Shown in pieces: positions 1 to 64,000 of a stretch of 64,000 nucleotides of DNA. Within the stretch, counting starts at the first letter, position 1. Each line of letters starts with the position of its first letter. Location of the stretch: the sequence record NC_019410.1. The stretch is one strand, 5' to 3'. The translations under genes were made by a program, and so were the position numbers. The notes under the pieces were generated by a model. It ran no database searches. It was not told the origin of the DNA and was given only the letters and a program-made list of their open reading frames with translations.

Positions 1-1253
1 AGCCGCTCGGGCTTGACGTCGTAGCACGAGCCGTCGATCGCCCAGGCGCCCTCCTTGGGGTCCCAGGTCCAGGGCGCGTCGTTCATCGTCGCCAACACCC
101 CGAAGGCGTCGCAGCGGTCCTTGCCGTCGCGCAGCACCCCGTAGCCGAACTTGGCCTTGCCAAGCATCGTGGTCCATTCGAGCAACACCGTCGGCTCGAT
201 GTTCAGCGCCGAAAGATGCCGGGCCAGACGGCGCGTGTTGGCGGAGGCCGGCGAGGAAATGCCCAGCACGTCGTGCTCGAAGATCGCCCAGTCCTCGTAG
301 TCGGCGAACCGGCAATGTTCGGGATAGTCCTCGAACACGCGGTCGCGGTCGTATTTCGGATCGTAGATGTCGCGGAAGTCGTAGTGCCGCCCGCCGCCGC
401 GAATCAGGGTGGGGTTCGTGTTGAGCCTCAGGGCGTAGCCAAGTTCGATGTAGCGATTTTGGCGCTCGGCCGCGCGTCCCAGCGTCGAGGAATCAGGCAT
501 CCAGCACCCGGTCCACTCCCCTTCCGGTCCCCAGATGAACAACTGCGCGATCTCCGGGCGGATGTTACGAAGGTGCGGCTCGGTGGGCGGCAGATAATAG
601 GCCAGATCACCGATCTTGAACCGCATGCTCTGGACGTGCTGTTCGTAGCGGCGCACGGCGTCGTTATAGCGACCGCCTGAAAAAGGCTCGATCATCCTGG
701 TCGCCATCGCGTAGTCCTTACTCATCAGCCAGTCCATGGCTTGCTTCTGATAGGGGTAGGGCTGAAAGGCCTTGACCATCTTCTGGCTTATGACCGTCTC
801 GGACTTCAGTATCTGAGCCATGGTCTCCTGGAGGCGCGACTTGCCGGCTTGCCGGGGCGCGACGAGGAGGTCGCCCAGGCCCAGGGTGGTGTCCTCGATG
901 ATCTTGAGATCGTTCCAGGACGTCGCGTGCGCGGTGACGCTTCCCACGGGCGAAGCGGGGTCGACCCCGAGGATCATCTTGCCGATCTTGTGGTCGAACG
1001 CCGCCACGATCTGCTCGATCTTCGAGAGCGGCGCGGTGTCGTCGAGGGGATAGGCCACATCGAGCGTGCTCGCCGGCAGCGGCGGCTTGGCGTAGGCTTC
1101 CCGCAGCTTCATGAGCGCGTCGGCCGCCTTGCCGGTCGGGGCGATGACCTGGGCGATCGCCGTTTCCGGCGGACGGGCGGTCTTGCCGCCCAGGCCCAGA
1201 TTGCTCAGGAAGGCCGGCTCAGGCGGAACGGAGGGGGACGACAGGCTGATCAC
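1..1253 (-). CDS. hypothetical protein, partial (runs off left edge; start uncertain, GTG 1253 or ATG 1112)
   Basis: Manual translation gives an open frame with GC3-rich codons to base 1 (...MKLREAYAKPP...FDAFGVLATMNDAPWTWDPKEG-like); absent from the track because it has no stop. Confidence 0.7.
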   Translation of the reverse strand, partial: MISLSSPSVPPEPAFLSNLGLGGKTARPPETAIAQVIAPTGKAADALMKLREAYAKPPLPASTLDVAYPLDDTAPLSKIEQIVAAFDHKIGKMILGVDPASPVGSVTAHATSWNDLKIIEDTTLGLGDLLVAPRQAGKSRLQETMAQILKSETVISQKMVKAFQPYPYQKQAMDWLMSKDYAMATRMIEPFSGGRYNDAVRRYEQHVQSMRFKIGDLAYYLPPTEPHLRNIRPEIAQLFIWGPEGEWTGCWMPDSSTLGRAAERQNRYIELGYALRLNTNPTLIRGGGRHYDFRDIYDPKYDRDRVFEDYPEHCRFADYEDWAIFEHDVLGISSPASANTRRLARHLSALNIEPTVLLEWTTMLGKAKFGYGVLRDGKDRCDAFGVLATMNDAPWTWDPKEGAWAIDGSCYDVKPER

Positions 1254-1857
1254 CTCGGAGATAGAGGGGATGGCGCGGGTGGCCGTCCTTGGACTTCCCG
1301 AGGCACTTGACCTCGACCCCCGTGATTTCCGCCTGCTGGACCGCGCCATAATCCTGATCCTTGAACTCTCCATGCACGCCCCAGGCGGCGATCACGTCGG
1401 CGCCGGCGGTCATGGCATATTCGAACACGTGCTGGAGGACGCGGGCGTTCATCGGCCCGATCGGGTCCTCGGCCGCCTTCATCTCCGCCGGCGAGGGCGA
1501 GCGGAAGGCGAAGAGATTGGCGACGATGATCCCGCCATAGTCGTCCCGACGCGCAAAGCCCATGCAGCGGCGGATCGTCGGATCGTCCAGCCGCGCCGTC
1601 GCGGTCGACGGGTTCAGCATCAGGAAGATCAGCAGCGGCTTGCCGGGGTCCCAGACCCGCATGAGGAGGTAGCGGAAGGTCTCGCACCGCGACAGCAGGG
1701 CGGCCTTGATCACGCCTTCCTCCATCACCGCGTCGCCGTAGACGTCGGTCAGGTCGGGATCGAACACGGCCTCCAGCGAGGTTCCGTCCAGGACCTGGAG
1801 CAGGCCTTTCCAGGTGGCTTCCGCCACCTCGGCGTCGATCTGGGGTGCTGTCGTCAT
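1219..1857 (-). CDS. DUF1643-like protein
   Basis: Motifs FLMLNPSTA, DDPTIRRC, NLFAFRSPSP, AAWG, GHPRHPLY; ATG 1857 preferred over the track start at 1893. Confidence 0.85.
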   Translation of the reverse strand: MTTAPQIDAEVAEATWKGLLQVLDGTSLEAVFDPDLTDVYGDAVMEEGVIKAALLSRCETFRYLLMRVWDPGKPLLIFLMLNPSTATARLDDPTIRRCMGFARRDDYGGIIVANLFAFRSPSPAEMKAAEDPIGPMNARVLQHVFEYAMTAGADVIAAWGVHGEFKDQDYGAVQQAEITGVEVKCLGKSKDGHPRHPLYLRGDQPVVPLRSA

Positions 1858-1861
1858 TCCT

Positions 1862-1896
1862 GACATTTGCCCTGAAACGCCAGGGCCTGTCAACGC
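1862..1896 (-). promoter_or_regulatory. possible sigma70 promoter for the DUF1643 gene
   Basis: GCGTTGACA (TTGACA 1893-1888) directly after a terminator; -10 box is poor (GCAAAT). Confidence 0.35.
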
Positions 1897-1904
1897 TTGA
1901 AATC

Positions 1905-1934
1905 AAAAGGGCCGCCCCGGCGGGACGGCCCTTT
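1905..1934 (-). terminator. rho-independent terminator
   Basis: Minus strand AAAGGGCCGTCCC-GCC-GGGGCGGCCCTTTT: hairpin plus U-tract. Confidence 0.85.
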
Positions 1935-2124
1935 CTCGATCTTGTCGAACTTCGCCGATCCGAAACCGGGGCTTCCCGGCGACCGCCTCGGAGTTCGACC
2001 TTGTAGCGCCTTTAACGCTTGCCCCGCGTCGCGGCTTGGGAGCACCGAGCCTTGACGCTGATCTAGTGGGCGGCAGGTGATCGCGGCGGTCATTGCCTCC
2101 TTCAAGGGCGAGGCCCTCTCATGC
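1905..2124 (-). ncRNA. candidate structured ncRNA (~220 nt), family not recognised
   Basis: Largest non-coding gap; flanked by TTGACG-N17-TAAGCT and a terminator; several complementary segments; only ORF has atypical codons. Confidence 0.5.
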
Positions 2125-2130
2125 CCGCGC

Positions 2131-2159
2131 AGCTTAGGCGGCGGCGCGGATCACGTCAA
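2131..2159 (-). promoter_or_regulatory. sigma70-type promoter upstream of candidate ncRNA
   Basis: TTGACG (2159-2154), 17 nt, TAAGCT (2136-2131). Confidence 0.65.
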
Positions 2160-2539
2160 TCCCCCGGATAGCTGGCGCAGACCTCACGCAGGATCGAGCG
2201 CAGCGGCTCGCCCGGCACCGCCAGGGGCTTGAGCTTGCGGCTCTCGTCCCAGGCCATGGCGTTGGCGTGCAGGAGCCAGAGGACGAAGGCGCGCAGGTCC
2301 TTGGCCCCGTCGGGCAGCGGGATGCCGCGCGCGGTGGGGACGTGGAAGACTCGCCCATCATCCGTGTACGCGAGAACCTCGTCGAGCACCGTGGCCCGCT
2401 TCTTGGCCTCGGCGAGGACAGCGACACCTTTCTGGAACTCACTGACCTGGATGAGCGCCCGACGCTCCTTAGGGAAGTGGGTCTTGGTCCACCAGGAGGG
2501 CTTGCTGTTTGAGGACACGGTTACGCTCCAGGAGGGCAC
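2156..2539 (-). CDS. hypothetical protein (start uncertain)
   Basis: Coding-like frame (SEFQKGVAVLAEAKKR...); stop TGA lies within the -35 box. Confidence 0.6.
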   Translation of the reverse strand: MPSWSVTVSSNSKPSWWTKTHFPKERRALIQVSEFQKGVAVLAEAKKRATVLDEVLAYTDDGRVFHVPTARGIPLPDGAKDLRAFVLWLLHANAMAWDESRKLKPLAVPGEPLRSILREVCASYPGD

Positions 2540-2732
2540 GCAGCGAGGGGATGTCGCCGTCCGCCATCTGGTAGAGGCGGACGAACTCGTCGTAGTCGTA
2601 CTCGTTGATGAGGTCCCGCATCGCCTGCGGGAGCTTGTCGATGGTCTTGAAGAGCCGGCGCCGATAGCGCTGGGCCTCCATGCGCCGGCGGATGGCGGCG
2701 TGGCGCGTCTTGGCCGCCCGAACGCGCCGCAT
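2469..2732 (-). CDS. hypothetical protein
   Basis: ATG overlaps upstream TGA; MRRVRAAKTRH..., 87 aa. Confidence 0.7.
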   Translation of the reverse strand: MRRVRAAKTRHAAIRRRMEAQRYRRRLFKTIDKLPQAMRDLINEYDYDEFVRLYQMADGDIPSLRALLERNRVLKQQALLVDQDPLP

Positions 2733-3241
2733 CAGGCCGCCGGGGCGATCCAGTCCTCGCGGTCGTCGGCGTAGAGCACCGCCGCCAGCTTCCCCGTGCC
2801 GATGTCGCACTTGGCCGCCGCCTCGACCGCCTGGGGCGCGGTGGCCCCCATGTGGAGCGCGCCCAGGGCCGACCACGTGCCCGAGCCGAAGGCGTAGAAC
2901 GGCGCGCGCATGGTGTAGGCCGGCGCGCCGCTCTCGAACCGCAGGCAAAGACCATCGGGCAGGATGATGTAGCCGTTGGTCTCCTTGTCCGGCTTCTCGG
3001 GGCGCCCCATGTCGCAATAGGCGTCGCGCCCGCCGCTGGCCAGCCACTCGTCGAAGGCCGGCGAGCGCACCCAGTCGTTGAAGATTTGGACGTAGGCCGA
3101 TTCACCCGCCGCGCCGAACAGCAGCGTGCCGCCAGGACCCTTGCGCTTGCCGATCTTCTGGACATTCCCGCAGGGCGTCCAGAGGTCGAGAACCCGAGCG
3201 TCAGCGGCCAGCACGCCGTCGCGATAGACGATACACGTCAT
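2732..3241 (-). CDS. HslV/proteasome-beta-like Ntn hydrolase
   Basis: N-terminal M-T-C-I-V...LAAD (Thr1 after Met removal); FGSG...ALGAL..GATA.QAVEAA.KCD..TG. Confidence 0.75.
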   Translation of the reverse strand: MTCIVYRDGVLAADARVLDLWTPCGNVQKIGKRKGPGGTLLFGAAGESAYVQIFNDWVRSPAFDEWLASGGRDAYCDMGRPEKPDKETNGYIILPDGLCLRFESGAPAYTMRAPFYAFGSGTWSALGALHMGATAPQAVEAAAKCDIGTGKLAAVLYADDREDWIAPAA

Positions 3242-3271
3242 ACGTCCAAACTCCTCAAAAGCAACTTCAGA

Positions 3272-3964
3272 TCAGCGCGGGGCTTGCGGCAGGCGCTTGG
3301 CCGCCGGGTTCCGGGCCGAGCCCGTGGTCGGACCCGCCAGACGCCCGACCTTCTCGGCCTTGAAGCCCTCGGGGCGCAGGGGCGTGCGCGACTTGCCCGA
3401 CGCGGCGGACCGCTCCTTGACGAGGTCATCGCCGCCCTGGGTCTGGGGCGTGGCGCCCTTGATCACGCCGCCCTTGCGGTTGACGTTCGGGGAGTTGACC
3501 GACTGGACCTGCCCGTTGGTGCCAGCCGCGATCTGACGCGTCGTCAGATCGACCAGGGCGTCGGCGAAGGCCGACAGCAGGGCCAGGGCGGAGTCCTCGA
3601 CCGGCTTGGCCGAGACGCCGGTGAAGCCGGTGTCCTCGTGCTTGGCCTTGCCGCTGATCCGCACCGAGATCAGCCGGGTCTTCTTGTTGCGGAACAGGCC
3701 CGAGACCTCCTCGCGGGTCGAGACGTCGACGCGGGCGCCGGGCGCGACCGTTTCCAGAAGGGCCAGGGTCGCGTAGTAGCTGTTGACGAAATTGAGGGCC
3801 GAGCCCTTGGGATGGCCGACGGCGGCGGCGATCTTGGCGAAGCCGTTGTCGATCACGGTGCTGGCGAGGCTGGTCGGATAGGACTCGGTCAGCAGATTGT
3901 TGACCTGGGTCTTCAGGGTCTTCAGTTGGTTGATGTCCAGGGTGAGGGCGCGCTTGGCGACCAT
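3272..3964 (-). CDS. hypothetical protein
   Basis: 230 aa, SD GGAG, GC3-biased codons. Confidence 0.75.
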   Translation of the reverse strand: MVAKRALTLDINQLKTLKTQVNNLLTESYPTSLASTVIDNGFAKIAAAVGHPKGSALNFVNSYYATLALLETVAPGARVDVSTREEVSGLFRNKKTRLISVRISGKAKHEDTGFTGVSAKPVEDSALALLSAFADALVDLTTRQIAAGTNGQVQSVNSPNVNRKGGVIKGATPQTQGGDDLVKERSAASGKSRTPLRPEGFKAEKVGRLAGPTTGSARNPAAKRLPQAPR

Positions 3965-3974
3965 GGTCTTTCTC

Positions 3975-4511
3975 CTAGTCCTGCTCGTCGATCTGGCGAG
4001 CGCGTTGAGTGTTACCGTGGCGATAATCGTTCCAGTGGTCCATCTTGACGAACTTCCCGCCCACCGTGCGTTGGACGAAAATCCCGTCCGGGGAGATCAG
4101 CCCGTATTTCTCGTCCGCCTCGTTGATCATGCGGAAGAACTCCGCCTGCCAGGGGATCGGCATCTCCTGGAGCGACACGCGCGGCAGGCAGAGCCAGGAG
4201 GCGTAGGAGAGCCCGAAGAAGTAGCTCGACGGGGTGTCATGCAGCGGCACGTCGCCGGCGTAGTGCGTCACGTGCCCGGTCTCGGGATTGCGCGCCGAAT
4301 GGCTCCAGGCGGCCCAGAGATCGCGGCGGCTGGCCTCGGCGTCGGCCTGACCCCGGATGATCGCCTGGACGTCTGGCGTATAGCCCGAGAAGGCGGTGGT
4401 GTCGTTCTCGTCCAGGCAGTCGGCCAGGGCCGCGCGCAAGGCCGATCGCAGCTTGTCCTCGGTCAAGGTCGCGTCGGCGGCGATCTGGGCGATACGGTCG
4501 CGGAAGGTCAT
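3975..4511 (-). CDS. hypothetical protein
   Basis: ATG 4511 overlaps upstream stop; C-terminal YFFGLSYASWLCLPRV segment. Confidence 0.75.
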   Translation of the reverse strand: MTFRDRIAQIAADATLTEDKLRSALRAALADCLDENDTTAFSGYTPDVQAIIRGQADAEASRRDLWAAWSHSARNPETGHVTHYAGDVPLHDTPSSYFFGLSYASWLCLPRVSLQEMPIPWQAEFFRMINEADEKYGLISPDGIFVQRTVGGKFVKMDHWNDYRHGNTQRARQIDEQD

Positions 4512-4936
4512 TGGCAGACGTCCTTGGCGTCGCGCGCGGTCACGGGCGACATGTAGGTGTCGGGGTCCCAGGCGCCGGGCGTGCTGCCGCCATAGACATA
4601 GTCGCCCGGCGCGGGCGGCGTCATCGACCCGCCGTTGCTGGCGACCTTGCCCGGATTGGCGTAGGCCGAGAGCCACAGGCGCCCGTCGCTGCCGCGCAGG
4701 ACGAATTGGCCGTTCTGGCGGCAGACGCGAGCGATGGTCATGCGCCATGCGTAGTTGAGCTTGGCCTTCTTGGCGGCCTCGTCCCGCAACCACTGCTCAT
4801 GCCCCAGACGCGCCCAGCGCGCCTTCTTGGCCACGAGGTCCTTGTGCTCCTGCGACCAGAGGGGGTGGTTGTACTCGTCGCACGCCGAGAGGCTGATCCC
4901 GGCGACGACGAGCAGGAGGAGAGCGCCGCGCCGCAT
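4508..4936 (-). CDS. putative lipoprotein
   Basis: MRRGALLLLVVAGISLSA-C lipobox; ATG overlaps nadV stop. Confidence 0.75.
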   Translation of the reverse strand: MRRGALLLLVVAGISLSACDEYNHPLWSQEHKDLVAKKARWARLGHEQWLRDEAAKKAKLNYAWRMTIARVCRQNGQFVLRGSDGRLWLSAYANPGKVASNGGSMTPPAPGDYVYGGSTPGAWDPDTYMSPVTARDAKDVCQ

Positions 4937-6366
4937 CAGGCGATCTCGTAGCCGGCCGCGACCCGCTCGCGGATTTGGTCCAGGGTCGCCGGCTCCAGCA
5001 CCTTGCCGGTGTTGAAGACCTCGTCCAGCAGGTCGTGCTCGACGACGTCGCCCTCGTGGACCGTGATGGTCTCGAAGCGGCCGTCCTCGGTCGTCACCAG
5101 GGCCAGCTTGCCCTTCTTGGAGACCTTGCCCGGATCGGTGATCGGGTCCTTGTAGATTTCGACCCACTCGCCGTTGATCTCCTGGGCCGAGGACTTCATC
5201 GCCCACTTGTTGGTGTCGCGGTCCAGGTCGCCCGTCGCCAGACCGCCGCCGGCGGCCGTGATGATGCTGTCGGGCGCGACGCCGATGTTGCGGGCCAGGA
5301 TGAACGGGTCCATGTGGGTGTTCTCGTTCATGCCGTCGCCCTGGAGGGCCTTGGCGCCCAGGTTCAGCACGTCCAGGCCGTGGCTGTTCTTCTGGGTCCC
5401 GAAGCCGGCGGCCAGGGTCTGGACGACCGGCGGGATGACCTTGAAGAGGTCGCCCGAATCCGGGCGGCAGACCGGGGTCAGGTTCTTGTTGGCGATCAGT
5501 TCCTTGCGCTCGGTCAGCTTGCCGGCGAAGCGGAAGATGTCCCAGGTGTCGCCGACCAGCGAGAAGATCGAGCCGGGAGGCGCCTTGTTCAGGCAGTGGT
5601 CGATATAGTCGTCGTCGTTGTCGCGCCCGAACGAGCACGAGATCGAGTGCTCCGAGGCCAGGACCGAATAGCCCGACATCTCGCTGAAGTAGTTGATATT
5701 CGCCGCCCGCACGCCGGGGACGTTGTCCGAGCCCTGGAAGTGGAAGAGGTGGGCGATGCCGGCCAGGACCGAGTGGTCATAGCCCATGGTCCCGCGCGAG
5801 GAGAAGTCGAGGAAGGCGAACGGCGACATCGGGGTGTCGCTGTTGGCTTCCCAGAAGCTCTTGATCCGCGTGGCGATGCCGTTGACGCGCGCGGCGATCG
5901 TCGAGGCCGTCCAGACGTCGCGCAGGATCATGGTCTCGAAGTAGGAGGTCAGCCAGGGCAGGCGCGGGTCGAGGTTCTCGACCGAGATCAGCGCGTTGCG
6001 GATCGGGATCATCACGCCCTCGGGCGCGGCCTTGATCCGCAGCGGGAGATAGCCGCCGTACTCGTTCAGGATGATCTCCCAGCCGTCGCGGTTGAACGGC
6101 AGGCCGTGGGCCGGCACGAACGCGGCCATCTCCTCGACGTCGGCGCGGGTGACCGGCTTGCCGAGCTTCTGGAAGAGCAGGCGCTGGAACGCCGCCAGCA
6201 TCACCTTGGGATAGCGCCCGCCCCGGCTCTCGATGTAGCTGTAGACGGTGGTGCAGCCGTCGCGATAGAGCACCCAGTGCCCCAGCTTGTAGCTGTCGGT
6301 GTCGGCGATCAGGTTATAGGTCTCGACGGGCGGCGTGCCGTCCCAGTTGGCGAGGTCAAAGGCCAT
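4936..6366 (-). CDS. nadV: nicotinamide phosphoribosyltransferase (NAMPT/NadV)
   Basis: Motifs TDSYK, DFSSRG, SEHS, RPDSGD, QGDG, GGGL, KDPITDPGKVSKKG. Confidence 0.95.
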   Translation of the reverse strand: MAFDLANWDGTPPVETYNLIADTDSYKLGHWVLYRDGCTTVYSYIESRGGRYPKVMLAAFQRLLFQKLGKPVTRADVEEMAAFVPAHGLPFNRDGWEIILNEYGGYLPLRIKAAPEGVMIPIRNALISVENLDPRLPWLTSYFETMILRDVWTASTIAARVNGIATRIKSFWEANSDTPMSPFAFLDFSSRGTMGYDHSVLAGIAHLFHFQGSDNVPGVRAANINYFSEMSGYSVLASEHSISCSFGRDNDDDYIDHCLNKAPPGSIFSLVGDTWDIFRFAGKLTERKELIANKNLTPVCRPDSGDLFKVIPPVVQTLAAGFGTQKNSHGLDVLNLGAKALQGDGMNENTHMDPFILARNIGVAPDSIITAAGGGLATGDLDRDTNKWAMKSSAQEINGEWVEIYKDPITDPGKVSKKGKLALVTTEDGRFETITVHEGDVVEHDLLDEVFNTGKVLEPATLDQIRERVAAGYEIA

Positions 6367-6380
6367 GATGAGGTCCCCCT

Positions 6381-7622
6381 TTAAGCGTTGAGGCTGAGCA
6401 TGCGGTCCACGATGAAGGCGTGGTCCTCGAAGGTGTCTCCGGGGTCGATCTCCGAGATCGGGTCCCAGTCGGCGGCGGCGGCGTCGTCATGGCCCTGCAC
6501 GTGCGGCAGACCCAGGCCCAGAGGCGGGGGCGGCAGGACGAAGTGGTAGGCCGTGGAGATGATGTGGGCGCGCCGCGAGCGGTGCGGGTCGTCGAACACC
6601 TGCGGATCGCCAATCTGATAGCGGCGCAGCAGGTGCATCGCCTTCAGCACGCAGTCGGGCGCCGGCGGGGCGGCGGACTTGGTCTTCTCGGCCGCCTTGC
6701 ACGCTTCCAGCCACGCGCGGTACTCCGGCAGATGGGCGGGCGGGATGAACAGCGCCGTCTCCTCGATCACCTCGCGCAGGCAGTTGTCCATCAGCGAGCG
6801 ACCGGCGTTGACGAAACCGCCCGGCAGGGCCTTCATTCCAAAGCCCTCGGGGCCGCCGCGCCGGATGCGCAGGATGTGACCGGCGCACTCGACGACCGCG
6901 TCCACCGCCAGGAAGGGGCCAGCGCCCCAGCGTTCGCGATAGGCGTCCTCGGCCTTCTTCTGCGACATCAGATAGGCGTATTCCGGGCGGTCCCGGAACC
7001 GTTCCAGGAAGTCGATCGTGCTCGGGTAGAGGAGATCGGTCCAGGCGTAGCCGTTGTCGCTCCACGAGGTGTCGCGGAAGTTGACGGCGCCGGCGAAATA
7101 GGCCTTGCGCAGGGCGGTGGCGTTGACCCCGTTGTCCTCGACCGGGGTGTAGGGCCATTGCGGGAACCACGTCAGATATTCGCTGGTGGCGTCGCGGATG
7201 TTGCCGATCAGGGTGACGCGCGGACGCAGGACCTTGGAGGCGTTCTTGACGTGCTGCTGGACCTGGGCGATCCACTCGTTCTTCCCGTAGGGGCCGGTGT
7301 CATTGAGCGCGATCACCTCGGTGCGGCTCAGGAGGTCGAGCACGAGGGCGGCGTGATCGTCCACTCGGCTCTCGACGGTCTCGGCCTCGCGGCCGGCGTC
7401 GGCCTCTTCCTGGGCCAGATCGCTGAGCCCGTTCAGGATCATCTCCTGGCGCTCGCGGAAGGTGAAGGGGTTGCGGGTGTCGCGGGCGAGATTGGCCGAA
7501 CCGACGAACCACAGGACCTTGCGGGCCTTGCGGCGCGCGGCCTGGAAGAGGCGGAAATGACCCATCCTGGTCACCAACTGCCCCCGCGTGATCAGCACCG
7601 CGATGTCGTATTCGAAGTCCAC
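6381..7622 (-). CDS. nadM: bifunctional NMN adenylyltransferase / Nudix ADP-ribose pyrophosphatase (NadM-Nudix, NatV-like)
   Basis: GSAN.ARDTRNPFTFRERQEMI, NATALR; Nudix LPGGFV...LREVIEET; FEDHAFI; adjacent to nadV. Confidence 0.9.
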   Translation of the reverse strand: MDFEYDIAVLITRGQLVTRMGHFRLFQAARRKARKVLWFVGSANLARDTRNPFTFRERQEMILNGLSDLAQEEADAGREAETVESRVDDHAALVLDLLSRTEVIALNDTGPYGKNEWIAQVQQHVKNASKVLRPRVTLIGNIRDATSEYLTWFPQWPYTPVEDNGVNATALRKAYFAGAVNFRDTSWSDNGYAWTDLLYPSTIDFLERFRDRPEYAYLMSQKKAEDAYRERWGAGPFLAVDAVVECAGHILRIRRGGPEGFGMKALPGGFVNAGRSLMDNCLREVIEETALFIPPAHLPEYRAWLEACKAAEKTKSAAPPAPDCVLKAMHLLRRYQIGDPQVFDDPHRSRRAHIISTAYHFVLPPPPLGLGLPHVQGHDDAAAADWDPISEIDPGDTFEDHAFIVDRMLSLNA

Positions 7623-8050
7623 TATCGCTTACCCCTCATTCTGAAGCCGGGCCGGATGCGCCGGATCGGCTTGTTCTCGTCCAGGGAGCGACCCCCATAG
7701 CCGCTCAACTCGCTGAAACCGTTCATGCGCACCGCGAACCGGCGCGTCTTGACGGTCAACTGGTCGCGCTCGAAACCGCGCTCGACCAGCGTCAGGTCGA
7801 TGACGTCGCCGAACACCTCCCCGTGGAAGATGCGCCGCCGCGCCCAGGCGATCGCCGCCCCGAGGTGCGGAAATTCCCGGTGCCGCTCGGCGTCCCGGAT
7901 CGAGACGCCGTCGGCATAGCTGGCGTCGACCCAGTCCAGTTTGACCTCGCGGCGCGGCGCGGTCACCTTCTTGAACTCGATCGGCGGCGACGGTTGGCCC
8001 AGGCCACCCGTCTCGATGTCAAAAACCGCGTAGGTGATTGTCTCCGTCAT
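7622..8050 (-). CDS. hypothetical protein
   Basis: ATG 8050 immediately downstream of a promoter. Confidence 0.7.
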   Translation of the reverse strand: MTETITYAVFDIETGGLGQPSPPIEFKKVTAPRREVKLDWVDASYADGVSIRDAERHREFPHLGAAIAWARRRIFHGEVFGDVIDLTLVERGFERDQLTVKTRRFAVRMNGFSELSGYGGRSLDENKPIRRIRPGFRMRGKR

Positions 8051-8058
8051 GCCTCGCG

Positions 8059-8091
8059 ACACTACGCTTTGGGTTCTTGTATTGTCAACAC
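8059..8091 (-). promoter_or_regulatory. sigma70-type promoter, very short leader
   Basis: GTGTTGACA-N18-TAGTGT; no TGGC box or GACGACAAC leader. Confidence 0.7.
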
Positions 8092-8092
8092 A

Positions 8093-8566
8093 TCACTTCA
8101 GGAGCTTGAGGGCGGGGGCGTGATATTTGAACCCCGCCTCGCTGATCGGCCCCACGCCCACGAAGGTGATGGTCGGCTTGCCGAACACCGTGCGGCCCGC
8201 GTCGAGGACGAGGGTCGCGCCGGCATGGTCGCGGAACCGCTCATAGAGGGCTTCCAACTCGGCGTTGGTCCCGGCGTGGAGCGCGATCTTCACGGCCGAC
8301 TGCGAGTAGCGGTATTGCCGCGCGATCCTGGGGAACCGCTCCATGGCGTCCCACCACGCATGGAGGTAGGCGTGGCCGGCCTGAGCCGCGAGCTTGCCCA
8401 GGTTGAGGGATTTCTCGTCCGGCTTGCGGCGGTTCTTGGCCACGGTCATCGCGTCGAGCGCTTCCTGGCTCACGACGGCGTAGAGGCGCAGTTCGGCCTT
8501 AGGCTTGCCGGCGAAGACCGCCATCAGAGAGTCCCAGGCGTTGCGCCAAGCGTCGATCACGTTCAT
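8093..8566 (-). CDS. pth2: peptidyl-tRNA hydrolase type 2 (Pth2)
   Basis: GKLAAQAGHA, VKIAL, LVLDAGRT, T.VGVGP. Confidence 0.85.
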   Translation of the reverse strand: MNVIDAWRNAWDSLMAVFAGKPKAELRLYAVVSQEALDAMTVAKNRRKPDEKSLNLGKLAAQAGHAYLHAWWDAMERFPRIARQYRYSQSAVKIALHAGTNAELEALYERFRDHAGATLVLDAGRTVFGKPTITFVGVGPISEAGFKYHAPALKLLK

Positions 8567-9006
8567 GAAAAGCGGCTTTCGTAGGAGGCCTCCAGGGCGA
8601 TCGCCGCGTCGAAGGCGACGTCGATGAGGTCCTCGTGCATGAGAACATCGAAGGAGCGGTCGACCCGGAGGGCGAACTGGGCTTCCATCGAGCGGTTGAA
8701 GGCCAGGAGGTCCTTGTGGAGCCCTGCCATGCGGTCCAGGAGCTTGATCGCGTAGACGTCCGGCCCGAAGGTCCCTCGCGTCTGATGCAGGCGCTTCTTG
8801 ACGTCGTTGATCGTCTCCCAGGACTTGACCTTCAAGTCCTCCATGAGGTCGGCCTGCTGCTCGACCCGGATCAGGTGACGCAGCAGCCGCCGGAGCCGGG
8901 CCTGGATTTGATCAGGCGGGGCCGACGGCGGAGGAGCGCGACACTCCTCCGCCTCGGTGGCGATCATCTGACGCGCCCGGTTGACGCAGTCGAGGATCGA
9001 AGCCAT
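8563..9006 (-). CDS. hypothetical protein
   Basis: Coupled overlaps on both sides. Confidence 0.7.
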   Translation of the reverse strand: MASILDCVNRARQMIATEAEECRAPPPSAPPDQIQARLRRLLRHLIRVEQQADLMEDLKVKSWETINDVKKRLHQTRGTFGPDVYAIKLLDRMAGLHKDLLAFNRSMEAQFALRVDRSFDVLMHEDLIDVAFDAAIALEASYESRFS

Positions 9007-9431
9007 CAGCCCTCGGCGGCCGGCGCTTCCGGCTCAGCGGTGGTCTTGCCCTTGCCCTTGCTCGCCGGCGCGGCCTGGGCTTCTTCCGCCGCCGGCTCGG
9101 CGATGGGCGCGGGGGCTTCCACCACCGGTTCGGCGTCCGCAGCCGCCTCGACCGGCGTGTAGTCGGCCTCGAACGCGGCCGGCTTCAGGATGGCGATCTC
9201 GTAGGTGTCCTCGCCGCGCGGGATGCGGACGATGTAGTCGTCCTGGGTCGCCGAGGCGATCTGGCCGTTGATCGGGACCAGGAGCTTGCCGACGGCGTCC
9301 TTGCCGACGTGCATGGTCCCCATGGCGGTGTAGCCCGAGTGCTGGGTCAGCCACGCCGGCAGGTCTTCCAGGCGCTGGAAGCTGTACTGGACAGCGTCCA
9401 CGGTCACCGGTTGGCGGATATACTGGGTCAT
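9006..9431 (-). CDS. phage hypothetical protein
   Basis: YIRQPVTVDAVQ ... DDYIV ... KPAAFEADY pattern; Ala/Glu/Pro-rich tail. Confidence 0.75.
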   Translation of the reverse strand: MTQYIRQPVTVDAVQYSFQRLEDLPAWLTQHSGYTAMGTMHVGKDAVGKLLVPINGQIASATQDDYIVRIPRGEDTYEIAILKPAAFEADYTPVEAAADAEPVVEAPAPIAEPAAEEAQAAPASKGKGKTTAEPEAPAAEG

Positions 9432-10030
9432 GCGGTCTCCTGCTGGAGGTTAGCCGGCGCCGGGATGGCGTCGGAAAGGGCTTGCTCGACCAGGACCAGG
9501 ATGTCCATGACGAGCTTGGGATTGAGGTCGGGCTCGGTGAGCGCGGCGGCCAGGGCGTTGATCCGGAACCACGTCGGGTCAGCGTGCGGGATCAGATTGA
9601 GATTGTGCAGGTGCAGCAGCGTCGAGCCGTGGGAGGCGGTCCGCTCCGAAAGCTCGCGCAGCACGCGGGCGCCGGCGAGTTGGTCGGCCAGGACCTTGAT
9701 CACGCTGCCCGAGGGAGCCAGGAGCAGGCGCATCCAGTCGCCGTTCGGATCGTCGGCTTGGCGCAGGTCCGGATGGTCCAGCGTCTTGCCCCAGATCACC
9801 TCGTGCGCCTTGGCGGCCAGCGAGCGGCGGCGGCGGGCGAGGTCTTCGGCGTCCTTGGCGGCGCGCAGGCTGGAAAGCGTCGTGGCGATCAACACCGAGG
9901 GAAAGAGCGCGACGACGAAGAACGCGGCGCGCTCAAGTGGCGAGGCGTGCGAAGCCACGATATTCATGGCCGTGCCGATCAGCACCGTCGGATAGATCAA
10001 GCCGCCGTGGCGCTGGATGAACGAGATCAT
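9428..10030 (-). CDS. hypothetical membrane protein
   Basis: Two N-terminal hydrophobic segments; first gene after a promoter element. Confidence 0.75.
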   Translation of the reverse strand: MISFIQRHGGLIYPTVLIGTAMNIVASHASPLERAAFFVVALFPSVLIATTLSSLRAAKDAEDLARRRRSLAAKAHEVIWGKTLDHPDLRQADDPNGDWMRLLLAPSGSVIKVLADQLAGARVLRELSERTASHGSTLLHLHNLNLIPHADPTWFRINALAAALTEPDLNPKLVMDILVLVEQALSDAIPAPANLQQETA

Positions 10031-10045
10031 GAAAAGGGCCTCCGG

Positions 10046-10104
10046 CGTTGTCGTCGAAGGCCCTTCTAGCGAGTCGGTGTCAGGCTGTCAACACATGTCA
10101 GCCA
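10046..10104 (-). promoter_or_regulatory. repeated promoter-leader element
   Basis: TGGC-N9-TTGACA-N17-TAGAAG-..-CGACGACAACG-GGAGG; spacer contains CGAGTCG (GANTC). Confidence 0.85.
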
Positions 10105-10107
10105 AGA

Positions 10108-10719
10108 TCAGGCGGCGTTCGTCACCAGGGTTTCCAGGCGATCAAAGCCCAGATCGAGGCGACCCCACATCGACGAGGGCGTATGCGGCTTGACCACCTC
10201 GGTGAACCGCGCGCGCTCCTTCAGATACATGCGGGCCATGGGGATGTTCGGCTGGCCGGTCGCCGGGTCCTTGATCGAGGCCTCGACATTGGCGATCCGG
10301 TCGGCGAGCTTGAGGATGCAGGCCTTGGGGTGCTCGCCCAGCTTGCGATAGATGTCCTCGTTGCGGGCCTTGCGGTTGGGGCCAATGCCCGAGACCGCCC
10401 AGACCAGCGCTGCGACGTCCTCGCCGAACTTTTCCTTGATCATCTCCAGCCGCTGCTCGGGCGTCATGTCGAGATGGGTGTCCTCGATCACGTCGTGCAG
10501 CTTGGCGGCGGCCGTCCAGGTAAAGCCCAGGAAGCCGTAGTCGTCGAGGATGCGCTCGACCTTCTGGAGATGGTAGAGATAGGGCTGGCCGGCGTACTGC
10601 TGGTCCCCGTGGGCGGCGATGGCGAATTCCGTCGGGTCTTCCTGGCGCAGCGGCGCGCCCGGCGCCGTCGGAAGGCCCGTCAGGATGGAGGCGAGTTGGT
10701 CGAGCGAGGCGTCAGACAT
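10108..10719 (-). CDS. RelA/SpoT-type HD-domain hydrolase (small alarmone hydrolase / Mesh1-like)
   Basis: AHGDQ..AGQPY..H, LHDVIEDT, LKLADRIAN; no synthetase domain. Confidence 0.85.
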   Translation of the reverse strand: MSDASLDQLASILTGLPTAPGAPLRQEDPTEFAIAAHGDQQYAGQPYLYHLQKVERILDDYGFLGFTWTAAAKLHDVIEDTHLDMTPEQRLEMIKEKFGEDVAALVWAVSGIGPNRKARNEDIYRKLGEHPKACILKLADRIANVEASIKDPATGQPNIPMARMYLKERARFTEVVKPHTPSSMWGRLDLGFDRLETLVTNAA

Positions 10720-11125
10720 GGGGCTTCTCGGAGATCGGGGTGAAGACTTCCAGGCCGTCGACGATCTGCATCAGATGCGTCGGCGGGTGGGCGGGATTGT
10801 AGCGGATGTAGCCGGCGAGGCCGCCGTCGATCATCGCCCCGCCCCGCTCCTTGTAGTCGTGCCGGAAGCGCGAGACCAGGAATGAGCCGTCGGGCATCTC
10901 GATCGCCGAGAACTGGGCCTGTCGGATCGAGGCCGCCGAGGTGATGTAGAGCCCGCCGCCCAGCGGATGGGTGAAGAGCCCGAAGTAGTTGTCGTGGCCC
11001 TTCTCGCGATCCGGCGTCTCGGTGTAGAAGACGTGGAACGGCCCCTCGCGGTCGGGCAGGTCGTAATAGCCGACGTACTTGGCGTTGTAGTGCTTTTCGG
11101 CCCCGGCGATGTTGATGCTGCTCAT
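10712..11125 (-). CDS. phage hypothetical protein
   Basis: ATG overlaps HNH stop; SRFRHDY...MIDGG segment. Confidence 0.75.
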   Translation of the reverse strand: MSSINIAGAEKHYNAKYVGYYDLPDREGPFHVFYTETPDREKGHDNYFGLFTHPLGGGLYITSAASIRQAQFSAIEMPDGSFLVSRFRHDYKERGGAMIDGGLAGYIRYNPAHPPTHLMQIVDGLEVFTPISEKPHV

Positions 11126-11625
11126 GCGACCCTCAGGAATTCTCCCCAGGCGGGGAGGGCGTGCTTCAGATAGGCGGCGTGCGCCTCGTCCGGCGTCGTG
11201 TAGCACCCGAGATAGCGGTACACCCCGTTGATCGTGACCTGGGCCTGGAACGGCTTCGTCTTGCTCCGGCTCTTGGTCACGCCCTTGGGAAGCGCGCCGA
11301 CGTTCGGGCGGTTCACGAGGTTCTGGGACCGCGTCGCCTTCCGGAGGTTCTTGATCCGATTGTTGCGTCGGTTCAAGTCCTTGTGGTCGACATCGTGATC
11401 GGGCATCACCCCGTGGTGGATCGCCCAGGCCACCTTGTGGGCGGCGATTTGAATTCGCCGGCCGCCATAGGAGACCTTCATCACCCGATAGCCGTCCTTG
11501 GTCACCGAGCCGCAGCGCTTGCGGGACTTGGAGCCCCGCACGGTGATGGCGCCGGTGGCGGGATCGTACTTGTAGCGCGCCCGGAGGAAGTCGACCGGGA
11601 TCGAAAACTCTGCATCCCCCGACAT
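11122..11625 (-). CDS. HNH homing endonuclease with AP2-like C-terminal domain
   Basis: AHKVAW..HHG.MP..DVDHKDLNRRNNRIKNLR.AT.SQN; KGV...FQAQV..NG..RYLG.Y.TPDEAHAAY. Confidence 0.9.
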   Translation of the reverse strand: MSGDAEFSIPVDFLRARYKYDPATGAITVRGSKSRKRCGSVTKDGYRVMKVSYGGRRIQIAAHKVAWAIHHGVMPDHDVDHKDLNRRNNRIKNLRKATRSQNLVNRPNVGALPKGVTKSRSKTKPFQAQVTINGVYRYLGCYTTPDEAHAAYLKHALPAWGEFLRVA

Positions 11626-11629
11626 AGGA

Positions 11630-11869
11630 TTAGTCCTTCTGGGCGTGCCGCTTGAAGAGGAGGTAGAAGCCGTAGGCGACGAGCACCGGAATCCAGAGCA
11701 GGATCAGGGCCACGGTCTGACCGAGGGTCATGAAGAAGAACGCGGCCTTCCAGTCGTTGTTGTACTGGTTGTCGCGCACCGCGTGGACTTTCGGATAGTC
11801 GATCGCATAACGGTAGCCGGCCCGCGCGAGACCCAGCAGCATCCCGATGATGAAGTAGAGATCGGTCAT
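11630..11869 (-). CDS. small membrane protein
   Basis: Two hydrophobic segments, 79 aa. Confidence 0.7.
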   Translation of the reverse strand: MTDLYFIIGMLLGLARAGYRYAIDYPKVHAVRDNQYNNDWKAAFFFMTLGQTVALILLWIPVLVAYGFYLLFKRHAQKD

Positions 11870-11872
11870 GGC

Positions 11873-12139
11873 TTACTTCTCCGAGGCCTCGATCATCTTC
11901 TGGACGCCGGCGTTCAGCTTCTTGCGCAGGACCCAGAAGACCGGAATCCAGAACAGGGCGAACAGGCTGGCGGGCCAGAGGGCGCCGAGGACCAGACCGG
12001 TGATGAAGACGAACCAGCCGTAGATACCGAATTCGTCGAGGGTTCTGATCCCCACCTCGCGGACGAAGGTCGGGACGATGGTCGCGCCGGCGACCCACCA
12101 TCCGATGGCCAGGAAAAGGCCGACGAGCCAGTAGAACAT
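11873..12139 (-). CDS. small membrane protein
   Basis: Hydrophobic segments, 88 aa. Confidence 0.7.
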   Translation of the reverse strand: MFYWLVGLFLAIGWWVAGATIVPTFVREVGIRTLDEFGIYGWFVFITGLVLGALWPASLFALFWIPVFWVLRKKLNAGVQKMIEASEK

Positions 12140-12441
12140 CAGGGTTGTTCCTTCTCAAGACCCACGTCAGGGTCGTATTTCAGGATGACGCCGTCCTCGT
12201 TACGGTGCTCCATCAGCGGGAACCCCGAGACGAACTGCGGCACGAAGAGGTCGCGGCGCGGCTGCTGGAGCCAGATCAGGCCGGTCTCGGCGACCACCGC
12301 GCGCTCGGCCGGGGTAAGCTCCCAGCAGGAGATCACGCCCTCGGGGCCGGTGTAGGTGTGGAGCGGCGCGACCGTGTCCTCGTTCCCCGGAGCGGGGTTC
12401 CAGACCTTGTTGGCGCCGGCGAAATTACGAGGAACGGCCAT
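12139..12441 (-). CDS. phage hypothetical protein
   Basis: ISCWELTPAERA...IWL segment; coupled overlaps. Confidence 0.75.
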   Translation of the reverse strand: MAVPRNFAGANKVWNPAPGNEDTVAPLHTYTGPEGVISCWELTPAERAVVAETGLIWLQQPRRDLFVPQFVSGFPLMEHRNEDGVILKYDPDVGLEKEQP

Positions 12442-12676
12442 CGGCGTTCTTGCCCTTGTTGACGAAATACCAGATCGCCAGGGCGATCAGGAAGCCGGGG
12501 ACGCCCAGCGGCCATGCGATGGCCATGCCCAGCGCGGTGAAGAAGCCCAGCGCCACCGCGCCCGCCGCGTCGGCGAGCTTCAGGACCCCGTTGCGGCTTT
12601 CGTGCTTGATCGTCCAGATGGTCGCAACAAGGCCGCTGACCACGCCCAGGATGATCGAGAAGATGATGTAATTCAA
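12425..12676 (-). CDS. small membrane protein
   Basis: TTG start overlapping upstream TGA; hydrophobic. Confidence 0.65.
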   Translation of the reverse strand: MNYIIFSIILGVVSGLVATIWTIKHESRNGVLKLADAAGAVALGFFTALGMAIAWPLGVPGFLIALAIWYFVNKGKNADGRSS

Positions 12677-13056
12677 AGCAGACCCGCCGCCTGCTTGGCG
12701 GCCTCCTTGGCGCGGACCTTGTCGGGAGACAGGCTCTTCACGCGGTTGATCTCGTCGGCCTCGCAGCCGTCGGCGCTGATGCCGAGATTTTCGCAGAGGG
12801 TGTAGAGTGACAGCAGCAGCCCGCCGACCTCTTCCTTGACCTCGCCGACCGGGCGGCTGTAGGTCCAGTGCGCCTGCCGGATCACGTCCTCCAGGCTCAG
12901 GCCCTGGGTCTGGACGAGTTCCATGCACTCCTCCAGGGTGCGGAAGGCCTGGATGCGTCGGTTGAAGACGCGGCCCGTCAGGACCTCCTCGACCCACTTC
13001 CAGCACCACGTCTGGCGCTTGGCCCGGTGCTCATGACAGGCGTCGACCTCGGTCAC
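12673..13056 (-). CDS. MazG-like nucleotide pyrophosphohydrolase
   Basis: GTG 13056 with GGAG SD; acidic helices LEECMELVQ and RPVGEVKEEVGG. Confidence 0.6.
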   Translation of the reverse strand: MTEVDACHEHRAKRQTWCWKWVEEVLTGRVFNRRIQAFRTLEECMELVQTQGLSLEDVIRQAHWTYSRPVGEVKEEVGGLLLSLYTLCENLGISADGCEADEINRVKSLSPDKVRAKEAAKQAAGLL

Positions 13057-13199
13057 GATTTTCTCCAGTCGAACAGCGCCCAGAAGGCTTGGCGGGTGTC
13101 CCTGGTCCAGGACCAGGGACGGATCGCCAGGATGGAAAGGACGAGGGCGGCGGCGAGATAGATCAGCGCCGCCCGCGCCACGATGTCGAGGAATCCCAT
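13053..13199 (-). CDS. small membrane protein (48 aa, not in ORF track)
   Basis: MGFLDIVARAALIYLAAALVLSILAIRPWSW...; follows the rtcB stop; TGA overlaps next GTG. Confidence 0.6.
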   Translation of the reverse strand: MGFLDIVARAALIYLAAALVLSILAIRPWSWTRDTRQAFWALFDWRKS

Positions 13200-13202
13200 G
13201 GC

Positions 13203-14435
13203 CTAGCCCTTCACGCAGAGGACTTGCTTGAGGGTGTGGACGATGTCCACGAGGTCCTTCTGGGCCTCCATGACCGCGTCGATGTCCTTGTAGGCCATCG
13301 GGATTTCGTCGATCACGCCGGCGTCCTTGCGGCACTCCACGCCCTCGGTGGCCTTGATCTGGTCCTCCAGAGTGAAGGTCGCCTTGGCCTGGGTCCGCGA
13401 CATCGTCCGGCCCGCGCCGTGCGAGCACGAGCAGAACGAGTCCGCATTGCCCTTGCCGCGCACGATGTAGGACTTGGCCCCCATCGAGCCGGGGATGATC
13501 CCGAACTGGTCCTTCTGCGCCGACACCGCGCCCTTGCGGGTCACGAAGACCCACTCGTCGAAGTGGAATTCCTTCTGGACGTAGTTGTGGTGGCAGTTCA
13601 CCGCTTCCTTGTCCGTCTTGAACGGCGGCAGGCCCGACGCCCGCATGGCCTCCAGGACCCGGACCATCATCATCTCGCGGTTGATCCGCGCGAAGTCCTG
13701 GCCCCAGGCGACGGCTTCCACGTAGTCGTGGAACTCCGGCTCGCCTTCGCAGAGCCAAGCAAGGTCCTTGTCCAGCGGCTTGCGCCCGTCACGGCGCAGC
13801 ATCATCTCCTTGGCCTTCTCGATGAAGATGCGGCCGATGGTGTTGCCGACGCCGCGCGAGCCCGAGTGGAGCATCACCCAGACGCGCTGATCCTCGTCGA
13901 GGCAGACCTCGATGAAGTGGTTGCCGCCGCCCAGGGTGCCCAGTTGGACCACGCTGTTGGCGTTCTTCAGCGCCGGGTACTTCTCGCAGAGCTTGTCGAA
14001 CCGCGCCTCCAGGCCCGAATCGACCCACTTGCGCAGGATCGAGTTGGGGATGCCGCTGCGCCCGTTCCAGCCGCCCGACGGACCCGGCCCGCCGTGCGGG
14101 ACGGCGTGCTCGATCAGCGAGCGAAGCTTGGACAGGCTGTCGGGGAGGTCCGACGCGGTCAGGCTGGTGCGGACCGCCATCATGCCGCAGCCGATGTCGA
14201 CGCCGACGGCGGCCGGGATGATCGCGCCCTTGGTCGGGATCACCGAGCCCACGGTCGAGCCGATGCCCATGTGGACATCCGGCATCAGGGCGACGTGCGA
14301 GTGGATGAAGGGCAAGGCCGCGAGGTTGTGGGCCTGGACCTGAGCCGGTTGCTCGAAGTTCACGCCGCGAACCCAGGCCTTGATCACCCCGCCATTCCAG
14401 CCGTTGATCTCTTCGTAATGGGTCTCGGCGGACAC
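13203..14435 (-). CDS. rtcB: RtcB RNA ligase
   Basis: MPDVHMG, VGVDIGCGM, GTLGGGNHFIE, LHSGSRG, NCHHNY, IPGSMG, SHGAGR, DEIPMAYK. Confidence 0.97.
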   Translation of the reverse strand: MSAETHYEEINGWNGGVIKAWVRGVNFEQPAQVQAHNLAALPFIHSHVALMPDVHMGIGSTVGSVIPTKGAIIPAAVGVDIGCGMMAVRTSLTASDLPDSLSKLRSLIEHAVPHGGPGPSGGWNGRSGIPNSILRKWVDSGLEARFDKLCEKYPALKNANSVVQLGTLGGGNHFIEVCLDEDQRVWVMLHSGSRGVGNTIGRIFIEKAKEMMLRRDGRKPLDKDLAWLCEGEPEFHDYVEAVAWGQDFARINREMMMVRVLEAMRASGLPPFKTDKEAVNCHHNYVQKEFHFDEWVFVTRKGAVSAQKDQFGIIPGSMGAKSYIVRGKGNADSFCSCSHGAGRTMSRTQAKATFTLEDQIKATEGVECRKDAGVIDEIPMAYKDIDAVMEAQKDLVDIVHTLKQVLCVKG

Positions 14436-14451
14436 GGCGGGCTCCTTCTGT

Positions 14452-14501
14452 GGTGTCGTGATTTACGACTTTTGACCATGCTCCTCGGACGGTGTCAACA
14501 C
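14452..14501 (-). promoter_or_regulatory. promoter-leader element (variant) for rtcB
   Basis: GTGTTGACA-N17-TCAAAA..CACGACACC..AAGGAG; lies inside the 3' end of the upstream ORF. Confidence 0.55.
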
Positions 14502-14678
14502 TTCTTCAACGGCGGTGATCTGAATTTGCAGCAGACTGGCCGCCGGGTGGCTGGGCGGAAGAAGCGCCTCGGCCTGTTTCATCGCGTCCAGGGTGTCTTC
14601 CAGCGCGGCGCGGAAGGTGTTGCGCTGCTCGGTGGTGGCGCGGACGGCGGAGGGAAATTCGAAGATCATGGGGATCAC
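14463..14678 (-). CDS. hypothetical protein
   Basis: 71-aa helical ORF between terminator and rtcB. Confidence 0.55.
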   Translation of the reverse strand: MIPMIFEFPSAVRATTEQRNTFRAALEDTLDAMKQAEALLPPSHPAASLLQIQITAVEEVLTPSEEHGQKS

Positions 14679-14693
14679 CTTGAGGGGTACGCC

Positions 14694-14732
14694 AAAACGA
14701 AAAACGCCGGCGAGGATGGCTCGCCGGCGTTT
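14694..14732 (-). terminator. rho-independent terminator
   Basis: 13-bp perfect inverted repeat AAACGCCGGCGAG/CTCGCCGGCGTTT followed by a U-rich tract on the minus strand. Confidence 0.9.
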
Positions 14733-14763
14733 CCTAGTCCAGGGCGGGGCTAGAGCCGCCGCC

Positions 14764-15597
14764 TTACTTCACGTTGATGAACGGAATCGCGCCGGCACCC
14801 ATGGTCGAGGGCAGGTGGCCGTCCCATTTGTCGATCGCCCGCAGTTGGGCGACTTCCGGCGACGAGCGAACCGATTCAGCCAGCAGACGGTTGGCCTCGG
14901 CGGTGCCGCGCGCTTCTTCGATCTTGGCGTCAGCCTCGGCCTTGGACACCTGCACCCGCGCCTGGGCGGCCACGGTGTCGGCGTCGGCCTTGGTCTTGGC
15001 CTGGATCGAGTCGAGGATCACCTGCGGATAGCGGATGGCTCCGATCCAGTCGAGTTGGCTGATCGTCACGCCTTCCTTGGACCATTTGCGCTGCACCGTG
15101 GCGAGCGCCTTCTGGATCACGGCCTGCCGCCCGCCCTTGTAGAGGTACTCGACCGACACGAGTTCGGTTTCCTTGGCGATCGCCGAGCGGACGTCGTTGC
15201 GGATCGGCCCTTCGAACAGTTGATCGAAGGTCAGGCGGTACTTCTTGTACAGCGCCGGAGCGGCGGCCGATTCGACGCGCATGACGAGTTGGACGTCAGC
15301 GGTCATCGGCAGGGCGTTGTTGTCCGAGAACGTGACTTCTTCGTTCTCGGCGCCGCGCTCGTCGGTCTCGCGGGTGTAGGTGTAGGTGCGCTGGATCGCC
15401 GGGTAGTCGACGATCTTCTCGCCCAGGCCGTTGAAGTGCATGCCCGAGGCCAGCGGCGTCGGATCGACGCCCGAGCCGCCCATGGTGCGAATCTTCACAC
15501 CGATATTGCCCGGCTCGACGGTATGGAAACCGCAGGCCGACATGGTCGCCGCCATGCCCATCAGGGCGACGGCGGTCAGGAAGGACTTAATTTTCAA
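14764..15597 (-). CDS. SPFH/band-7 domain lipoprotein
   Basis: Signal with MSA-C lipobox; VEPGNIGV, SGMHF, Ala-rich EAEA coiled coil, LRAIDKWDG.LP. Confidence 0.9.
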   Translation of the reverse strand: MKIKSFLTAVALMGMAATMSACGFHTVEPGNIGVKIRTMGGSGVDPTPLASGMHFNGLGEKIVDYPAIQRTYTYTRETDERGAENEEVTFSDNNALPMTADVQLVMRVESAAAPALYKKYRLTFDQLFEGPIRNDVRSAIAKETELVSVEYLYKGGRQAVIQKALATVQRKWSKEGVTISQLDWIGAIRYPQVILDSIQAKTKADADTVAAQARVQVSKAEADAKIEEARGTAEANRLLAESVRSSPEVAQLRAIDKWDGHLPSTMGAGAIPFINVK

Positions 15598-15937
15598 GGG
15601 GTTGCTCCTTGCTTTGTTTCGGGGATTTGTGGAACGCTTTTGCGATGTCGCCAGCCAGCTTCATCGCGAACATCACGACCGTCGGCAGGCCCACGAACAG
15701 GACCGCGAAGGCCGCGAACGAGGCGCCGAGGAAGTGGGCTTCGGTGAGGGTCCAGGCAAAGCCCATGATGACCAGCGCGCCGGCCATGATCACGAGCATC
15801 GGATAGACCGAGAGGCGGTAGAAGAGCCCCGGAAGGCGCTTGTCCTTGAGGGCCGCGCTGGGACCGCCCAAGGCGTTCACCAGGAAGAAGACCATCAGGA
15901 TCAGATAGATCGGGAAGAGCGGAAGGAAGAGCCTCAT
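15587..15937 (-). CDS. membrane protein
   Basis: Three hydrophobic segments; overlaps SPFH start. Confidence 0.7.
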   Translation of the reverse strand: MRLFLPLFPIYLILMVFFLVNALGGPSAALKDKRLPGLFYRLSVYPMLVIMAGALVIMGFAWTLTEAHFLGASFAAFAVLFVGLPTVVMFAMKLAGDIAKAFHKSPKQSKEQPLEN

Positions 15938-16671
15938 TGGGCGCGGCCTTTCAGGAGTTCGTTGACGCGATTGCGCAGGCTGTCGACCTTGTCCTGGCCC
16001 CCGAGGATGTCGGCGAGCAGGGTTTCGTCGACGCGGCTGAGCGCCCAGGCGAGATCGACCATCAGCGTCGTCTTCTGCTCGGTCGCGATGGCGACCTGCT
16101 CCTCGATCGCCTCGACGATCGCGGTGACGAGGACTTCCTGGCGCACGCGCCAGCAGCCGTCGTCGCCGGCATAGAACCAAGTCGAGATGATGTTGTCGGC
16201 GCGGCTGTTGTCGGCGATCTTGCGGGCGGCGTGGTAGGGGCCGTCATCGCGGCCGAGCACCGTGCCCAGGGCCAGGGCCGCCTCGATGTCCCTGAACCGG
16301 TTGGCGACCATGGGGAACCACGACTCGCGGTCCTTGAAGTCGTCGCGGGCGTTCTGGATGATCTGGAGGATCAGGGCCACGCGCTTGTCCGAGATCGGCC
16401 GGTCCTCGACCAGCCGGCGGGACGCCCACTTGACGCGTTCGAGTGGCGTGACCACCACCGGCGCGCCGGCGTTGAGCAGCAGCTTGGCGACCTCGTTCTC
16501 GTAGGACTCGTACTCGCGGCAGCGCGCTTCCAGGCGACGGATCGTGGCGCGGTCCTCGATCGCCTGCTTGGTCATGTCGTCCATGGCCTCGGTGGCTTCC
16601 CGAAGTTGCTCCTCCAGGGCCGCCACGCGCTGAACGACGCCGAGCGCCAGAGTTTCGGTCGCGTCGGGCAT
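15934..16671 (-). CDS. hypothetical coiled-coil protein
   Basis: ATG 16671 overlapping upstream TGA. Confidence 0.75.
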   Translation of the reverse strand: MPDATETLALGVVQRVAALEEQLREATEAMDDMTKQAIEDRATIRRLEARCREYESYENEVAKLLLNAGAPVVVTPLERVKWASRRLVEDRPISDKRVALILQIIQNARDDFKDRESWFPMVANRFRDIEAALALGTVLGRDDGPYHAARKIADNSRADNIISTWFYAGDDGCWRVRQEVLVTAIVEAIEEQVAIATEQKTTLMVDLAWALSRVDETLLADILGGQDKVDSLRNRVNELLKGRAQ

Positions 16672-16958
16672 CAGGCCGCGAGCCCGCGCTGCTTCAAGGC
16701 GACGATCTGCTCGATCTCCTTGAGGATGTGGTCCGACAGGCGGTCGGTCCGTTCCTTGATGCCGGCGGGGACGCCGATCTTGCACTGACCGATCTCGTGC
16801 AGGCGGTCGGAGACGGCCTTCAGGTCGATCAGGGTGTCGCTGATCAGCACCTCGGCGAGGCCGATGGCCTCGGTCTGGATGGCGGCGATCCGCTGGGCGG
16901 TGGTCTGCGCCGATTGGCCCGCGACGAGGGCCAGGGCGGCGTTGTTCTTCTGGGTCAT
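16671..16958 (-). CDS. hypothetical protein
   Basis: First gene after promoter element, AAGGAG SD. Confidence 0.8.
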   Translation of the reverse strand: MTQKNNAALALVAGQSAQTTAQRIAAIQTEAIGLAEVLISDTLIDLKAVSDRLHEIGQCKIGVPAGIKERTDRLSDHILKEIEQIVALKQRGLAA

Positions 16959-16969
16959 GGGGTCTCCTT

Positions 16970-17019
16970 CGTTGTCGTCGGGCGTGACTTCTAGTTGGGT
17001 TCCTGGAGGCTGTCAACAC
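16970..17019 (-). promoter_or_regulatory. repeated promoter-leader element
   Basis: GTGTTGACA-N17-TAGAAG-..-CGACGACAACG-AAGGAG. Confidence 0.85.
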
Positions 17020-17281
17020 TTTCGCTCACCGGCGCGGCGCCGTAGTGCGCGACCAGGACAAGCCGGGCGCCGCAGGCGACCAGCGCGCCGCGCGCGTCGT
17101 AGATCAGCCGTCCGGCCTCCTCGCCGTTCTTGTCCAGGATGATGGCCTCCCTGGCGTAGGTCGGCTTGCCGCTCTTGCCCCGCTGGATGCGGATCGGAGG
17201 ATCATCCGTGCCGCGCTTGGTGTTGCGGTCGATGACCTGCCGGTTGATGTTGAGGACGCAGGTCTTGCGGGTGATCTTCAT
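16991..17281 (-). CDS. phage hypothetical protein
   Basis: LNINRQVI..N.KRG..DPPI ... CGARL; stop TAG is the -10 box. Confidence 0.75.
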   Translation of the reverse strand: MKITRKTCVLNINRQVIDRNTKRGTDDPPIRIQRGKSGKPTYAREAIILDKNGEEAGRLIYDARGALVACGARLVLVAHYGAAPVSESVDSLQEPN

Positions 17282-17586
17282 TTGGCGGCGGCCTCCATCC
17301 TGAGGGTGATGATTTCCTGGCGCAGGCGCTCGTTCTCGCTCCGCATCCGTTCGAGAGGATCGGTGATCGCCCGGACGCGCGCGTCGATCAGGGCCTTCTC
17401 CTCGGGCGAGCGCCACTGGTAGCCGTGATAGAGGGCGCTCAGCAGGTTGACCTTGCCGCTGCCGGCGACGATCTTGCCCCGCGTCTTGAGCCATTCCGCC
17501 GCCGCCGCCTCATGCAGGAGCCAGGGCGTGGGATGCAGGGGAAGCAGGCGCGCCGGGATCGGCGCGCCATGGTGGTCCAGGATCAA
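17278..17586 (-). CDS. hypothetical protein
   Basis: Coupled overlaps. Confidence 0.65.
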   Translation of the reverse strand: MILDHHGAPIPARLLPLHPTPWLLHEAAAAEWLKTRGKIVAGSGKVNLLSALYHGYQWRSPEEKALIDARVRAITDPLERMRSENERLRQEIITLRMEAAAK

Positions 17587-19004
17587 ATCAGCGCTCCTTG
17601 GCTCGGATCGGCCGGCGCGTAGACGGCGCGGTTGATGGTGGTCTCCGGCTCGCCCGAGCGCTTGTTGGCGCCGTGACGCTTGATCGTGGCCCGGATGGCG
17701 TAGCGCTTGCCGGCCTCGGGACGGTACTTGCCGGTGTGGAAGTTCACCACCGCCGAGCCGTCATCGCAGCGGATGGCCACGATGCAGGTCGTCTCGCCGA
17801 AGTCGTTGGTGTAGAGGTTGGTCCGCACGACCTCGCCCACGAAGTCCACACGCTGGCCCTCGGCGGCGTCGAGGTGCTTGGCAGGCGGGCGCTGGGGAGC
17901 GTCGGCCTTCTTGCGGGCGTCCTCCTCGCGCTCCAGGGCGCGGCCGACCGACAGACCGACAGCGGCGACGATCACCCCGATGCGCTTGACCAGGACGAAA
18001 TCTTCCTGGGCGAGCACCATCTTGATGTTCTCGTGGAACGGATTGCCCGGCTTCAGCGAGCGGATGTAGTCGGTGAAGCCCTCGCGGTCGAATTCCGGAT
18101 CGAAGCCCTTGTAGGAGTCGATGATCTCCTGGTTGCGCTTGCGCTCGTAGTCCGACAGGCCATAGCCCCGGTTGCCGAACATCAGCAGGCCGACATGCTT
18201 GCGCGATTCCTCCTTGCTGTAGCCGCCGAACCGGCGAGCCACGCGGTACGAGGTCCGCAGGAGTTCGCCCAGGTCGACGTACTCCTCGCCCTTGCGCCAG
18301 CCGCCCGGATCGCCCTTGAAGTTGTTCAGGTCATCCCAGAACGACAGCATGCGGACCGGATCGGCCCCCATATAGGCTTTCAGGCACGAGGCCCCGATCA
18401 TCTTGATCCCGTCGGCGGTCTCGCAGACGAAGGTGTGTTTGCGGCGCTGGTTGACGCCGCAGTGGGCGCACTCGCCAGCGTGTACACGCATCCCTTCCAC
18501 GACGTCGTTGGCGGTCTTGTCGACCAGCTTGAGGTAGTGCCCCGTCTTCTCGGCGGCTTCGTAGATGCCCAGGACGCGGCCCTTCTCGCCGACCATCGGC
18601 GGAACCGACAGGGTGATCTCGATGCGGCGCACCACCATGGCCTCGTCGCTCAGATAGGGCGAGGGAATGTCGACCACCTTGCGCTCCAGGACCTCCAGGG
18701 TCTGGGCGCCGTGGGCGGCCCGCTTCTGGAGCTTGGCCAGCAGGCGCATGAAGCGTTCCTCGACGGCGAAGCCCATCATGAAGGTCAGGACGGCTTGGCC
18801 GTCGCGCACGCCTTCCTGGGCCTCCCACATGGCGGTCCGGTGAGCCTCGCGCTCCTGCTCGTCCTCGAAGATCGACACGCCCCTGGCGGTCACGACCTCG
18901 ACGCCGTCGACCAGCACGCTGGCCTGATCGGCGACCGTCTCGGGACGCTCACCGTAGGTTTCCAGCATGTAGTCCTGGTAGCTGCCTTCGAATTCGCCAA
19001 ACAT
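17583..19004 (-). CDS. hypothetical protein with Cys/His motif and C-terminal OB-fold-like domain
   Basis: CAHCG..QRRK.TFV...GASCL; C-terminal GQRV.FVGEV...ATIKRHG...ETTINR. Confidence 0.8.
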   Translation of the reverse strand: MFGEFEGSYQDYMLETYGERPETVADQASVLVDGVEVVTARGVSIFEDEQEREAHRTAMWEAQEGVRDGQAVLTFMMGFAVEERFMRLLAKLQKRAAHGAQTLEVLERKVVDIPSPYLSDEAMVVRRIEITLSVPPMVGEKGRVLGIYEAAEKTGHYLKLVDKTANDVVEGMRVHAGECAHCGVNQRRKHTFVCETADGIKMIGASCLKAYMGADPVRMLSFWDDLNNFKGDPGGWRKGEEYVDLGELLRTSYRVARRFGGYSKEESRKHVGLLMFGNRGYGLSDYERKRNQEIIDSYKGFDPEFDREGFTDYIRSLKPGNPFHENIKMVLAQEDFVLVKRIGVIVAAVGLSVGRALEREEDARKKADAPQRPPAKHLDAAEGQRVDFVGEVVRTNLYTNDFGETTCIVAIRCDDGSAVVNFHTGKYRPEAGKRYAIRATIKRHGANKRSGEPETTINRAVYAPADPSQGALI

Positions 19005-19017
19005 GATCGGCTCCTCT

Positions 19018-19075
19018 CGCTGTCGTGAGGGAGCTTGTACGGACTCATGCCGATGCTGTCAACACTCTAACGCCA
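19018..19075 (-). promoter_or_regulatory. repeated promoter-leader element
   Basis: TGGC-N9-TTGACA-N17-TACAAG-..-CACGACAGCG-AGAGGAG; GANTC in spacer. Confidence 0.8.
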
Positions 19076-19086
19076 ACAAAGAATCG

Positions 19087-19407
19087 CTAGGCCGCGTCCT
19101 CGGGCGCCATTTCGAGCGTCAGGGTGTACATGTCGTCGACGCCGATCGCCGGCTCGATCCCGACGATCACGCAGGTCCTGATCTTGCCGCTCTGGGCCTC
19201 GTAGATCACCGTGTCGTCCAGGCGCGGACCTTGGCAGTGAACCATCACGCTGGCCCGGTCGATCAGCAGGGGCTTCCTGAACCATCCGCGCTTGACCTTG
19301 CGCGGCGGCGCGATCTTGAACGTGCTGGCGTGGAGCGCGTGTCCCCAGCCCTGCTTGGCGGGCCGGAAGTCGAAGGTGCGCGGGGCTTTATCGAGGCGCA
19401 GGAGCAT
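19087..19407 (-). CDS. hypothetical protein
   Basis: 106 aa, coupled overlap. Confidence 0.7.
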   Translation of the reverse strand: MLLRLDKAPRTFDFRPAKQGWGHALHASTFKIAPPRKVKRGWFRKPLLIDRASVMVHCQGPRLDDTVIYEAQSGKIRTCVIVGIEPAIGVDDMYTLTLEMAPEDAA

Positions 19408-19615
19408 GGTGGTCCTTTTCCAGAGTGCGGCGCTCCAGGCGCCTGTGGCCGATGAAGGTGATCATGTCCTTGGCCTGGACACGCGTGGGCATATAGCCTC
19501 CGAACCGCCGCTGGAGCGGGATGCGCCGGTACTTGGCGTCGAACTTCCAGCGCCAGCGCCACGCGTCGGGGTTCTGCCGCGCGAGGAGGGCGAAGACGAA
19601 GGACGGCGGGATCAT
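19388..19615 (-). CDS. hypothetical protein
   Basis: 75 aa, coupled overlap. Confidence 0.55.
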   Translation of the reverse strand: MIPPSFVFALLARQNPDAWRWRWKFDAKYRRIPLQRRFGGYMPTRVQAKDMITFIGHRRLERRTLEKDHHAPAPR

Positions 19616-19857
19616 GGATTGTCTCCCGAGAGGACCGAGAAGGTCGCCACCGGCGTCTTGCCGTCCAGCGGATGACCCAGGATCAGTTCGGGGTCCTCGT
19701 CGCCCTCGCGGTCCTTCCAGACCACCTTGCCGTGATAGGTCATGACGCCGGCCGGGAGGTTCTGGCTGACCAGCCGCAGGGTCTCGGCATAGACATGGGT
19801 CCAGTCGAATAGGTTCACCTGGGCCGGATTGTTGGTCACGCTGACGATCAAGGGCAT
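19612..19857 (-). CDS. hypothetical protein
   Basis: ATG 19857 overlapping upstream TGA. Confidence 0.65.
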   Translation of the reverse strand: MPLIVSVTNNPAQVNLFDWTHVYAETLRLVSQNLPAGVMTYHGKVVWKDREGDEDPELILGHPLDGKTPVATFSVLSGDNP

Positions 19858-20378
19858 CAGGAGGTCGAGCCTTTCAGATGGGTGTGGCCGCGATGGAACA
19901 TGGTGGCGGCCTGCTTTTCGGTCCGGCACGGCCCGAACCACAGGCTGTCGCCCTGGCGGCGGGCGGCGATCCCGTATTCCCGCCGGGGCTCTTCGAGATA
20001 GGGGAGCGTCGTCAGGGCGCTCAGGACCTCGTAGGGCGTCTCGTCCGCCTCGATCTGGTCGTCGGTCACGGCGATGTAGAAATAGAGGTCGCGATCGGCC
20101 AGACCTAGCGGCGACTTGGCCCGGAACGAGCGGTAGCTCGACCAGAACCAGCCTCGCCGCATCTCCAGGCCCCGACGGACGCCGAGCAAGCCCTCCTGGG
20201 TCTCGCCCTCGGGCCAGCACCCGAGGATCGAGGCGCTATAGGTCGCGCCCTCGGGCTCGCCGAGGTCGGCGCGGACAGCCGTCATGGCGATCGCCTTGGC
20301 CTCTTCCTCGTCGGCCGCCGCGATCTCGATCTCGGTGACCAGGGACTGGGAGACCTTGACCAGGAACCGCTCAGTCAC
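19857..20378 (-). CDS. hypothetical protein, N-terminal beta-beta-alpha (DpnD/PcfM-like) unit
   Basis: GTG 20378; FLVKVSQSLVTEIEIAAADEEEAKAIA. Confidence 0.7.
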   Translation of the reverse strand: MTERFLVKVSQSLVTEIEIAAADEEEAKAIAMTAVRADLGEPEGATYSASILGCWPEGETQEGLLGVRRGLEMRRGWFWSSYRSFRAKSPLGLADRDLYFYIAVTDDQIEADETPYEVLSALTTLPYLEEPRREYGIAARRQGDSLWFGPCRTEKQAATMFHRGHTHLKGSTS

Positions 20379-21063
20379 GGAGACCTGCGAGTTGGAACGC
20401 CGTGGCGCCAACGGCCGCCGCCAGTTCTTGCTTCAGGTGCTCGACGTCCTCCTTCAATTCCTTGAAGTAGGGCGTGTCGGCGAGCAGGTCCTGCATTTTC
20501 CAGGCCAGGGTGTAGGCCCGGTGGACATAGCTCGTCGGATCGTCCTCGACCATCTTGACGACGTCGATCGCCTTCAGTTCGATCAGGCCCTCGGGACCCT
20601 TGATGAACACCACGTCGTGCGGCTCGATGATCCGAACGCCGCCCGAGGCGAGGTTCTTCAGGACACGCTCGCGGTGCTCGCAGTGGTCGACCACGCCGAT
20701 CTCGCCGCGCAGGGCGTGCGGCGGGTTGTGGGTCACCATGACGACCCGATCGCCCGGCTGGAACGCCCAGCGCACTTCGGGGTCGTTGAGGTGGTCGTCG
20801 ACCATCTGGCGGATCGTCGCCAGGGAAGTGTGGCCGTAGCAGTCGCCGTGGAGGACGTAGTGGATGATCTTCCACTCCTTCTTGGTCGGCATCGGGATTT
20901 CCTTCCCGTCGCCGTCGCGGCCGTGATAGTAGGCCGCCGTGCCCAGGCGATGGATGAGTTCGAAGGGTTCGCCCTCGTCGGTGATCTCCGGATGCTCGTC
21001 GAGCAGCGCGATCATCTTGGCGAGGCTGTAGGTGAGCGGTCGGGTGGCGGGGCGCTGGGTCAC
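20371..21063 (-). CDS. hypothetical protein with SH3/KOW-like segment
   Basis: GTG 21063; FQPGDRVVM...GEIGVV. Confidence 0.75.
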   Translation of the reverse strand: MTQRPATRPLTYSLAKMIALLDEHPEITDEGEPFELIHRLGTAAYYHGRDGDGKEIPMPTKKEWKIIHYVLHGDCYGHTSLATIRQMVDDHLNDPEVRWAFQPGDRVVMVTHNPPHALRGEIGVVDHCEHRERVLKNLASGGVRIIEPHDVVFIKGPEGLIELKAIDVVKMVEDDPTSYVHRAYTLAWKMQDLLADTPYFKELKEDVEHLKQELAAAVGATAFQLAGLRD

Positions 21064-21944
21064 AGGTGCTTCTCCAGGCTCAGGTCGTCGATCACCGCCT
21101 GGGCGATCGCTTCCAGATTGAAGTGGCCGTCGATGACCGTGTCCTGCGCATCGTCGGCGTCGACATAGTTGGACGGCGTCGGCGCCGGGGCTTCCAGGAT
21201 CGCACGCTTCAGGGCGTCGGCCAGGATGACCGCCGGGGTCCGCTTGACCTTGGCCTTCTTGACCTTCCAGTTGAGGTCCTGGAGGCGCACGACGCGGCGA
21301 TCGCCGTCGACGATCTCCTTGAAGGCGCCGGCCTTGATCAGCCGCTCGACCGTGTCGTCGCTGAAATGCGGGTTGGCCTCGTCGACCGGGAAGGTTGTCC
21401 AGCAGTCCTGGCCCAGTTGGGTCAGGGTGCGCGAGGCGTTGTTCGCCGCGACGATGGCGTGGTACTCGTCGGCGAGCATGAACTGCTCGTAGCCAGGGCC
21501 GCAGAGCGTGCCCCGATCGTTCAGGACCTCGACATAGCAGTTCTCGCCGTTCCAAGAATCGGAGAGGTAGCACTTGACCAGGGTGTAGGTCTTGCCGACG
21601 GTGTAGTTCTCGTTGCCGCCGACATAGACCGCCTGGGCGTTCTGTGGGAACGGCCAGCGATACTGCTCGTGGTCGGGATCGAACGCCTCCAGGACCTTCA
21701 GGATCGAGTCCAGGCTCACCTCGTCGGGGGTGAAGCGCTTGTACTTGCCGTCGGCGTCGCGGCCGTGGAAGAGGTCCTGGCACTCGCGCACGATGTCGTA
21801 CTCGAACGGCCAGATCGCGCCGCCGCGATAGTCCGAGAGGACCTTGTCGAACTCGGCGACCGAGGCGCCCGACGCGGCCATGGCAAGCAGCGTCTGGAGG
21901 ATTTCGGCCGGCGGGCGGGCGTAGGCGTGGGGCTGTCGGATCAT
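21060..21944 (-). CDS. hypothetical protein
   Basis: 294 aa, coupled overlaps. Confidence 0.8.
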   Translation of the reverse strand: MIRQPHAYARPPAEILQTLLAMAASGASVAEFDKVLSDYRGGAIWPFEYDIVRECQDLFHGRDADGKYKRFTPDEVSLDSILKVLEAFDPDHEQYRWPFPQNAQAVYVGGNENYTVGKTYTLVKCYLSDSWNGENCYVEVLNDRGTLCGPGYEQFMLADEYHAIVAANNASRTLTQLGQDCWTTFPVDEANPHFSDDTVERLIKAGAFKEIVDGDRRVVRLQDLNWKVKKAKVKRTPAVILADALKRAILEAPAPTPSNYVDADDAQDTVIDGHFNLEAIAQAVIDDLSLEKHL

Positions 21945-22303
21945 TGGTCCGACACCTTCGCCAGTTGCTTTTCCAGTTCGGCGCGCAGTTCAGCGTCGCT
22001 CAGGCCCAGGCGCTCCTTCATGAACGCCACCGCCTCGGCGGTGGTCTCGAAGGAGCGGGTCTCGGCATCGGTGCTGTCGCGCAGGCCAAGGATTTCGATC
22101 ACGCCCCAGAACGTCGCCCAGGCGGTGGCGATCAAGGCCGCCAGCGTGATGGCGAAGCCGAAGTCGAACTGGCGCGCGGCGCTCAGTTCCCCCACCTCGA
22201 CCGCCGTCCAGGCCACCGCCACGAGGCTCACCGAGGTGAGGTGAAGCAGGGCGCTCGTGCGGGTGTGGGTCGGGCGGACGGTCAGGGTCATCTTGTCTTG
22301 CAT
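21941..22303 (-). CDS. membrane protein
   Basis: ATG 22303 after GAGGAG; two hydrophobic segments. Confidence 0.75.
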   Translation of the reverse strand: MQDKMTLTVRPTHTRTSALLHLTSVSLVAVAWTAVEVGELSAARQFDFGFAITLAALIATAWATFWGVIEILGLRDSTDAETRSFETTAEAVAFMKERLGLSDAELRAELEKQLAKVSDQ

Positions 22304-22319
22304 GAGGGTCTCCTCTGCG

Positions 22320-22376
22320 GTTGTCGTCGCCCGCCTCTTAGGACAAGGCCGCAGCCTTGTCAACACATTCAAGCCA
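22320..22376 (-). promoter_or_regulatory. repeated promoter-leader element
   Basis: TGGC-N9-TTGACA-N17-TAAGAG-..-CGACGACAAC. Confidence 0.85.
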
Positions 22377-23502
22377 ACGTGACGCCGAGCGTCGCGGCCA
22401 TCTTCTGGAGCGCCGCGCGCTGGGTCTTGATCTGCTCGTCGAACTTGTCGAAGGCGGTCAGGACGTCGGTCTCCAGCTTGCCGAGCGCTTCCCACTGCTT
22501 CTTGAGTTCGGCGCCGGCCAATTCCGCCGCCTCGTTGCGTTCGGGGCCATAGACCCGCTCGCGCATTTCGGCGACCCAGGCCCAGGGCAGACCCAGGTCC
22601 TCGGCGACCTTCTTGTCGGTCCAGGTCCCGATGTAGCGCTGCTGGATCGTGTTGTAGTGGACGTCGAGGGCCTCGATGATCCGGCGGTTCTCGGCCGGCG
22701 TCGCCGTGCGCGGCGGATCGGCGAGAGGAACAGGTGTGGCGACGGCGGCTGCGGTGGCGGGCACGGGGGCGATCTCCGAAACAGGGTTGGGGGCGTCCGG
22801 GGCAAGCTTGCCCTGGCGGATCAGACGGGTGCGGGCGGCGTTCTTCTGCCGCTGGGAGCGTTCCTCGGGGGTCATCGACTCCCAGTAGCGGCGGGAGGCC
22901 TCGCCCTGCTTGGCGGCGGTCTCGGCCTTCTTGGCGGCGGCGCGCTCGCGGCGCGTGGCGTGACCCTTGGCGGTGGCGGCCGAGCGCTGTTCGGGAGTCA
23001 TGGCGCTCTGGACCCGGCGCAGGCGCTCGGCGTCCCCGCGCCCGCTCTTGGCCTTGAGGCCGCTCTTGACCATCGCCGCCTCCACGAGGGCGGCGCCGAC
23101 GGCGGTCGGAGCGTTGGCGGGATTGGGCTTAGGTTCCACGATCTCTTCCTTTGGAATGATCTCGAATTTCGAAAGGGCGTTCGAGACGGTGTAGACGGCC
23201 GCGTCGAGCAGGATGTCGTGTTGGTTCTCGGGCGGCTGCGAGGCGGCCTTGGCCAGCCCGTGGCAGGCGGGACAGACGTCCTTGGTGCGCGAGCCGCCGA
23301 CGGACCAGCCGCGTTTGCGGAACATCCTGGCGGCGAACTCCGCCGGGATATGAGGCGATCGGGTGGTGATGGGGATGGCGTCCTCGGCCGGGCACTTGCG
23401 GCAGACGATGACCACGTGGTTCTGTCGCTTGGACAGATCGCCGTTCAGGGGACGCATCTCGACCCGGAACGCATCCCGTGTCGCCAGTTTTGTCGTGCTC
23501 AT
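22369..23502 (-). CDS. hypothetical protein (Zn-finger plus MTPExRS repeats)
   Basis: CRKC...CPAC; MTPEQRS and MTPEERS repeats; C-terminal coiled coil. Confidence 0.8.
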   Translation of the reverse strand: MSTTKLATRDAFRVEMRPLNGDLSKRQNHVVIVCRKCPAEDAIPITTRSPHIPAEFAARMFRKRGWSVGGSRTKDVCPACHGLAKAASQPPENQHDILLDAAVYTVSNALSKFEIIPKEEIVEPKPNPANAPTAVGAALVEAAMVKSGLKAKSGRGDAERLRRVQSAMTPEQRSAATAKGHATRRERAAAKKAETAAKQGEASRRYWESMTPEERSQRQKNAARTRLIRQGKLAPDAPNPVSEIAPVPATAAAVATPVPLADPPRTATPAENRRIIEALDVHYNTIQQRYIGTWTDKKVAEDLGLPWAWVAEMRERVYGPERNEAAELAGAELKKQWEALGKLETDVLTAFDKFDEQIKTQRAALQKMAATLGVTLA

Positions 23503-23511
23503 GCTATGGGT

Positions 23512-23751
23512 TCACCGACATGAGAAGCATACCTCATCTTCTAGCTCGGACGGATCGCACCAGTGGTCGCAGACCTCGCACTTCCAGACCTTGCGGTCGA
23601 GGAAGGTGAAGAAGGCGTCCGGGGCGTCGTAGTAGCCGAACGGGAAGCCGGCGTTGTCGACGGCCTCCTGGACGTCGATCGTCGTGCCGATCATCTTCGG
23701 CGCCAGACGCAGCGCCATGGCCATCAGTTCGGGGCCGCCGGGCTCAGCCAT
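23512..23751 (-). CDS. small Cys-rich protein
   Basis: CEVCDHWC...CFSC. Confidence 0.65.
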   Translation of the reverse strand: MAEPGGPELMAMALRLAPKMIGTTIDVQEAVDNAGFPFGYYDAPDAFFTFLDRKVWKCEVCDHWCDPSELEDEVCFSCR

Positions 23752-24082
23752 GGGCCTTCGCCTTTCTCGGGCGGTTCTCGTCCCACCAGACATGCCACTC
23801 GGCCTTGGTCATCCACGGCTGCTTGCGGCGGTCGTTATAGACCCCGAGGCCCTCGCGCGTGACCTGATAGCGCTTGGAGCCGCGCGTCATGAAGGGCAGG
23901 CGCTGCTCGGAGATCACGTAGCCGCGCTTCTCCAGCTTGGCCAGCGTCGCCGAGTGGTGCGAGCCGTTCGAGCCCCCGACTTCCATTGGCGTATGCCAGC
24001 GGATCGGCTCATCGCGGAAGGTTGGGATGAGACAGCCCAGAACCTCCCAGTCGCGGTCGGTGAGGGGACGCAGTCGGCTCAC
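23744..24082 (-). CDS. putative winged-helix protein
   Basis: HSATLAKLEKRGYV...YQVTREG. Confidence 0.65.
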   Translation of the reverse strand: MSRLRPLTDRDWEVLGCLIPTFRDEPIRWHTPMEVGGSNGSHHSATLAKLEKRGYVISEQRLPFMTRGSKRYQVTREGLGVYNDRRKQPWMTKAEWHVWWDENRPRKAKAHG

Positions 24083-24252
24083 CGCAGTAGCTCTCCGTCG
24101 GCGATCCGGATGTCGCTCAGGGGATAGTCCTGGAAGAAGGCGCGCAGCCGCTGGCGTAGCATCCCCTCGACAGCCTCGGCGTTGTTCAAGGTCTCGAAGA
24201 GGTCCTCGAACATCTGGCGCTCATTGGCGCGTAAGGGTCGGGTCTTCGGCAT
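24079..24252 (-). CDS. hypothetical protein
   Basis: ATG 24252 after AAGGAG and promoter element. Confidence 0.75.
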   Translation of the reverse strand: MPKTRPLRANERQMFEDLFETLNNAEAVEGMLRQRLRAFFQDYPLSDIRIADGELLR

Positions 24253-24264
24253 CGAGGTCTCCTT

Positions 24265-24322
24265 CGTTGTCGTCATGCGGCTTCTAGGTCGACTTTGCCG
24301 GATTGTCAACACATTCCAGCCA
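24265..24322 (-). promoter_or_regulatory. repeated promoter-leader element
   Basis: TGGC-N9-TTGACA-N17-TAGAAG-..-TGACGACAACG-AAGGAG. Confidence 0.85.
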
Positions 24323-24635
24323 GCCGGGCGATGTAGTCCCGCATCGCCGCGCTGGACGCATAGCGCCATGTCCAAGGGACCTGCTCGGGCCGCGCGCCGT
24401 TGAACCGGCAGAGCCAGAGGAAGGCCGCCTCGGAATGGGGCCAGTTCTCGGCGTCGGCCGAGAAACCGGTCATGCGGAAGCACGCCGCGACCTCGGCCGG
24501 CGTCAGGTTCGGGTCGCGCACGGCCTTGAGCTTGACCTTCACCTCCTCGGGCGGCGCGGGTGGCGGGGGCTCGACCTCGTAGCCGGCCTTTCGCAGGAGC
24601 TTGATCGCGGCGGCGATCTCAGGACTCGGTTTCAG
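24306..24635 (-). CDS. hypothetical protein (possible CTG start 24635; track start 24542)
   Basis: Coding-like frame upstream of 24542 (EIAAAIKLLRKAGYEVE) with GGGGAG before CTG. Confidence 0.6.
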   Translation of the reverse strand: MKPSPEIAAAIKLLRKAGYEVEPPPPAPPEEVKVKLKAVRDPNLTPAEVAACFRMTGFSADAENWPHSEAAFLWLCRFNGARPEQVPWTWRYASSAAMRDYIARLAGMC

Positions 24636-24867
24636 GTTTCCACTCCCCGCACCAGGAATTCATGTGGACCAGCGGGAATTCCGCCCAGCCGATCTGGTCG
24701 GGCGGGTTGTCCCCGTGGAAGCTGCCGCCCGTTCGCGCGGGGTGGTAGCGCGACGGGCCGACCTTGATCGAGGGTGGGAAGCGCCGGCAGTCGCCGTGCA
24801 TCTGGACCGCGCCCGTCTCAAGGAAGAACCGGCAGGTCTTGCAGGATTGACCTTCGGGCTGTCTCAT
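24619..24867 (-). CDS. small Cys-rich phage protein
   Basis: CKTCRFF...GDCRRFPP...WCGEW. Confidence 0.7.
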   Translation of the reverse strand: MRQPEGQSCKTCRFFLETGAVQMHGDCRRFPPSIKVGPSRYHPARTGGSFHGDNPPDQIGWAEFPLVHMNSWCGEWKPETES

Positions 24868-25130
24868 GCGGGGACCCTGCCGGCGCTGACGGCCGCGCGC
24901 CAAGCGGCGACGTCGCCCAGAACCGCGCCGCCCAGGAAGCGGTCCTCATGGACCGGCACGTCGCCGTCGGCCAGCGCCAGCAGATCGAGTTGGGCGTCGA
25001 TCCACTGCTGCTCGCTCATATAGGGCTGGTGGCGCGCCGTGGCGCGGATGCCGTATTGCAGGCGCTTGTCGTAGAGGGTGAGACGCAGGCCCGCGTGGTC
25101 GCGCTCGATCCAGATGTCAGGCCGCTGCAT
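24864..25130 (-). CDS. hypothetical protein
   Basis: Coupled overlaps. Confidence 0.65.
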   Translation of the reverse strand: MQRPDIWIERDHAGLRLTLYDKRLQYGIRATARHQPYMSEQQWIDAQLDLLALADGDVPVHEDRFLGGAVLGDVAAWRAAVSAGRVPA

Positions 25131-26148
25131 CGGCGACCTCCTCGACCTCTTCCTCGCTCGGGGCGATCGTCGAGCCCGAATATTCCTGGAGGTGGTCGAC
25201 CGCCTTCTGGGCCAGCGACGCGGCGGTGAAGATGAAGCGCTTGTCGCCCTTCAGGACCTTCAGCCAGGAGGCGACATAGGAGGCGTGGTCTTCGCGGACT
25301 TCCGGGGTCAGGCCGAGGATGGCGCAGAGGAAGGCCGAGCCCAGTTCGGCGACCAGTTCCTCGGCGGCGTAGGCCTCGTCACCGAAGCGCTTGCCGAACT
25401 CGCGGTTCAGGCGGTCCTCGCGACCGGTCCAGTGGACGAACTCGTGGCCGAGGGTGGCGTAGTAGCTCTCCTCGTCGCGGAAGGCGTCGAACTGGGGCAT
25501 CTGGATGAAGTCCAGGTGCGGCGAGAAGAAGGCCCGATGGCCGCCGTGGCGCACCTCGGCGCCCGTGGCGGCGAAGAACTTCTCGACCGCCGCGTTGCGC
25601 TCCAGGACCCGCTTGGCTTCCTCGGCGGGCGTCGCCGGGGCCGGGGCGGGCTTCTGGTAGAAGCGCTCGGGCAGACCGTCGATCTGCTCGACGTTGAACA
25701 CCAGATAGGACTTCAGGAACGGGATCATCCGCTCGACGTCCTTGCCGTTCGAGTCCTTCTCGGTCTTCTTGAACTTGGAGGCGTAGACGATCAGTTCGGA
25801 CTTCTCGCCCTTGCGGACCTGACCACCCAGGTCCCTGGCTTGGTTGTAGGTCATCCAGGTTGGGTTGGTGTAACCGCGCTCCTGCGCGGCGGCCCACAGG
25901 AGGACCACGTTGATCCCGGTGTAGCGCTGGCCCGTCACGCGGCGCGGATAGATCGCCATGCCAGCCGAGGCGCCGCCGGGAGCCGACCACGGCTTCAACC
26001 AGGGACGCACGCCAGCGTCGAGCGCGGCGACGATCTTGTCGGTGATCTTCTGATAGAGGTCGACCTTCACGGTTTCGGTCGAGGCCTTGCCCGTCTCCTT
26101 GGTGGAGCGCTTGGTCGGCTTCTTCTTGGCGGCGGTGGTCTTGGTCAT
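25117..26148 (-). CDS. ardC: ArdC-like antirestriction ssDNA-binding / zincin protein
   Basis: DLYQKITDKI..ALDAGV.PW.KPW, YTGINV..LW, WMTYNQA..LGGQVRKGEK, HEFVHWTG, YAAEELVAELGSA, HASYVASWL. Confidence 0.92.
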   Translation of the reverse strand: MTKTTAAKKKPTKRSTKETGKASTETVKVDLYQKITDKIVAALDAGVRPWLKPWSAPGGASAGMAIYPRRVTGQRYTGINVVLLWAAAQERGYTNPTWMTYNQARDLGGQVRKGEKSELIVYASKFKKTEKDSNGKDVERMIPFLKSYLVFNVEQIDGLPERFYQKPAPAPATPAEEAKRVLERNAAVEKFFAATGAEVRHGGHRAFFSPHLDFIQMPQFDAFRDEESYYATLGHEFVHWTGREDRLNREFGKRFGDEAYAAEELVAELGSAFLCAILGLTPEVREDHASYVASWLKVLKGDKRFIFTAASLAQKAVDHLQEYSGSTIAPSEEEVEEVADAAA

Positions 26149-26159
26149 CAGGGCCTCCT

Positions 26160-26217
26160 CGTTGTCGTCGAGGGGGTTCTAGCCGGCGACCGCGACCTTG
26201 TCAACACTCTCGCGCCA
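26160..26217 (-). promoter_or_regulatory. repeated promoter-leader element
   Basis: TGGC-N9-TTGACA-N17-TAGAAC-..-CGACGACAACG-AGGAGG. Confidence 0.88.
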
Positions 26218-26415
26218 GTTCTTAATCGCTTGGCGTTCCGCGAAGGTGGGCTGGCGCTCCCAGCAGGCATACTGCTCCGAGCCTCGGGTACAGTTCTCAC
26301 GGATGATCTCGCCATCCGCGTTGTGTAGCGGCGTGTAGGGCTTCTTCATGCAGTGCCCGAGATACTGCCCCACCCAGGGGTGCCAGAGGCGGCAGTTGCC
26401 GCAGACCTGCCTCAT
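26179..26415 (-). CDS. small Cys-rich protein
   Basis: CGNCRLW...GHC...C...C; stop TAG is the -10 box. Confidence 0.65.
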   Translation of the reverse strand: MRQVCGNCRLWHPWVGQYLGHCMKKPYTPLHNADGEIIRENCTRGSEQYACWERQPTFAERQAIKNWRESVDKVAVAG

Positions 26416-26654
26416 CAGGCGCTCATTATCGCCGCGCAGAGGATCATCACCACCAGCCCGCCTACGATCGGGCAGACGATCAGCGACATGCAGAACGTCA
26501 AGGTCGGGTGGTCGATGAAATAGAACAGGTAGGGAGGCGGTTGGGGCTGGTTATAGAGAACGGCCGCGCCCAGCGCCAGCGCGATGGCGCCGATGATCCA
26601 GGCCAGTCCATACCAGAAGGCGCCCTGGAGAAGCGTTTCGACTTTCGGGTTCAT
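26415..26654 (-). CDS. small membrane protein
   Basis: Two hydrophobic segments. Confidence 0.7.
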   Translation of the reverse strand: MNPKVETLLQGAFWYGLAWIIGAIALALGAAVLYNQPQPPPYLFYFIDHPTLTFCMSLIVCPIVGGLVVMILCAAIMSA

Positions 26655-26971
26655 CAGCGGTTGTTCTCCAGGTCCCAGATGCGGTTGCGCAGTTGGCGGA
26701 TGGTCTCTTCCAGGTCGCGGACCTTGCGATAATGCTGGTCCTCGGTCTCCTGGGTGTTGCGCTTGTAGCGCCGCTCCCGCTCGTCCATCTCCGTCTGGAG
26801 CGGATTGGGGATCACGTCATGACCGTGGGCCATGCCGTAGTTCTCGAACGAGCCCTCGATCCCCTCGGCGATCCCCTGGCGCTTTTCCAGTGGGATGCCG
26901 TTCCAGAGGTCAAAGAGGCCTTCGGCGTCAAACGAGGCGTCCAGGCTTTCGAGCCAGTAATCAGTCGCCAC
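26654..26971 (-). CDS. hypothetical protein
   Basis: Coupled overlaps; C-terminal coiled coil. Confidence 0.75.
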   Translation of the reverse strand: MATDYWLESLDASFDAEGLFDLWNGIPLEKRQGIAEGIEGSFENYGMAHGHDVIPNPLQTEMDERERRYKRNTQETEDQHYRKVRDLEETIRQLRNRIWDLENNR

Positions 26972-27344
26972 GATGCACGCCCTCCCCGGCCCGGACGCAT
27001 TGGATCGGGCCTCCGTCGCCCTCTTCGGTGTAGCGCACGAGACTGCCGGCCTTGATCAGCATCTGGACCGTCTCGTCGCTGACCGTAACGTCGCGCCCCG
27101 GCGGGCTCCAGGAGCGGCCGTCATCCATCAGGATCAGACCTTCGCGCCGGATCGCCAGGGACATCGCCTGGGCCGCGCGCTGGGCGGCGCTGGTCGCGCC
27201 CTCGACCAGGACCTTGAGGTCCTCGATCGGGAAGCACTCCAGGAACCGAGTGCGGACCTCCAGGCGCTCGGCCGGCGGCAGGCGCATGATGTCGCCCACC
27301 AGGATGTCGGCGTACTCCTCGGCGGTCTTGGGGGCGTCGGTCAT
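26961..27344 (-). CDS. hypothetical protein
   Basis: Coupled overlaps. Confidence 0.7.
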   Translation of the reverse strand: MTDAPKTAEEYADILVGDIMRLPPAERLEVRTRFLECFPIEDLKVLVEGATSAAQRAAQAMSLAIRREGLILMDDGRSWSPPGRDVTVSDETVQMLIKAGSLVRYTEEGDGGPIQCVRAGEGVHRGD

Positions 27345-27598
27345 GACTTGAGGCTCTGGCAGGCGAACGTGATCACGTCGCCGAGGGTGTTGAAATCCTC
27401 GGGGAACTGGACCGGCTCAGGGACGGCGAAGTCCTCCTCCAGGCACATCATCAACTCGATGATGTCCAGGCTGTCGAGGCCCAGATCATCTTCCAGCCGT
27501 AGCCCCTCGTCCATATCGTCGAGGGTGTACGACCGGTCGGTGATCGCATGGGCGTAGTCGAAGGTCGCCGCCTTGATCTCGTCGCGCGTGAAGGTCAC
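27341..27598 (-). CDS. acpP: acyl carrier protein
   Basis: LEDDLGLDSLDIIELMMCLEEDFAV with the phosphopantetheine DSL motif; FNTLGDVITF; acidic, 85 aa. Confidence 0.9.
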   Translation of the reverse strand: MTFTRDEIKAATFDYAHAITDRSYTLDDMDEGLRLEDDLGLDSLDIIELMMCLEEDFAVPEPVQFPEDFNTLGDVITFACQSLKS

Positions 27599-28329
27599 GG
27601 CTCTCCCCCTGGTGTCGTTTCGGCGCTTCTAGCCCTCCCAAGCAGAGCCGTCAACACATCAGCGCCACGCCAGACCCAGGATAGGCTCAGAACGAGGTCG
27701 CGGTCCTCATAGGCGGCGCTGCGCCCGGTGATCACCTTGATCGCCGAGAGCGGGCCAAACCGCCAGAAGACGACCGTGCGCGAGTCGTTGCGGCCGGGCA
27801 GGTGCTCCAGCAGCACGCGACGCTTGATCGCGAGGTGGCGCTGTTCCTTGTGGAGGACCAGGGCGATCTTGCATGTCGGATCGGACCCGAACCACCGGCG
27901 CCAGTAGCCCGGATTGTCGATGTTCTCGTAGAGCCGGCCGATCCGTTTGCTGACCGGGCGCAGGCCCGGCTCGCGCCGGCGCACGCTGAGCGGCGGGAAC
28001 GTGCAGGGCGGCCACTCGGCGAGCAAGCTCTGGCGCAGCCGGCGAAATTCCCAGGCCGGCATGGCGTTGTCCTTGGTGTTGTTGCACGCCACGCAGGCCG
28101 CCGCCAGATTGCTCTCGTGGTTCGATCCGCCCTCGGCCTTGGCCTCCAGGTGCTCGATCGTCACTTCGTCGGGCTCCAGCTTGCCGCCACCCCGGCCGAT
28201 CCGCCGGCGATAGGCCATCTGCCCCGTGCAATAGGTGCAGAGGCCGCCCGCCTCCAGGAAGAGGCGGTGGCGGCGGTTCGGCGCGGCGGGCGGTAGCGGG
28301 TCCTGGACCAGCACCTCAGATGAGGACAT
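27595..28329 (-). CDS. HNH endonuclease
   Basis: CTYC...TIEHL.AKAEGGSNHESNLAAAC.ACNNTK. Confidence 0.85.
   Translation of the reverse strand: MSSSEVLVQDPLPPAAPNRRHRLFLEAGGLCTYCTGQMAYRRRIGRGGGKLEPDEVTIEHLEAKAEGGSNHESNLAAACVACNNTKDNAMPAWEFRRLRQSLLAEWPPCTFPPLSVRRREPGLRPVSKRIGRLYENIDNPGYWRRWFGSDPTCKIALVLHKEQRHLAIKRRVLLEHLPGRNDSRTVVFWRFGPLSAIKVITGRSAAYEDRDLVLSLSWVWRGADVLTALLGRARSAETTPGGEP
27611..27667 (-). promoter_or_regulatory. repeated promoter-leader element (variant) for the ACP gene
   Basis: TGGC-N9-TTGACG-N17-TAGAAG-..-AACGACACC; embedded in HNH 3' end. Confidence 0.75.
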
Positions 28330-28762
28330 AGCCGTCCTTGCCGTTGTCGAAGATCAGATCGGAGAAGCGCAGCGTCTCCAGGGCGGTGTTGAAGGCCGCC
28401 TCGGAGCCACCCACCCGCGCCCAGACCGTGCGTCCGCCCATGACGACATGGAAGAGGTCCGGCGCCGTCTGGGAGCGCACCACCGAGGCGGCGTTGTCGA
28501 CCAGCACCCGATAGGCCGCGCCGGCGACCGTCAGGCGGTCGCGCGTGTCGAGCAGGCCCAGACCCCGCAGGTCGGCGAGATAGTCGCTCAGCCCCTGCAC
28601 CGTGACGCCGGCCGCCAGGGCAAGCGTGGTCGGGTTGTTGTTGGCGCCCAAGGCCTTAAGGACCTCGACCCGGCGCAGGATCGCCTCCTCGCGGGTCTCG
28701 ACCTCGATCTGGTCGTCGGTCTTCTGGGCGCCCTGAATGGTCTTGCGCAGCGGTTGCAGCAT
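28316..28762 (-). CDS. putative winged-helix protein
   Basis: LALAAGVTVQGLSDYLADLRGLGLL HTH-like segment. Confidence 0.65.
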   Translation of the reverse strand: MLQPLRKTIQGAQKTDDQIEVETREEAILRRVEVLKALGANNNPTTLALAAGVTVQGLSDYLADLRGLGLLDTRDRLTVAGAAYRVLVDNAASVVRSQTAPDLFHVVMGGRTVWARVGGSEAAFNTALETLRFSDLIFDNGKDGYVLI

Positions 28763-28771
28763 GGTCGATCC

Positions 28772-29155
28772 TTAACGAATGAGGCTCCAGGCCTTTTGGG
28801 TTTTGCCGTAGGGTTCGGGGAAGATATAGCCTCGGTGGTGGAGGTCGGCCAAGATCGCCTCGGTGTGCGGAAGGTAGGCCTCTTCGCTCCCGGTATAGGG
28901 CGTCTCCTGGTTCCTGGCTCGCCAGAAGAGGCGGTGGTTCAGCCGCAGAGCCGTGCGCTCGAACGCTCGGCGCGGATTGATCTCGCAGGCCAGGATGTGG
29001 CAAATCCAGCCCGCCTCGGTGTGGCGCACCCGCCCGCCCTGCAAGGCGAAGAAGCCCTCGTCCTTAAGCGCCATGAACTCCGCCTGGAGTTCCGGCAGGA
29101 AGCGCACGAGGCGCCCGAACGCGTCATGGAAGACGACGACGCGGCGATCATACAT
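28772..29155 (-). CDS. hypothetical protein
   Basis: Coupled overlap. Confidence 0.65.
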   Translation of the reverse strand: MYDRRVVVFHDAFGRLVRFLPELQAEFMALKDEGFFALQGGRVRHTEAGWICHILACEINPRRAFERTALRLNHRLFWRARNQETPYTGSEEAYLPHTEAILADLHHRGYIFPEPYGKTQKAWSLIR

Positions 29156-29507
29156 CGGCTTGATAGCCCAGGAACGGGCGCAGAAAGCCCATCAGGTCCT
29201 TGTCGATGCGGATCGCCTTGAGTTCCGAGCAGCGGGCGTTCTCGGCGACGGTGCGTAGCCACTTCGCCCGCTCGTAATAGGTCGGGGCATGATCCCACCA
29301 GCGATAGCTGCTCTGGCGGATAGCCTCGGCTTCCTTCTCGGTCGGCGGGCGTCGCTTGAAACGCCACCACGGCCCGTCCTGGACAGTGTCCATCGTCATG
29401 ATCTTGGCCAGGGTCTCGTTGCGGGTCGCATTGCCCAAGGCCTGCGCTTCCTCGGCCGCCTTGAGAGCGGCTTCGAGCAGGACGAGGCGATCGACTTCGG
29501 CGGACAT
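29148..29507 (-). CDS. hypothetical protein
   Basis: ATG 29507. Confidence 0.7.
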   Translation of the reverse strand: MSAEVDRLVLLEAALKAAEEAQALGNATRNETLAKIMTMDTVQDGPWWRFKRRPPTEKEAEAIRQSSYRWWDHAPTYYERAKWLRTVAENARCSELKAIRIDKDLMGFLRPFLGYQADV

Positions 29508-29509
29508 GC

Positions 29510-29779
29510 TCACTTCAGCTTCTCCCCAATATAGACGTCCAGGAACCGCGCTTGCGCATCCTGGTCCTGGAACATCCAGATCGCGTACTTGGTGCGCGGG
29601 AACGGCTGGCGGAAGAACTCCACCGGGCCAAGGAGGTCCTTGGCGCCGTGCGGCGTCGGCGCGACCAGCGGCGTCTTGACCACGAACGGGAAGCGTTCGA
29701 GGCGCTTGATCACCGCCATCGAACAGTCGCGCTCGCGCGTCGTCTTTTCGGGCAGGTCGCGGGTCCAGGTCGTGGTCAT
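29510..29779 (-). CDS. hypothetical protein
   Basis: Coupled overlap; alternative start 29719. Confidence 0.65.
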   Translation of the reverse strand: MTTTWTRDLPEKTTRERDCSMAVIKRLERFPFVVKTPLVAPTPHGAKDLLGPVEFFRQPFPRTKYAIWMFQDQDAQARFLDVYIGEKLK

Positions 29780-30078
29780 CAGGCTTGCACCTCGAAGGCG
29801 TTGATCTTGTGGGCGTCATACCACCAGCGCCGGCCCTGGCAGGCCTTGCAGGTGACGTCGTCCCAGCCCTCGGCGAAGGCGAGGGGCTTGAGGGTATGGG
29901 CCGGCACCGTCTTGATCGTCGAGCGCACCCCGCCGTTCTTCAGGTAGGCGGTGCGGCCATGGACCGTCTCGGGCACGGCGATCGTCTTGTCCGGCGACCA
30001 GCGATTGCAGACCGTGTAGCGCCCTTCGCCGCTGTTGCGGAACGGGCGCGGGGCATGGGCGGTGGCGGGCTTAGACAC
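29779..30078 (-). CDS. hypothetical protein
   Basis: VTCKAC motif; coupled overlap. Confidence 0.65.
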   Translation of the reverse strand: MSKPATAHAPRPFRNSGEGRYTVCNRWSPDKTIAVPETVHGRTAYLKNGGVRSTIKTVPAHTLKPLAFAEGWDDVTCKACQGRRWWYDAHKINAFEVQA

Positions 30079-30229
30079 GGGCCTTCTCCGAGGTCCGGAT
30101 GATCAGGGCGACCAGCAGGATCGCGATGATCACCGCCGTCGTCATCGGAGGCTGGCGATTGTAGCCGTCGATGAAGCCAAGCACGGTCCCCGCCAGCATC
30201 GCCGCCCCATAGGCGCTCCAGAACTTCAA
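30071..30229 (-). CDS. small membrane protein
   Basis: TTG overlapping upstream TGA; hydrophobic. Confidence 0.6.
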   Translation of the reverse strand: MKFWSAYGAAMLAGTVLGFIDGYNRQPPMTTAVIIAILLVALIIRTSEKARV

Positions 30230-30813
30230 GCCTCGATCTCCTCGAACCGCCCATCCATGAATTCGGCCTCGCGCCGACCCCACATCTGGCCCTCGGCGTC
30301 GAGGTAGGTCAGCAGGGTCTCGTCATCGAGCACCGGGGTCTCGCACTGGATGCGGATCGTCCCGACCAGGGCGTATTCGCCGCCGCGCTTCCTGTGGCGG
30401 AAGCGCCGCATGCCGCGCGGAAGCTCCGCCAGGAAGGCCTTCAGGGCGTCCGCCACCTTGGCGACGCCGTGCGGGAAGTGCGAGCCCGGCCCGCGCACCC
30501 ATTGATAGATCGTCGCCAGGGCGAAGCGCCCGGCGGCGATCTCGCCCGTGGGGTCCTTGCGGATCATGTCCGGCGCGTAGTCTTCGAGATAGTTCGTCCC
30601 GAGGATCGCCATGCAGCGGGCCTCCTCCACCGAGGTCGGCAGACGCAGGTGATCGCGATCCAGGCGGTCGGCCTCGGCGAGCGACTTGATCACCCCGACC
30701 AGGATCGCCGCCTTCTCGGCGTGCCACTGCCGTCCGCCCGGCTCTGGGGCGCGCTCGGCGTGGTAGAGGTGGTAGTCCAGTATCTCGTGGACGTCTTCGC
30801 TCTGTCGGGACAT
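30226..30813 (-). CDS. hypothetical protein with C-terminal DUF1653-like domain
   Basis: FRHRKRGGEY.LVG...TY...WGR...EFMDGRFE. Confidence 0.75.
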   Translation of the reverse strand: MSRQSEDVHEILDYHLYHAERAPEPGGRQWHAEKAAILVGVIKSLAEADRLDRDHLRLPTSVEEARCMAILGTNYLEDYAPDMIRKDPTGEIAAGRFALATIYQWVRGPGSHFPHGVAKVADALKAFLAELPRGMRRFRHRKRGGEYALVGTIRIQCETPVLDDETLLTYLDAEGQMWGRREAEFMDGRFEEIEA

Positions 30814-30824
30814 AGGGTTCCTTC

Positions 30825-30874
30825 CGTTGTCGTCACCCGCGACACTAGATGGTCGGAGGTGTGACTGTCAACAC
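30825..30874 (-). promoter_or_regulatory. repeated promoter-leader element
   Basis: GTGTTGACA-N18-TAGTGT-..-TGACGACAACG-GAAGGA. Confidence 0.8.
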
Positions 30875-30875
30875 T

Positions 30876-31391
30876 TCACGTCAGAGCTAGACGGCGACGA
30901 TAGAACAGGCGCCGGCCGTTGAAGAACAGACGGATGCGGAATTCCTCGTCGAGGGTCCCGATGTCGAGGCTAAAGCCCAGGAGGCCCAGGCTGACATAGG
31001 CATGGCGCCCGAAGCTCCCCGGAATGGCGTCCATGCCGCCGGCGACGAACCGGATGAGCCAGAGCCAGCCCAGGTCGAATCGCTTGAAGCCCTGCCATTC
31101 GATCGAGCGCCAGGAGAAGCCGCCGCCCAGCAGGGTGATGTCGATGTCCAGGTTCCAGCCGTCGGCCAGCGGATCGCGGCGGCGGTGGTAGCGCAGGCGA
31201 AAGAAGCCGCCGTCGAGGTCGAAGTTCGGGATCGCGCCAAAAGCCAGACGGCGCAGACGCGCCAGGACATAGCCGACCGGGAAGATCACCAGGGCGTAGA
31301 GACTCAGGAGGAAGACCAGGGCCACGGCGCACCACAGGCCATGCCAGAAGAACCCGAGCATCATCCCAAGCTTTGGCGAATGGTCGGGCAT
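30876..31391 (-). CDS. membrane protein
   Basis: N-terminal hydrophobic helix. Confidence 0.65.
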   Translation of the reverse strand: MPDHSPKLGMMLGFFWHGLWCAVALVFLLSLYALVIFPVGYVLARLRRLAFGAIPNFDLDGGFFRLRYHRRRDPLADGWNLDIDITLLGGGFSWRSIEWQGFKRFDLGWLWLIRFVAGGMDAIPGSFGRHAYVSLGLLGFSLDIGTLDEEFRIRLFFNGRRLFYRRRLALT

Positions 31392-31393
31392 GG

Positions 31394-32032
31394 TCAGGTC
31401 CCCTTGGCGAAGTCACCGGCCCGGCCGATGACATGGAAATAGGCGTAGGCCTCGCCGGGCGTATGCCGGTCGCGATTATCGACGACCGGGAGGTCCTCGG
31501 CGTAGCGGGCGAACCACGCGGCCTTGCGCGCCGCCCAGGCGGCGGGGTCCTCGTCGTGATCCCAGCCGAACAGTCCGCGCCCGTTTTCCCGACCCTTGCG
31601 CAGGTGGGCCACTGGCTGGTTGGTCCCGATGTAGCGGGTGTAGGCCTCGGGCGCTTCGCCGTGCTGGGTCGGGCGGCCGTCGTCATGGTGGTCGACGAAG
31701 GCCAGATCGTTTTTGGAGAGGTCCTGGGCGATCCAGCCGCGACGGTCCTTGACGAAGGGATCGACCAGGATGGTGATCTCGCGATAGATGTTCGCGCCGA
31801 CGATCATGGCCCAGGCCTCGTTATCGGCGCGTTCCTTGCCGCCATCGCGCAGGGAGATCAGGTAAGCGCAGCCGTCCTGGATGGACTTGCCCTCCAGGAG
31901 GGCCGCCCAGTTCATGCAGATGTCGCCCCACTTCTTGGCGGCCAGGACATCCCAGGCGGTGCGCTGCTTGGCGTCGCGCTCGTAATAGACCCTGGCGGCG
32001 TCGCGCAGGTGATCGGAGAAGGTCTGGGTCAT
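31394..32032 (-). CDS. hypothetical protein
   Basis: ATG 32032. Confidence 0.75.
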   Translation of the reverse strand: MTQTFSDHLRDAARVYYERDAKQRTAWDVLAAKKWGDICMNWAALLEGKSIQDGCAYLISLRDGGKERADNEAWAMIVGANIYREITILVDPFVKDRRGWIAQDLSKNDLAFVDHHDDGRPTQHGEAPEAYTRYIGTNQPVAHLRKGRENGRGLFGWDHDEDPAAWAARKAAWFARYAEDLPVVDNRDRHTPGEAYAYFHVIGRAGDFAKGT

Positions 32033-32033
32033 G

Positions 32034-32687
32034 TTAGTAGCCGTCCCCCTTGGCGCGATTGAGTTGGTCAAGGACGCGTTCCGCCTCCTCTTCTTTCCGC
32101 CAGCGGCCTTCGATGGTTTTCATCTTGGCGGCGGCCTCCAGGTGACGGGCGGCCTCCTTCAGCTTCGCCGCCTTGGCGAGAAGCGTCTGGGTCGCCGTCT
32201 TGTCGCCGACCATGACGAATTCGTCGATGATCTCGCCGGTGCGAATGTCGATGATGCGGAACTTTTTGGGATAATCCCGTTCGCACGGATCGGTGTTGGC
32301 GAGATAGTCGCCGCGCGCCCTGGCGTCCTTCAGCGTGCAGCCGCCGGAGTGATCATACCAGACGGCCGACTTGGTGTAGTTCCGCCCGTAACCCTGGAGG
32401 ACATAGACCGGCAGTTCGGTCTCGCCATCCTCGGTCGCGACCTGCCCGGCCATCGTCTCGGGATAGACCACGAGGCCGGTGCGAATGTCGATCACGCGCC
32501 AGGACCCTTCGTCGCCGGGGGTGAAGACGGCGCAGTTAGGCTTGGCCTCTTCCAGCGTCGCGAACGACGAATGGCGCTTCCAGGACCGAGACGAAGCGGG
32601 GATGTGTGGGCGATCGCCGTAGTAGCGGTTGTTCGGCAGGGGATAGAACCCCTGGAGCCAGTACGGATCGTGAGCCAGCGCGCCCAT
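32034..32687 (-). CDS. hypothetical protein with internal duplication
   Basis: Two W..HS...TL..A...RxIDIRTG units. Confidence 0.75.
   Translation of the reverse strand: MGALAHDPYWLQGFYPLPNNRYYGDRPHIPASSRSWKRHSSFATLEEAKPNCAVFTPGDEGSWRVIDIRTGLVVYPETMAGQVATEDGETELPVYVLQGYGRNYTKSAVWYDHSGGCTLKDARARGDYLANTDPCERDYPKKFRIIDIRTGEIIDEFVMVGDKTATQTLLAKAAKLKEAARHLEAAAKMKTIEGRWRKEEEAERVLDQLNRAKGDGY
32235..32492. repeat. 18-bp direct repeat pair (32235-32252, 32475-32492)
   Basis: GCCGGTGCGAATGTCGAT identical, 240 nt apart, in frame. Confidence 0.9.
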
Positions 32688-32980
32688 CAGTCGACCTTCG
32701 GTTCGCGCTTGAAGCGGCCGTTCTCGTCATAGCGGTCCGGGTTGGCGCCGGGGGCGTGGAAGCCCGCCATCGAGCCGATCTCCATGGCCGCGCGCTGCGC
32801 CGGCGTGACGCCCATGCGCTGGTTCATGGCGGTGACGGCGGCCTCGCCCTGGACCCCGTAGTCGGTCGCGTAGTAGCCGGTCTCATCCTTCTTCAGGATG
32901 ACCGTCTCGCCCGTCTCGATGTTGATCGAGTAGCAGAGGTCGGGCAGGGCCGCGAGATTGATCTGGCGTTGGGTCAGCAT
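32687..32980 (-). CDS. hypothetical protein (mobile-element-type domain)
   Basis: ETGYY.TD...N.RMGVTPAQRAAM.IGSM.GF..PGANP; first gene after promoter. Confidence 0.8.
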   Translation of the reverse strand: MLTQRQINLAALPDLCYSINIETGETVILKKDETGYYATDYGVQGEAAVTAMNQRMGVTPAQRAAMEIGSMAGFHAPGANPDRYDENGRFKREPKVD

Positions 32981-32992
32981 GGAGGCCTCCTT

Positions 32993-33051
32993 GTTGTCGT
33001 CGAGGATGGCTTCTAGCCGGCCCAGGTCACGTTGTCAACACTCGACAGCCA
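32993..33051 (-). promoter_or_regulatory. repeated promoter-leader element
   Basis: TGGC-N9-TTGACA-N17-TAGAAG-..-CGACGACAAC-AAGGAGG. Confidence 0.88.
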
Positions 33052-33355
33052 AGTAGACGTTGCGACGCGGCTCATAGGGGAGATCGTTGGCGATCGCCAT
33101 CAGCCAGCCAGCGTGGCAGCGCTTTGGAGCGCAGTGGCAGACGAGGTGGAAGCCCTTGAAGTTGGCCTTGACCCAGGCGACGAACGCCTCGTCCTTGGAC
33201 TTCAGGGCGATGTACTTGTCGATCACCGTGTCGCGATCGCCATCCTGACCGATGCGGAACTCGTTGCCCGCCGGGGTCCCTCGGCCGACGTACTTGGACA
33301 TCGGCGGGAGATGGCCTGGGAACTCGCTTCGGCTGAGAACGCGCAGTTCGATCAT
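33035..33355 (-). CDS. DUF4326-like protein
   Basis: YVGRGT..GNEF.IG.DGDR..VI.KY ... LVCHCAPKRCHA. Confidence 0.85.
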   Translation of the reverse strand: MIELRVLSRSEFPGHLPPMSKYVGRGTPAGNEFRIGQDGDRDTVIDKYIALKSKDEAFVAWVKANFKGFHLVCHCAPKRCHAGWLMAIANDLPYEPRRNVYLAVEC

Positions 33356-33996
33356 GCCGCCCGGCTCTCCACGTAGTCGGCGAGGATCGCCAGGGTGTCC
33401 TCGGCCGAGGTGTGGAGGATCGAGAAGCCCCCAGCCCGGTTCCAGGCCACGCAGTTGGCGACGCGGTCGTCGATCAGGATTTGGTGGTCGGAGTGCTTGC
33501 GGTGCATGAATTCCTGCTTCTTGGCCGAGGTCGTGCAGATGAAGCGGTGGTCCTCGATCCGGATGCGATCGGGCACCATGCCGGCCACGGCCTCGTCCCC
33601 GGAGAACATCTTGGCGAACGCCTCGGGCAGAAGCGTCTCCTCGATCCAGCGCCGCTTGCCATAGGCCGCGCCCAGCCAGTAGGGGTGGATCAGGAAGTCC
33701 TCGTCCGTCGCCCCGAACTTGGGCGAGGCGGTCAGGATGATCGGATCGGCCTCGAACACCGCCGTGTAGAGGTCGACGGCGCCGGGCATGAACGGCAGGG
33801 TCTCGAAGAAGTTCGTGCCCTCGATCTTGCGGTACATCCCCTGCTTCCAGAGGTTGGCTTCGTCGTCCATCGCGTGGCTCGACTTGTTGTACTCGGGATC
33901 GGGCTCGAACCCGAGCCGGCGGATGCCCTCGTCGAAATCGGCCAGGACGCCGTCCATGTCGAGATAGATGGCGAAGTTCTTCAGGTTCATGGTCAC
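33352..33996 (-). CDS. HAD-family 5'(3')-deoxyribonucleotidase-like protein
   Basis: LDMDGVLADF, ILTA, LIDDR..N...W..AGG..ILHT. Confidence 0.85.
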   Translation of the reverse strand: MTMNLKNFAIYLDMDGVLADFDEGIRRLGFEPDPEYNKSSHAMDDEANLWKQGMYRKIEGTNFFETLPFMPGAVDLYTAVFEADPIILTASPKFGATDEDFLIHPYWLGAAYGKRRWIEETLLPEAFAKMFSGDEAVAGMVPDRIRIEDHRFICTTSAKKQEFMHRKHSDHQILIDDRVANCVAWNRAGGFSILHTSAEDTLAILADYVESRAA

Positions 33997-34193
33997 TCCG
34001 GAAATTGCGCGTGCAGCCCCATGGCGATGCGCGCCAGTTCGTAGGCGGTCTTGGTCTCCAACTCGCGGGTCGGCGTGCGCTCGATCTTGAGTTGGTCGCT
34101 CATCATGTGGATGGCGTGGATGATGTCGCTCTTGCGCCTCTTCTCGTAGTAGCGGTGCGACGCGGTGGCGCGGATTTCGACGATCGCCATCAC
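33993..34193 (-). CDS. hypothetical protein
   Basis: Coupled overlaps. Confidence 0.6.
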   Translation of the reverse strand: MMAIVEIRATASHRYYEKRRKSDIIHAIHMMSDQLKIERTPTRELETKTAYELARIAMGLHAQFPE

Positions 34194-34552
34194 AGGGCTC
34201 CCGCGCAGGCCAGAGCCATCGCCCAGCCGCGCTCGGTCGGCTCGAAGCGGGCGATTGGCCCCTTGACGTTCGGATCGTCGGAGAAATGCGGGTCGAGCCA
34301 GCCCTTGTTGGCGTGGATCACCTCGTCGAGCGAGCGCGCCTCATAGACCAGGATTTTGCGGCCCTCGTAGTTGAGGGCGTCGGGGTACATGATCTCGACC
34401 ACCGTGCAGCGGCCGACCTCCTGGCCCCGGATGAGCCTCCAGCGCGCCGGGTCGGGATCGCCCGGCGTCAGCGTCACGGGAGACTGCCCGCCGGAGAAAA
34501 GCCGCATCTTGCTGGGCTCACGCGCCGAGCGTCCGGTCGAGAACAATCGCAT
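34190..34552 (-). CDS. phage hypothetical protein
   Basis: EIMYPDA.NYEGRKILVY...LDPHF...PIARFEPTE.GW.MA. Confidence 0.75.
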   Translation of the reverse strand: MRLFSTGRSAREPSKMRLFSGGQSPVTLTPGDPDPARWRLIRGQEVGRCTVVEIMYPDALNYEGRKILVYEARSLDEVIHANKGWLDPHFSDDPNVKGPIARFEPTERGWAMALACAGAL

Positions 34553-34559
34553 CCCCACC

Positions 34560-34946
34560 CTAGTCTCCCAGGCCCTGCATGGCGTTGTCGCGACTGTCCT
34601 CGGCGTCGGGCCGAGACGCCAGGGCCGCCAGAAGGTCAACCGAGAGGTGGCGGTTGTAGATCGCCACGCCCTTATACTTGAAAAGCTCGCTGGCTTCGTG
34701 GATCAGAGCCCGCTCAACCGCCGCCCAGGCCGTCTGGACGATCTCGGTGTCGGTGGCGTAGTAGGAGAGCTTCCACTTGCGCCCCTTCCACATCTCCGGC
34801 TCGCCGGTGACGGTGTTGACCCCGTCCTTGCAGACGATCTGGAGCCAGACCTCGGTGCGGCTGGTCCCGAGTCGGAACTCGAAGCCAGGATAGCTCAGGC
34901 GGTCGACGATGGTGCGGATCGATTGGGCGCTGCGACGATTCGCCAT
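34560..34946 (-). CDS. phage hypothetical protein
   Basis: GRKW.LSY.AT.TEIVQT...HEA.E.FKYKG..IYN.H. Confidence 0.75.
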   Translation of the reverse strand: MANRRSAQSIRTIVDRLSYPGFEFRLGTSRTEVWLQIVCKDGVNTVTGEPEMWKGRKWKLSYYATDTEIVQTAWAAVERALIHEASELFKYKGVAIYNRHLSVDLLAALASRPDAEDSRDNAMQGLGD

Positions 34947-34948
34947 GC

Positions 34949-35410
34949 TCAGGGCCTCGACTTGATCAGCTTCTTCTTGCGTCGGGGCGGGCGCGGCGCG
35001 AGCGGGAAGCCGTGATCCGCGTACACGGGTTCGGGCGGCGGGGCGGGGAGGTCCGCCGGGCGTTCTAGGCTAAAGGCGTCCGCGTCGAGGTCGTAGATCG
35101 ACACCCGATCGCTGTAGCCGTAGCGGTTGTCATGGTAGGTGATCCCGACGTCTCCCAGGCTGGAGACCATGATCACCCGGCAGGCCTTGCCCTTGTAGCG
35201 GCCGTAGAGCTTCGGCATGAAGCCGGCCTCCTCGATCGCCAGGGTCTCGGTGGCGTTGCCGGCGTTCAGCGCCAGGAAGCCCCGCACGATGGCCGGCAGC
35301 TTGTAGTCGCAGATCGCGCGGCTGTTGCTGACCTCGTAGGGCATGCCGATCTTGCCCTCCATCAGGGCGCCCAGGACCTCGGCGTCGCTCAGGGTTTCAG
35401 TCTCGGCCAT
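34949..35410 (-). CDS. hypothetical protein
   Basis: 153 aa. Confidence 0.7.
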   Translation of the reverse strand: MAETETLSDAEVLGALMEGKIGMPYEVSNSRAICDYKLPAIVRGFLALNAGNATETLAIEEAGFMPKLYGRYKGKACRVIMVSSLGDVGITYHDNRYGYSDRVSIYDLDADAFSLERPADLPAPPPEPVYADHGFPLAPRPPRRKKKLIKSRP

Positions 35411-35666
35411 AGGTGATCCTGTACGGGAGCCCGCCGACGCAGATTTTCCCGCGTCGGCCGTCGGCGGTGGTGAAGCGGAAGCCCTGGCGGTTCTTGGTGC
35501 CGGCGCAGGACCACCATGCGCGGTGGAAGCTGACGACCTCGGCGCCGGTGGCGCGCTCGACCAGATGTCGAGCGTGACGCCCCTCCCAGGTGTAGGCCCA
35601 GACCCCGATGGCGAAGAAGACCAGAGTCAGGGAGCCATAGACGGCCCCTTTGACATAGTCCTCCAT
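35397..35666 (-). CDS. membrane-anchored protein
   Basis: N-terminal TM segment, two Cys. Confidence 0.7.
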   Translation of the reverse strand: MEDYVKGAVYGSLTLVFFAIGVWAYTWEGRHARHLVERATGAEVVSFHRAWWSCAGTKNRQGFRFTTADGRRGKICVGGLPYRITYGRD

Positions 35667-36043
35667 CAGGCCGCCACGAGCCCGGTGATCACGTCGGTGA
35701 CGATGCGGCGTTTCTCGGCCGGCATGCCCGCCAGCGCCAGGATCGTCTTGGCGCCGATCTCGGCGACGGCGGTCTCGACGTCGGCCCGGCCGTCGGTCAG
35801 GAACGCCGGATCGTCGACCGGCGGATAGAAGTGCCCGATGTCCTTCTTCAGGAACTGGGCCGCCTCGTAGAGCTTCGAGGACGAGATGCGGTTGTGCCCG
35901 CGCTCGTATTTCTGGACCTGCTGGAAGGTCACGCCGATCGCCTCGGCGAGTTGGCCTTGCGAGAAGCCGGCCGTCTTGCGGGTGTCGCGCAACTTGCGCC
36001 CCACATAGACGTCGACGGGGTGCGGGGTCTTGTCGTCAGCCAT
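35666..36043 (-). CDS. XRE-family HTH transcription factor
   Basis: PHPVDVYVGRKLR..R...GFSQ..LAEAIGVTFQQVQKYERG.NRISSSKL; ATG 36043. Confidence 0.92.
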   Translation of the reverse strand: MADDKTPHPVDVYVGRKLRDTRKTAGFSQGQLAEAIGVTFQQVQKYERGHNRISSSKLYEAAQFLKKDIGHFYPPVDDPAFLTDGRADVETAVAEIGAKTILALAGMPAEKRRIVTDVITGLVAA

Positions 36044-37022
36044 GAGCGGCTTCCTCCTTCTGCTTCTTGGACCGCAGGTCGCGGCGGTGCTTAAAGGCCG
36101 CGCGCAGGGCCTGGGTGGTGTCGTCGTGCATGCCCAGGTCCGCCCCATCGGGCGCGACCACGCTGTTCTGGAGACCGAACCGATAGCCCTCGGCCGTCAG
36201 TTCATAGACCGCCTGCTCCTCGTGCATCTGGGCGAGGTGGCGATAATATTCGGCCAGCGCCAGTTCGTAGTCGCCCAGGAAAAGGCGCGCGTTGCGCTCG
36301 ACGCCGGCGACCTCGGCGCGGAAGGTCAGCAGGAACCGCCCAGGCCCGACATGCGTCAGCTTGTAGCCGTGTTCGGCCAGCACCTCGTCGACGGTCTTGG
36401 TGACCGTGTAGATATGGAAGGTGTAGACGGCTTCGATGTGGGTGTCGTCGTAGAGATACTCGGACCGGTTTTGATGCTCGCCGATGTAGGGACCCCACTT
36501 GTGGTAGCGCCAGCCGCCGGACGCGGGCTGGTGCTCACGCCGGACTTCCACCATCGAGATGAAGTAGGGCGTGTCCGGATCGTCGATCAGGTCGGGGATG
36601 CAGGCGAGAAGCTGCTCGGGGCTGTCGCAGACGCCGTAGCTTTCGACCAGATAGGGGATGCGCCTATAGCCCTCGGGGACCGGCGGGACCTCGTCCAGGT
36701 ACTCGGTGTCGAGCACCTCGATCTTGTACTTGTCGTGGAGCAGGTTGATCCGCGCCCAGCGGCGGTCTCCGTCGGCCTTGATCCAGGCCCGGACCGCAGC
36801 GCTGCGCTCCTCCTCGGTCTGCCCGCGTTCGTGGGGCGGACCCCACTTGCTGTCACGGTCCTCGATCTTTTCGACGATCTCGTACTCGGGATTCCAGGAG
36901 CCCATCGAGTAGACGCCCTGGTGGAGGCGAATGGGCTTGCGGGCGCGGTTGTTCATTTCCGCGATCATCTTGGCGATCGGGTCGACTTCCGAGGCGGGGC
37001 GCAGGGTGATGTCGTAGAGCAT
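36036..37022 (-). CDS. hypothetical protein
   Basis: ATG 37022; YGVCDSPEQ...GGWRYHKWGPYIG. Confidence 0.8.
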   Translation of the reverse strand: MLYDITLRPASEVDPIAKMIAEMNNRARKPIRLHQGVYSMGSWNPEYEIVEKIEDRDSKWGPPHERGQTEEERSAAVRAWIKADGDRRWARINLLHDKYKIEVLDTEYLDEVPPVPEGYRRIPYLVESYGVCDSPEQLLACIPDLIDDPDTPYFISMVEVRREHQPASGGWRYHKWGPYIGEHQNRSEYLYDDTHIEAVYTFHIYTVTKTVDEVLAEHGYKLTHVGPGRFLLTFRAEVAGVERNARLFLGDYELALAEYYRHLAQMHEEQAVYELTAEGYRFGLQNSVVAPDGADLGMHDDTTQALRAAFKHRRDLRSKKQKEEAAHG

Positions 37023-37303
37023 CAGGCGGCGCCCTGGGCGATTTCGTAGGTGATCTTCGAGACGCCGATGTCGACCACGAACCGGTCGGGCGAGCCGTCG
37101 AACACGTAGTTGGCCTGACACCCAATCGGCATCATCTTGCCGTTGTCCATCCAGATCGCGTCCGGAGTGGCCTCGACCACGCCGCGCACCTGGGCCTGAG
37201 CCGGAGAAGGTTGCATCTCCACGCCGCCCACGGTGATCGCCACGGCCGCGAGACGCGCGCCCGGCTGGTTCAACTTGGCGATCAGGTCCTGGATCGAGTT
37301 CAC
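37022..37303 (-). CDS. hypothetical protein
   Basis: GTG 37303 after AAGGAGG and promoter element. Confidence 0.75.
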   Translation of the reverse strand: MNSIQDLIAKLNQPGARLAAVAITVGGVEMQPSPAQAQVRGVVEATPDAIWMDNGKMMPIGCQANYVFDGSPDRFVVDIGVSKITYEIAQGAA

Positions 37304-37315
37304 GCGGCCTCCTTC

Positions 37316-37376
37316 TGTCGTTGTGTCGACATAAGCTCTAGCCGTGGTTTTCCGGCCTGTCAACACACAACCGCCA
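37316..37376 (-). promoter_or_regulatory. repeated promoter-leader element (variant leader)
   Basis: TGGC-N9-TTGACA-N17-TAGAGC-..-CGACACAACGAC-AAGGAGG. Confidence 0.82.
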
Positions 37377-37382
37377 AGGGTC

Positions 37383-37414
37383 AAAAGAAAACCGCCGCCC
37401 CGAAGGACGGCGGT
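37383..37414 (-). terminator. rho-independent terminator
   Basis: ACCGCCGTCC-TTCG-GGGCGGCGGT-TTTCTTTT (cUUCGg loop). Confidence 0.92.
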
Positions 37415-37440
37415 CATGACAGAGCATGTCAGGAGGGACG

Positions 37441-39564
37441 TCAGACGTCCAGAGCGAAGGCCGGCGGGGAGACGTCCGGCTTCTGAATGATGAATCCCCG
37501 ATCCAAGAGGGGCGGGAAGACCTGCTTGAGCACGCCGGCCGCGACCCCGGCTTCCTCGGCGATTTCGGCGAACGTGAAGGCCTCGCGCTGGCCGGCGCTG
37601 GCGACAAACAGATCGTTGAGCGCCAGGATCACCGCGCCCGCCGGACTGATCTCGTAGGCCATGTCGAAATTCGGGTCTTCTGACAGCCGCAGCAGGCCTT
37701 CCGCCTCCAGGTTCGCGATGAGCGCCTTGAGTTGGTCAACCTTGACCGCGCCAAGATGGGTTTGGATTTCCCAGGGCGCCGCCGGCTCCTCGGCGCGCAC
37801 GGCTTGCAGCGTCGCGATCAAGGCGATCGCCGGCATGGCCCGCACGATCATCTCGTCGCCAACCGTCAGGTCCGGGGCGTTGACCAGCAGGTCATTGATC
37901 ACCGCGTCGCCGTGGGTCTCGACATAGGTCCGCAGCCGCTTGAGGGCGACCAGGAAATCGTCCTTGGTGATCGGCTCGATGCGGAAGGTCAGGAGCGGGT
38001 CGGTCGGAATCTCCGAGAAGTAGGCCCGACCCCGGTGGCTCCAGCCCTCGACCACATGCAGGAAGAGATCGATCGGCATGGCGACGGCGCCAAAGCCCAG
38101 TCGCGCATCGTCCGTCGCCTCCTCGACCTGCGCCAAGGCGTTGTCGATCGCTTCGAGCGTGAAGCCCCCGACAAGGCCGTTTTCCGCCGCGTCCAGCACG
38201 TTGGCCGCTTCTTCGGTGCCGAGCCCTTCGACGACCATTTCCGAGGCCTCCTGAGCCGTTTCCTGCGGCAGGGCGTCGGCGAGCTTGCTCATCGCCTCGG
38301 CGACGCCGCTCGTGTCGAGTTCCAGCTTCAGGGCCAGCTTCTCGGGACGCGCCGAGTAGGGCACGCCCTGGATCACCACGGCGCCCAGGTCGCCGACGAC
38401 GCGCTTGGTCACTTCCAGATAGGCGTAGCGCGAGGCGGCGTTGAGCAGCGACAGCCGTTCGAAGACGATCTGCTGCTCCTGCTCGCGCGACAGGATGCCC
38501 GTCTCCAGGATGAATAGCGGCTCGGAGCCATCCAGCGGGGGCTTGGCCTCGCCGTCGTCTTCCGGAAGGTCCTCGTCGAAATCGGCGCCGCTGATCGGCT
38601 CGCTCTCCGGCGGGGTGAAGCGGATGCCCGGCTCGCGGGGCGGTTCGGCGGGAGTGGCGTCGTCGAGAGGCATGTCGGTCCTTTGAGGCTTGGAGGTGAT
38701 GAAGAGCGTGGTGAGATCGACGTCCCAGACCCCGCGCCCGTCGGTGAAGAGCGCCATGAAGGTCCCCAGGCGCGCATCCCAGCGGATGGTCTGGATCACG
38801 CCGTTGACGTCGCCATAGACGCCGGTCGCCCCCACGAGTTCATCGCGCAGGACCTCCGCATGGTCGTGGCACTCACCAAGCGTCGCCGGACGCACGGCGT
38901 GGAACGGGTATTGCTGATAGGCGCCCGGCGGCGAGACGAGGCGGACATTGACGTAGAGCGGCCCCAGATGGGTGTGGGCGTCGCGCAGGAAGCCGACCAC
39001 GGTCTCCCCGTCGTTCTGGGTCGCCACCACGGGCATGCCGGCGCAGTTAGCCGTCAGGACCGCCGGATAGTCCTGGGGATAGGCCACGGCGTACAGGTGG
39101 AGATGATCACCCCGGCGCTGGGCCTTCCAGTCGGCGACACACCAAGCCGCCACCCGCGTGGCCCCGAACTCCGGCGTCTCCTCGATCAAGACGCCGCCGT
39201 CCGGAAGGTCCGCCTGCCCGACGTAAGGAACGACCTCGCTATGGCTGACGCTCCAGGCGGGCTTGGGAAATTGCGGGGTGATCATGAGCTTCTCGGTGAA
39301 GGTGAGATTGATGGCGTCGGCGTAGTGAACATACGGGCCGACCGGGGTGGTCCATGGCGGATCACCCTTGCGGATGTCCGACAGCGGCACCGCGACGTGC
39401 CTGCCGTTGGGCTGGACGATGTCGGCCAGGATGCGCGGCGGCTGGTGCATCAGGGTCACGACGTGCCCCTCGCCCGCCTCGAAGGTGCGGCTCTTGGGCC
39501 ACCAGACCTTGGACCCGGTCCAGTGGATCGACTGGATGACGAGGTCTTGTTCGGTCCCGATCAT
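37441..39564 (-). CDS. large multidomain hypothetical protein
   Basis: 707 aa, GC3-biased; beta-rich N-half, acidic linker, C-terminal winged-helix-like segments. Confidence 0.8.
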   Translation of the reverse strand: MIGTEQDLVIQSIHWTGSKVWWPKSRTFEAGEGHVVTLMHQPPRILADIVQPNGRHVAVPLSDIRKGDPPWTTPVGPYVHYADAINLTFTEKLMITPQFPKPAWSVSHSEVVPYVGQADLPDGGVLIEETPEFGATRVAAWCVADWKAQRRGDHLHLYAVAYPQDYPAVLTANCAGMPVVATQNDGETVVGFLRDAHTHLGPLYVNVRLVSPPGAYQQYPFHAVRPATLGECHDHAEVLRDELVGATGVYGDVNGVIQTIRWDARLGTFMALFTDGRGVWDVDLTTLFITSKPQRTDMPLDDATPAEPPREPGIRFTPPESEPISGADFDEDLPEDDGEAKPPLDGSEPLFILETGILSREQEQQIVFERLSLLNAASRYAYLEVTKRVVGDLGAVVIQGVPYSARPEKLALKLELDTSGVAEAMSKLADALPQETAQEASEMVVEGLGTEEAANVLDAAENGLVGGFTLEAIDNALAQVEEATDDARLGFGAVAMPIDLFLHVVEGWSHRGRAYFSEIPTDPLLTFRIEPITKDDFLVALKRLRTYVETHGDAVINDLLVNAPDLTVGDEMIVRAMPAIALIATLQAVRAEEPAAPWEIQTHLGAVKVDQLKALIANLEAEGLLRLSEDPNFDMAYEISPAGAVILALNDLFVASAGQREAFTFAEIAEEAGVAAGVLKQVFPPLLDRGFIIQKPDVSPPAFALDV

Positions 39565-39986
39565 GCGGACGCCGCCGCGCCGGCCGGCGTCAAGCCGTAG
39601 ATGGTGGGGCCTCGCGGCGACTTTCCGAGCGCGACCACTTCCAGATAGCCCATATTGTTCAAAGCCTTGGCTGTTTCATGATCGGGGTGATCGTTGAAGA
39701 CGTTGAGGCGCCCGCCCTCGCCCATCGCCTGGGCGGCGCGCAGAAGACTCGCCTCGGCTTCGGTCAGGGTGACCAGGGCGACGTCCTCCAGCGCCACGTC
39801 GATCACGCAGGTCTGACCCTGATGAACGAACTCGATGATCGCCAGCCGGCGATAGGTCCCCGGCAGGACCGCGAGACAGACGCCTCGGACCTCGACCTTC
39901 TGGCGGGCGGTGATCGGGAGATAGAGGCTCGTCTTGACGGCCTTGCCCTTGAGGGACAGATGCTCGTGCGTCGCCAGCGGGATCAT
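39561..39986 (-). CDS. hypothetical protein
   Basis: C-terminal wHTH-like (LNNMGYL...YGLTPAG). Confidence 0.7.
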   Translation of the reverse strand: MIPLATHEHLSLKGKAVKTSLYLPITARQKVEVRGVCLAVLPGTYRRLAIIEFVHQGQTCVIDVALEDVALVTLTEAEASLLRAAQAMGEGGRLNVFNDHPDHETAKALNNMGYLEVVALGKSPRGPTIYGLTPAGAAASA

Positions 39987-40228
39987 GGCTCGACCTTCCG
40001 GACAGTGTAGGAGAATTCGTCGTGGACGCGACCGTCGAAACTAGCCTCGTAGCCGGGGCCGAGTTCGGCCAGGATGCGCGCCTCGATCTCGGCGAAGTCG
40101 ATTTTCGCCATCGCCTGTTCGGCCGCCCGCATCTGCTGGAGGAAGCCGTCCTTGATCTGGCGCCCCGCCTCGGTGCGGATCGGGATGTTCTGGATCGGCG
40201 GCTCGGATTTCGACAGACGCTCGCCCAT
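39983..40228 (-). CDS. hypothetical protein
   Basis: Coupled overlaps. Confidence 0.65.
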   Translation of the reverse strand: MGERLSKSEPPIQNIPIRTEAGRQIKDGFLQQMRAAEQAMAKIDFAEIEARILAELGPGYEASFDGRVHDEFSYTVRKVEP

Positions 40229-40776
40229 CAGGCCCTCCGGCGATAGACCCGCACCGGGCGGGTGGGGAGGCGTTTCTCAGGCGGCTTATAGGCGACCAGG
40301 GCATGGCTGATGCAGTAGACGCCTGCCTCGGCGCGGCACCCGCAATGGCCAAAGTCCGGCGAGTTCGGGTCGCCATAGGGCCAGCGGCACATTCCGCGCT
40401 TGAGTTCGGCCGTCGCGAACAGCCGCGCCGGGCGCGGCGGGATGACCGCCGTCCCTTCAGGGACCAGGGCGAGCTTGGGCTTGGCCGGCGGAGCGGGCTT
40501 TTCGACCTTCTTGGGCTTGCGCGCCGTGGCCTTCTTGACCTTGCGGACCTGGATGCCCAGGCCGCGCGTCTTCTTGCGGCGGGCGGTCGGAGGCGGAACC
40601 TTCTCGCCCAGTTCGCCGGCGGCCTTCAGTCGGTCGGCCTTGCCGCAGACGGCGCTCTTGGTGCGCGGCACGCTCAGGCGCTGACCGATCTCCTTGGTCC
40701 CGACCGGCTCCGCCCAGAGCTTCTTGAGCAGGGCGATGTCCTCGTCCGGCCAGTCGGAATTCCGCTTCTTCACCAC
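40228..40776 (-). CDS. gcrA: GcrA cell-cycle regulator homologue
   Basis: WPDEDIALLKKLW.E...KEIG..L...TKSAVCGKADRL; C-terminal CRWPYGDP...FGHCG...YC..H...AY. Confidence 0.9.
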   Translation of the reverse strand: MVKKRNSDWPDEDIALLKKLWAEPVGTKEIGQRLSVPRTKSAVCGKADRLKAAGELGEKVPPPTARRKKTRGLGIQVRKVKKATARKPKKVEKPAPPAKPKLALVPEGTAVIPPRPARLFATAELKRGMCRWPYGDPNSPDFGHCGCRAEAGVYCISHALVAYKPPEKRLPTRPVRVYRRRA

Positions 40777-40783
40777 GCTTGCA

Positions 40784-40963
40784 CTACTCCTTGATCTCGA
40801 CGCTCTTGGGCGGATTGGGATGAGGAACGAAGACCAGGGCCACGTCCTGACCGCCGGTATAGCGCGTGCGTCGGCTATAGAGCCAGCCGCCTTCCACCGC
40901 CAACCGCTCGGTCACCTGACCATCGGCTTCGTCGATCTTTTCCCACTTGGACTTCTTAGCCAT
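40784..40963 (-). CDS. 59-aa protein missed by the ORF track
   Basis: MAKKSKWEKIDEADGQVTERLAVEGGWLYSRRTRYTGGQDVALVFVPHPNPPKSVEIKE; GAGGGG SD; fills the gap after the leftward promoter. Confidence 0.8.
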   Translation of the reverse strand: MAKKSKWEKIDEADGQVTERLAVEGGWLYSRRTRYTGGQDVALVFVPHPNPPKSVEIKE

Positions 40964-40984
40964 CTTCCCCTCGAATTTGGCGGC

Positions 40985-41013
40985 ACCCTAGAGGAGCGTT
41001 CGAGTGTTGACAA
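40985..41013 (-). promoter_or_regulatory. leftward promoter of the divergent hub
   Basis: TTGTCA (41013-41008)-N17-TAGGGT (40990-40985). Confidence 0.6.
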
Positions 41014-41047
41014 GCACCAATGTCGCTGGCTTTCGAGTGTTGACAAG
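40999..41047. repeat. 16-bp direct repeat TTCGAGTGTTGACAAG (40999-41014, 41032-41047)
   Basis: Identical copies 33 nt apart at the strand switch. Confidence 0.9.
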
Positions 41048-41085
41048 TCCGGTGCTCGTCTATAGGGGAGACCGGGACGACAACG
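41027..41085 (+). promoter_or_regulatory. rightward promoter-leader element of the divergent hub
   Basis: TGGC-N9-TTGACA-N17-TAGGGG-..-GACGACAACG-AAAGGAG. Confidence 0.85.
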
Positions 41086-41098
41086 AAAGGAGCCTGCC

Positions 41099-41407
41099 AT
41101 GCGCTATGTGCTCGACTATGCCGACGACCGGGACAACCCGGTCTATACCGATTTCCAGGCCGGCGACCGCAAGGCGGCCATCGCCAAGGCCAAGCGCCTG
41201 CTCGCCAAGGCGATCAAGACCGTCGATTTCTCGCTCCACGGGGCCTACATCTTCGTCGATCCGACGGGCGTCGCCCGCGACGTCGACGACATGATCCCGT
41301 TCGGCATGCTGAGCACGATGGCCTACGCCAGCATCGTCACCCCGTCGATGATCTCGTTCGACGACCGCGACGCCAAGGCGGCGATCGCCGCGAGGCTCGC
41401 CCAATGA
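41099..41407 (+). CDS. hypothetical protein
   Basis: First rightward gene, AGGAG SD. Confidence 0.8.
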   Translation: MRYVLDYADDRDNPVYTDFQAGDRKAAIAKAKRLLAKAIKTVDFSLHGAYIFVDPTGVARDVDDMIPFGMLSTMAYASIVTPSMISFDDRDAKAAIAARLAQ

Positions 41408-41616
41408 TGGATCGTCAGGACGTCCAGCCCGGCTTCATCTATCGCGGCGGCAAGAACGGAACCCTGCGTCAGATCGTGAGCTATGGGGCGACCGAGGATT
41501 TCGTCTGCTGGGCCAATCCCCACGACCGCCTGCCCTACGGCGGCTTCATCTCCACCATCTGCACGTCCAGGACGTCGTTCGCCCGCTGGGCCGACAAGAT
41601 CGAGGAAGAGGTCTGA
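41404..41616 (+). CDS. hypothetical protein
   Basis: Coupled overlap. Confidence 0.7.
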   Translation: MMDRQDVQPGFIYRGGKNGTLRQIVSYGATEDFVCWANPHDRLPYGGFISTICTSRTSFARWADKIEEEV

Positions 41617-41897
41617 TGCTGTACAGCATGATCACGGGCGACTCTCCCGAAGACGAATTCGCCGACTATGAGTTCGCCAACGGGACCCAGGTCCACAATT
41701 CTCAAGCCGAGGACGATGGAACCTTCCGTCGCATGATCACCACGCCCAAGGGGATCAACGTCACCTTCTGGAACGTGATGCCCGTCGAGATCGTGGGCGA
41801 GGTCGCGGCCGAACTCGATCGGGTCGCGGCGGTCAACTTCGAGCAGGGCAAGCGTGCGAAGGCAGGTGAAATCATTCGCGTGTTGGGGCTCGGATGA
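41616..41897 (+). CDS. hypothetical protein
   Basis: Coupled overlap. Confidence 0.7.
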   Translation: MLYSMITGDSPEDEFADYEFANGTQVHNSQAEDDGTFRRMITTPKGINVTFWNVMPVEIVGEVAAELDRVAAVNFEQGKRAKAGEIIRVLGLG

Positions 41898-42166
41898 ACA
41901 CCTTCTTCCTTCGGCAGACCAAACGGGACGAGCAGGGTCGACGCTACTTTGAGTTCGTCGATCCTGACCTGACCCAGCGCCTCTATGTCCGCAAGCCGCC
42001 GGACGACTGGTCCGAGGGCTTCCCGATCGTCCTGGAGGACTTCGTCGATGGCAAGCCCGCCGGCTCCATCATCTGCCCGGCCGGGAAGAAGCGGGGGCAT
42101 GGCTTCGCGGCCTTCTTCAAGGCCAACCCTAAGGATTTCCGCAAGCTCAAGAAAGGTCGCCTATGA
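41894..42166 (+). CDS. hypothetical protein
   Basis: Coupled overlap. Confidence 0.7.
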   Translation: MNTFFLRQTKRDEQGRRYFEFVDPDLTQRLYVRKPPDDWSEGFPIVLEDFVDGKPAGSIICPAGKKRGHGFAAFFKANPKDFRKLKKGRL

Positions 42167-42420
42167 GGATTCCCCAGCCCGTCGAGTTCACCGTGGCCGA
42201 CCTCATCGCCCACCTTGCGACCCTGCCCCAGGACGCCAAGGTCGGCGTGCGCGGCGGGTTCGGGGGCTTCCGGCCGCTCGACGAGATCGCCCCGATCGAA
42301 CTCGTCACCTTCTACGGCGAGACCGACGTCGACCGCATGACGCTGGCGACCGCCGACCCCATCGCCATCAACTGGAAGGGCAAGCGCGGCGAGCCCTTCA
42401 CGGCCATCATTCTCGACTAG
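42163..42420 (+). CDS. hypothetical protein
   Basis: TVADLIAHLATLPQDAKV pattern. Confidence 0.7.
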   Translation: MRIPQPVEFTVADLIAHLATLPQDAKVGVRGGFGGFRPLDEIAPIELVTFYGETDVDRMTLATADPIAINWKGKRGEPFTAIILD

Positions 42421-42428
42421 GAGGACCC

Positions 42429-42668
42429 ATGACCAACCGTGTCTGGATTGAACTCGAACCGTCCGCGTCCGAGGGCCACGCCCGCGCCGCCGCCGCGTCG
42501 GCCATGCTGAAGCGCCTGGGTGTCGACGTCGGCGTCCACAAGCCGGTGTTCTGGCACGAGCGCAATGAGCGCTACTGCTTCACGCTCGACGCCTCGGGCG
42601 TCTACGTCGAGGCCGAGGACCACGGCCACTGGTACAACCTCGATTTCCTGGCGGGCGCCGATGTCTGA
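42429..42668 (+). CDS. hypothetical protein
   Basis: GGAGG SD, ATG 42429. Confidence 0.7.
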   Translation: MTNRVWIELEPSASEGHARAAAASAMLKRLGVDVGVHKPVFWHERNERYCFTLDASGVYVEAEDHGHWYNLDFLAGADV

Positions 42669-43056
42669 GGTCTTCCCGCCGATCCGCCCCCGCGAGGCCA
42701 GGGACGAGGAAATCCACGGCTTCGTCGTCCGCTACGGCTGGTTCTGGAACGTGACCCTGCTGAACGGCACGATCCTGGCCTTCGATCCCGACGATGTCGA
42801 CCCCTGCCGCTACGGCGTGACGGGCAAGGACGACTTCCGCAACCTCGCCGGCGCGCCCGAGACGATCGCGGCCTACGAGTGCGTCCAGGGCTGGCACGCC
42901 AAGGCCAAGCACCTCTCGGGCTGGACCGAACGTCACGACGACCGGCTCGAAGCCCTGCGGACGGCTTATCGCCGCCTGGAGGAGCAGCGCGAGCGCAACA
43001 GCCGCGCCCTGGAGGAGCACGGCGGCATCTTCAAGTTTCTGGAAGGTCAGGACTGA
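42661..43056 (+). CDS. hypothetical protein
   Basis: ATG 42661, coupled overlap. Confidence 0.7.
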   Translation: MSEVFPPIRPREARDEEIHGFVVRYGWFWNVTLLNGTILAFDPDDVDPCRYGVTGKDDFRNLAGAPETIAAYECVQGWHAKAKHLSGWTERHDDRLEALRTAYRRLEEQRERNSRALEEHGGIFKFLEGQD

Positions 43057-43298
43057 TGCAGAGGACCCTCCATTCGACCGGCCAGGAACTTTCGGTCAAG
43101 TTCAAGTTCCCGAGTGAAAACCTGACCTTGACCGTGCATGCCGAACAGGACAGCCCGATGGCGTTCCTTTGGGTCGAAGGCCGTTCGGTCGACTATTTCG
43201 AGAAGCTCCTGAGCTTCGAGCCGGCCGATCTCGATCTCTTGATCGCCACCCTGTCCGAGGCGCGCAAGATGATCCGCGAGCGCGAGCCGCAGGACTGA
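43056..43298 (+). CDS. hypothetical protein
   Basis: ATG overlaps upstream TGA. Confidence 0.65.
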   Translation: MQRTLHSTGQELSVKFKFPSENLTLTVHAEQDSPMAFLWVEGRSVDYFEKLLSFEPADLDLLIATLSEARKMIREREPQD

Positions 43299-43299
43299 C

Positions 43300-43554
43300 A
43301 TGCTGACCAAGGACGAGATCACCTTCGCGGGCCTGATCAAGGCCATGGAGGACGCCCGACGCACCGCCAAGGCGGCGGGCGATCTCGTCAGCACGGCCGA
43401 GATCGACCGCTGGTTCAAGGAACACGCGCCGATCATCCGGGAGGTCCGCGACAAGGCCGAGGCCGACGAATTCGACGCTGGCGCGAGAGTGTTGACAGCC
43501 TCTGAGGAAGGGGCTAAAGACACCCTCGACGACAGCGAAAGGAGCCTGCCTTGA
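43300..43554 (+). CDS. hypothetical protein
   Basis: 3' end runs through a promoter element. Confidence 0.65.
   Translation: MLTKDEITFAGLIKAMEDARRTAKAAGDLVSTAEIDRWFKEHAPIIREVRDKAEADEFDAGARVLTASEEGAKDTLDDSERSLP
43479..43537 (+). promoter_or_regulatory. repeated promoter-leader element
   Basis: TGGC-N9-TTGACA-N17-TAAAGA-..-CGACGACAGCG-AAAGGAG. Confidence 0.85.
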
Positions 43555-44570
43555 CCGACTTCCCGATCATCCGCGCCGCCATCTCGCCCCGCCGGACCGC
43601 CCAGTTCGACGCCGCCCTGGCGAACGTGAAAGCCTTCACCGAGGAAGGCGTCCTGATCAAGGCCGAGTGGAACGACATCAAGGACACGTTCAGCCGCGCG
43701 ATCGCCGAGACCTGGGACGCGTTCAAGGACAAGGAATACTATCCTCGCGCCCGCCAGGGCGAGCATGAGAACGTCGGCAAGCTCTACTGGGAGCTTCTGA
43801 GCCCCTACCCCCATGTCCTGGCCGGCTATCTGAAGAAGGTCCAGAACGCCAAGAACATCGAGCCGGCGATCCTGCGCGATTTCCCGATCGCCTTCTTCAC
43901 CGAGGCCCTGCCGCTCAACGACATGCTGGTCGCCCTGAAGCCGCTGATCGGCAAGCGCGCGCCGAAGAAGACCAAGGTCCAGATCGAGCGCGAGGGCAAG
44001 GAACGGACCTGTCAGGTCTGCGGTCGCGGCATCCTGGCCGAGAACGGCCGGATCGCCCACCACGGCTATCAGCGCCCCGGCATGGGTTATCAGACCCCCT
44101 CGTGCAGCGGCGCCCTGGAACTGCCCTTCGAGATCAGCCGCGACGCCTTGGGCGCCGACATCGAGAACCTGAAGGCCTACCGCGCCCGCCGCCAGACCTA
44201 TCGCTCCGACGTCAACCTGGAACTGGTCAGCCTGCCGGTCAAGTATCAGGTCTCCGAGCAGGACCCGCGCCGCGCGCCGGGCTTCAAGCACGTGGTCGAC
44301 AAGATGATCCACGTCACCCGCGCCGACTGGGACGCCCAGAAGGCCGAAACCCCCGAGGCCTTCGCCGGCAAGTACGGGCCGCGTAAGCCCAACTACACCT
44401 ACGAGCCCTTCACCTTCGACGCCCTGAAGACCCAGGTCCTGGGCATGGTCGACGGCGAGATCGAGTTCATCACCGGCACGATCCGGGCGCAGCAGAAGCG
44501 CTATGACGACTGGAAGCAGACGATGGAGTTCGTCGACGGCCAGTATCGGATGCTGGAGGTCGCGGCTTGA
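43551..44570 (+). CDS. hypothetical protein with Cys/His motif
   Basis: TTG start; TCQVCGR...IAHHGYQRPG.GYQT.SC.G. Confidence 0.8.
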   Translation: MTDFPIIRAAISPRRTAQFDAALANVKAFTEEGVLIKAEWNDIKDTFSRAIAETWDAFKDKEYYPRARQGEHENVGKLYWELLSPYPHVLAGYLKKVQNAKNIEPAILRDFPIAFFTEALPLNDMLVALKPLIGKRAPKKTKVQIEREGKERTCQVCGRGILAENGRIAHHGYQRPGMGYQTPSCSGALELPFEISRDALGADIENLKAYRARRQTYRSDVNLELVSLPVKYQVSEQDPRRAPGFKHVVDKMIHVTRADWDAQKAETPEAFAGKYGPRKPNYTYEPFTFDALKTQVLGMVDGEIEFITGTIRAQQKRYDDWKQTMEFVDGQYRMLEVAA

Positions 44571-44755
44571 CTATCACCGCCCACGCAGAATCCGTCCTGG
44601 CGCTCCAGGCGCAGGCCGCCGACACCCTCAATCGGGTGATCGGAGAGCGCAACGCCGCCACGGGCGCGAAGAAAACGCGCCTGCGCCGCCTGACCCTGAT
44701 CCTTGAAGACGTGATGGGCGCCTGCAACGACGCCGTGGAGGAGATGCGCCGGTGA
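44567..44755 (+). CDS. hypothetical protein
   Basis: TTG overlapping upstream TGA. Confidence 0.6.
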   Translation: MTITAHAESVLALQAQAADTLNRVIGERNAATGAKKTRLRRLTLILEDVMGACNDAVEEMRR

Positions 44756-45147
44756 TCTTCAGTTCCAAAACCCAGCCCCACTGCCGCTGCTGCGCCAAGC
44801 CGATCAAGAAGCACACCCGCCGCCACTATTTCGGCTCCAGGGAAGCCAAGGACAACGGCTGGTCGCTCGACCGGATCGAGACCCCGATGTCGGAGGACGA
44901 ACTGCGTCGGCTGGTGAACGGTCATATCGTCTCGTTCGCCTGGAGCCACGACGTCACCTACGACGCCAACTACAAGGCCGTGCGGAAGAAGACCCACATC
45001 GCCTGGGCCAACGTCTGGGACGGCGAGACCTACGAGGACGGTTATTTCTGCACCCTGCGATGCGCCGCCGCGTTCGGGAGCATGGTCGCCGAGCACTATC
45101 CCGATATCCACACCCAGGCCTACGCAGACTTCAAGGGCAAGCGATGA
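44752..45147 (+). CDS. Cys-containing hypothetical protein
   Basis: CRCC...FCTLRCA. Confidence 0.7.
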   Translation: MIFSSKTQPHCRCCAKPIKKHTRRHYFGSREAKDNGWSLDRIETPMSEDELRRLVNGHIVSFAWSHDVTYDANYKAVRKKTHIAWANVWDGETYEDGYFCTLRCAAAFGSMVAEHYPDIHTQAYADFKGKR

Positions 45148-45866
45148 ACGACGAGATCAAGAGAACCCACGAGGCCTACGGGACCATCGGCTATAGCCAC
45201 ACTCAGGGCGACACCGATCTGGTCGGCGTCGACTACGCCCAGGGCCACTATGTGACCCTGACGATCAAGACGGCCGTCGCCTATGAGGGCGAGACCCATG
45301 ACCGCTTCCACGGCGACAAGTACATCTGCAAGGTGGCGATGAGCGAGGTCCAGTGGGCCGCCTTCATCGCCAATCCGAACCGGGGCGACGGCGTGCCTTG
45401 CACCTTGCAGTTCTATCGCGATCCGCTGACCGGCGAGACCAAGCACCCGAAGTATCATCGCGAGCAAATGACCCGCGTCGAGCGCACCCGCGAGGCCGTC
45501 ACCGCCCGCGCCAAGGCCCTGTCGACCAAGGTCAAGGAGGCCCAGGCCGAGCTTCAGCGGCTGATGGACGGCGGCCCGATCAAGAAGGGCGATCTGAAGA
45601 CGCTCAAGGACCTGCTCTACTTCGCCAACCAGGACATGGAGTCGAACCTCGGCTACTTCGTCGAGCGGGTGGAGGAGACCATCGACAAGGCGGTGGTCGA
45701 CGCCAAGGCCCAGGTCGACGCCCACGTCGACTTCGTGGTTCGCGAACTGGGGGTGCGGGCTCTGGGCGCGCGGCTCCAGGAGGCCATCGACGCGGGGCAT
45801 GATCCTGGCGCCGTGGGGCAGGCCCTGATCGGGCTCGTGGCGCCGCCGGAGGCAGACCCGACGTGA
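45144..45866 (+). CDS. phage hypothetical protein
   Basis: HEAYGTIGYS...V.MSEVQWAAFI...N.GDGVPCTL. Confidence 0.8.
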   Translation: MNDEIKRTHEAYGTIGYSHTQGDTDLVGVDYAQGHYVTLTIKTAVAYEGETHDRFHGDKYICKVAMSEVQWAAFIANPNRGDGVPCTLQFYRDPLTGETKHPKYHREQMTRVERTREAVTARAKALSTKVKEAQAELQRLMDGGPIKKGDLKTLKDLLYFANQDMESNLGYFVERVEETIDKAVVDAKAQVDAHVDFVVRELGVRALGARLQEAIDAGHDPGAVGQALIGLVAPPEADPT

Positions 45867-46108
45867 GCCGCCGGTTCCTCAACCGCTGGGCCGAGGCGGT
45901 CGACGGCTCGCCCCAGTCCAAGCCCTTCCGGACCAAGGGCCTGTCGTTCGCCCATGCCCGCAGGACGGCGCGGGAGACCCAAGGGGTCGTCGCCGTCGAA
46001 CACCAAGAACCCGTCAGCGACGCCTCGCCCAACTGGGCGGTGATCGAGCGCTGGGAATTCTATCCCGACGGCCGTGAGCGCCGCACCCTCAAGCTGGAGA
46101 CCGTCTGA
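45863..46108 (+). CDS. hypothetical protein
   Basis: Coupled overlap. Confidence 0.65.
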   Translation: MSRRFLNRWAEAVDGSPQSKPFRTKGLSFAHARRTARETQGVVAVEHQEPVSDASPNWAVIERWEFYPDGRERRTLKLETV

Positions 46109-46109
46109 C

Positions 46110-46604
46110 ATGACCCGCAGCACCGCCGACATCATCGCCCGCATCAAGGCCCTGGAGGAAGACCCCAGCGACTTCTTCGGCTTCCAGACCAATGATCTGG
46201 TCTGCTACCTGCCGTTCGAGGACGCCAAGCCCTGGCTGAATGAAAACGCCACGCCCGAGGTCTGGACGCCCAACGTCAAAACCCCCGAGGCGATCAAGCA
46301 GGTCATCCTCGACTACATGGAGTTCGCCTGGGACAAGGCCAACAACCGGCGCGGCCTGTCCGCCGGCCGCTCGCTCGATCACATGAAGGCGTGGCTCTGG
46401 ATGCTGGAGGAGGACGCGGCCTGGGTCGCGGCCCTGAAGCTCTCCGACTATACCCACTACGGCAAGCCGCAGCTTCGCGCGATCTGCAAGCGCTTCGGCT
46501 GGGACTGGACGCAGTGGGACGACGGGCGGTGGTCCAGCCGCGAGTTCGGCGATGATCACGCGCCCGAGGACGTCGAGGAAGTCGGGATCATCGAGCCCGC
46601 CTGA
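46110..46604 (+). CDS. phage hypothetical protein
   Basis: MEFAWDKANNRRGLSA.RS..H..AWLW...YGKPQL. Confidence 0.8.
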   Translation: MTRSTADIIARIKALEEDPSDFFGFQTNDLVCYLPFEDAKPWLNENATPEVWTPNVKTPEAIKQVILDYMEFAWDKANNRRGLSAGRSLDHMKAWLWMLEEDAAWVAALKLSDYTHYGKPQLRAICKRFGWDWTQWDDGRWSSREFGDDHAPEDVEEVGIIEPA

Positions 46605-46612
46605 GTCTTTCC

Positions 46613-46671
46613 TGGCGCGAAAGTGTTGACAGCCTGAAGGGACTCCTCTACACCCACGCTCGACGACAACG
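46613..46671 (+). promoter_or_regulatory. repeated promoter-leader element
   Basis: TGGC-N9-TTGACA-N17-TACACC-..-CGACGACAACG-AGAGGAG; GANTC at 46641-46645 and 46603-46607. Confidence 0.85.
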
Positions 46672-46683
46672 AGAGGAGTTCCC

Positions 46684-48444
46684 ATGGCCGAGACCATGTC
46701 CCTGAGTTTCCGGATCGAAGGCGCCGCTCTGGTGGAGCGGGCGCGCGATCGCGTCATCGAAGGTAACTGGGAGCACGGCCTGCGCATCCTGGTCGAGGGC
46801 CTGCACGGCATGTCCTACGAACTCGCGATCGACATCCTGCTTGGCAAGCACACCCTGGGCGGCTGGTCCTCGGACCCCGAGGGCGTCTATCTCACCGACC
46901 AGGACCCGGAGGACGAGACTTTCAAGCGCTACAAGGAAACCCTCGACTACCAGTTCGCCGGCGTCTTCAAGCTGGACGACGGCCGGATCATGCGCCCCTA
47001 CGCGGTGGTCGACAGCTTCTCCAAGATCGACTTCGACTCTAGGGTCCGCTTCCTGCGGCTGGCCCAAGGCTCGGACCCGGTGTTCTCGCGCCCCAAGCGC
47101 TATCACGACCCCCGCGCCGAGATCAACGGCGAGGAGATCGACTGGGCCTATCGCGCCCTGCACTACGCCGACGAGCCGACCCAGGACATCGTCCGTCTGG
47201 TCCGCATGGAGGGCTTCCACCCCACGATCCGCGCGGCGGTCCTGTTCAAGGAAGTCCGCGACTATCCCAAGCTCCTGCTCCCGAAGGTCGAGACCGACGC
47301 CCAGAAGGCCGTCGACGTGGCGATCAAGGCCCAGCGTGGTCTCTCCAAGCGCGGGCACGTCTACGAGTATGGCGCTGGTCAGGACTTCGACAAGGAGCAC
47401 TACAAGACCACCATGGGGATCGATCAGGTCCCCACCGCCTGGACCGTGCGCAACCCGAAATACGTCGATCCCGACGCCAAGTTCGTGAAGGACACCCTGG
47501 CCGAGATCGACGGCGACAAGCGCTCGGCGCCGGCCGGTGATTACGCCGGCGCCATGAACCGGATGATCAAGGATGAGATGGACGGCGGCATGGACATCAG
47601 CGCGGCCGTCGCCATGACCCAGGCCAAGATGGCGCTGCTGGGCGGCATGGCCGAGGACCCCGAGCAGCGCCTGCGGGCGATCAACGACGCCTACGCCGCC
47701 AAGTACGAGAAGGCCGAGGGCCGCAGCGTCGAGGAGTACCGCAAGGCCATCATCGCCCAGGCCGGCGATGATTTCTTTGATCTCGCGTACACGGATGTGA
47801 ACGGCAAGGACGTCGTCCTGAAGGTCCCGACCGCGCCGTTCGAGCAATGGGCGCTCTGGCGCACGGCCGGCTCCCACCTCGCCAAGCCCTGGAAGCGGGT
47901 GACCTACACCGGCTTCAAGACGTTCGGCGATGATCCCTATCACACCGACTGGGTGCTGGGCGCTGGGCTCAATCCTGAGGATTGGCCGATCATCGAGGCC
48001 GACAACCCGCCGCTCCACAAGGCCGCCTGGGACAAGCGCTTCCGGCTGGCCGAGGAGAAGCTGGGCGGCAACATGCGCGTCCTGCTCGGCAAGGGCTTCG
48101 TGACCGGCAAGATCGTGATGCTCAAGCCGGGCGAGGCCCTGTCACCGGGTGAGATCGGCGTGATCCGCAACGCCGGCCCCGACTACGTCCAGGCCGCCCA
48201 GAGCGCGATCGAGCACAACACCGCCTTGATCTGCGAGAACGGCGGCAGCGTCGCCCACCTCGTGGTCGAGTACCTGGACAAGCCCCTGCGCCTGACCCGG
48301 ATCGAGAACGCGCGCAAGATTTTCAAGGACGGCATGACCGTCTACCTCGACTTTGACAAGTCGACGCGAGAGATCGCCAAGGGTGGCCTGGGGCCGAGCC
48401 CTGCCGATCTTGGCCTCGACACGGAATGGGAGATTTTCGAATGA
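46684..48444 (+). CDS. large protein with C-terminal PEP-utiliser (phospho-His swivelling) domain
   Basis: C-terminus GKG.VTGKIV...GEIGVIRNAGPDY...ALICENGGSVAHLVV...NARKIFKDGMTVYLD. Confidence 0.7.
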   Translation: MAETMSLSFRIEGAALVERARDRVIEGNWEHGLRILVEGLHGMSYELAIDILLGKHTLGGWSSDPEGVYLTDQDPEDETFKRYKETLDYQFAGVFKLDDGRIMRPYAVVDSFSKIDFDSRVRFLRLAQGSDPVFSRPKRYHDPRAEINGEEIDWAYRALHYADEPTQDIVRLVRMEGFHPTIRAAVLFKEVRDYPKLLLPKVETDAQKAVDVAIKAQRGLSKRGHVYEYGAGQDFDKEHYKTTMGIDQVPTAWTVRNPKYVDPDAKFVKDTLAEIDGDKRSAPAGDYAGAMNRMIKDEMDGGMDISAAVAMTQAKMALLGGMAEDPEQRLRAINDAYAAKYEKAEGRSVEEYRKAIIAQAGDDFFDLAYTDVNGKDVVLKVPTAPFEQWALWRTAGSHLAKPWKRVTYTGFKTFGDDPYHTDWVLGAGLNPEDWPIIEADNPPLHKAAWDKRFRLAEEKLGGNMRVLLGKGFVTGKIVMLKPGEALSPGEIGVIRNAGPDYVQAAQSAIEHNTALICENGGSVAHLVVEYLDKPLRLTRIENARKIFKDGMTVYLDFDKSTREIAKGGLGPSPADLGLDTEWEIFE

Positions 48445-48737
48445 GCGAGAAGTGGCAACCGGTGGAGGAAGCCGCCAATAACCTCTCCGGCTGGAACGTG
48501 CGCTCGGCCCAGATGGCGGTCGCCGGCGGGACCCTCTATCGGACGATCGTCTCGCGCGACAGCCAGGGCGCCGCGCCGGCGGTGAGCACCACCTTCGTCC
48601 CGGACGCCGCGCCGCAGTTCACCGTCCAGGTGACCGACGAGGACCTCCGGAGCCTTGCCGAGTGCAAGGACGTCGCCAGGGCGCGCAGCCTGTTCCGGGG
48701 CATCCTGAAGGCCCACGGCCTGGAGATCATCGCCTAG
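48441..48737 (+). CDS. hypothetical protein, similar to 40784-40963
   Basis: W..V.E...MAVAGGTLYR...V.TTFVP. Confidence 0.75.
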   Translation: MSEKWQPVEEAANNLSGWNVRSAQMAVAGGTLYRTIVSRDSQGAAPAVSTTFVPDAAPQFTVQVTDEDLRSLAECKDVARARSLFRGILKAHGLEIIA

Positions 48738-48962
48738 ATGCCGGTCTACGAACTCTCCGTCACCGCGATCCACCGCGACACCGTCACGATCGAGGCCGAT
48801 AGCGAGGAGGCGGCCCGCGCCCGCATCCTCGAAGAAGGCTATGCCAATGGGGACGACATAAAGTCGGTTCACCACGATGTCGATCCGGAGATCGAGATCG
48901 GCGACGCGCGCGATGTGACGGACGAGCAGTGGATCATCAGCACCTCGGACGAGGAGGACTAA
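48738..48962 (+). CDS. DpnD/PcfM-like small acidic protein
   Basis: YELSVTAIHRDTVTIEADSEEAARARI...Y. Confidence 0.65.
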   Translation: MPVYELSVTAIHRDTVTIEADSEEAARARILEEGYANGDDIKSVHHDVDPEIEIGDARDVTDEQWIISTSDEED

Positions 48963-49472
48963 ATGGCCGACTTCAGCCGCGCCCGCCGGTCCATGGAGAC
49001 CGCCGACCTGATCGAACGCCTCAAGGCTCTCTACGATCTGGAGGACGCCCGCGATATCCCAGACGAGGAGACCAAGGCCACCTTGAAGGAGGCGGTGGTC
49101 CATCTTGGGAGCCTGCATGCGCAGGTCGAGGCCGAGCGCGCCATGGTCAAGACGGTGATGGACCAGTCCCAGGGCTACAAGACCCTGCTCCTGACGGCGT
49201 CTGAGGACCCGGACTTCAAGCGGGCGGCCTCGCAAATTCGCCTGATGGATACCTATCCCCCGCGTCTGCGGGTGGCTGTCAACGCCTTCCAGCGGGCGAT
49301 GGACGAGGCCGGACATCTCTCGGGGCCGGAGGGCCGCAAGATCAACGACCTGATCCAGGGCCATCTCCAACATGACCTCGCCGGCGTCATGGGGATGTCG
49401 ATGAGCTACAATATCCGCGCCGCCGTCGCCGCGCTTCACGGCCTTCCGACCCCGGAGTCCAAGACCGAATGA
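48963..49472 (+). CDS. hypothetical protein
   Basis: GGAGG SD. Confidence 0.75.
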   Translation: MADFSRARRSMETADLIERLKALYDLEDARDIPDEETKATLKEAVVHLGSLHAQVEAERAMVKTVMDQSQGYKTLLLTASEDPDFKRAASQIRLMDTYPPRLRVAVNAFQRAMDEAGHLSGPEGRKINDLIQGHLQHDLAGVMGMSMSYNIRAAVAALHGLPTPESKTE

Positions 49473-49681
49473 GCCGTCGCTACACCGGCCCGCGCTTCTG
49501 GATCGAGGAGGACGGACGCGTCCACAAAATCCTCGACGGGGTCTCCGAGGTCGTCACCACCCTGACCGGGGACGAATTGAAGCTCCTGCGGGCCTGTGGC
49601 TGGCGGATAGGCTCGTCCACCCGTCGCTACGCCTACAACCCCGCCCACCTTCTCCGCAACGCCCTGGGAGCCGCCAAATGA
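49469..49681 (+). CDS. hypothetical protein
   Basis: Coupled overlap. Confidence 0.6.
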   Translation: MSRRYTGPRFWIEEDGRVHKILDGVSEVVTTLTGDELKLLRACGWRIGSSTRRYAYNPAHLLRNALGAAK

Positions 49682-50250
49682 TCGACCCGAAAGCCAAACT
49701 CGCTGACCAAGTCGCCGGCCTCGGCCGTGACGGCGCCCGGCTCTGCGCCGAGGTGCAGGAACGCTGCGCCAGCAACATCGCCGACTCCGTGCTGGAATTC
49801 GTCGCCGACGCCGAGACGATCATCGAGCGCCAGCAAAAACGCGTCGATGAACTCCAGGTCTCGACGGCGCGTCGGATGCACGTCGAGCGGGCCTATCTGC
49901 GGGTGATCCAGGAGTTCATCGCCGCCAAGCGCCTGCCGAGCCTGACGGCGTTCCATGACGCGGTCGGCATGCTCCAGGCCCAGACCGAGCAGATGAACGG
50001 CGACATCGAGCGGCTCGCGACCTATCTGCGCGGACTGGACCGGCGCGCCATGGACCCTAAGCTGAAGGACCTCGTGGAGCACCTGGACTTCTACATCTTC
50101 CACGAGTTGATGCGGAAGATTCACTACATCGAGCATTTCGTCCTGCGGGACGCCCGCCTCGCCCTGGTCAGCCTGACCGAGGCCGACTTCGGGCGGATGG
50201 GGCTGGGCGAGCGGCCCGAGCCCCCGGTCAGCCAGGACATGCCGTCGTGA
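49678..50250 (+). CDS. hypothetical coiled-coil protein
   Basis: Coupled overlap. Confidence 0.75.
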   Translation: MIDPKAKLADQVAGLGRDGARLCAEVQERCASNIADSVLEFVADAETIIERQQKRVDELQVSTARRMHVERAYLRVIQEFIAAKRLPSLTAFHDAVGMLQAQTEQMNGDIERLATYLRGLDRRAMDPKLKDLVEHLDFYIFHELMRKIHYIEHFVLRDARLALVSLTEADFGRMGLGERPEPPVSQDMPS

Positions 50251-50480
50251 TCGAGCACGTCTATCGTCGCGATCCGCGCGGGCGCGATTACGGGCTTCAA
50301 TGCCTGGACCTCGACGAGGCGCTGAAGATCGTCGCGGCCGAGAAGCAGGACTTCCTTCTGCGCTTGGTCGCGGTCCTGCACGAGAACAACCTTCTGCGCG
50401 ACGCCGACGTCATGGAACTGCTCGGCAGGGGCTGGGCGCTCGAACCCTATGATCTCCACTACAGCGACGACGACGATTAG
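50247..50480 (+). CDS. hypothetical protein
   Basis: Coupled overlap. Confidence 0.65.
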   Translation: MIEHVYRRDPRGRDYGLQCLDLDEALKIVAAEKQDFLLRLVAVLHENNLLRDADVMELLGRGWALEPYDLHYSDDDD

Positions 50481-50529
50481 GCGTTGACAACACTCTCGCG
50501 CCAACATAGAACCACCCTCGACGACAACG
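50481..50529 (+). promoter_or_regulatory. repeated promoter-leader element
   Basis: GCGTTGACA-N17-TAGAAC-..-CGACGACAACG-AGGAGG. Confidence 0.85.
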
Positions 50530-50540
50530 AGGAGGCTTCG

Positions 50541-50924
50541 ATGAAGCTCGCGACCCAAGACCGCACCGACCCGCGCCTGAACGCGCGCTATCGCCTCGCC
50601 AAGGCGGTGTTCTACTATGGCGGCCCGCACGAGTACCCGATCCACCTGAACGACTGGTGGAACGAGGTGACGCCGGCCGACGTCGAGGACCGCATCTCCG
50701 AACTCTGCCGCGAACTCTCCAAGCTGTCGGGTCAGACCCTGGCGCCGGCGACCTTCTACGAGCGGATGAAGCTGGGCTTCGTCGACCTCCCGGAAGTGAA
50801 GGACGAGGACTTCGCCACCCTGTCGGAGACGACCCGCAACAACCTGCTCGCCATGCAGGACCGCTTCTCGGTCCACGGGAGCGGCTTCATGCTCTACTGG
50901 AACATCGTCAAAGAGGAGGCCTGA
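50541..50924 (+). CDS. hypothetical protein
   Basis: ATG 50541 after AGGAGG (track start 50484 falls in the promoter). Confidence 0.8.
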   Translation: MKLATQDRTDPRLNARYRLAKAVFYYGGPHEYPIHLNDWWNEVTPADVEDRISELCRELSKLSGQTLAPATFYERMKLGFVDLPEVKDEDFATLSETTRNNLLAMQDRFSVHGSGFMLYWNIVKEEA

Positions 50925-50927
50925 GCC

Positions 50928-51287
50928 TTGGATCGCAACGACCCCGCCCAGCCCATGTGCAAGATCGCCGTCCTGGCCGGCCCCCTGTGGGAGGTCGATA
51001 CCGACAACTGCGAGACCCTGCTGGTCCCGATCAAGGACGTCCCGCACCCCTGCGCCGAGAACTTCCAGGACGAGATCGACATGGCCCTCAACATGAGCGG
51101 CGAGGCCATGGACTGGCGCCGCGTCGAGGGCTACGCCGCCGTCCTGCGCGATCCGCGCGGCGCGGACATGTCGCCCGTCGAGGGGCCGTTCGCGACCGCC
51201 GAGGAGGCTTTCGCCTACGTCAAGGACCAGTGGAGCGACCGCATCCCCGGCTCGATGGGGCTGGCGCCCTACGAGGCCCCGCAATGA
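50928..51287 (+). CDS. hypothetical protein
   Basis: TTG start after GAGGAGG. Confidence 0.7.
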   Translation: MDRNDPAQPMCKIAVLAGPLWEVDTDNCETLLVPIKDVPHPCAENFQDEIDMALNMSGEAMDWRRVEGYAAVLRDPRGADMSPVEGPFATAEEAFAYVKDQWSDRIPGSMGLAPYEAPQ

Positions 51288-51553
51288 TCAAGGTGACGCG
51301 CCGCATGACCTGGGCTGACGCCGGCCGCTGCTCCAAGACCGACTGGACCGCGTGGCTCATCCCCGCCGGCCCGCTGATCGCGGCGCTGCCGTTCGCCGCC
51401 CTGACCGGCGCGTGCCTGTCGATCAAGGACCCGACCCACACCAATCTGGCCATCGCCTTGCTGCCCGGCGCGGCGATGCTCTTCAACGGCTGGATGGCGA
51501 CGTTCGCCTTCGACCAGTTCCTGCGCGGGCGGGCCGGCGAGGAGGTCCGCTGA
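51284..51553 (+). CDS. small membrane protein
   Basis: Two hydrophobic segments. Confidence 0.7.
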   Translation: MIKVTRRMTWADAGRCSKTDWTAWLIPAGPLIAALPFAALTGACLSIKDPTHTNLAIALLPGAAMLFNGWMATFAFDQFLRGRAGEEVR

Positions 51554-51554
51554 C

Positions 51555-51983
51555 ATGAAGCTCTTCATCATCATCCTGGCGGCGATCCTGTGGCTGGGCG
51601 ACACCGCCCGCGCCCAGTCCCTGCCGTTCCGCCTGACCCAGCCGCTGAACTACGGCAGTGATCTCCACTACACCGAGACGCGCGACGCGTCCGCCTCGCG
51701 CGAGCCGCTCAAGCGGGTGATCGTCGACCTGTCGCGCTCGTCCACGGTGGTCATCGAGCGGGCCTGGACCTATGCCGAACTCGCCGGCGCCCAGACGACC
51801 TGCGGCGAGATCGTCCTCAACGGCCGCCGTCAGAGGTTCGTCCTCCAGGAAGGCCCCAAGACCGCCGTGATCGGCCCGGCGGTGCCCGCCTACTTCTGGT
51901 CGCTCGACGTGCCGGACTACCAGTTCCGCAACGCCGGATGCCTGCGCGACCGCGCCGCCCTGATCATCCCGCCGAGGTTCTGA
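51555..51983 (+). CDS. putative secreted protein
   Basis: MKLFIIILAAILWLGDTARA signal peptide. Confidence 0.75.
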   Translation: MKLFIIILAAILWLGDTARAQSLPFRLTQPLNYGSDLHYTETRDASASREPLKRVIVDLSRSSTVVIERAWTYAELAGAQTTCGEIVLNGRRQRFVLQEGPKTAVIGPAVPAYFWSLDVPDYQFRNAGCLRDRAALIIPPRF

Positions 51984-51986
51984 TCC

Positions 51987-52044
51987 TGGCGTTCTTGTGT
52001 TGACAAGGCCAGCGCCGCTGGCCTAGAACGTCGTGGACGACAAC
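51987..52044 (+). promoter_or_regulatory. repeated promoter-leader element
   Basis: TGGC-N9-TTGACA-N18-TAGAAC-..-GACGACAAC-AGGAGG. Confidence 0.85.
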
Positions 52045-52054
52045 AGGAGGGACC

Positions 52055-52411
52055 ATGCCGCTCTACGACTTTCCGACCGGACCGACCACGATGGCGGACA
52101 TCGAGGCGTTCGTCGCCGGCGCCCAGGCGGTGGTGACCGCCCAACTGGCCAAGGCCTTTCCCGGCGTGTCCGCGCCGGTCCTGGAGATCGCGCCGGTTCA
52201 CCCGAGCAGCCAGTTCGCCAAGATCGTCGCGGTCGACGCCAGCCAGCGCTCGGCCTGGGCGTTCGTCCGACTGGAGAACGGCCTGATCTACAAGCCCTCG
52301 TCGTGGAAGGTGCCGGCCAAGCATGCGCGTGGCACGATCCACACCGCCGCGCACGGCGCCGAGTACGTCGACTGGACCGGCCCGCGCTACGTCAAGGACC
52401 TGCGTCGATGA
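52055..52411 (+). CDS. phage hypothetical protein
   Basis: SAWAFV..ENG.IYKP.SWK.PAKHARG.I...WTGP.Y. Confidence 0.8.
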   Translation: MPLYDFPTGPTTMADIEAFVAGAQAVVTAQLAKAFPGVSAPVLEIAPVHPSSQFAKIVAVDASQRSAWAFVRLENGLIYKPSSWKVPAKHARGTIHTAAHGAEYVDWTGPRYVKDLRR

Positions 52412-52674
52412 GGAACTTCTCCGTTCTCCTGTCGCTGCATGACGAGCGCCGCCTCTACGTGGTCGAGGCGTCGGACCCCGGCAAGGCGGTGGCCTTCGCC
52501 AAGCGCGTGGCGGCGGCGCACGACACCGTCGGCTCCAACTGGGAGATGGAAGTCGTCTTCCACGGCGCTTCCTACCTCGCCATGAAGGGCGCTTCCGTCA
52601 AGGTCATCGATCTGCGCTCCAGCGCGCAGGAACAGGAACCGGTGCCGCACGCTCAGCGTGGGAGTGGTTGCTGA
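52408..52674 (+). CDS. hypothetical protein
   Basis: Coupled overlap. Confidence 0.65.
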   Translation: MRNFSVLLSLHDERRLYVVEASDPGKAVAFAKRVAAAHDTVGSNWEMEVVFHGASYLAMKGASVKVIDLRSSAQEQEPVPHAQRGSGC

Positions 52675-53087
52675 TGCGCGTCGAGGACGGAAAGGCCATC
52701 GTCGATGACGTCTGGGCGGTGGTCAAGGGCCACCTGCCCGGCGCCATCCATTTCGTGCGCCTCAATTGGGTCGGTCGCCTGCTGCACGGTGGCGACATGC
52801 TCCACTACTGGGGCATCCAACAGCCGACCCAGATTCCTGGCGTCGCCTATGTCTGGGACGACGAGACCAACGATGGCCCGCTCGGCGGCTGGATGGGTCC
52901 GGAGACCAAGATCATCGCCCGCTTCGCCGACCAGCGCCAGGGCCTGGACGTCCTGCGCGCGGCGATGGAGACCAAGGCGCGCTTCGACGCCCTGGTCCGC
53001 CAGGGCGAGGACTTGCTGCTCGCCCTCAAGGCCCAGCGTGACCAAGCCCTGTTCGCGGCCTTGACCCAGGGGGTTCCCGAGGCATGA
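52668..53087 (+). CDS. hypothetical protein
   Basis: Coupled overlap. Confidence 0.7.
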   Translation: MLMRVEDGKAIVDDVWAVVKGHLPGAIHFVRLNWVGRLLHGGDMLHYWGIQQPTQIPGVAYVWDDETNDGPLGGWMGPETKIIARFADQRQGLDVLRAAMETKARFDALVRQGEDLLLALKAQRDQALFAALTQGVPEA

Positions 53088-53494
53088 GCTTTGCGATCCG
53101 CTACTTTCCCGGCCCGCGCCTGGGCTATGGCAAGGTCGTCTCCCGTCACGGGCGTCACGTCCTCTTCCAGGCCTATGCTGGGAACGATCCCCAGCCGGGG
53201 ACCCTGCCCGAGGTCGTTCACTGGGACGACATCATCGAAGGTCGCTTTGCCTCGGTCGCCAAGGTCATCCTGGCGATCGACGAATCCATGCGCTGGTTCA
53301 AGGCCCTGGAAGCCGAGCGCGGCGCCGAGCAGTCCGCCGAGGTCCTCATGACGCATCTGCGGCGCTATGAGCGCGACGACTGCGAGGTTTGCCACGGCGC
53401 GCGCGGCGGGGTGCGGGGCAACGAGAACATCGTCGATGGCAAGGTGGTCTGTGACTACTGCACCATGGACATCCTCGACGCGAGGAAAAGCTGA
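53084..53494 (+). CDS. hypothetical protein with C-terminal Zn ribbon
   Basis: CEVC.GARGGVRGNEN.VDG.VVCDYC. Confidence 0.75.
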   Translation: MSFAIRYFPGPRLGYGKVVSRHGRHVLFQAYAGNDPQPGTLPEVVHWDDIIEGRFASVAKVILAIDESMRWFKALEAERGAEQSAEVLMTHLRRYERDDCEVCHGARGGVRGNENIVDGKVVCDYCTMDILDARKS

Positions 53495-53715
53495 TGGGGG
53501 CCTACGCCTACTGCCAGAACCCCGACTGCGGCGCGCCGCACGATCGCCCGTCGGCCCGTGAGGTCGTGGAGCGCGAGCGGCGCTGCTACGCCTGCGGGAA
53601 GGACGTCCCGGTCTATGACGATCTGGCCGACATCCTCGAACGGATGGAGGGCCGGATCGACGATCTGGAAGCCGAGGTCAAGGCCCTGAAGGGAGAGACC
53701 GATGGGCCTGCGTAA
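53494..53715 (+). CDS. Zn-ribbon protein
   Basis: CQNPDC...CYAC. Confidence 0.7.
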   Translation: MGAYAYCQNPDCGAPHDRPSAREVVERERRCYACGKDVPVYDDLADILERMEGRIDDLEAEVKALKGETDGPA

Positions 53716-54058
53716 AATCCCGCCGCGCTCCTCCTGGTGGATGGGCTATGCTCTCAGCACGGCGTTCAAGAAGCCCTCGCACGAGGAGCGGATCGCCCGG
53801 CTGCGCGCCGTTCAAGGGCATAGGCTCTCGGGCGCCCAGATGCGCGACCCACTCATGAAGAAGCTGGTGCGCGAGGGCCTCGTGCGCCTGCATCGCTCGT
53901 CGAACGCCGAGCATTACAAGAGCGCCCGAGGCGGCTTCATGAAGTCCACCGAGGCCTATCTGACGCCGGCCGGCGAAGCCTATCTGGCGGACCCGACGCC
54001 GCATCACGTCCCGAAGTCCGAGCGGACCGAGAAGACCAAGGGGGTGCGGGGCAAATGA
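53702..54058 (+). CDS. hypothetical protein (wHTH-like)
   Basis: LMKKLVREGLV...YLTPAG. Confidence 0.65.
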   Translation: MGLRKIPPRSSWWMGYALSTAFKKPSHEERIARLRAVQGHRLSGAQMRDPLMKKLVREGLVRLHRSSNAEHYKSARGGFMKSTEAYLTPAGEAYLADPTPHHVPKSERTEKTKGVRGK

Positions 54059-54453
54059 CCGCGACCCGCCAAGAGATCAAGGACGTCCTCGACCGCGTGG
54101 CGAACCTGCGCGAGCCTGACCGTGAGGTCGAGCTTGCCGTCTGGAACATCGTCAGCACCCAGGGGCGCTGGGCGTGGCACACCCATCATGAGACGATCCA
54201 CCAGATCGCCAGCGATGGGCGATATGGCTACGGCATCTGCTCGCTGGAGCGGCTGACCTCGTCGATCAACGACGTGTTGTCGTTCGCCCACTATGCCGAT
54301 CTCCATTCCCTCGAACTCCTGGAGAAGGGTCTGGCGCGGGTCAAGTTGCTTCCGCGTCATCTCTACGACCAGGACTACGACGTCCAATTCTTCTTTTGCC
54401 GCGACATGCTCATGGTGATCCTGGAGCATTGTCTTGAGAAAGCCAACGCATGA
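54055..54453 (+). CDS. hypothetical protein
   Basis: Coupled overlap. Confidence 0.7.
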   Translation: MTATRQEIKDVLDRVANLREPDREVELAVWNIVSTQGRWAWHTHHETIHQIASDGRYGYGICSLERLTSSINDVLSFAHYADLHSLELLEKGLARVKLLPRHLYDQDYDVQFFFCRDMLMVILEHCLEKANA

Positions 54454-54839
54454 GCTTCGTCTATCTTGCGATCCCCTACACCTCCCAACTGGAGGACGAG
54501 GCCGAAGCCAAGGCCGAGCGCGACGCCCGAATGGTCGAATTCTGGAAGGCCGCCGCCTTTCTGATCGACCGGGGCGATCACGTCGTCTCGCCCATGACCC
54601 TGGAGCCGGCCCTGGTCGCCGTGCCCGACATGCCCTACCGCTGGGAGCACTGGAAGGAATACTCGATCAAGATGATCGGGATTTCGTCGAAGCTGGTGGT
54701 CCTGCAACTGCCCGGCTGGTCGACCAGCCGGGGCGTCATCGGCGAGATGCACGCGGCGGGCGAAGCCGGCATCGAGATCGAGTTCCTGACCCTTCAGACG
54801 GTCGCGACGTGGTTGAGCACCAGGGAGATTGAAGCGTGA
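54450..54839 (+). CDS. DUF1937 / nucleoside 2-deoxyribosyltransferase-like protein
   Basis: VYLAIPYTS, VVSP, W..W, LVVLQLPGWSTSRGV..E. Confidence 0.75.
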   Translation: MSFVYLAIPYTSQLEDEAEAKAERDARMVEFWKAAAFLIDRGDHVVSPMTLEPALVAVPDMPYRWEHWKEYSIKMIGISSKLVVLQLPGWSTSRGVIGEMHAAGEAGIEIEFLTLQTVATWLSTREIEA

Positions 54840-55291
54840 TCCAGTTCCTCAAGGACATCACGGGCGTCACCGCGCGCGCCGAAGCCCTGGAGCGCGCAAA
54901 AGCCAAGGCCCTGCATGCCAATCAGTTGGCCCAGGCGCGCAAGGTCGGGGAATTTCAGGTGGTGCAGGAAGACCGCAAACTCTTCCACTATCAACTGTTT
55001 CTCACCCCCTCCACGCTCGACGGGTCTTGGTTTTACCTGGGGAGCTACGGCCACATCTGTAGCCGGGTCAACGCCCACTCCTTCTCGTCTCTGGAAGAGG
55101 CCAAGGTGGCGGGTGCGGCGGCGGGCGCTCAATGCCGCGAGCGCATCGCCGGCGAGATGGAGCGCCAGCAGCAGTTCCGCAATATCTACGCCCCGCCGGA
55201 GTTCCTGGCCAAATCCGTCAACGCCTTCAAGTCGAGTGAGGACCTGCTGATCGAGGTCGCGCGGACGGTGTCCCAGAGGTACCAGCGATGA
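54836..55291 (+). CDS. hypothetical protein
   Basis: Coupled overlap. Confidence 0.65.
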   Translation: MIQFLKDITGVTARAEALERAKAKALHANQLAQARKVGEFQVVQEDRKLFHYQLFLTPSTLDGSWFYLGSYGHICSRVNAHSFSSLEEAKVAGAAAGAQCRERIAGEMERQQQFRNIYAPPEFLAKSVNAFKSSEDLLIEVARTVSQRYQR

Positions 55292-55554
55292 GCGCGGTCG
55301 CTCTGAAGTTCGACACGCTCGCCGACGCCGAGATGGCGGTCGCCCAGGCGCTCTATGAGCACTGGGTGCGGAGCGAGCGCGCCCGTCATGTCACCTGGAA
55401 CATCCCCGGCTGGGTCGAGCCGCCCGCCTGGGCGGACATGAACTGGACCGAGCGCACGCACTGGCTGGTCGAGGCCGGCCTCGTCGTCGACTGCCTGCTC
55501 GAATTCGTCAAGAACAACCCCGGCGCCTATGGAGAGAGCCATGAACCGTCGTGA
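55288..55554 (+). CDS. hypothetical protein
   Basis: Coupled overlap. Confidence 0.7.
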   Translation: MSAVALKFDTLADAEMAVAQALYEHWVRSERARHVTWNIPGWVEPPAWADMNWTERTHWLVEAGLVVDCLLEFVKNNPGAYGESHEPS

Positions 55555-56161
55555 ACTGATCCTGGGCGCCGGCGCGGTCGTCGCGGCCTCGGCCCTGCCG
55601 AGCGTGGTCGAGGCCGCGCGCATCGAGCCCATTCGACGCTTGCTCCTGGAAAGCGGCTTCGTCCAGCACGAGACCTTCGCCACCTCTTGGATGGCGATCT
55701 GGACGGAAGACTCCCACGCCTCGCGGCATGCCGAGGTCGTCCGGGCCTGGATCGACGAGACGGTCCAGAGCGGCTATCTCAAGTGTGGCGGCGAGACCTA
55801 CATCCTCGATAAGCACGTGCGGCTTCCGCAGGTGGACTTCACGATCTCCCCGGCCGACAAGGTCTGGTCGCACTGGTCGGGCTGGGTCGAGGAGGCAGGG
55901 CTGAAGGTCGTCGTGCGCGTGCTCGCGTCCGATCCCCAGGTCGATGCGACCTTCGATCCGGTCTATCTGATGAAGACCCGCTGGCAGACCGACGGGACCC
56001 AGGCTCCGGAGGAGACTCGCTACCTCGTCCGCCGGCCGCTCCTGCGTTACCACGAGGAACGCGAGCTTCGCTACGCCCTCGGGGACACCGCCGGCTACTC
56101 GCCGAACTCGTTGGTCGAGTTCGACAATGGCTGGCTTCTCGACATGGCGAAAAGCGCATGA
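55541..56161 (+). CDS. protein with twin-arginine-like signal peptide
   Basis: MNRRELILGAGAVVAASALPSVVEAA. Confidence 0.7.
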   Translation: MNRRELILGAGAVVAASALPSVVEAARIEPIRRLLLESGFVQHETFATSWMAIWTEDSHASRHAEVVRAWIDETVQSGYLKCGGETYILDKHVRLPQVDFTISPADKVWSHWSGWVEEAGLKVVVRVLASDPQVDATFDPVYLMKTRWQTDGTQAPEETRYLVRRPLLRYHEERELRYALGDTAGYSPNSLVEFDNGWLLDMAKSA

Positions 56162-56661
56162 TCCGCTCGACCGGAGAAGCGCCCGAGACCCGCGCCGGCC
56201 GTCTTGCCGAGGGCTATGCCGCGCAGAAAGCCGCGATCAAGAAGCTGCTGGACAGTCCGCCCGAGGTGGTGAACGCCCATTGGCAGCGCCTGAGCGCGAT
56301 GATCTGGGCGCACTGTGATCTGCGAGTCCTCGGGGAGTGGCAGGAACGGCCGGTCCGGGGCTGGATCGCCGAGCACATCAACGCCCCGTTCGACATCTGC
56401 CTTTCCCAGGACGGGAACGGCCGCACGATCAGCGATACTGATCTGGCGATCTCGATGATCTCCAATCTGCTCCCGACGGCCTCGATCGAAATTCGAAAGT
56501 GGCCTCCCGGCGGAATCCAAATGCCCTGGGAGTTGAAGCTGGACACGCGCTTCAGCGCCGGCCGCCACCAGGGCCTTCTCTGGGGTTTCGGCCACAACAT
56601 CGCCCAGGCCGCTTGGCGCGCCTATTTCAGCTACGTCAACAAGGAGCCCACCGATGTCTGA
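56158..56661 (+). CDS. hypothetical protein
   Basis: Coupled overlap. Confidence 0.7.
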   Translation: MIRSTGEAPETRAGRLAEGYAAQKAAIKKLLDSPPEVVNAHWQRLSAMIWAHCDLRVLGEWQERPVRGWIAEHINAPFDICLSQDGNGRTISDTDLAISMISNLLPTASIEIRKWPPGGIQMPWELKLDTRFSAGRHQGLLWGFGHNIAQAAWRAYFSYVNKEPTDV

Positions 56662-56872
56662 CGTCTTCGATGAGGTCGAGCGCCGCCTGAACCGCCGGCG
56701 TCCCGGCTTCTGGATTCACAAGGTCGCCATCGCGATCATCGTGGTGATCGCCCTGTTGGTCGTCGCCGGCGCCGCCGTCCAGGTCTTCAACCCGACCCTG
56801 GCCGTCCAGTGGCAGGCCAAGCAGGACGCGGCCTATGACCGCGCCTACGAAGAAGCCCGGCGGGCCGAGTGA
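56654..56872 (+). CDS. small membrane protein
   Basis: Single TM segment. Confidence 0.7.
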   Translation: MSDVFDEVERRLNRRRPGFWIHKVAIAIIVVIALLVVAGAAVQVFNPTLAVQWQAKQDAAYDRAYEEARRAE

Positions 56873-57363
56873 TGGCGATCTTCGCGCCCGAATACACCTG
56901 GGAGGCGATCGGCACCGATGTCGCCGTTGGCCTGACCGAGGCGGTGATCCGGGGCGAGGCCGCACCGGTCTGCGTCGGCTCCTCGCTGCACGCCATGGAA
57001 TTCCACGTCATCTGGCGCGGCGATCTCTACCGGGCCTTCACCGGCATGGGGAGCGATCCCGACTGGACCTGCGCCGAGAAGGGCGTGCGGGTCCCCCATC
57101 CGCTGGACGGCAAGAAGATCGACGAGATCGAGAAGGACCGGCATCGCGACGAGGAACGCTACCGCCGCGAGATCGAGACCATGCCCGGCCGGCACCTCTA
57201 CATCTGCCGCAAGACCGATGACCTCCAGGACATCCTCGCCCGCATCCCGATGGACCTGCGGATGCGCCACGAGATGTCGAACATGATCACCCTCCTGGCC
57301 CGGATGATGCTGGTCCAGAACTCCACCCGCACGCTTTCCCGCTCCAAACTCGACCGGTTCTGA
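56869..57363 (+). CDS. hypothetical protein
   Basis: Coupled overlap. Confidence 0.7.
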   Translation: MMAIFAPEYTWEAIGTDVAVGLTEAVIRGEAAPVCVGSSLHAMEFHVIWRGDLYRAFTGMGSDPDWTCAEKGVRVPHPLDGKKIDEIEKDRHRDEERYRREIETMPGRHLYICRKTDDLQDILARIPMDLRMRHEMSNMITLLARMMLVQNSTRTLSRSKLDRF

Positions 57364-57364
57364 C

Positions 57365-57886
57365 ATGACCACCCAACGCCTCGATTTCTCCAGCGACGTC
57401 AACTGGCCCCCGAAGGTCGACTTCGATCTCAAGAAGCTGCGCTACGACGTGGCGGTCGAAATCCTGGAGACCCTGTGGCCCAAGCATCGCCACGACAAGC
57501 GCCACGACCTGTCGCTGCTGGGCTCGCTCTGCAAGGTCAAGTTCGGCGCGGCGGGCTTCAAGGCCGACGACATCAAGGAGCAGACCCTGGCGGTCATGCG
57601 CACGCTCGAAGCGGCCAACTTCGTGCGCAACGACGGCGGCGACTGGCACCTGACGGCGACCGGGGCGATCTGGGTCCTGGTGGCCCGGACCGCGCCCTCG
57701 GGCTGGGCGACCGAGAGCGCCCTGCTCCATCACATCGAACTGGCGACCTTCCCCGCCGCCGAGATCGCCTGGGCGATCGAGTCCTGCCCCTATTTCCACG
57801 TCCGCAAGGGAAGCCTGTTCGACGACAAGGTCTTCGACCTCCAGGCCTACCAGCAGCCGCTCGACGGGTGGAACGGATGGCGCTGA
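57365..57886 (+). CDS. hypothetical protein (wHTH-like)
   Basis: MRTLEAANFV...WHLTATG. Confidence 0.7.
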   Translation: MTTQRLDFSSDVNWPPKVDFDLKKLRYDVAVEILETLWPKHRHDKRHDLSLLGSLCKVKFGAAGFKADDIKEQTLAVMRTLEAANFVRNDGGDWHLTATGAIWVLVARTAPSGWATESALLHHIELATFPAAEIAWAIESCPYFHVRKGSLFDDKVFDLQAYQQPLDGWNGWR

Positions 57887-58413
57887 CCCCCGAGGCCTGG
57901 GACAGCCTGATCCTCGACCTGCGGACCGCCGCCGAGGACAAGGACCGCGAGGCCTGGGACGACGCGATCCAGGCCCTGGAAAGCGCCTTCGACGAGCATG
58001 TCGAGGGACCGCTGGAGAGCCATCCCAACACCCTGGCCTGGAAGAAGAGCCTCGACGAGAAGACGCGGTTCCTGGCCGGCTGGCGCCACTGGGGCGGCGG
58101 GGCGCGTGACGTCCCCGACGCCTATCGGGGCGATCCGCACTTCAACCGGGGCCGGTCCGGCGCGGCGATCGCCCAGGACATGAGCGCGGTGAAGGACCTT
58201 GACGCGTGCTTCCACCCGGTCAAGCATCGGATCGCCGGCGGGGATAATCAGGTCCTGCCGCGCCACCCCGCCGTCTACGGCTCCTACGCGGTCGAAATCT
58301 GCCGCCTCTGCCGGGGGTGGACCCTGGTTCAGCACGGGACGCCCCGATGGCGTCCTGGCCCGTACTATGACGCCTACGAGAAGGCGATGCGCGAGGAAGA
58401 GGAGCGCTGCTGA
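57877..58413 (+). CDS. hypothetical protein
   Basis: ATG 57877; YGSYAVEIC.LC.GW. Confidence 0.75.
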   Translation: MALTPEAWDSLILDLRTAAEDKDREAWDDAIQALESAFDEHVEGPLESHPNTLAWKKSLDEKTRFLAGWRHWGGGARDVPDAYRGDPHFNRGRSGAAIAQDMSAVKDLDACFHPVKHRIAGGDNQVLPRHPAVYGSYAVEICRLCRGWTLVQHGTPRWRPGPYYDAYEKAMREEEERC

Positions 58414-59108
58414 TGCTCTACGTGTTCGGGGACATCCACGGCCGCCTCGACCTCCTGGAGAAGGCGCGGCACGAAATCCGTGTACGCGGCGACTGCACGC
58501 AGATGATCTTCCTCGGGGACTATGTCGATCGCGGTCCCGAGAGCAAGGGCGTCGTCGAGGCCGTGATGGCGCTCCAGGCGCAGGGCGAGATCGCCCTGAT
58601 GGGCAACCATGAGGAACTGATGCTGACCGCCTGCCAGATCAAGTCCTACAACGCCATGTCCAAGCTCTGGGTGTCGAACGGTGGCAAGCAGACCCTGAAG
58701 TCCTACGGCGCCGGCGACAATGCCTGGAACGCCAAATGGGACCTGATCCCCCAGGAGCACGTCGACTGGCTGGCGCGGCTCAAGCCGATCCACGAGACGC
58801 CGGGGCGGGTGTTCGTCCACGCGGGCCTCGCGCCGGGGGTGGCGATCAAGATGCAGGAGGAGGAACATCTTCTCTGGATCAGGGACAAGTTCCTCAACGC
58901 CTCGGCCGACCAGTTCGAAAAGCACGTCGTCCACGGCCACACCCACACCCATGCGCGCAAGAAGATCGAAGAGCCCGAGCTTCTCGCGCATCGGACCAAC
59001 CTCGACACCGGGGCCTTCTACACGGGCGTCCTGGCCGTCGGGGTGTTCGACCCCGACGGCTACGGCGGACCCGAGGAGGTGCTGTTGATCCGCGAGGACG
59101 ACGCATGA
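58413..59108 (+). CDS. metallophosphoesterase (Ser/Thr phosphatase-like)
   Basis: GDIHG, FLGDYVDRGPES, GNHE, FVHAG, VVHGHT, NLDTGA. Confidence 0.92.
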   Translation: MLYVFGDIHGRLDLLEKARHEIRVRGDCTQMIFLGDYVDRGPESKGVVEAVMALQAQGEIALMGNHEELMLTACQIKSYNAMSKLWVSNGGKQTLKSYGAGDNAWNAKWDLIPQEHVDWLARLKPIHETPGRVFVHAGLAPGVAIKMQEEEHLLWIRDKFLNASADQFEKHVVHGHTHTHARKKIEEPELLAHRTNLDTGAFYTGVLAVGVFDPDGYGGPEEVLLIREDDA

Positions 59109-59689
59109 TCCCCGACTTCGTCCAGAAGGCGCGCAAGCTCCTGGGCCTCTATGGCGACAAGCCCAAGATCAAGCCGGTCGATCCCGCCGCGCCGCTGGGC
59201 GGGGCGAGCGTCGGTCAGGTCTTCGTTTCGCCGGTTCCCCAGGTCCCTTCCGGGAGCAGCCACGGCGCCTTGGGTGGCCCTGGCGGCGGATCGATCCACA
59301 CCGGCTCGGGGCACGGCGTCATCATGATGGGGGCGGGCGGCGGCGGCTCGGCCCAAATCCTGGTCTATAACGGCGCGACGACGACATGGGCGCCCATGCC
59401 CGAGGCCGTGGTCAAGACGGTCGAGAAGCCCAAGACGCGGCCGGGCCTGACGGCGGGAGAGGACGAGGTCATCACGACCATGGTTCACTATGGCGATATC
59501 GAACTGGTCCTGGAGCGCGACCGCAGGTTCGCCTTCGTCCGTTTCGGCCTGGAGCTTGCCTATCCCCGCGTCTCGGGCCGGATGCTCAAGTCCTTGATCA
59601 AGAAGGGCTATCTGAAGGCTATCGAGCATGACGAGATGGGCGGGCCGCAGGTGGCGGTGGTCGTGGCGGGCAAGGTCGCGGTCTGCTGA
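59105..59689 (+). CDS. hypothetical protein (Gly-rich linker)
   Basis: ATG 59105 overlapping upstream TGA. Confidence 0.7.
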   Translation: MIPDFVQKARKLLGLYGDKPKIKPVDPAAPLGGASVGQVFVSPVPQVPSGSSHGALGGPGGGSIHTGSGHGVIMMGAGGGGSAQILVYNGATTTWAPMPEAVVKTVEKPKTRPGLTAGEDEVITTMVHYGDIELVLERDRRFAFVRFGLELAYPRVSGRMLKSLIKKGYLKAIEHDEMGGPQVAVVVAGKVAVC

Positions 59690-59696
59690 ATTTTGT

Positions 59697-59755
59697 TGGC
59701 GTTAGAACGTTGACAGCCTCGGCGTGATGTCATAAAAGCCTCCTCGACGACAACG
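59697..59755 (+). promoter_or_regulatory. repeated promoter-leader element
   Basis: TGGC-N9-TTGACA-N17-TAAAAG-..-CGACGACAACG-AGGAGG. Confidence 0.88.
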
Positions 59756-59766
59756 AGGAGGGCCAC

Positions 59767-60186
59767 ATGGCTTACGCAATTCCGGACCTGAGCACGTTCA
59801 CGTTCCACGATCCCAAGGTCGAACGGTTCGCCAAGGCGATGATCTCGACGATCGAGACCGCCCAGACCATCCTCACGGCCTTCGCCAACGATCTCGCCGA
59901 CAATCCTCTTCAGGCGTTCGAGCATAGCTACGGCGCCAAGATGGCCGCCGCCCACAGGGACGTCGCCAAGGGGCTGCTCAACGAAGTCCTCGACGCGCTG
60001 CTGCACGGTCAGGACAAGACCTGGGCCTACATCGGCCAGGACCTGCGCGAGCGGCTGATGTATCGCGTGATCTACGCGGCCTCGAACCCGCCGCGCTCGA
60101 CCAACGTCGAAGGCAACGACATGGCCCGCTTCGTCCTGCGCGCCGAGGCCGACATGCTCGACCGCATGACCAAGAGCCGCTTCTGA
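59767..60186 (+). CDS. hypothetical protein
   Basis: First gene after promoter. Confidence 0.8.
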   Translation: MAYAIPDLSTFTFHDPKVERFAKAMISTIETAQTILTAFANDLADNPLQAFEHSYGAKMAAAHRDVAKGLLNEVLDALLHGQDKTWAYIGQDLRERLMYRVIYAASNPPRSTNVEGNDMARFVLRAEADMLDRMTKSRF

Positions 60187-60500
60187 TGCGGATCGTCGAC
60201 TTCGCGACGTTCGTGACGCTTCCGGCTGGGACCCTCTACCAGGAGATCGACCAGTACGGGAGCCCCATCAGCGCCCTGGCGATCCGCCACGACGTGCTGT
60301 TCGACGGCGATCGCCCGTTCGACTTCATCTACGAGGAAATCCTCTACCAGACGGCCGACGGCTTCCTGGGCGACCCGCCGAAGCTGGCCGAGTTGGGGAC
60401 CAAGCGCTGGGGGCTCTTCGATGACGAGACCCTGTTCATCGTCTACGAGACGCAGGACCGCGCCCGGCTGGCCAAGATCATCCTGGGAGACGCCGCATGA
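60186..60500 (+). CDS. hypothetical protein
   Basis: Coupled overlap. Confidence 0.7.
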   Translation: MRIVDFATFVTLPAGTLYQEIDQYGSPISALAIRHDVLFDGDRPFDFIYEEILYQTADGFLGDPPKLAELGTKRWGLFDDETLFIVYETQDRARLAKIILGDAA

Positions 60501-60880
60501 AGTCGCTCGACGAACGCATCCGCGACGCGATCGACACCCCGCGCCCGGCCTGGATCGAGCGCGTTGGGAGCCGCTATCAGGTGATCACCAAGGGCGTGCT
60601 GTTCCCGAATACGCGCAACCCGGTCGGCAAGACCTGGGCGCTGCGCTCTGGCGCCCTGACCTACATCCGCCAGCAGTATCTCACCCTGCTGGAGGGCGAC
60701 TGCCCGCTGCCGGCCGCGACCCAGGAGCAGCGCGACGCCTACCAGAACGAAGGGCGCGAGCGCCGCGCCGTCGTCGAGCAGTTGGCGACGGAACTGGATC
60801 GGCCCTACACGGACGTCTGGCGCGTGGTCCGCGACCTGGAAGCCCAGGGCCTGCTCCGCTTCGAGGAGGCCCGCCCATGA
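60497..60880 (+). CDS. hypothetical protein
   Basis: Coupled overlap. Confidence 0.7.
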   Translation: MKSLDERIRDAIDTPRPAWIERVGSRYQVITKGVLFPNTRNPVGKTWALRSGALTYIRQQYLTLLEGDCPLPAATQEQRDAYQNEGRERRAVVEQLATELDRPYTDVWRVVRDLEAQGLLRFEEARP

Positions 60881-61098
60881 CGCCGCAGACCCAGAGGACC
60901 TTCATCCTGTCCGGCGTGGGCTTCTTCCTCGGCTTCCTGCTGGTGTTTGGCCTCATGAGCGCCACGCAGGCCTCCTACAACCGAGGCTATCGAGACGCCA
61001 AGGCCGACACGCGCCGGGACGAGCCGGCATGCTTCGTCACCGAGCGCTGCTACCTGGGCCAGGACGCCGACGGGCGGTGGTTCATCGAGCCGAAATAG
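60877..61098 (+). CDS. small membrane protein
   Basis: N-terminal TM segment. Confidence 0.7.
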   Translation: MTPQTQRTFILSGVGFFLGFLLVFGLMSATQASYNRGYRDAKADTRRDEPACFVTERCYLGQDADGRWFIEPK

Positions 61099-61099
61099 T

Positions 61100-61158
61100 T
61101 GGCGTTCAAGTGTTGCCAAAGCTGATCTGATCAGCTAGAACCCTCGCCGACGACAACG
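61100..61158 (+). promoter_or_regulatory. repeated promoter-leader element
   Basis: TGGC-N9-TTGCCA-N17-TAGAAC-..-CGACGACAACG-AGGAGG. Confidence 0.85.
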
Positions 61159-61168
61159 AGGAGGCCCC

Positions 61169-61363
61169 ATGCCGCACCTGAGCAAGACGCCGTTCGACTT
61201 CGACTTCACCAGTGACGCTTTGGCGGCAACGCTGGAATTCGAGCGCAACACGACCGAGTTCTACCGCTACGAGACAGTCTTCACATCCGGTCGTGCGGCA
61301 ACTCACGTTCTCGTCATGGAAGAAGACGGGAATTTCGTCGGCTTCGTCTCGGGTGAAGCCTGA
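61169..61363 (+). CDS. hypothetical protein
   Basis: First gene after promoter. Confidence 0.7.
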   Translation: MPHLSKTPFDFDFTSDALAATLEFERNTTEFYRYETVFTSGRAATHVLVMEEDGNFVGFVSGEA

Positions 61364-61755
61364 TGCAGCACCTCGACCCCCGCATCGGCTACCTGAACTC
61401 GGGCGTCTACTACGCCTTCGTCCACGGCTACGACAAGCCCGAGACGCGCGGCACGCTCGAAGAGGTCGAGATCGCCCTGGGCCTGCGCAAGCCGGCGATC
61501 GCGAAGGCGCCGGCGTTCGAAGAGACCCGCACCCGCTCGGGCGGCTGGAAGCGCACCTTCGGCTCGATCAACGGCAAGCCCCTGACCCTGACGATCAGCG
61601 AGGCCGACAGCGTCTGCGCCGACGTCGAGTGCGGTCGGTTCGGCTGCTCACTGTCGCTGCTCTGCGACTTCGGGACGGTCGAGGAAGACGGCCCGCACGT
61701 GCGCCAGTCCACCATCGACCAGATGGTCGAGTGGGCGCTGACCAAGGGCTGGTAG
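61363..61755 (+). CDS. hypothetical protein
   Basis: Coupled overlap. Confidence 0.7.
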   Translation: MQHLDPRIGYLNSGVYYAFVHGYDKPETRGTLEEVEIALGLRKPAIAKAPAFEETRTRSGGWKRTFGSINGKPLTLTISEADSVCADVECGRFGCSLSLLCDFGTVEEDGPHVRQSTIDQMVEWALTKGW

Positions 61756-61989
61756 ATGAGCCGCATCCGTGTCATCGACCGCGACGGGTTCATGCAGGGC
61801 TGGGTCGACGCCCGCGTCGGCCTGCCGACCTATTCTGGCCCCGTCACCCGCTGGACCGAGAAGGGCTCGTTCTGGACCACCGGAGCCGACGGCGAGGAGC
61901 GCCTTTGGAAGGCCGGCAACCACCAGCCCTGCGTCTACAAGAGCAAGCTCCGCAAGAGCGACATCATCCACGCGCGACGGGAGGGCTAA
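61756..61989 (+). CDS. hypothetical protein
   Basis: Abuts upstream stop. Confidence 0.65.
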   Translation: MSRIRVIDRDGFMQGWVDARVGLPTYSGPVTRWTEKGSFWTTGADGEERLWKAGNHQPCVYKSKLRKSDIIHARREG

Positions 61990-61990
61990 C

Positions 61991-62308
61991 ATGAGCCTGC
62001 TGGCCATCTATTTGACGGGCGCGGCGCTCACCGGCGCGGCGACGGCCGTCTACCTCTTCAAGGTCCGGGCGCCGGCGACCAAGGAGACCTACACCACCAC
62101 CTGGGGCTATGTCGAAACCGACGACGTCAACGAGACCGGCAACCACCTGGGGGCGATCCTCCTGATGGCGCTCTTCTGGTTCGTCATGGTTCCGATGGGG
62201 ATCGTCATGGGCCTCTGGCATCTGCTGGTCCGCGCCGTAGACAAGGCTTGGCGCCGCCGCACGTCGCGCCGCGAGAAGACGCACGTCGGCACCCATCGCT
62301 ATCTGTGA
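61991..62308 (+). CDS. membrane protein
   Basis: Two hydrophobic segments. Confidence 0.7.
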   Translation: MSLLAIYLTGAALTGAATAVYLFKVRAPATKETYTTTWGYVETDDVNETGNHLGAILLMALFWFVMVPMGIVMGLWHLLVRAVDKAWRRRTSRREKTHVGTHRYL

Positions 62309-62324
62309 TCGCCGCCAGCCCGGC

Positions 62325-62366
62325 TGGCTTCAGTGTGTTGACGGCGCGTCGCTCGCCCGCTAAGAA
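62325..62366 (+). promoter_or_regulatory. promoter element without GACGACAAC leader
   Basis: TGGC-N9-TTGACG-N17-TAAGAA. Confidence 0.75.
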
Positions 62367-62424
62367 GGGCTGACGGTCACGCTCTGGCTGCATGAATTTT
62401 CAATCCGAAAGAGGCCTTAAGTAC

Positions 62425-64000
62425 ATGGATTTCCACGTCTTTAAGACGGCCGTCGCCAAGCAGTGGGCCGCGATGACCAAGGATGACGCGACCCTGTTCC
62501 GCGTCGACGTCGACAAGGACCTCCTGTGGTCGACCTATCTGGGGGCGTTCCCGGCCGGGACCGATCCGATCTTCCGCGAGCGCTCCGAGCACGACTGCTC
62601 GTGCTGCCGCAACTTCATCCGCAACGCCGGCGACGCCGTGGCGGTGGTGAACGGCCAGATCGTCACGATCTGGGATGGCAAAATCGAGGGCGAGCCGGCC
62701 TACCAGCAAGTCGCCGCCACCCTGGCGGCCCTGGTCCGCTCGCGCCCGGTGCGCGACATCTTCCTGCACGACCAGAAGACCATCGGGACCGACAAGAACG
62801 TCGAGACCATGCTGGGCGGCGACATCACCTGGAACCACTTCTTCGTCAATGTCCCCTCGCGCTTCGTCAAGAAGGGCAAGGACATCCCGACCGCGCTCCA
62901 CATCCCGCGCACCGCGCAGGAGACGCTTCTGCGCGCCGTGACCGAGATCACCGACGAGGCGATCGACACGGTGCTGGACCTGATCGCCCAGAACGCGCTC
63001 TATCGCGGGGCCGAGCATAAGTCGGCGGTGGTGGCGTTCCAGAAGGCCAAGAAGACCTTCGAGGGCCTGTCGGCCGCCGACAAGGCGCTGAAGGCCTGGG
63101 TCAACGTCACCAACGGCGAAATCTGGGGCTCGGTCTCCGGCATCCGGAGCACGGTGATCGGCTCGCTGCTGGTCGACCTGTCGGCTGACGTCGACCTGGA
63201 GGACGCGGTCAAGAAGTTCGAGGCCAAGGTCGCGCCGCACAACTACAAGCGCACGACCGCCCTGGTGACCAAGAAGCAGATCGAGAACGCCAAGAAGACG
63301 ATCTCCGACCTGGGCCTGACTTCGGCCCTGGAGCGGCGCTACGCCGTCCTCAAGGACGTGTCGATCAACGACGTGCTGTTCGCCGACCGCGACGCCAAGT
63401 CGGTGATGAACGATGTCTTCGACGATCTGGCCGCCGACGTCGCCGAGAAGGCCAAGTCCTACGACAAGGTCGAGGAGGTCTCGATCGACAAGTTCCTGTC
63501 CGACATCCTCCCGAGGGTGTCGAGCGTCGAGGCCCTGGTCGAGAACCGCCTGACGAGCAATTTCGTCAGCCTGATCGCGCCGGTCGATCCGACCGCCGGC
63601 TCCCTCTTCAAGTGGGGGAACAACTTCTCCTGGTCCTATGCCGGGGAGGTGGCGGACTCGATCAAGGCCCGCGTCAAGGCGGCCGGCGGCAACGTCACCG
63701 GCGATCTCTGCTGCCGTCTGGCGTGGTTCAACTATGACGACCTCGACTTCCACATGAAGGAGCCGGGCGGTAACCTGATCTACTTCCGCCAGAAGTCCTC
63801 GCCCTACACGGGCGGGCGCCTCGACGTCGACATGAACGCCGGCGGGGGCCATACCCGCGAGCCGGTCGAGAACATCTTCTACGGCGATCGCCGGACGATG
63901 AAGGAAGGCGTCTACGAACTGATGGTCCATCAGTTCAGCAAGCGCGAGTCCAGCAACGTCGGCTTCGAGGTGGAGATCGACTACCTGGGCTCGATCACCC
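62425..64000 (+). CDS. large conserved phage hypothetical protein, partial (>525 aa)
   Basis: Manual translation, open to window end: MDFHVFKTAV...EHDCSCCRNFI...DDLDFHMKEPGGNLIYF...GGRLDVDMNAG...EPVENI. Confidence 0.85.
   Translation, partial: MDFHVFKTAVAKQWAAMTKDDATLFRVDVDKDLLWSTYLGAFPAGTDPIFRERSEHDCSCCRNFIRNAGDAVAVVNGQIVTIWDGKIEGEPAYQQVAATLAALVRSRPVRDIFLHDQKTIGTDKNVETMLGGDITWNHFFVNVPSRFVKKGKDIPTALHIPRTAQETLLRAVTEITDEAIDTVLDLIAQNALYRGAEHKSAVVAFQKAKKTFEGLSAADKALKAWVNVTNGEIWGSVSGIRSTVIGSLLVDLSADVDLEDAVKKFEAKVAPHNYKRTTALVTKKQIENAKKTISDLGLTSALERRYAVLKDVSINDVLFADRDAKSVMNDVFDDLAADVAEKAKSYDKVEEVSIDKFLSDILPRVSSVEALVENRLTSNFVSLIAPVDPTAGSLFKWGNNFSWSYAGEVADSIKARVKAAGGNVTGDLCCRLAWFNYDDLDFHMKEPGGNLIYFRQKSSPYTGGRLDVDMNAGGGHTREPVENIFYGDRRTMKEGVYELMVHQFSKRESSNVGFEVEIDYLGSIT

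Follow-up and report, generated by a model that had tools for sequence, protein, structure and literature searches.

A family of structured RNAs with a predicted double-pseudoknot fold, encoded in Caulobacter phage CcrKarma, uncultivated phages and soil alphaproteobacteria

RNA families as elaborate, invariant and broadly distributed as the one described here have mostly proved to be riboswitches, ribozymes or RNP cores. The orphan phage-associated structured RNAs of Rfam, such as GOLLD, ROOL and motifs derived from metagenomes in comparative-genomics surveys, resemble it in that they were discovered from conservation and covariation, are enriched in phages and uncultivated organisms, have no fixed neighbour gene and have no established function. 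The present RNA differs from them in its far smaller core (130-190 nt), its distinct double-pseudoknot fold and the lack of any Rfam 15 match in at least 30 relatives. HDV-like ribozymes have the helix order P1, P2, P3, P1, P1.1, P4, P2 and cleave 5′ of P1. These ribozymes and glmS share with the present fold a 5′ P1 strand that pairs deep in downstream helices, nested pseudoknots and invariant joining strands; here, however, Pa and Pb enclose the P1 3′ strand and P4, there is no equivalent of P3 or P1.1, and no model matched. An HDV-like ribozyme was rejected on the different helix order and the lack of an Rfam HDV-type match.

Riboswitch aptamers are similar in their level of conservation, in the T-loop-like hairpin and pseudoknot and in the terminator that follows many copies, whereas the present family has no coherent downstream genes, showed no switching helices in the 20 loci inspected and has copies at 3′ ends or before convergent genes. 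As a classical riboswitch in a coherent gene set it was rejected, the downstream genes being functionally unrelated. The HK022 put RNAs are cis-acting phage antitermination RNAs. They too are phage RNAs placed just past promoters and ahead of terminators, and a similar role would need a conserved host machine, but the present fold is unrelated and larger, and antitermination would be pointless for the many copies that close a transcription unit or have a convergent gene next to them. Type III antitoxin RNAs consist of tandem direct repeats of approximately 30-45 nt upstream of a toxin gene. The ToxI-like RNAs have in common with our locus the order promoter, RNA, terminator and protein gene, as well as pseudoknots; in contrast to them, the gene after the present RNA is served by a promoter of its own and varies across the family, and the RNA has no tandem repeats. 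The type III assignment was rejected on this last point, since TRF found 0 tandem arrays in positions 1800-2250 of the window (the whole 64-kb stretch of DNA that was analyzed). A proposal made from the sequence alone, that the RNA is an antitoxin mimic, is unsupported for the same reason and for want of a conserved toxin-like gene downstream. A tRNA or tmRNA, permuted forms included, was also rejected: ARAGORN found nothing in the window, and the bases past the Px 3′ strand are variable, with no conserved CCA.

When the window was searched with the 4227 covariance models of Rfam 15 at gathering thresholds, 0 matches were obtained. At E ≤ 10 the region 1700-2400 returned terminator-driven noise alone, and at E ≤ 1 ten soil loci gave 0 matches. 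In 17 viral loci the Rfam search gave tRNAs only. Our literature search, the phiCbK genome paper included, found no description of the RNA. The family is therefore new in being absent from Rfam 15 and from the searched literature. The sequence-only reading of this locus had proposed a phage sRNA of unknown family; the lack of an Rfam match extends from the window to at least 30 related loci, and the restriction to phages has to be given up, as bacterial contigs carry the RNA too.

The CcrKarma locus

The window comes from Caulobacter phage CcrKarma (JX100811.1), a phiCbK-like Shapirovirus, and its coordinates equal those of the record minus 124000. All genes in this region are on the minus strand, as are all the features described below. 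The RNA gene lies between gp158 (2156-2389) and gp156 (1219-1857), which encodes a DUF1643 protein (Pfam E = 1.7e-41). The block of genes preceding the RNA encodes an HslV-like peptidase, NAMPT, a bifunctional NMNAT/NUDIX enzyme and a peptidyl-tRNA hydrolase; the block headed by it encodes the DUF1643 protein, gp155 (544 aa, no family), an SLOG/YspA-like protein and a DNA ligase. An HD protein and RtcB are found further along, the RtcB-type ligase being 12 kb from the RNA. No solved-structure relative was found for gp155 or gp156, and no tie between the surrounding genes and the RNA could be demonstrated. The position directly upstream of the DUF1643 operon is kept in Shapirovirus, Poindextervirus and Colossusvirus, the last with a reduced variant, and this conserved site in three genera could point to a role in cis rather than in trans.

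The transcription signals were compared in six phages, namely Karma, Swift, Ccr29, BL57, BL10 and Rogue. A −35-like hexamer, TTGACG (2154-2159), overlaps the stop codon of gp158 and is invariant in all six with variable flanks. The −10 region CCTAAGCT (2131-2138), which contains TAAGCT, lies 14 nt past TTGACGT, and the spacing of its CCTA is constant in four lineages. Inasmuch as these four lineages are just ~75% identical overall, and TTGACG and CCTA are nevertheless invariant at fixed spacing, we called this pair a promoter. The intrinsic terminator (1900-1934) consists of an 11-12 bp G+C stem followed by U4GAU3; its stem is invariant in 6/6 phages, and the CcrSwift record carries a terminator annotation at the corresponding site. 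Although a generic sigma-70 and terminator scan of the window missed both elements, the promoter (TTGACG-N17-TAAGCT at 2159-2131) and the terminator (at 1934-1905) had been picked out by the sequence-only reading, and the comparison recovered both.

From these positions we infer a 5′ end near 2124 and predict a primary transcript of ~220 nt (1902-2124; MFE -105.3 kcal/mol, z = -2.5). The CcrKarma RNA would be transcribed from its own housekeeping-type promoter and stop at its own terminator, and the hairpins at both ends, the 5′ hairpin and the terminator, would cap a stable stand-alone RNA of this length. Another promoter-like pair, TTGACA-N17-GCAAAT (1865-1893), lies outside the RNA and before the next gene, for which it would serve; it is invariant in four lineages with a variable spacer, and CcrColossus has the same arrangement.

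In the CcrKarma record this interval is occupied by a CDS, gp157 (1890-2093, 67 aa). The hypothetical protein of 67 aa is annotated in Karma, Swift and phiCbK, and the gap of ~280 nt is left blank in Ccr29, BL57, CcrBL10 and CcrRogue. That gp157 is the true product is extremely improbable. In its favor are an SD-like AAGGAGG with an AUG, its annotation in several Shapirovirus records and its membership of a PHROG family, but the composition of the frame differs from that of real genes in the neighborhood: GC1/2/3 is 0.63/0.62/0.68, as against a GC3 of 0.87-0.96 and a GC2 of 0.38-0.54 in six neighboring genes, and codon periodicity is lacking. BL57, BL10 and Rogue have no start codon at the aligned position, and their frame is broken by 4-5 indels whose lengths are not multiples of three, while compensatory changes maintain the RNA helices. 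The ORF also traverses the terminator hairpin, has no Pfam match, and matches in PHROG solely phrog_16045 (67/67 positions), a family made up of these near-identical annotated ORFs. Since codon periodicity is lacking and neither frame nor start codon is conserved, gp157 was judged to be non-coding and is an annotation artefact; the locus encodes an RNA rather than a protein. The preference for a non-coding pseudoknotted RNA over an ORF of 67-71 aa, expressed before any comparison, agrees with these results, as does the description of 1858-2155 as the largest non-coding gap, which holds once gp157 is discounted (the runners-up are ~135 nt). The AAGGAGG-AUG that had also been pointed out is present in the near-identical Shapirovirus phages and absent elsewhere.

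Fold and covariation

The shared architecture was derived by anchor-based parsing of 25 distinct sequences and comprises seven helices, P1, P2, Px, a T-loop-like hairpin, Pa, Pb and P4. From the 5′ end, the P1 5′ strand (7-15 nt, of any sequence) is followed by a C/U-rich joiner, motif A, 1-2 bases, the Px 5′ strand and AA. Then come the invariant GGGCAAG, which includes the P2 3′ strand, a hairpin with a 7-nt loop, the invariant CUACAAG and the 8-nt Pa 5′ strand. The 3′ part consists of the Pb 5′ strand (4-6 nt), the P1 3′ strand, the variable P4, the Pb 3′ strand, a 3-nt bulge, the Pa 3′ strand, AA and the Px 3′ strand. In the fold predicted from these alignments, P1 and P2 cross Px, Pa and Pb, so that a double pseudoknot forms on a three-way junction. 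The core is ~130-190 nt long with ~30 unchanging bases.

None of the seven helices is missing from the CcrKarma RNA, which also has motif A and the invariant joiners, and the nested portion of the fold is its MFE fold (z = -2.5). Members of the Caulobacter-phage clade have two elements beyond the core, a hairpin at the 5′ end and a 33-nt insert (2058-2026). The 5′-terminal hairpin P0 (2104-2120), obtained by folding, is clade-specific, a different hairpin being found at the same place in BL10 and Rogue. The P1 5′ strand GACCGCC (2085-2091) pairs with GGCGGUC (1981-1987). Motif A, CCUGCCGCCC (2068-2077), contributes its last three bases as the P2 5′ strand; CCUGC is present in 53/54 full-length homologues, and the final base of the motif and the base that opens 2018-2025 covary, being C..G in the Karma clade and G..C in the short forms. 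The Px 5′ strand UAGAUC (2060-2065) pairs with 1936-1941, and is followed by the inserted hairpin P3 (2026-2058), which occurs in the Caulobacter-phage clade only and is absent from the short forms. The segment 2018-2025 consists of GGG, the P2 3′ strand, and the invariant GCAAG; GGGCAAG occurs in 59/59 distinct homologues. The T-loop-like hairpin (2005-2019) has a 4-bp stem, which covaries, and the 7-nt loop UUAAAGG. Most members have a loop of the form U-(U/G)-N-R-A-G-G; 43 copies have a hairpin of 11 nt, and 13 have one enlarged by an insert of 14-41 nt.

The joining strand CUACAAG (2000-2006) is again invariant in 59/59 sequences. It leads to the Pa 5′ strand GUCGAACU (1992-1999), which forms eight base pairs with the Pa 3′ strand AGUUCGAC (1944-1951), and to the Pb 5′ strand CCGA (1988-1991), which pairs with 1955-1958. 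The P1 3′ strand (1981-1987) is placed within the Pb loop, which makes P1 a pseudoknot, and is followed by the variable hairpin P4 (1965-1980), assigned from alignment and folding. Between the Pb 3′ strand (1955-1958) and Pa is a 3-nt bulge, CGA (1952-1954), and a Y-G-A bulge followed by A or G is found in 58/59 sequences. An AA linker (1942-1943) and the Px 3′ strand (1936-1941) complete the core.

Much of this fold had been discerned in the single sequence. The long-range helix placed at 2091-2082/1990-1981 was recovered as P1 (2091-2085/1987-1981), that at 1999-1992/1951-1944 as Pa, and the hairpins at 2019-2005 and 1980-1965 in their original places. The crossing of the long-range helices is likewise real, because P1 crosses Pa. 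Three helices, Px, P2 and Pb, had been missed. The proposed helix CCUUGA (2107-2102)/UCAAGG (2055-2050) has to be withdrawn, as it joins clade-specific segments that are not conserved in BL57, BL10 and Rogue.

In the alignment of the six phages, 95.6% of the cells pair, compared with 31-46% when each strand is given a slid partner, and ten pairs show double-sided changes. All substitutions in P1, Px, Pa and Pb within the Caulobacter-phage clade are double-sided. Pa, in which 4/8 pairs covary within the clade, changes from GUCGAAC/GUUCGAC to GUCAGAC/GUCUGAC and further to ACCAGAC/GUCUGGU. P1 changes from GACCGCC/GGCGGUC to GACCACC/GGUGGUC, the G-C to A-U replacement occurring in BL57, and Pb from CCGA/UCGG to CCAU/AUGG, also in BL57. 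Px changes from UAGAUC/GAUCGA to UAGACC/GGUCGA, with U-A replaced by C-G in BL57, BL10 and Rogue.

Similar results were obtained with diverged homologues. Among 21 short forms, 98.3% of the cells are paired as against 24-40% with slid partners, and 14 of the 25 pairs are compensatory, a result matched by 0/500 shuffles. A covariance model, R1, was built from these 21 sequences with the window sequence excluded. Its single match in the 64-kb window was 1942-2024 on the minus strand (53.9 bits, E = 1.3e-11), and it found 37 further copies (30 distinct; 68-119 bits) in loci that had been fetched by a different motif. In this independent set of 30, whose alignment was fitted to R1 and whose slid controls share the same fit, 98.3% of the cells were paired compared with 26-47% in the controls, and 16/22 pairs, with 146 cells, were compensatory. 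Pairs covaried in 5/6 positions of Px and 6/8 of Pa, and the stem of the T-loop-like hairpin has C-G replaced by U-A in 15/30 sequences. P1 is not representable in R1, but it is present in 21/21 diverged homologues, with 7-15 bp and a different sequence each time, and in most of the 21 sequences 0-2% of shuffles equal it. Covariation in relatives, which the sequence-only reading had named as a check, is thus found in the six phages and in the wider sets.

Across 59 sequences the wobble cells are G.U in 24 cases and A.C in 4, and this excess indicates that the minus strand is the transcribed strand. The bias also bears on the idea that the conserved unit acts as DNA, for example as an origin, as a site of recombination or through a structure in single-stranded DNA. 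Conserved inverted repeats could fold in single-stranded DNA too; nevertheless the strand bias, the promoter and terminator that frame one orientation, and the occurrence in unrelated replicons render such an element very improbable. We conclude that 2124-1902 on the minus strand of the window almost certainly encodes a structured non-coding RNA of a new family.

Carriers and gene context

Pattern scans seeded from the most conserved stretch of the window gave matches in contigs of uncultivated viruses and in metagenome contigs from soil and freshwater, and the family now comprises at least 59 distinct sequences from Caulobacter phages, uncultivated viral contigs and soil alphaproteobacterial contigs. 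The cultured carriers are the Shapirovirus, Poindextervirus and BL57 phages. In a broad group of related uncultivated phages a distance of 1.5-2 kb separates the RNA from the genes of an Sf6-type small terminase and of the large terminase, and other viral carriers include, for example, two contigs with Pam3-like structural genes. The bacterial contigs from soil encode PhaC, a response regulator, AraC regulators, an outer-membrane beta-barrel protein, an ABC binding protein, and IS110 and DDE transposases. The PhaC of one soil carrier shares no more than 63% identity with any named protein, with Enterovirga and Bradyrhizobium as the nearest, which indicates that the soil carriers are uncultivated Alphaproteobacteria. 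When an exact 20-base pattern was sought in 185,579 reference genomes (GTDB), the family was not found and there were three chance matches in coding sequences; a blastn search of the PLSDB plasmids gave chance matches alone.

CcrColossus and CcrPW have a reduced variant, directly upstream of DUF1643, with a weak match (18-22 bits, E = 1e-3 to 1e-4). It has retained Px, Pa, Pb, the bulge and a portion of the core, with a terminator and then a promoter-like site downstream, and is without the T-loop-like hairpin and CCUGC. The hairpin is therefore not indispensable. In Brevundimonas phage Bajun there was neither a gap nor a match.

Inspection of the flanks revealed that in at least six lineages a promoter-like site closely precedes the RNA, and that in at least ten a terminator closely follows it. 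A TTGAC(A/C/G)-N17 pair stands directly upstream in the Karma clade and in L018, L063, the L075 group, L085 and L088 (the numbers denote loci), and an intrinsic terminator begins 0-9 nt downstream in the Karma clade, L007, L011, L033, L035, L037, L077, L090, L094 and L099. In 19/34 loci the RNA begins at the stop codon that ends the preceding ORF, or even within it. In the alternative downstream setting, found in many viral copies, an ORF with a Shine-Dalgarno sequence lies 15-40 nt past the RNA, beyond an A/U-rich spacer; these copies are parts of mRNAs and not separate sRNAs, an observation at odds with a stand-alone RNA.

The genes downstream differ across the family and encode DUF1643, DUF6378, DUF3846 and zinc-finger proteins or belong to no family, and other copies face convergent genes or tRNAs (tRNAs in L015, probably a secreted-protein gene in L033). 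Two soil copies are followed by genes for large proteins that show no relationship to gp155 of Karma, and a search for a conserved protein partner among the genes adjoining the copies found none, the neighbors being unrelated. Copies occur at the 5′ ends of transcripts, between genes and at 3′ ends. Such independence of gene and position indicates a position-independent module and not a classical riboswitch. In 20 loci inspected by eye, neither pairing of the RNA with its terminator nor mutually exclusive helices were seen, and this, together with the promoter-like element before DUF1643, makes a classical riboswitch or attenuator unlikely.

Possible modes of action

The same core, with its ~30 invariant bases, is kept in hosts of 42-66% G+C, at varied positions and beside unrelated genes, which argues for an autonomous folded module that would work wherever it is placed. 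Such a module would bind a partner conserved across hosts, which may belong to the machinery of gene expression or of RNA decay or may be a ubiquitous small molecule, and the CcrKarma RNA would act in trans as a decoy, a sponge or a cofactor. A stand-alone RNA that acts in trans by binding a putative partner is the best explanation we have, with a probability of roughly 0.5. As to the particular roles put forward from the sequence alone, a putative protein sponge is possible. A ribosome or anti-SD decoy is unsupported, since one of the proposed helices and the SD-AUG are clade-specific.

The gene- and position-independent distribution, mostly in phages, would also suit a self-cleaving or self-processing ribozyme that cuts itself out of polycistronic phage transcripts or punctuates them. 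The nested double-pseudoknot fold with its many invariant bases, the frequent start exactly at or inside the upstream stop codon and the RtcB-type ligase encoded 12 kb away in Karma agree with this reading. However, the known small self-cleaving classes are smaller and less conserved than an RNA of 130-180 nt with ~30 invariant bases, the P1 boundary has no conserved base, and the helix order is unlike that of the HDV-like and glmS ribozymes, with no match to an Rfam ribozyme model. We regard a ribozyme as rather unlikely on balance. The fuller proposal, a new ribozyme class serving as a portable transcript-punctuating module of phages and some alphaproteobacteria, which would release or define the discrete CcrKarma RNA, we hold to be unlikely. 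A leader acting in cis, whether as a riboswitch, as an attenuator or as a put-like antitermination RNA, which would control terminator read-through into the DUF1643-gp155-SLOG-DNA-ligase operon, would account for the order promoter, RNA, terminator and DUF1643 being kept in three genera of the Dolichocephalovirinae, for a degree of conservation like that of riboswitches and for the many viral copies in 5′ leaders. Against this, every lineage has a conserved promoter-like element between the terminator and DUF1643, and no conserved alternative pairing of RNA and terminator was found, the terminator lying 0-9 nt past Px. Moreover, the downstream genes of the family are functionally unrelated, several copies adjoin convergent genes or tRNAs, and the downstream Shine-Dalgarno sequences lie in unstructured A/U-rich spacers. 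A leader of this kind thus appears quite improbable.

Whichever partner the proposed trans-acting RNA would bind, the annotation of these phages is affected, because reference genomes, that of phiCbK among them, label the RNA a hypothetical protein, and the RNA had even seeded a PHROG family; the present outcome strips one false protein family from phage annotation. The RNA family itself is broad, extending over cultured Caulobacter phages, dozens of uncultivated phages and soil alphaproteobacteria. An RNA-seq time course of phiCbK infection exists (PMC10688885), and phiCbK and Caulobacter, with infection data at hand, make a tractable model for this RNA family.

Reduced and aberrant copies of the RNA

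CcrColossus (L071, 5354-5468, minus strand) and CcrPW (L072, 5366-5491, minus strand) have, in syntenic position, a reduced version of the RNA without CCUGC or the T-loop-like hairpin; its match to the covariance model is only weak (18-22 bits). On the plus strand of a soil contig (L048, 135-284), one copy is missing four bases at the junction of the bulge and Pa that are present in every other member, a loss that reflects either decay of this copy or a mistake in the assembly. As for the annotated protein, the 67-residue PHROGs family phrog_16045 seems to have no members other than the spurious ORF at 1890-2093, as it occurs in near-identical phiCbK-like genomes.

Edges of the RNA

At six loci (L080, L086, L089, L100, L106 and L107), the upstream ORF reaches into the 5′ edge of the RNA and has its stop codon within the P1 5′ strand, and therefore a ribosome terminating on that ORF would have to melt the pseudoknot there. 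On the downstream side, just past the terminator of the RNA, a second segment that is conserved and folds strongly is common to the freshwater viral contigs (minus strand, about 600-700 in L007 and about 6290-6400 in L011; also in L009 and L015), and this segment adjoins convergent tRNA-Pro and tRNA-Tyr genes. In an AT-rich viral contig (L018, 8455-8490, plus strand), the Px 3′ strand could alternatively pair with an ACGG that immediately precedes the next ORF's Shine-Dalgarno sequence, and this potential pairing is the only sign of switching seen among family members.

The DUF1643 gene and the gene surroundings

The DUF1643 gene has its own promoter-like element on the minus strand (1865-1893), TTGACA-N17-GCAAAT, followed by a nearly leaderless start in which AGGA abuts ATG (1847-1862, minus strand). 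Both hexamers and the AGGA-ATG start do not change across four phage lineages, whereas the sequence of the 17-nt spacer is free to vary. Downstream of this gene, gp154 encodes a SLOG/YspA-like protein. Among other carriers, viral contig L011 has Hint/intein domains within its large terminase (1093-3648, minus strand). In Karma, genes for NAMPT, a bifunctional NMNAT/NUDIX enzyme, peptidyl-tRNA hydrolase, an HD-domain protein and RtcB form a block (window 4936-7623 and record 131622-138435, the latter a further stretch of the Karma record, L070), which, together with gp154, resembles a set for NAD salvage and RNA repair.

Follow-up and report, generated by a model that had tools for sequence, protein, structure and literature searches.

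The stretch of DNA analysed here (the window, 64,000 nucleotides) corresponds to positions 124001-188000 of the genome of CcrKarma (JX100811.1), a phiCbK-like phage of Caulobacter. Along two divergent gene arms, and always on the coding strand, it carries copies of a promoter-leader cassette with the layout TGGC-N6-GTG-TTGACA-N17/18-TAGAA(C/G)-N6-8-(C)GACGACAAC, followed by a Shine-Dalgarno sequence and the start codon. Our census gave 17 full and five partial copies. The full ones were recovered (E 5e-9 to 3e-16) by a profile HMM made from the cassette copies and run on the window and on the whole CcrKarma genome; ten are minus-strand copies (10109-37380) and seven plus-strand copies (41022-61168), and in 16 of these 17 the predicted start codon is the annotated one. 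In the whole genome the profile found 22 full copies, confined to 114.8-195.4 kb and sitting among genes annotated nearly all as hypothetical. The copies in the window are as follows.

1855..1896, minus strand: promoter part only, GCGTTGACA-N17-GCAAAT (HMM 10.3 bits); the ATG (1857) of gp156 (DUF1643) is 7 nt past the -10 and the coding sequence opens with ATGACGACAGC.
8048..8091, minus strand: promoter part only, GTGTTGACA-N18-TAGTGT; the gp166 ATG (8050) is 8 nt past the -10, so its mRNA is probably leaderless.
10028..10104, minus strand: full class I copy, gp170 promoter (54.4 bits); TGGC 10104-10101, -35 10091-10086, -10 TAGAAG 10068-10063, GACGACAAC 10055-10047, ATG 10030; the leader has a 9-bp hairpin and a T-run, and the depositors annotated 10036-10063 as a terminator.
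14433..14514, minus strand: degenerate copy missed by the HMM, gp180 (RtcB-like) promoter; GTGTTGACA and a box-like CACGACACC present, -10 poor, no TGGC.
16956..17029, minus strand: full copy, gp185 promoter (39.7 bits); TGAGC in place of TGGC, -35 at 17016, -10 TAGAAG 16993-16988, box 16979-16971, ATG 16958.
19002..19075, minus strand: full copy, gp188 promoter (48.3 bits); TGGC at 19075, -35 at 19062, -10 TACAAG, variant box CACGACAGC 19027-19019, ATG 19004.
22301..22376, minus strand: full copy, gp195 promoter (40.4 bits); box 22328-22320 flanked by GCGG/CCGC, not CCTCG/CGAGG, ATG 22303.
24250..24322, minus strand: full copy at gp199 (48.7 bits); predicted start ATG 24252, annotated start 24369.
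26146..26217, minus strand: full copy with the exact consensus (51.7 bits), ATG 26148; the ArdC-like antirestriction gene gp203 lies immediately 3'.
27596..27667, minus strand: full copy, promoter of gp208 (acyl carrier protein; 34.2 bits); -35 TTGACG, box AACGACACC, GTG start 27598.
30811..30884, minus strand: full copy without TGGC, gp216 promoter (34.6 bits); spacer 18 nt, -10 TAGTGT, box 30834-30826, ATG 30813.
32978..33051, minus strand: full copy, gp220 promoter (55.0 bits); box 33001-32993, ATG 32980.
37301..37376, minus strand: full copy with the degenerate box GACACAACGAC (33.5 bits) and a terminator hairpin 5' of it; heads gp230-gp229-gp228, the last being the orthologue of the early phiCbK gene tgrL.
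40961..41013, minus strand: leftward promoter of a divergent pair, 5' of gp235 and the GcrA-like gp234, without leader box; TTGTCA-N17-TAGGGT, where TTGTCA is the opposite strand of the palindromic GTGTTGACAAG at 41004-41014.
41027..41101, plus strand: full copy, first promoter of the rightward arm (gp236, ATG 41099; 46.2 bits).
43479..43553, plus strand: full copy, gp245 promoter (46.4 bits); box GACGACAGC, TTG start 43551.
46613..46686, plus strand: full copy, gp251 promoter (50.6 bits), ATG 46684.
50481..50543, plus strand: variant B copy, gp258 promoter (46.5 bits), without the box upstream; its spacer ACACTCTCGCGCCAACA is an upstream box in reverse complement (TGGCGCGAGAGTGTTG when read from the minus strand, 50503-50488).
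51987..52057, plus strand: full copy, gp262 promoter (47.2 bits); spacer 18 nt, ATG 52055.
59697..59769, plus strand: full copy, gp280 promoter (56.6 bits); an 8-bp anti-SD/SD hairpin encloses the box, and the orthologues in Rogue and BL10 are variant B.
61100..61171, plus strand: full copy with -35 TTGCCA, gp284 promoter (52.3 bits); the sequence right after the leader (from 61164) is replaced in phiCbK and Ccr29.
62325..62427, plus strand: promoter part only, at gp288 (12.3 bits); TGGC-N6-GTG-TTGACG-N17-TAAGAA with a 58-nt leader lacking the box.

Dinucleotide-preserving shuffles provided the expected counts of the cassette motifs. TTGACA-N16-19-TARAA was observed eight times with 0.00 expected, CGACGACAAC nine times exactly with 0.28 expected, and TGGC-N6-GTGTTG 15 times exactly and once with a mismatch (3.2 expected when at most one mismatch is allowed). 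All 15 exact matches of the latter are at cassette promoters, and a motif scan found no TGGC-N6-GTG module away from them. The 13 exact occurrences of GACGACAAC are likewise all on the coding strand and adjacent to a promoter; as the exact leader box is found solely in this position, internal cistrons are not preceded by it. An earlier note on this DNA, made by reading the sequence, had listed 20 copies, and all 20 carry a GTGTTGACA-type -35 box on the strand it gave, the list omitting two partial copies, 1896(-) and 41004(+). The complete layout that it ascribed to them is present at most sites, while those at 8059, 14452 and 62325 consist of the promoter part without the GACGACAAC leader, and TGGC is missing at 16970, 30825, 50481, 8059 and 14452. 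The gap between the -10 and the leader box, given there as 6-10 nt, measured 6-8 nt. Free variation of the spacers is true of most copies, but 11 of the 56 aligned copies have a conserved inverted upstream box as their spacer, and outside the boxes the 6-8 nt preceding the leader box are biased to CCTC.

The promoter core is in accordance with the proposed use of the housekeeping sigma factor, and it fits the consensus of Caulobacter RpoD (sigma-73), TTGaCgS / GCtANAWC (cited in PMC8144410), not the E. coli TATAAT. The -35 is an exact TTGACA in 54 of the 56 aligned copies, with G or A as the next nucleotide, which agrees with TTGaCgS; the -10 begins with TA in all 56, reads TAGAA in 33 and has the consensus ccTAgAag, which agrees with GCtANAWC; the hexamers are separated by 17 or 18 nt in every window copy, within the 16-18 nt of RpoD promoters. 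The -10 ends in C or G both in Caulobacter and here, whereas the E. coli one ends in T, and an E. coli-type promoter scan requiring T at -7 recovered none of the cassette copies. The RpoD consensus does not, however, contain the TGGC-N6-GTG and CGACGACAAC boxes that flank the CcrKarma copies. Two other promoter types were rejected. A sigma-54 promoter (TGGCAC-N5-TTGC, with strict spacing) does not fit the alignment on inspection, since the distance from TGGC to TTG exceeds the required one by 2 nt and TTGAC replaces TTGC. GcrA/CcrM-dependent promoters have a GANTC methylation site (best YGAKTCK) adjoining the -35 or -10, and GANTC is present in only six of the 56 elements, at no fixed position. 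CcrKarma also has a second promoter class in which, unlike in the cassette promoters, GAATC directly abuts the -35, and a different sequence, GTCGTGAATC, occupies the position of the upstream box.

The upstream box itself has two placements. TGGC is found 5' of the -35 in 40 of 45 copies and in none of the 11 that have the inverted box in the spacer; the box thus lies at -48..-36 (variant A) or inverted at -29..-13 (variant B), never in both places together, and in either placement it overlaps the -35. At one orthologous promoter Karma has variant A where Rogue and BL10 have variant B. Spacers of variant B are nearly identical between copies and those of variant A are free to differ; variant B might represent a promoter subtype of its own instead of a flipped operator.

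The spacing of 6-8 nt between the -10 and the leader box is fixed, whereas anything from 19 to 25 nt separates the box from the start codon; the box coincides with the transcription start predicted from the promoter sequence. In the DUF1643 gene the ATG is 7 nt past the -10 in both Karma and Colossus, with the conserved N-termini MTTAP and MTAP, and since the gp156 coding sequence opens with ATGACGACAGC, the box is at the start site there without any leader. In about half of the copies a hairpin can be folded that has the box in its loop and the Shine-Dalgarno in its 3' arm (mean z -0.98 over 25 copies, z < -2.5 in five). Two compensatory variants were seen, GGGCCTYC/GGAGGCCC and GCGG/CCGC; swapping the 5' arms between copies gave p = 0.03, the hairpin signal coming mostly from the consensus itself. 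A T-run accompanies the hairpin in a single window copy, 10028-10104, terminator-like sites are not above chance in number, and Rfam gave no match at or above the gathering threshold on either strand of the 64 kb.

The cassette family is real and conserved, about 20 copies being present in each of phiCbK, Ccr29, Rogue and BL10. Across ten promoters compared between Karma and Rogue orthologues, identity is 93% within the boxes and 68% outside them (Fisher p = 8.5e-16), which bears out the suggestion of selection rather than recent copying; selection on the boxes, not homogenisation, is also indicated because variant A spacers differ freely while the boxes stay fixed. The composite TGGC-N6-GTGTTGACA-N16-18-TAGAA has 34 matches in 185,579 species genomes and none among the Caulobacterales in that set. 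CcrColossus, a phage of the same host, carries 23 copies of GAGTTGACAG-MCGGC and no Karma-type element, and Karma has none of the Colossus type; in Colossus a weak TGRC precedes the -35 by about 10-12 nt and a GACGAY-type box follows the -10 in seven of the 23. Neither the Gill 2012 genome paper, full-text literature searches and Rfam nor the TgrL matrix and host genomes yielded an earlier description of the element, in line with the remark in the earlier note that the two extra boxes could not be matched to a described one.

The phiCbK copy at 156574-156507 lies directly after a terminator at the head of the operon gp218-gp217-gp216. Gp216 is tgrL, which by phiCbK RNA-seq is early and highly expressed with a peak at 15 min, early genes making up 41% of phiCbK genes. 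The idea of an early regulon is thereby indirectly supported, with the temporal class taken from one terminator-insulated operon, in phiCbK. The operator of TgrL, an XRE protein (McLaughlin 2023 ChIP-seq matrix YNCAACCNNNRSKNG), fits neither flanking box; the matrix has 139 matches above 9 bits in the Karma genome, only two of them within 80 bp of a class I -35.

From these results, the large block of small early genes of CcrKarma is most likely driven from about 20 near-identical host-type promoters sharing one short leader. On balance we consider it probable that strong host-sigma early promoters, a standard leader and phage-specific control sites are built here as one cassette. Host RNA polymerase with RpoD (sigma-73) would read TTGACA, the 17-18 nt spacer and the Caulobacter-type -10 GCTAGAAC/G, and recognition would require no phage protein. 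Transcription would begin 6-8 nt past the -10, on G or A of CGACGACAAC, which would make the leader box the initial transcribed sequence. The predicted mRNA leader of 19-25 nt is U-poor with a strong GGAGG Shine-Dalgarno; promoter and leader together would allow about 140 small genes on the two divergent arms to be expressed at once and at a high level. The two extra boxes would be phage-specific control sites outside the host promoter code. TGGC-N6-GTG is a candidate operator for a probably phage-encoded protein that would switch off or retune the whole promoter class at the early-to-middle transition, and judging by the placement of the box, the control probably includes a shut-off operator; this reading fits best because TGGC-N6-GTG overlaps the upstream half of the -35 in either placement. 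The start-site box may be a second site for such control, or may set initiation and promoter escape. The CCTC-rich stretch 5' of the start could pair with the Shine-Dalgarno only in read-through transcripts, which the resulting hairpin may perhaps mask or terminate.

Some of the same observations can be read without a trans factor, both boxes being contacts of the host polymerase (UP-like or extended -35, and an initial transcribed sequence favouring start-site choice and fast promoter escape) that let the phage promoters outcompete those of the host. The boxes adjoin the -35 and the predicted start with constant spacing, Colossus too has its weak TGRC and, in 7/23 copies, the GACGAY-type box, in strong T4 and T5 early promoters conservation extends to the upstream and the transcribed region, and conserved AT-rich sequence lies upstream of the PeSL early promoters of T4-type phages discussed below. 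Part of the upstream box could indeed be such a contact, because Colossus keeps its TGRC. Contacts would be expected to be sensitive to position and orientation, but the box is found at -48..-36 or inverted at -29..-13, interchangeably at one orthologous locus; moreover, the composite is missing from all Caulobacter genomes sampled, the flanks differ between two phage genera on one host and the second CcrKarma class has GTCGTGAATC at that place, so as a full account we find it rather unlikely.

That the leader box acts in RNA, as a 5'-end element binding a ribosome component, an RNA-binding protein or a nuclease, with the box and an anti-SD hairpin controlling translation or stability of the first cistron, is suggested by its predicted place as the 9-nt beginning of the mRNA, with a strong Shine-Dalgarno 0-7 nt further on, by the foldable half of the copies with its five strong cases, and by both compensatory variants; GACGACA(A/G)C is, we presume, also the complement of a conserved part of 16S rRNA that serves as a site for PCR primers. 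The 5' arm, however, is upstream of the predicted start, so that the promoter's own transcripts cannot form the hairpin; covariation is weak, the box follows the -10 and not the start codon, it is kept at the start site of the leaderless gp156 mRNA, there as coding sequence, no internal cistron has an exact box before it and no Rfam family matches, so that we regard such a role as improbable. Still more doubtful is the view that the cassettes are mobile, uniform through recombination and gene conversion, and serve in evolution mainly to shuffle the small genes between them. One orthologous promoter did change between variants A and B, one gene replacement begins precisely at the leader end, 61164, and variant B spacers are nearly identical; but of 16 block ends in the Karma-phiCbK comparison just one lies inside an element, about 0.8 being expected from elements that make up 5% of the sequence, block ends in the Ccr29 comparison are likewise not enriched, variant A spacers vary freely around fixed boxes, and most copies have a weak stem-loop without a T-run, with terminator-like sites no more frequent than by chance.

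Large lytic phages are already known to carry conserved composite early promoters. The PeSLs (promoter-early stem-loops) of T4-type phages (Arbiol 2010, PMC2839356; Comeau 2014, PMC4122927) resemble the CcrKarma cassettes as numerous short composites in which an early promoter with the host-sigma consensus is combined with a conserved region upstream and with a stem-loop, placed among small genes without assigned function in the variable part of the genome. Their upstream region is AT-rich, whereas CcrKarma has TGGC-N6-GTG there, which may also be placed inverted within the spacer; their hairpin is a separate terminator with a G/C tract, whereas the CcrKarma one overlaps the start site and the Shine-Dalgarno. 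Indels and replacements ending at the elements, characteristic of PeSLs, are not the pattern in CcrKarma compared with phiCbK and Ccr29, and a fixed box at the transcription start, as predicted for CcrKarma, is absent from the PeSL description consulted. The start-associated sequences (SAS/ESAS) of Cluster K mycobacteriophages were described in a paper that also mentions the stoperators/operators of Cluster A (L5 gp71 sites) (Pope 2011, PMC3203893). Like the CcrKarma box, SAS/ESAS are phage-specific, asymmetric repeats in a single orientation that include or adjoin the Shine-Dalgarno of non-structural genes, are kept across subclusters before different gene families and are absent from the host genome. 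SAS are, however, tied to translation starts, 3-7 bp from the start codon, while the CcrKarma box (19-25 nt away) keeps to the -10 and the predicted start site and is confined to the gene directly behind a promoter; the ESAS, a 17-bp inverted repeat, has no equivalent in CcrKarma.

The early promoter consensus of T4 and T5, which serves host takeover, likewise reaches 5' beyond the -35 and, at its other end, into transcribed sequence. In T4 and T5 the added parts are polymerase contacts, A/T-rich and of fixed orientation, unlike the extensions in CcrKarma, which are G/C-rich, genus-specific and in one case invertible. Cluster A mycobacteriophages are temperate phages with a known repressor, and their stoperators are many short asymmetric sites oriented with transcription and bound by that single phage repressor, one L5 site overlapping a -35. 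The phiCbK-like phages are lytic and, unlike stoperators, their sites occur only at promoters; a single phage repressor is nevertheless the model that we favour for the upstream box of CcrKarma as its candidate site.

The window is 100% identical to positions 124001-188000 of Caulobacter phage CcrKarma (JX100811.1), a 222-kb lytic phiCbK-like siphophage (Dolichocephalovirinae, Shapirovirus), and consists of two divergent arms of small genes, nearly all annotated as hypothetical, the leftward arm running from about 40.9 kb and the rightward arm from about 41.0 kb. An earlier note on this DNA had described a promoter-leader element repeated throughout both arms. A GTGTTGACA-type -35 is present at every copy it had placed, on the strand it had given, and the census and the enrichment of the motifs confirmed the observation. 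The note's reading was essentially right. The layout is TGGC-N6-GTG-TTGACA-N17/18-TAGAA(C/G)-N6-8-GACGACAAC-(0-7 nt)-GGAGG-(about 5 nt)-start. Compared with expectations from dinucleotide-preserving shuffles, TTGACA-N16-19-TARAA was found 8 times in the window (0.00 expected) and CGACGACAAC 9 times (0.28 expected). The exact GACGACAAC occurs 13 times, always on the coding strand and adjoining a promoter, and all 15 exact occurrences of TGGC-N6-GTGTTG in the window lie at these promoters, here called class I. With a profile HMM made from the copies, full-length matches numbered 17 in the window and 22 in the CcrKarma genome as a whole, all 22 within record positions 114,855-195,450, with zero full copies in the structural, lysis, tRNA and replication modules. 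The promoter part only, without the full cassette, is present at five positions of the window:

1896, minus strand, promoter part only
8091, minus strand, promoter part only
14501, minus strand, promoter part only
41004, plus strand, promoter part only
62335, plus strand, promoter part only

The start codon predicted from the layout is the annotated one in 16 of the 17 window copies, the exception being gp199 (window 24079-24369, minus strand). Its annotated start, 24369, is situated upstream of its own promoter and overlaps gp200, while the cassette layout predicts an ATG at 24252 and a protein of 57 aa.

The housekeeping sigma factor of Caulobacter, RpoD, has the consensus TTGaCgS and GCtANAWC (PMC8144410). 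The family consensus, ..GTGTTGACAgc-N..-ccTAgAag, agrees with it in both boxes and in spacing, as the earlier note had proposed for a housekeeping sigma. An E. coli-type promoter scan demands T at -7, the end of the -10, where the family has C or G; it therefore found 0 promoters in 8-28 kb and is uninformative here. A sigma-54 site is ruled out by the wrong spacing, and a GcrA/CcrM site by the distribution of GANTC, which is found in 6 of 56 aligned copies and is not a regular part of the element. Judged from its sequence, the element is a family of early promoters for the host sigma with a standard leader, and for the mechanism of its extra boxes we infer what is discussed below.

A pattern scan of IMG/VR drew in loci of CcrKarma, Rogue and CcrBL10, and only these three phages gave HMM scores. 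About 85 other IMG/VR contigs with the exact pattern carry single chance-type sites or one unrelated conserved locus, with zero HMM scores. At E <= 1e-3 the Rogue loci gave 22 matches and the BL10 loci 19, of which 18 and 16 copies, respectively, scored at least 30 bits and were included in the 56-copy alignment of the three phages. Full copies were also found in phiCbK (20) and Ccr29 (19), and the family is conserved in at least two genera of phiCbK-like phages. Among the 56 aligned copies TA of the -10 is present in all 56, exact TTGACA in 54, exact GACGACAAC in 51, GTG in 43 and TGGC in 40. For ten promoters that precede the same gene in Karma and Rogue, the box positions are 93% identical versus 68% for all others (Fisher p = 8.5e-16), and the first 65 coding nucleotides are about 74% identical between Karma and Rogue in a looser set of 22 pairs. 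The boxes are thus under purifying selection and are no leftover of recent copying, which is also how the constancy of the boxes had originally been explained.

Evidence that these promoters are early is indirect and comes from phiCbK, in which 41% of genes peak by 15 min in an RNA-seq time course and tgrL (gp216) is early and highly expressed (McLaughlin 2023, PMC10688885). A phiCbK class I copy (156574-156507) lies directly 3' of a terminator hairpin and heads gp218-gp217-gp216; its CcrKarma counterpart (37301-37376) lies ahead of gp230-gp229-gp228. From the early expression of tgrL and the position of this copy behind a terminator we can conclude that at least the copy of the tgrL operon is an active early promoter, which supports the proposed early regulon through this one operon. 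According to our own count, class I territory comprises about 140 of the 353 CcrKarma genes, a proportion similar to the 41% of early genes in phiCbK, and this agreement with the early class is no more than suggestive.

Two promoters help to place the start of transcription. In gp156 (DUF1643; window 1855-1896, minus strand) the ATG lies 7 nt past the -10, and in gp166 (window 8048-8091, minus strand) 8 nt past it, so both mRNAs are probably leaderless. The DUF1643 gene of CcrColossus has the same arrangement, with an open frame from an ATG 7 nt past its -10 and with N-terminal conservation between the two proteins (Karma MTTAP, Colossus MTAP). This Colossus gene, gp195 (17518-18042, minus strand, of the Colossus locus L167), seems to be annotated 31 codons short, its leaderless ATG being at record 158042. 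From the leaderless ATGs transcription is predicted to start about 7 nt past the -10, which in class I copies would be the G or A of the leader box, the 9-nt box following the -10. The box stands at a fixed 6-8 nt from the -10 but anywhere from 19 to 25 nt from the start codon; gp156 has a box, ATGACGACAGC, at the start site despite the absent leader, and no exact copy was found ahead of internal cistrons in the window. Taken together, these observations suggest that the box belongs to transcription initiation or to the 5' end of the transcript and not to ribosome binding in general. We take GACGACA(A/G)C (window 43528-43536, 19019-27) to be complementary to a conserved 16S rRNA stretch, and the G variant of the box would presumably pair perfectly with the proteobacterial 16S sequence. 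This complementarity is probably a coincidence. Literature matches for the 9-mer are mostly 16S PCR primers.

The leader box could also be explained by an RNA hairpin. The stretch of 6-8 nt that separates the box from the -10 often reads CCTC(C), which is complementary to the Shine-Dalgarno sequence, and about half of the copies can fold a hairpin with the box in its loop (mean z = -0.98 for 25 copies, five below -2.5). When 5' arms were swapped among 43 non-redundant copies, the mean energy rose only slightly, from -8.33 to -7.67 kcal/mol (p = 0.03), which indicates that the pairing is for the most part inherent in the consensus and that covariation is weak. Furthermore, the 5' arm precedes the predicted start, so it would be foldable only in transcripts reading through from upstream. 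On these grounds the hairpin was rejected as the reason for the leader box; that it masks or ends read-through transcripts is possible but weakly supported. Two T-run leader hairpins, at window 10036-10063 (minus strand) and record 188951-188978 (plus strand; 951-978 in locus L006, outside the window), were annotated by the depositors as rho-independent terminators, and both sit downstream of a -10 and ahead of the following gene's start codon. At record 191530-191607 (L006 3530-3607) there is a class I promoter whose upstream box is inverted inside the spacer. In place of a Shine-Dalgarno sequence it has after it a conserved hairpin with a 10-bp stem, TGTCCGAAAT..ATTTCGGACA, in the leader of about 57 nt ahead of gp296. 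The same hairpin is present in Rogue (about 4392 of locus L039) and BL10 (about 824 of locus L060) and may be a small RNA or a regulated leader.

The upstream box, TGGC-N6-GTG, is found in two placements. In 11 of the 56 copies there is no upstream TGGC and the -35/-10 spacer is ACACTCTCGCGCCAACA, the reverse complement of the upstream box TGTTGGCGCGAGAGTGT. The placements are mutually exclusive (upstream TGGC in 40 of the 45 other copies versus 0 of 11 spacer-type copies), and the promoter before gp280 has the box upstream in Karma and inverted in the spacer in Rogue and BL10. The flip has as its axis the A of TTGACA, on which the near-palindrome GTGTTGACAACAC is centred, and in either placement the module covers the TTG of the -35. 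Such a flip would be tolerated by a protein competing with sigma region 4 but not by a polymerase contact of the UP-element kind, and thus fits the former. The module is absent from the window away from these promoters. Joined to a consensus promoter, it has 34 matches in 185,579 species genomes, which is near chance and includes one conserved Paraburkholderia locus; none of the 34 is from Caulobacterales, and a host-type upstream element was therefore rejected.

CcrColossus, which infects the same host, carries 23 copies of (A/G)GAGTTGACAG(A/C)CGGC in 100 kb, and 7 of the 23 have a GACGAT-type box after the -10. We found zero Karma-type modules in Colossus and zero Colossus-type modules in Karma. 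That the sequences are highly uniform within a genome and differ between two genera with a common host suggests that the reader of the boxes is encoded by the phage. In Colossus a weak TGRC lies about 10-12 nt upstream of the -35, so that polymerase might still contact part of the box. TgrL, an early transcription factor, is ruled out as the reader because just 2 of the 139 best sites of its published ChIP-seq matrix, YNCAACCNNNRSKNG, lie near the promoters. Among the DNA-binding proteins of the early arms, gp198 (weak winged helix), gp282 (weak TrmB-like) and the GcrA-like gp234 are further candidates. A GTTGNC core is common to three sites: the upstream box (GTTGGC, -50), the -35 flank (GTTGAC, -36) and the start-site box (GTTGTC, opposite strand, +4 to +9). 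We propose, as a rather doubtful possibility, that the three sites are operators of one phage-encoded protein which would clamp all of the approximately 20 early promoters at once and, because the sites in Colossus are different, would co-evolve with them. If true, a lytic phage would here possess a shut-off switch for early transcription that acts genome-wide, with an operator working in either orientation around a palindromic -35.

Other promoters are also present in this phage. A second family, (T)GTCGTGAATC-TTGACA-N17-TAnnnn, is situated in the structural, tRNA and replication modules outside the window (L003 to L006 are loci of the CcrKarma record):

record 30599 and 47517, plus strand, second family (L003 30599+, 47517+)
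record 53249, 56915 and 71946, plus strand, and 87072 and 94142, minus strand, second family (L004 3249+, 6915+, 21946+, 37072-, 44142-)
record 116276 and 206322, plus strand, second family (L005 16276+, L006 18322+)

In this family a GANTC (CcrM) site abuts the -35 and, read as NGANTCN, it is AGATTCA, the lowest-ranked site for the host GcrA. CcrKarma itself encodes a GcrA-like protein (window 40228-40776, Pfam GcrA 5e-25) and DNA methylases, and the second family may therefore be a middle or late class. For phiCbK gp005 and gp018, in the terminal repeat, dependence of the promoters on CtrA has been reported (Mascolo 2022, PMC9437464); the terminal repeats of CcrKarma correspond to L003 1-10254. 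Counting these and the two sigma-73 classes, there seem to be at least three classes of promoter in the phage. In the divergent control region (40961-41101) one palindromic -35 (GTGTTGACAAG / CTTGTCAACAC) is shared. It serves the leftward promoter of gp235 and the GcrA-like operon, and the -35 of the first class I promoter on the rightward arm follows 33 bp downstream of it. Compared with window 22402-22695, Ccr29 (loci L169/L170) contains an insertion that bears a plus-strand gene; this is flanked by a direct duplication of 294 bp, whose end lies 22 bp from the 22.4-kb promoter. The initial genes of the rightward arm (41276-42469) have undergone a tandem rearrangement in Ccr29.

phiCbK serves as the standard phage in work on the Caulobacter cell-cycle model and, to our knowledge, its transcription programme has had no promoter map. 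The family gives exact coordinates for about 20 early transcription units, roughly 40% of genes, and corrects gene starts and two "terminators" in database records. Class I, the second family (the GAATC-TTGACA class) and the CtrA-dependent promoters of the terminal repeat are three classes to compare with the phiCbK RNA-seq data published over time (GEO GSE241057). In the search for the factor by which early transcription is ended, both the invertible upstream box and the box at the start site can serve as specific handles. Core promoter and leader together form a signal, compact and strong, that is of use for expression in Caulobacter genetics. In the open full-text literature, including the CtrA-phage paper and the phiCbK-like genome paper, which mentions promoters once, no earlier description was found; Rfam gave no match on either strand of the window, and a known RNA family was therefore rejected. 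The statement that the extra boxes match no described element is within this scope borne out, and what appears new is the anatomy of two phage-specific boxes, an invertible module over the -35 and a box at the predicted start.

The nearest described elements are the PeSLs of T4-type phages, in which a repeated early consensus promoter with a conserved upstream region and a stem-loop is found among ORFans and mediates modular shuffling (PMC2839356, PMC4122927). They are like the Karma family in anatomy and unlike it in their defining evolutionary behaviour: in the alignment of Karma with phiCbK one of 16 block ends lies in an element (61164, exactly the leader end) and Ccr29 adds 0, and shuffling of the PeSL type was rejected because indel ends are not located at the elements. 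The SAS/ESAS of Cluster K mycobacteriophages (PMC3203893) resemble the Karma boxes in being phage-specific and present in one orientation. Unlike the Karma boxes, they are tied to start codons. For the upstream box, the closest mechanistic analogy may be the stoperators of Cluster A mycobacteriophages, where one repressor recognizes many asymmetric sites.

Follow-up and report, generated by a model that had tools for sequence, protein, structure and literature searches.

A TGGC box adjoining the -35 element in early promoters of Caulobacter virus Karma

The early promoters of Caulobacter virus Karma repeatedly carry the tetranucleotide TGGC at one distance from the -35 element, which raises the questions whether this box is a genuine element, which promoters it marks and what might read it. 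The stretch of DNA analysed here (the window) comprises 64,000 nucleotides of sequence record NC_019410.1, positions 124001-188000, and represents the early gene region of this phiCbK-type giant siphophage. Coordinates in Table 1 are those of the window.

Anatomy of the box and its promoters

The TGGC box in Karma early promoters is a genuine element. A preliminary description of this DNA had listed 15 sites of the form TGGC-N9-TTG(A/C)C(A/G), and all of them were found again at the same positions and on the same strands (Table 1), each with an annotated gene downstream on its own strand. Dinucleotide-preserving shuffles of the window (n=100) contained on average 0.53 TGGC-N9-TTGMCR sites and 3 at most; none attained 15. 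When all TTGMCR hexamers of Karma and of the related phage Rogue were scanned, offset 9 was the sole upstream TGGC peak, with 21 occurrences in Karma against a background of ~3.5 per offset and 16 in Rogue against ~1.5. The TGGC had been called invariant, and it is seen at all 15 sites, but this invariance follows from how the search pattern was built. About three quarters of the Karma early promoters bear TGGC 9 bases upstream of a consensus -35.

TGGC does lie at 9 nt, but the conserved motif is longer than the four bases noticed at first. The full box has 14 bp, Y-TGGC-K-N3-R-W-GTG, with TGGC as its 5' edge. Counted from the -35 hexamer, which it directly adjoins, it covers -14 to -1 (Y at -14, K at -9, R at -5, W at -4), and the GTG at -3 to -1 is nearly invariant. 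In promoter coordinates the box occupies roughly -49 to -36 and is centred near -42.5. It is G+C-rich, the W at -4 being the only A+T position inside, and a weak A+T enrichment is found at -17 to -22 on the hexamer-based scale. The box has no internal symmetry; four bases, TGKC, do match the GMCA of the -35 at a centre-to-centre distance of 15 bp, and this is all the symmetry there is.

Downstream of the box lies a consensus sigma73 core promoter, TTGACA-N17-TAGAAG, followed by a conserved CGACGACAAC leader. The -35 hexamer is TTGACA at 12 of the 15 sites, TTGACG at two and TTGCCA at one. A 17-nt distance to the TA of the -10 element was seen in 14 sites and an 18-nt one in the remaining site, and most -10 elements read (G)CTAGAAG/C. 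From TGGC to the start codon there are 68-74 nt in 14 of 15 cassettes and 100 nt in the one at 62325, the gp288 promoter, the leader of which is unusually long and lacks CGACGACAAC. The geometry of the box is rigid; within one genome, copies vary in the TGGC-GTG interval, in the spacer and in the flanks. As to location, the gp195 promoter sits within the 3' end of gp196, a terminator hairpin lies immediately upstream of the gp230-gp229-gp228 cassette (gp228 is the TgrL/XRE orthologue), and gp236 begins the first of the rightward operons where transcription diverges.

Six promoters had been described as lacking TGGC, and promoter-like sites without it do exist there, although the positions first given mark the -10 element or the gene start and not the -35. 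In those that belong to the same class as the TGGC+ promoters, no obvious weakening or strengthening of the core elements compared with the TGGC+ promoters was seen. Two promoters outside the window share the exact spacer of the gp258 promoter, making three TGGC-less promoters with this spacer. The -35 of the gp235-gp234 promoter is the reverse complement of the plus-strand GTGTTGACAA.

Table 1. Promoters with and without the TGGC box in the window
Promoter	Position	Strand	TGGC or replacement	-35	-10	Start codon	Remarks
gp170	10028..10104	-	10104-10101	10091-10086	10068-10063	ATG 10030	Rogue orthologue TGGC+
gp188	19002..19075	-	19075-19072	19062-19057	19039-19034	ATG 19004	phiCbK shares box
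gp195	22301..22376	-	22376-22373	22363-22358		ATG 22303	Rogue orthologue compared
gp199-gp198 (wHTH) operon	24250..24322	-	24322-24319	24309-24304		ATG 24252	Start RBS-supported
gp203 (ArdC-like)	26146..26217	-	26217-26214	26204-26199		ATG 26148	phiCbK compared
gp208 (acyl carrier protein)	27596..27667	-	27667-27664	TTGACG 27654-27649		GTG 27598	Rogue compared
gp220	32978..33051	-	33051-33048	33038-33033		ATG 32980	Rogue box identical
gp230-gp229-gp228 operon	37301..37376	-	37376-37373	37363-37358		GTG 37303	
gp236	41027..41101	+	41027-41030	41040-41045		ATG 41099	
gp245	43479..43553	+	43479-43482	43492-43497		TTG 43551	Rogue compared
gp251	46613..46686	+	46613-46616	46626-46631		ATG 46684	Rogue compared
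gp262	51987..52057	+	51987-51990	52000-52005		ATG 52055	18-nt spacer; Rogue compared
gp280	59697..59769	+	59697-59700	59710-59715		ATG 59767	ACG instead of GTG before -35
gp284	61100..61171	+	61100-61103	TTGCCA 61113-61118		ATG 61169	Rogue orthologue TTGACA
gp288	62325..62427	+	62325-62328	TTGACG 62338-62343		ATG 62425	
TGGC-less				~2159-2154			
TGGC-less				~8088-8083			
TGGC-less				~14498-14493			
gp185, TGGC-less, same class	16956..17029	-	GTGA	17016-17011			CGACGACAAC leader; GTGA in Rogue too
gp216, TGGC-less, same class	30811..30884	-	CTGA	30871-30866			CTGA in Rogue too
gp258, TGGC-less, same class	50471..50543	+	CGAC	50484-50489			
gp235-gp234 (GcrA-like) operon, TGGC-less, leftward	40961..41013	-		TTGTCA 41013-41008	TAGGGT after N17	ATG 40963	

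Conservation, distribution and timing

Comparison of 14 orthologous promoter pairs between Karma and Rogue (~78% nucleotide identity) indicates that the box is under purifying selection. The T, G, G and C showed 1, 0, 0 and 0 mismatches and the GTG none, with a single mismatch in total over the whole -35 hexamer. At every position between -50 and -14, ~7 of the 14 pairs were mismatched, spacer positions had 4-9 mismatches, and the boundary of conservation is sharp at -14/-13 relative to the hexamer. Conservation at orthologous promoters of related phages had been proposed as a check, and there the box is retained, its TGGC as strongly as the -35. It is preserved even inside upstream coding sequence. 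The proposed promoter subclass is likewise borne out by its evolutionary stability: TGGC status agrees in 14/14 Karma/Rogue pairs, TGGC-less promoters remaining TGGC-less.

Rogue contains 15 boxes and phiCbK 10 in 50 kb; in the Brevundimonas phage Bajun, TGGC or TGTC (TGKC) is found at the same offset in 5/10 promoters. A scan of 280 kb of Colossus revealed no box in promoter context, though the host is the same, and both Colossus and CcrPW, another phage of this host, use GAGAG/GAGTG-TTGACA promoters without TGGC. Judged by these genomes, the box is confined to certain phage lineages.

Box-bearing promoters drive early genes. The phiCbK orthologue of the gp230 promoter, at 156570 of that genome, is TGGC+ and drives gp218-gp216 (tgrL), and phiCbK tgrL peaks 15 min after infection (PMC10688885). 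Those phiCbK genes already expressed by 15 min fall into an 'early' group, which declines, and a 'constitutive' group, which is maintained (PMC10688885).

Comparison with known promoter systems

The cassettes are of the sigma70 type (Caulobacter sigma73), with a -35 near TTGACA/TTGaCg and a -10 at 16-18 nt. Their cores, TTGACA(G/A)(G/C)C, a 17-nt spacer and GCTAGAAG/C, resemble the host promoter (TTGaCgS ... GCtANAWC), for which the -10 consensus is GCtANAWC (PMC13004042). In the literature searchable here, however, no element upstream of the -35 is described for the host consensus. A sigma54 promoter (TGGCAC-N5-TTGC, GG and GC elements 10 nt apart) is ruled out, as had been stated before: the spacing in Karma exceeds that of sigma54 sites by 2 nt, and further downstream there is a complete -10 of the sigma70 type. 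The earlier rejection of a CtrA site also stands, TTAA-N7-TTAA not being found in the 15 cassettes.

The position had been assigned to alpha-CTD or class II activator contacts, in agreement with the extent and centre of the box. It lies where UP elements are found (~-40 to -60). Like these and the conserved upstream region of T4 early promoters, it is an extra conserved block ahead of the -35 in phage early promoters that are strong and served by host polymerase. UP elements, however, are A+T-rich with a narrowed minor groove read by alpha-CTD, whereas the Karma box is G+C-rich with an invariant TGGC.

Class II sites (CRP/FNR at -41.5, lambda cI at OR2/PRM, LuxR at -42.5) share with the box a centre near -41.5/-42.5, adjacency to or overlap with the -35, a fixed distance and the marking of a co-regulated promoter set. 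In contrast to the box, which has no dyad symmetry and stands on consensus promoters, they are dyad-symmetric and usually accompany a poor -35. The T4 MotA box and the lambda cII sites are similar in that a phage-specific sequence beside or in place of the -35 sets the temporal class. The MotA box replaces the -35 and needs AsiA, and the cII sites are TTGC-N6-TTGC repeats straddling a weak -35, whereas Karma has an intact -35 with the box entirely upstream of it.

Possible readers of the box

Our preferred reading, to which we give a probability of about 0.4, is that a lineage-specific, probably phage-encoded protein docks on the box and makes RNA polymerase binding stronger, or gives it priority, at a promoter subclass. 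A sequence-specific DNA-binding protein would dock beside sigma region 4 or alpha in the class II position and would co-regulate the promoters that bear the box, which in phiCbK-group phages make up about three quarters of those that are early and of host-sigma73 type. We infer that a protein and not RNA polymerase itself is the reader, that this protein is encoded by the phage and that its effect is positive. Several points count against this reading. The core promoters match the sigma73 consensus (TTGACA, 17-nt spacer, GCTAGAAG) and should therefore fire without an activator, and a phage-encoded factor would need to be made first. In addition, the box lacks the symmetry seen in sites of dimeric class II activators, and the TGGC-less promoters of the same class have cores that are not obviously weaker or stronger. 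The reader might also be a host factor or RNA polymerase itself.

A factor site, as first proposed, fits the class II position; its activating role is putative, and the proteins named as candidates are weakened. The wHTH protein gp198 is excluded because phiCbK lacks it and yet bears boxes. The XRE protein TgrL (Karma gp228) is disfavoured as reader: its ChIP-seq motif, yNCAAsC...G, is without TGGC, neither TGGC nor GCCA was found in its position weight matrix, the core of TgrL/RtrA/CdxA being CAAsC, and a homologue is present in the box-less Colossus. The 'DNA-binding' gp173 was also rejected; it is an HNH endonuclease.

It might also be possible, though we regard it as somewhat unlikely, that the box is an operator for early shut-off, where a phage-made repressor on TGGC...GTG(TTGACA) displaces or traps RNA polymerase. 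Consensus core promoters require no help, the box is contiguous with the -35, and the split into declining 'early' and maintained 'constitutive' phiCbK genes is the pattern expected from a subclass-specific operator (PMC10688885). In the two TTGCCA promoters and in the Bajun TGTC variants, the outer four bases recur in inverted orientation within the -35. However, half-sites with centres 15 bp apart would not lie on the same DNA face, the box interior lacks symmetry, and the palindrome is unconserved, TTGCCA at 61113-61118 in Karma corresponding to TTGACA in Rogue. If this reading were true, expression of TGGC+ operons would fall after ~15 min, and same-class promoters without TGGC would stay active.

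T4 early promoters may owe exceptional strength to their conserved upstream regions. Host RNA polymerase could similarly read the Karma box itself, either as a UP-like element of G+C type or as part of an extended -35, which would make the early promoters exceptionally strong; we consider this unlikely. Early promoters must work with unmodified host polymerase, the box coincides with the proximal alpha-CTD subsite beside sigma region 4, spacing is rigid with a single orientation, and the weak A+T enrichment further upstream would also fit. Against polymerase as the reader counts the G+C-rich box with its invariant 4-mer, since the minor groove bound by C. crescentus alpha-CTD is narrowed and A+T-rich (PMC13004042). 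The same-host promoters of Colossus and CcrPW manage without TGGC, and a quarter of the same-class promoters are stably without the box.

Among the proteins named at the outset only GcrA is distributed like the box, but known GcrA sites differ from it in sequence and position. We think it improbable that the phage paralogue of GcrA (gp234 in Karma, gp222 in phiCbK) reads the box, having been retargeted, by itself or together with its small, co-inherited operon partners gp235 and gp232, to an unmethylated TGGC at about -47. GcrA, gp235 and gp232 are present in all box-bearing lineages examined (Karma, phiCbK, Rogue, Bajun) and none of them in Colossus (Gill 2012), a co-occurrence that may amount to a single evolutionary contrast. 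gp234 spans the entire GcrA family profile, including the sigma-binding part, and its operon promoter is TGGC-less and lies at the divergent site, so that it could be expressed first. Characterised GcrA, however, is a monomer tethered to sigma domain 2 that recognises methylated GANTC (YGAKTCG), and its sites are confined to -20, -30 or +5 to +30, a restriction ascribed to linker length (PMC4647560, PMC9976885). The Karma box contains no GANTC and lies outside this range, ~17-27 bp upstream of the known upstream positions; GANTC occurs anywhere in the spacer in only 3/15 promoters.

Very improbable, finally, is a functionless TGGC hitchhiking in recent copies of one cassette: the likeness does extend over ~70 nt and the identical spacer of three TGGC-less promoters indicates that duplication occurs, but within-genome copies differ in the TGGC-GTG interval, spacer and flanks, the box persists in a Brevundimonas phage, and TGGC is unchanged across genera among neighbouring bases saturated with changes, a footprint that contradicts this reading.

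The TGGC box is a regulatory element that has apparently not been described before. If a retargeted GcrA were its reader, a sigma-tethered host cell-cycle cofactor would have been turned into the phage's private, class II-like activator, labelling the early promoters of the phage itself, and this would represent a new recognition mode and a new geometry for the GcrA family.

A TGGC box upstream of the early promoters

The window is 100% identical to positions 124001-188000 of Caulobacter virus Karma (JX100811) and 99% identical to phiCbK. It contains small, mostly unnamed genes, oriented leftward from 1 to 40963 and rightward from 41099 to 64000, has a G+C content of 65-67%, and the sign of its GC skew flips at the divergent site near 41000. 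The motif TGGC-N9-TTG(A/C)C(A/G) was found 15 times in this region, compared to 0.53 occurrences in dinucleotide-preserving shuffles, and the 15 TGGC sites of the preliminary description were confirmed in every coordinate and strand. The complete Karma genome carries 21 such sites; besides the 15 in the window, five are located at other gene starts and one lies inside terL, which looks like a chance match. In the sequence 5' of every TTGMCR hexamer, offset 9 alone shows an enrichment of TGGC, with adjacent offsets at background level.

The sites belong to a cassette consisting of box, promoter and leader, with the order Y-TGGC-K-N3-R-W-GTG (the box), TTGACA, a 17-nucleotide spacer, (GC)TAGAAG/C, about 6 nucleotides, CGACGACAAC, GAGGAGG, 5-8 nucleotides and the start codon. 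The box is located at about -49 to -36 in conventional numbering, and 68-74 nucleotides separate TGGC from the start codon in 14 of the 15 cassettes. The cassette core fits the Caulobacter sigma73 consensus TTGaCg / GCtANAWC (quoted in PMC13004042). Since several cassettes partly overlap the 3' end of the gene before them, the box is kept whatever the coding context. The annotated start of gp199 would place an entire TGGC-bearing promoter within the gene; cassette geometry and the ribosome-binding site point to a different ATG (see table).

Upstream of the start codon, the leader (C)TCGACGACAACGAGGAGG is kept in all 15 window cassettes. It is also found in promoters without TGGC and in the phages Rogue and Bajun, and Colossus has the form TGACGATCA; being common to all of these, the leader is older than the TGGC box. 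A leader hairpin hiding the Shine-Dalgarno sequence was rejected, as the predicted stems comprise just 3-4 bp (-1 to -6 kcal/mol). The predicted structure is thus weak, and it is the sequence of the leader that is conserved. The 5' leader of gp170 contains an annotated rho-independent terminator between -10 and start codon (GGCCT...AGGCC followed by a T run), and the same leader is found again in Rogue and at Karma 188923.

A scan independent of TGGC revealed further promoters of the same class that lack it, showing that the box is present in about three quarters of the class. The spacer ACACTCTCGCGCCAACA is identical in three of these promoters, which suggests a recent duplication of a promoter cassette.

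Coordinates of promoters and associated features (window positions unless another genome or locus is named)
Feature	Position	Remark
Divergent promoters	40990-41045	back to back
Leftward -35, gp235-GcrA operon	41013-41008	TTGTCA; reverse complement of plus-strand GTGTTGACAA; 37 nt 5' of rightward -35
-35 of TGGC-less promoters	17016, 30871, 50484	same class
Weaker TGGC-less promoters	near 8088, 14498, 2159	same class
Identical spacer	50484-50512; Karma 188923, 191530 (L006)	TGGC-less promoters
Leader, examples	26148-26175, 59739-59769	
gp199 start	24369 (annotated); 24252 (proposed)	ATG at 24252
gp170 terminator	10036-10063	annotated
gp196-gp202 block	22369-25130	includes wHTH gp198
Second-class promoters	Karma 19600-116271 and 206318 (L003, L004, L005, L006)	18 sites
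Second-class promoters with GTTAACCAT or TTAACCA	Karma 19600, 22543, 47512, 101831, 107814, 206318; Colossus 41867, 82961	
Bajun 'MotA'	L133 37237-37878	
Colossus gp133	L130 3619-4473	annotated 'RNA polymerase alpha C-terminal domain'; no Karma homologue

Conservation of the box among related phages

Rogue, which belongs to a different genus and has about 78% nucleotide identity, contains 15 such promoters in the syntenic 100 kb, and pairing via the downstream genes yielded 14 orthologous Karma/Rogue pairs. Mismatches at the four TGGC positions numbered 1, 0, 0 and 0, with none in GTG and one in the whole -35, compared to about 7 of 14 at each position from -50 to -14 of the paired sequences and 4-9 in the spacer; the conserved region has a sharp onset at -14/-13. 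TGGC is present in both phages in 11 pairs and missing from both in three (GTGA/GTGA, CTGA/CTGA and GAGA/TAGA), and the one change at a TGGC position falls in one of the latter. This footprint contradicts the idea that TGGC is a mere carry-over of cassette duplication. A palindrome TGGC-N11-GCCA was likewise discarded, as it is perfect only if the -35 is TTGCCA and is not kept in Rogue.

Ten boxes were found in the 50 kb of phiCbK examined, and the Brevundimonas phage Bajun has ten promoters of the same class in 39 kb, with TGGC at the same offset in two and TGTC in three. Colossus infects the same host as Karma; its 280 kb contain three TGGC-N9 matches, none of them at a promoter. The sequence of its early promoters is GAGAG/GAGTG-TTGACA or TTGACG...TTTCTTTACA, together with a leader of the TGACGATCA type. 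CcrPW, from the same genus as Colossus, behaves like it. A scan of IMG/VR with the pattern TGGCG-N6-GTGTTGACA gave single, scattered matches among those listed. Given the Rogue footprint, the presence in phiCbK and Bajun and the absence from Colossus and CcrPW, the box is functional, asymmetric, rigidly placed and lineage-specific, and as a feature this upstream promoter box is well supported.

The gp196-gp202 block is missing from phiCbK, where the gp195 orthologue directly follows the ArdC-like gene. The promoter cassettes bounding this block may act as recombination points.

Candidate factors acting at the box

The most likely reading, to which we assign a probability of about 40%, is that the box is the site of a sequence-specific protein co-regulating the TGGC subclass. 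Such a protein would bind beside sigma region 4 or alpha. We lean towards a factor that is positive in effect and specific to the phage lineage.

As to timing, the XRE protein gene tgrL (gp216) of phiCbK is the third gene of an operon with a TGGC promoter, and the level of its transcripts is highest at 15 min and drops afterwards (PMC10688885). Genes switched on by 15 min comprise a declining 'early' and a maintained 'constitutive' group (PMC10688885).

The main rival, rather unlikely in our estimate, is that the box is an operator shutting off early transcription. In favour of this, the core promoters already match the consensus and early transcripts do fall.

Recognition of the box by RNA polymerase itself is slightly less probable still. 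The Caulobacter alpha-CTD targets a narrowed A+T-rich minor groove (PMC13004042), whereas the box is G+C-rich, and Colossus manages without it; the alpha-CTD is thus an unlikely reader.

GcrA, suggested in the preliminary description together with the XRE protein and the wHTH proteins, is an improbable reader of the box. Its phage distribution fits: gp234, a full-length member of the GcrA family encoded in an operon with a TGGC-less promoter, and the operon neighbours gp235 and gp232 are present in Karma, phiCbK, Rogue and Bajun but not in Colossus. However, GcrA as characterised acts as a monomer, is tethered to domain 2 of sigma and reads methylated GANTC at -20, -30 or +5 to +30, and its linker is thought to limit its reach (PMC4647560, PMC9976885). 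The box contains no GANTC and is located at about -47, outside these positions, and GcrA is therefore only a minority possibility; any of the many unnamed early proteins, or a host protein, may equally be the factor. Of the other suggestions, TgrL is disfavoured: its ChIP-seq matrix has the core CAAsC without TGGC and a homologue exists in box-free Colossus. The wHTH protein gp198 is absent from phiCbK, though phiCbK has boxes. The protein gp173 is an HNH endonuclease (HNH_3) and not a transcription factor, and the 'MotA' of Bajun shares its PHROG with Karma gp150 and has no Pfam MotA match.

A second promoter class and the order of phage transcription

A second promoter class carries (A/T)GTCGT-GAATC immediately upstream of TTGAC(A/T/G), in the same place as the TGGC box. 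All Karma sites of this class are located in structural, lysis and replication modules, none in the window. Dependence of this box on GcrA was dropped because Colossus, which has no GcrA, keeps the variant TGCCAG-GAATC-TTGAC; that TGAATCT/AGATTCA is the lowest-ranked host GcrA site (PMC4647560) also counts against it. Many second-class promoters contain GTTAACCAT or TTAACCA 8-35 nucleotides downstream of the -35, resembling a short CtrA-binding motif. The phage apparently uses a single -35 for both classes and changes the 13 bases in front of it from class to class.

PhiCbK, the phage routinely used with the Caulobacter cell-cycle model, has to order roughly 340 genes using host RNA polymerase alone. 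In the searchable literature (the phiCbK genome, XRE/transcriptome and CtrA papers and full-text searches), its promoters and the box are undescribed. For Caulobacter genetics, the consensus cassettes are ready-made strong promoter and leader modules, and the box offers a short, mutable target for tracking down the regulator. It provides a sequence rule for sorting early promoters into two subclasses, both of them stable, with the prediction that operons with and without TGGC would correspond to the 'early' and 'constitutive' groups, respectively. Together, the TGGC box and the second box point to a simple logic, in which a common -35 is combined with class-specific bases just upstream.
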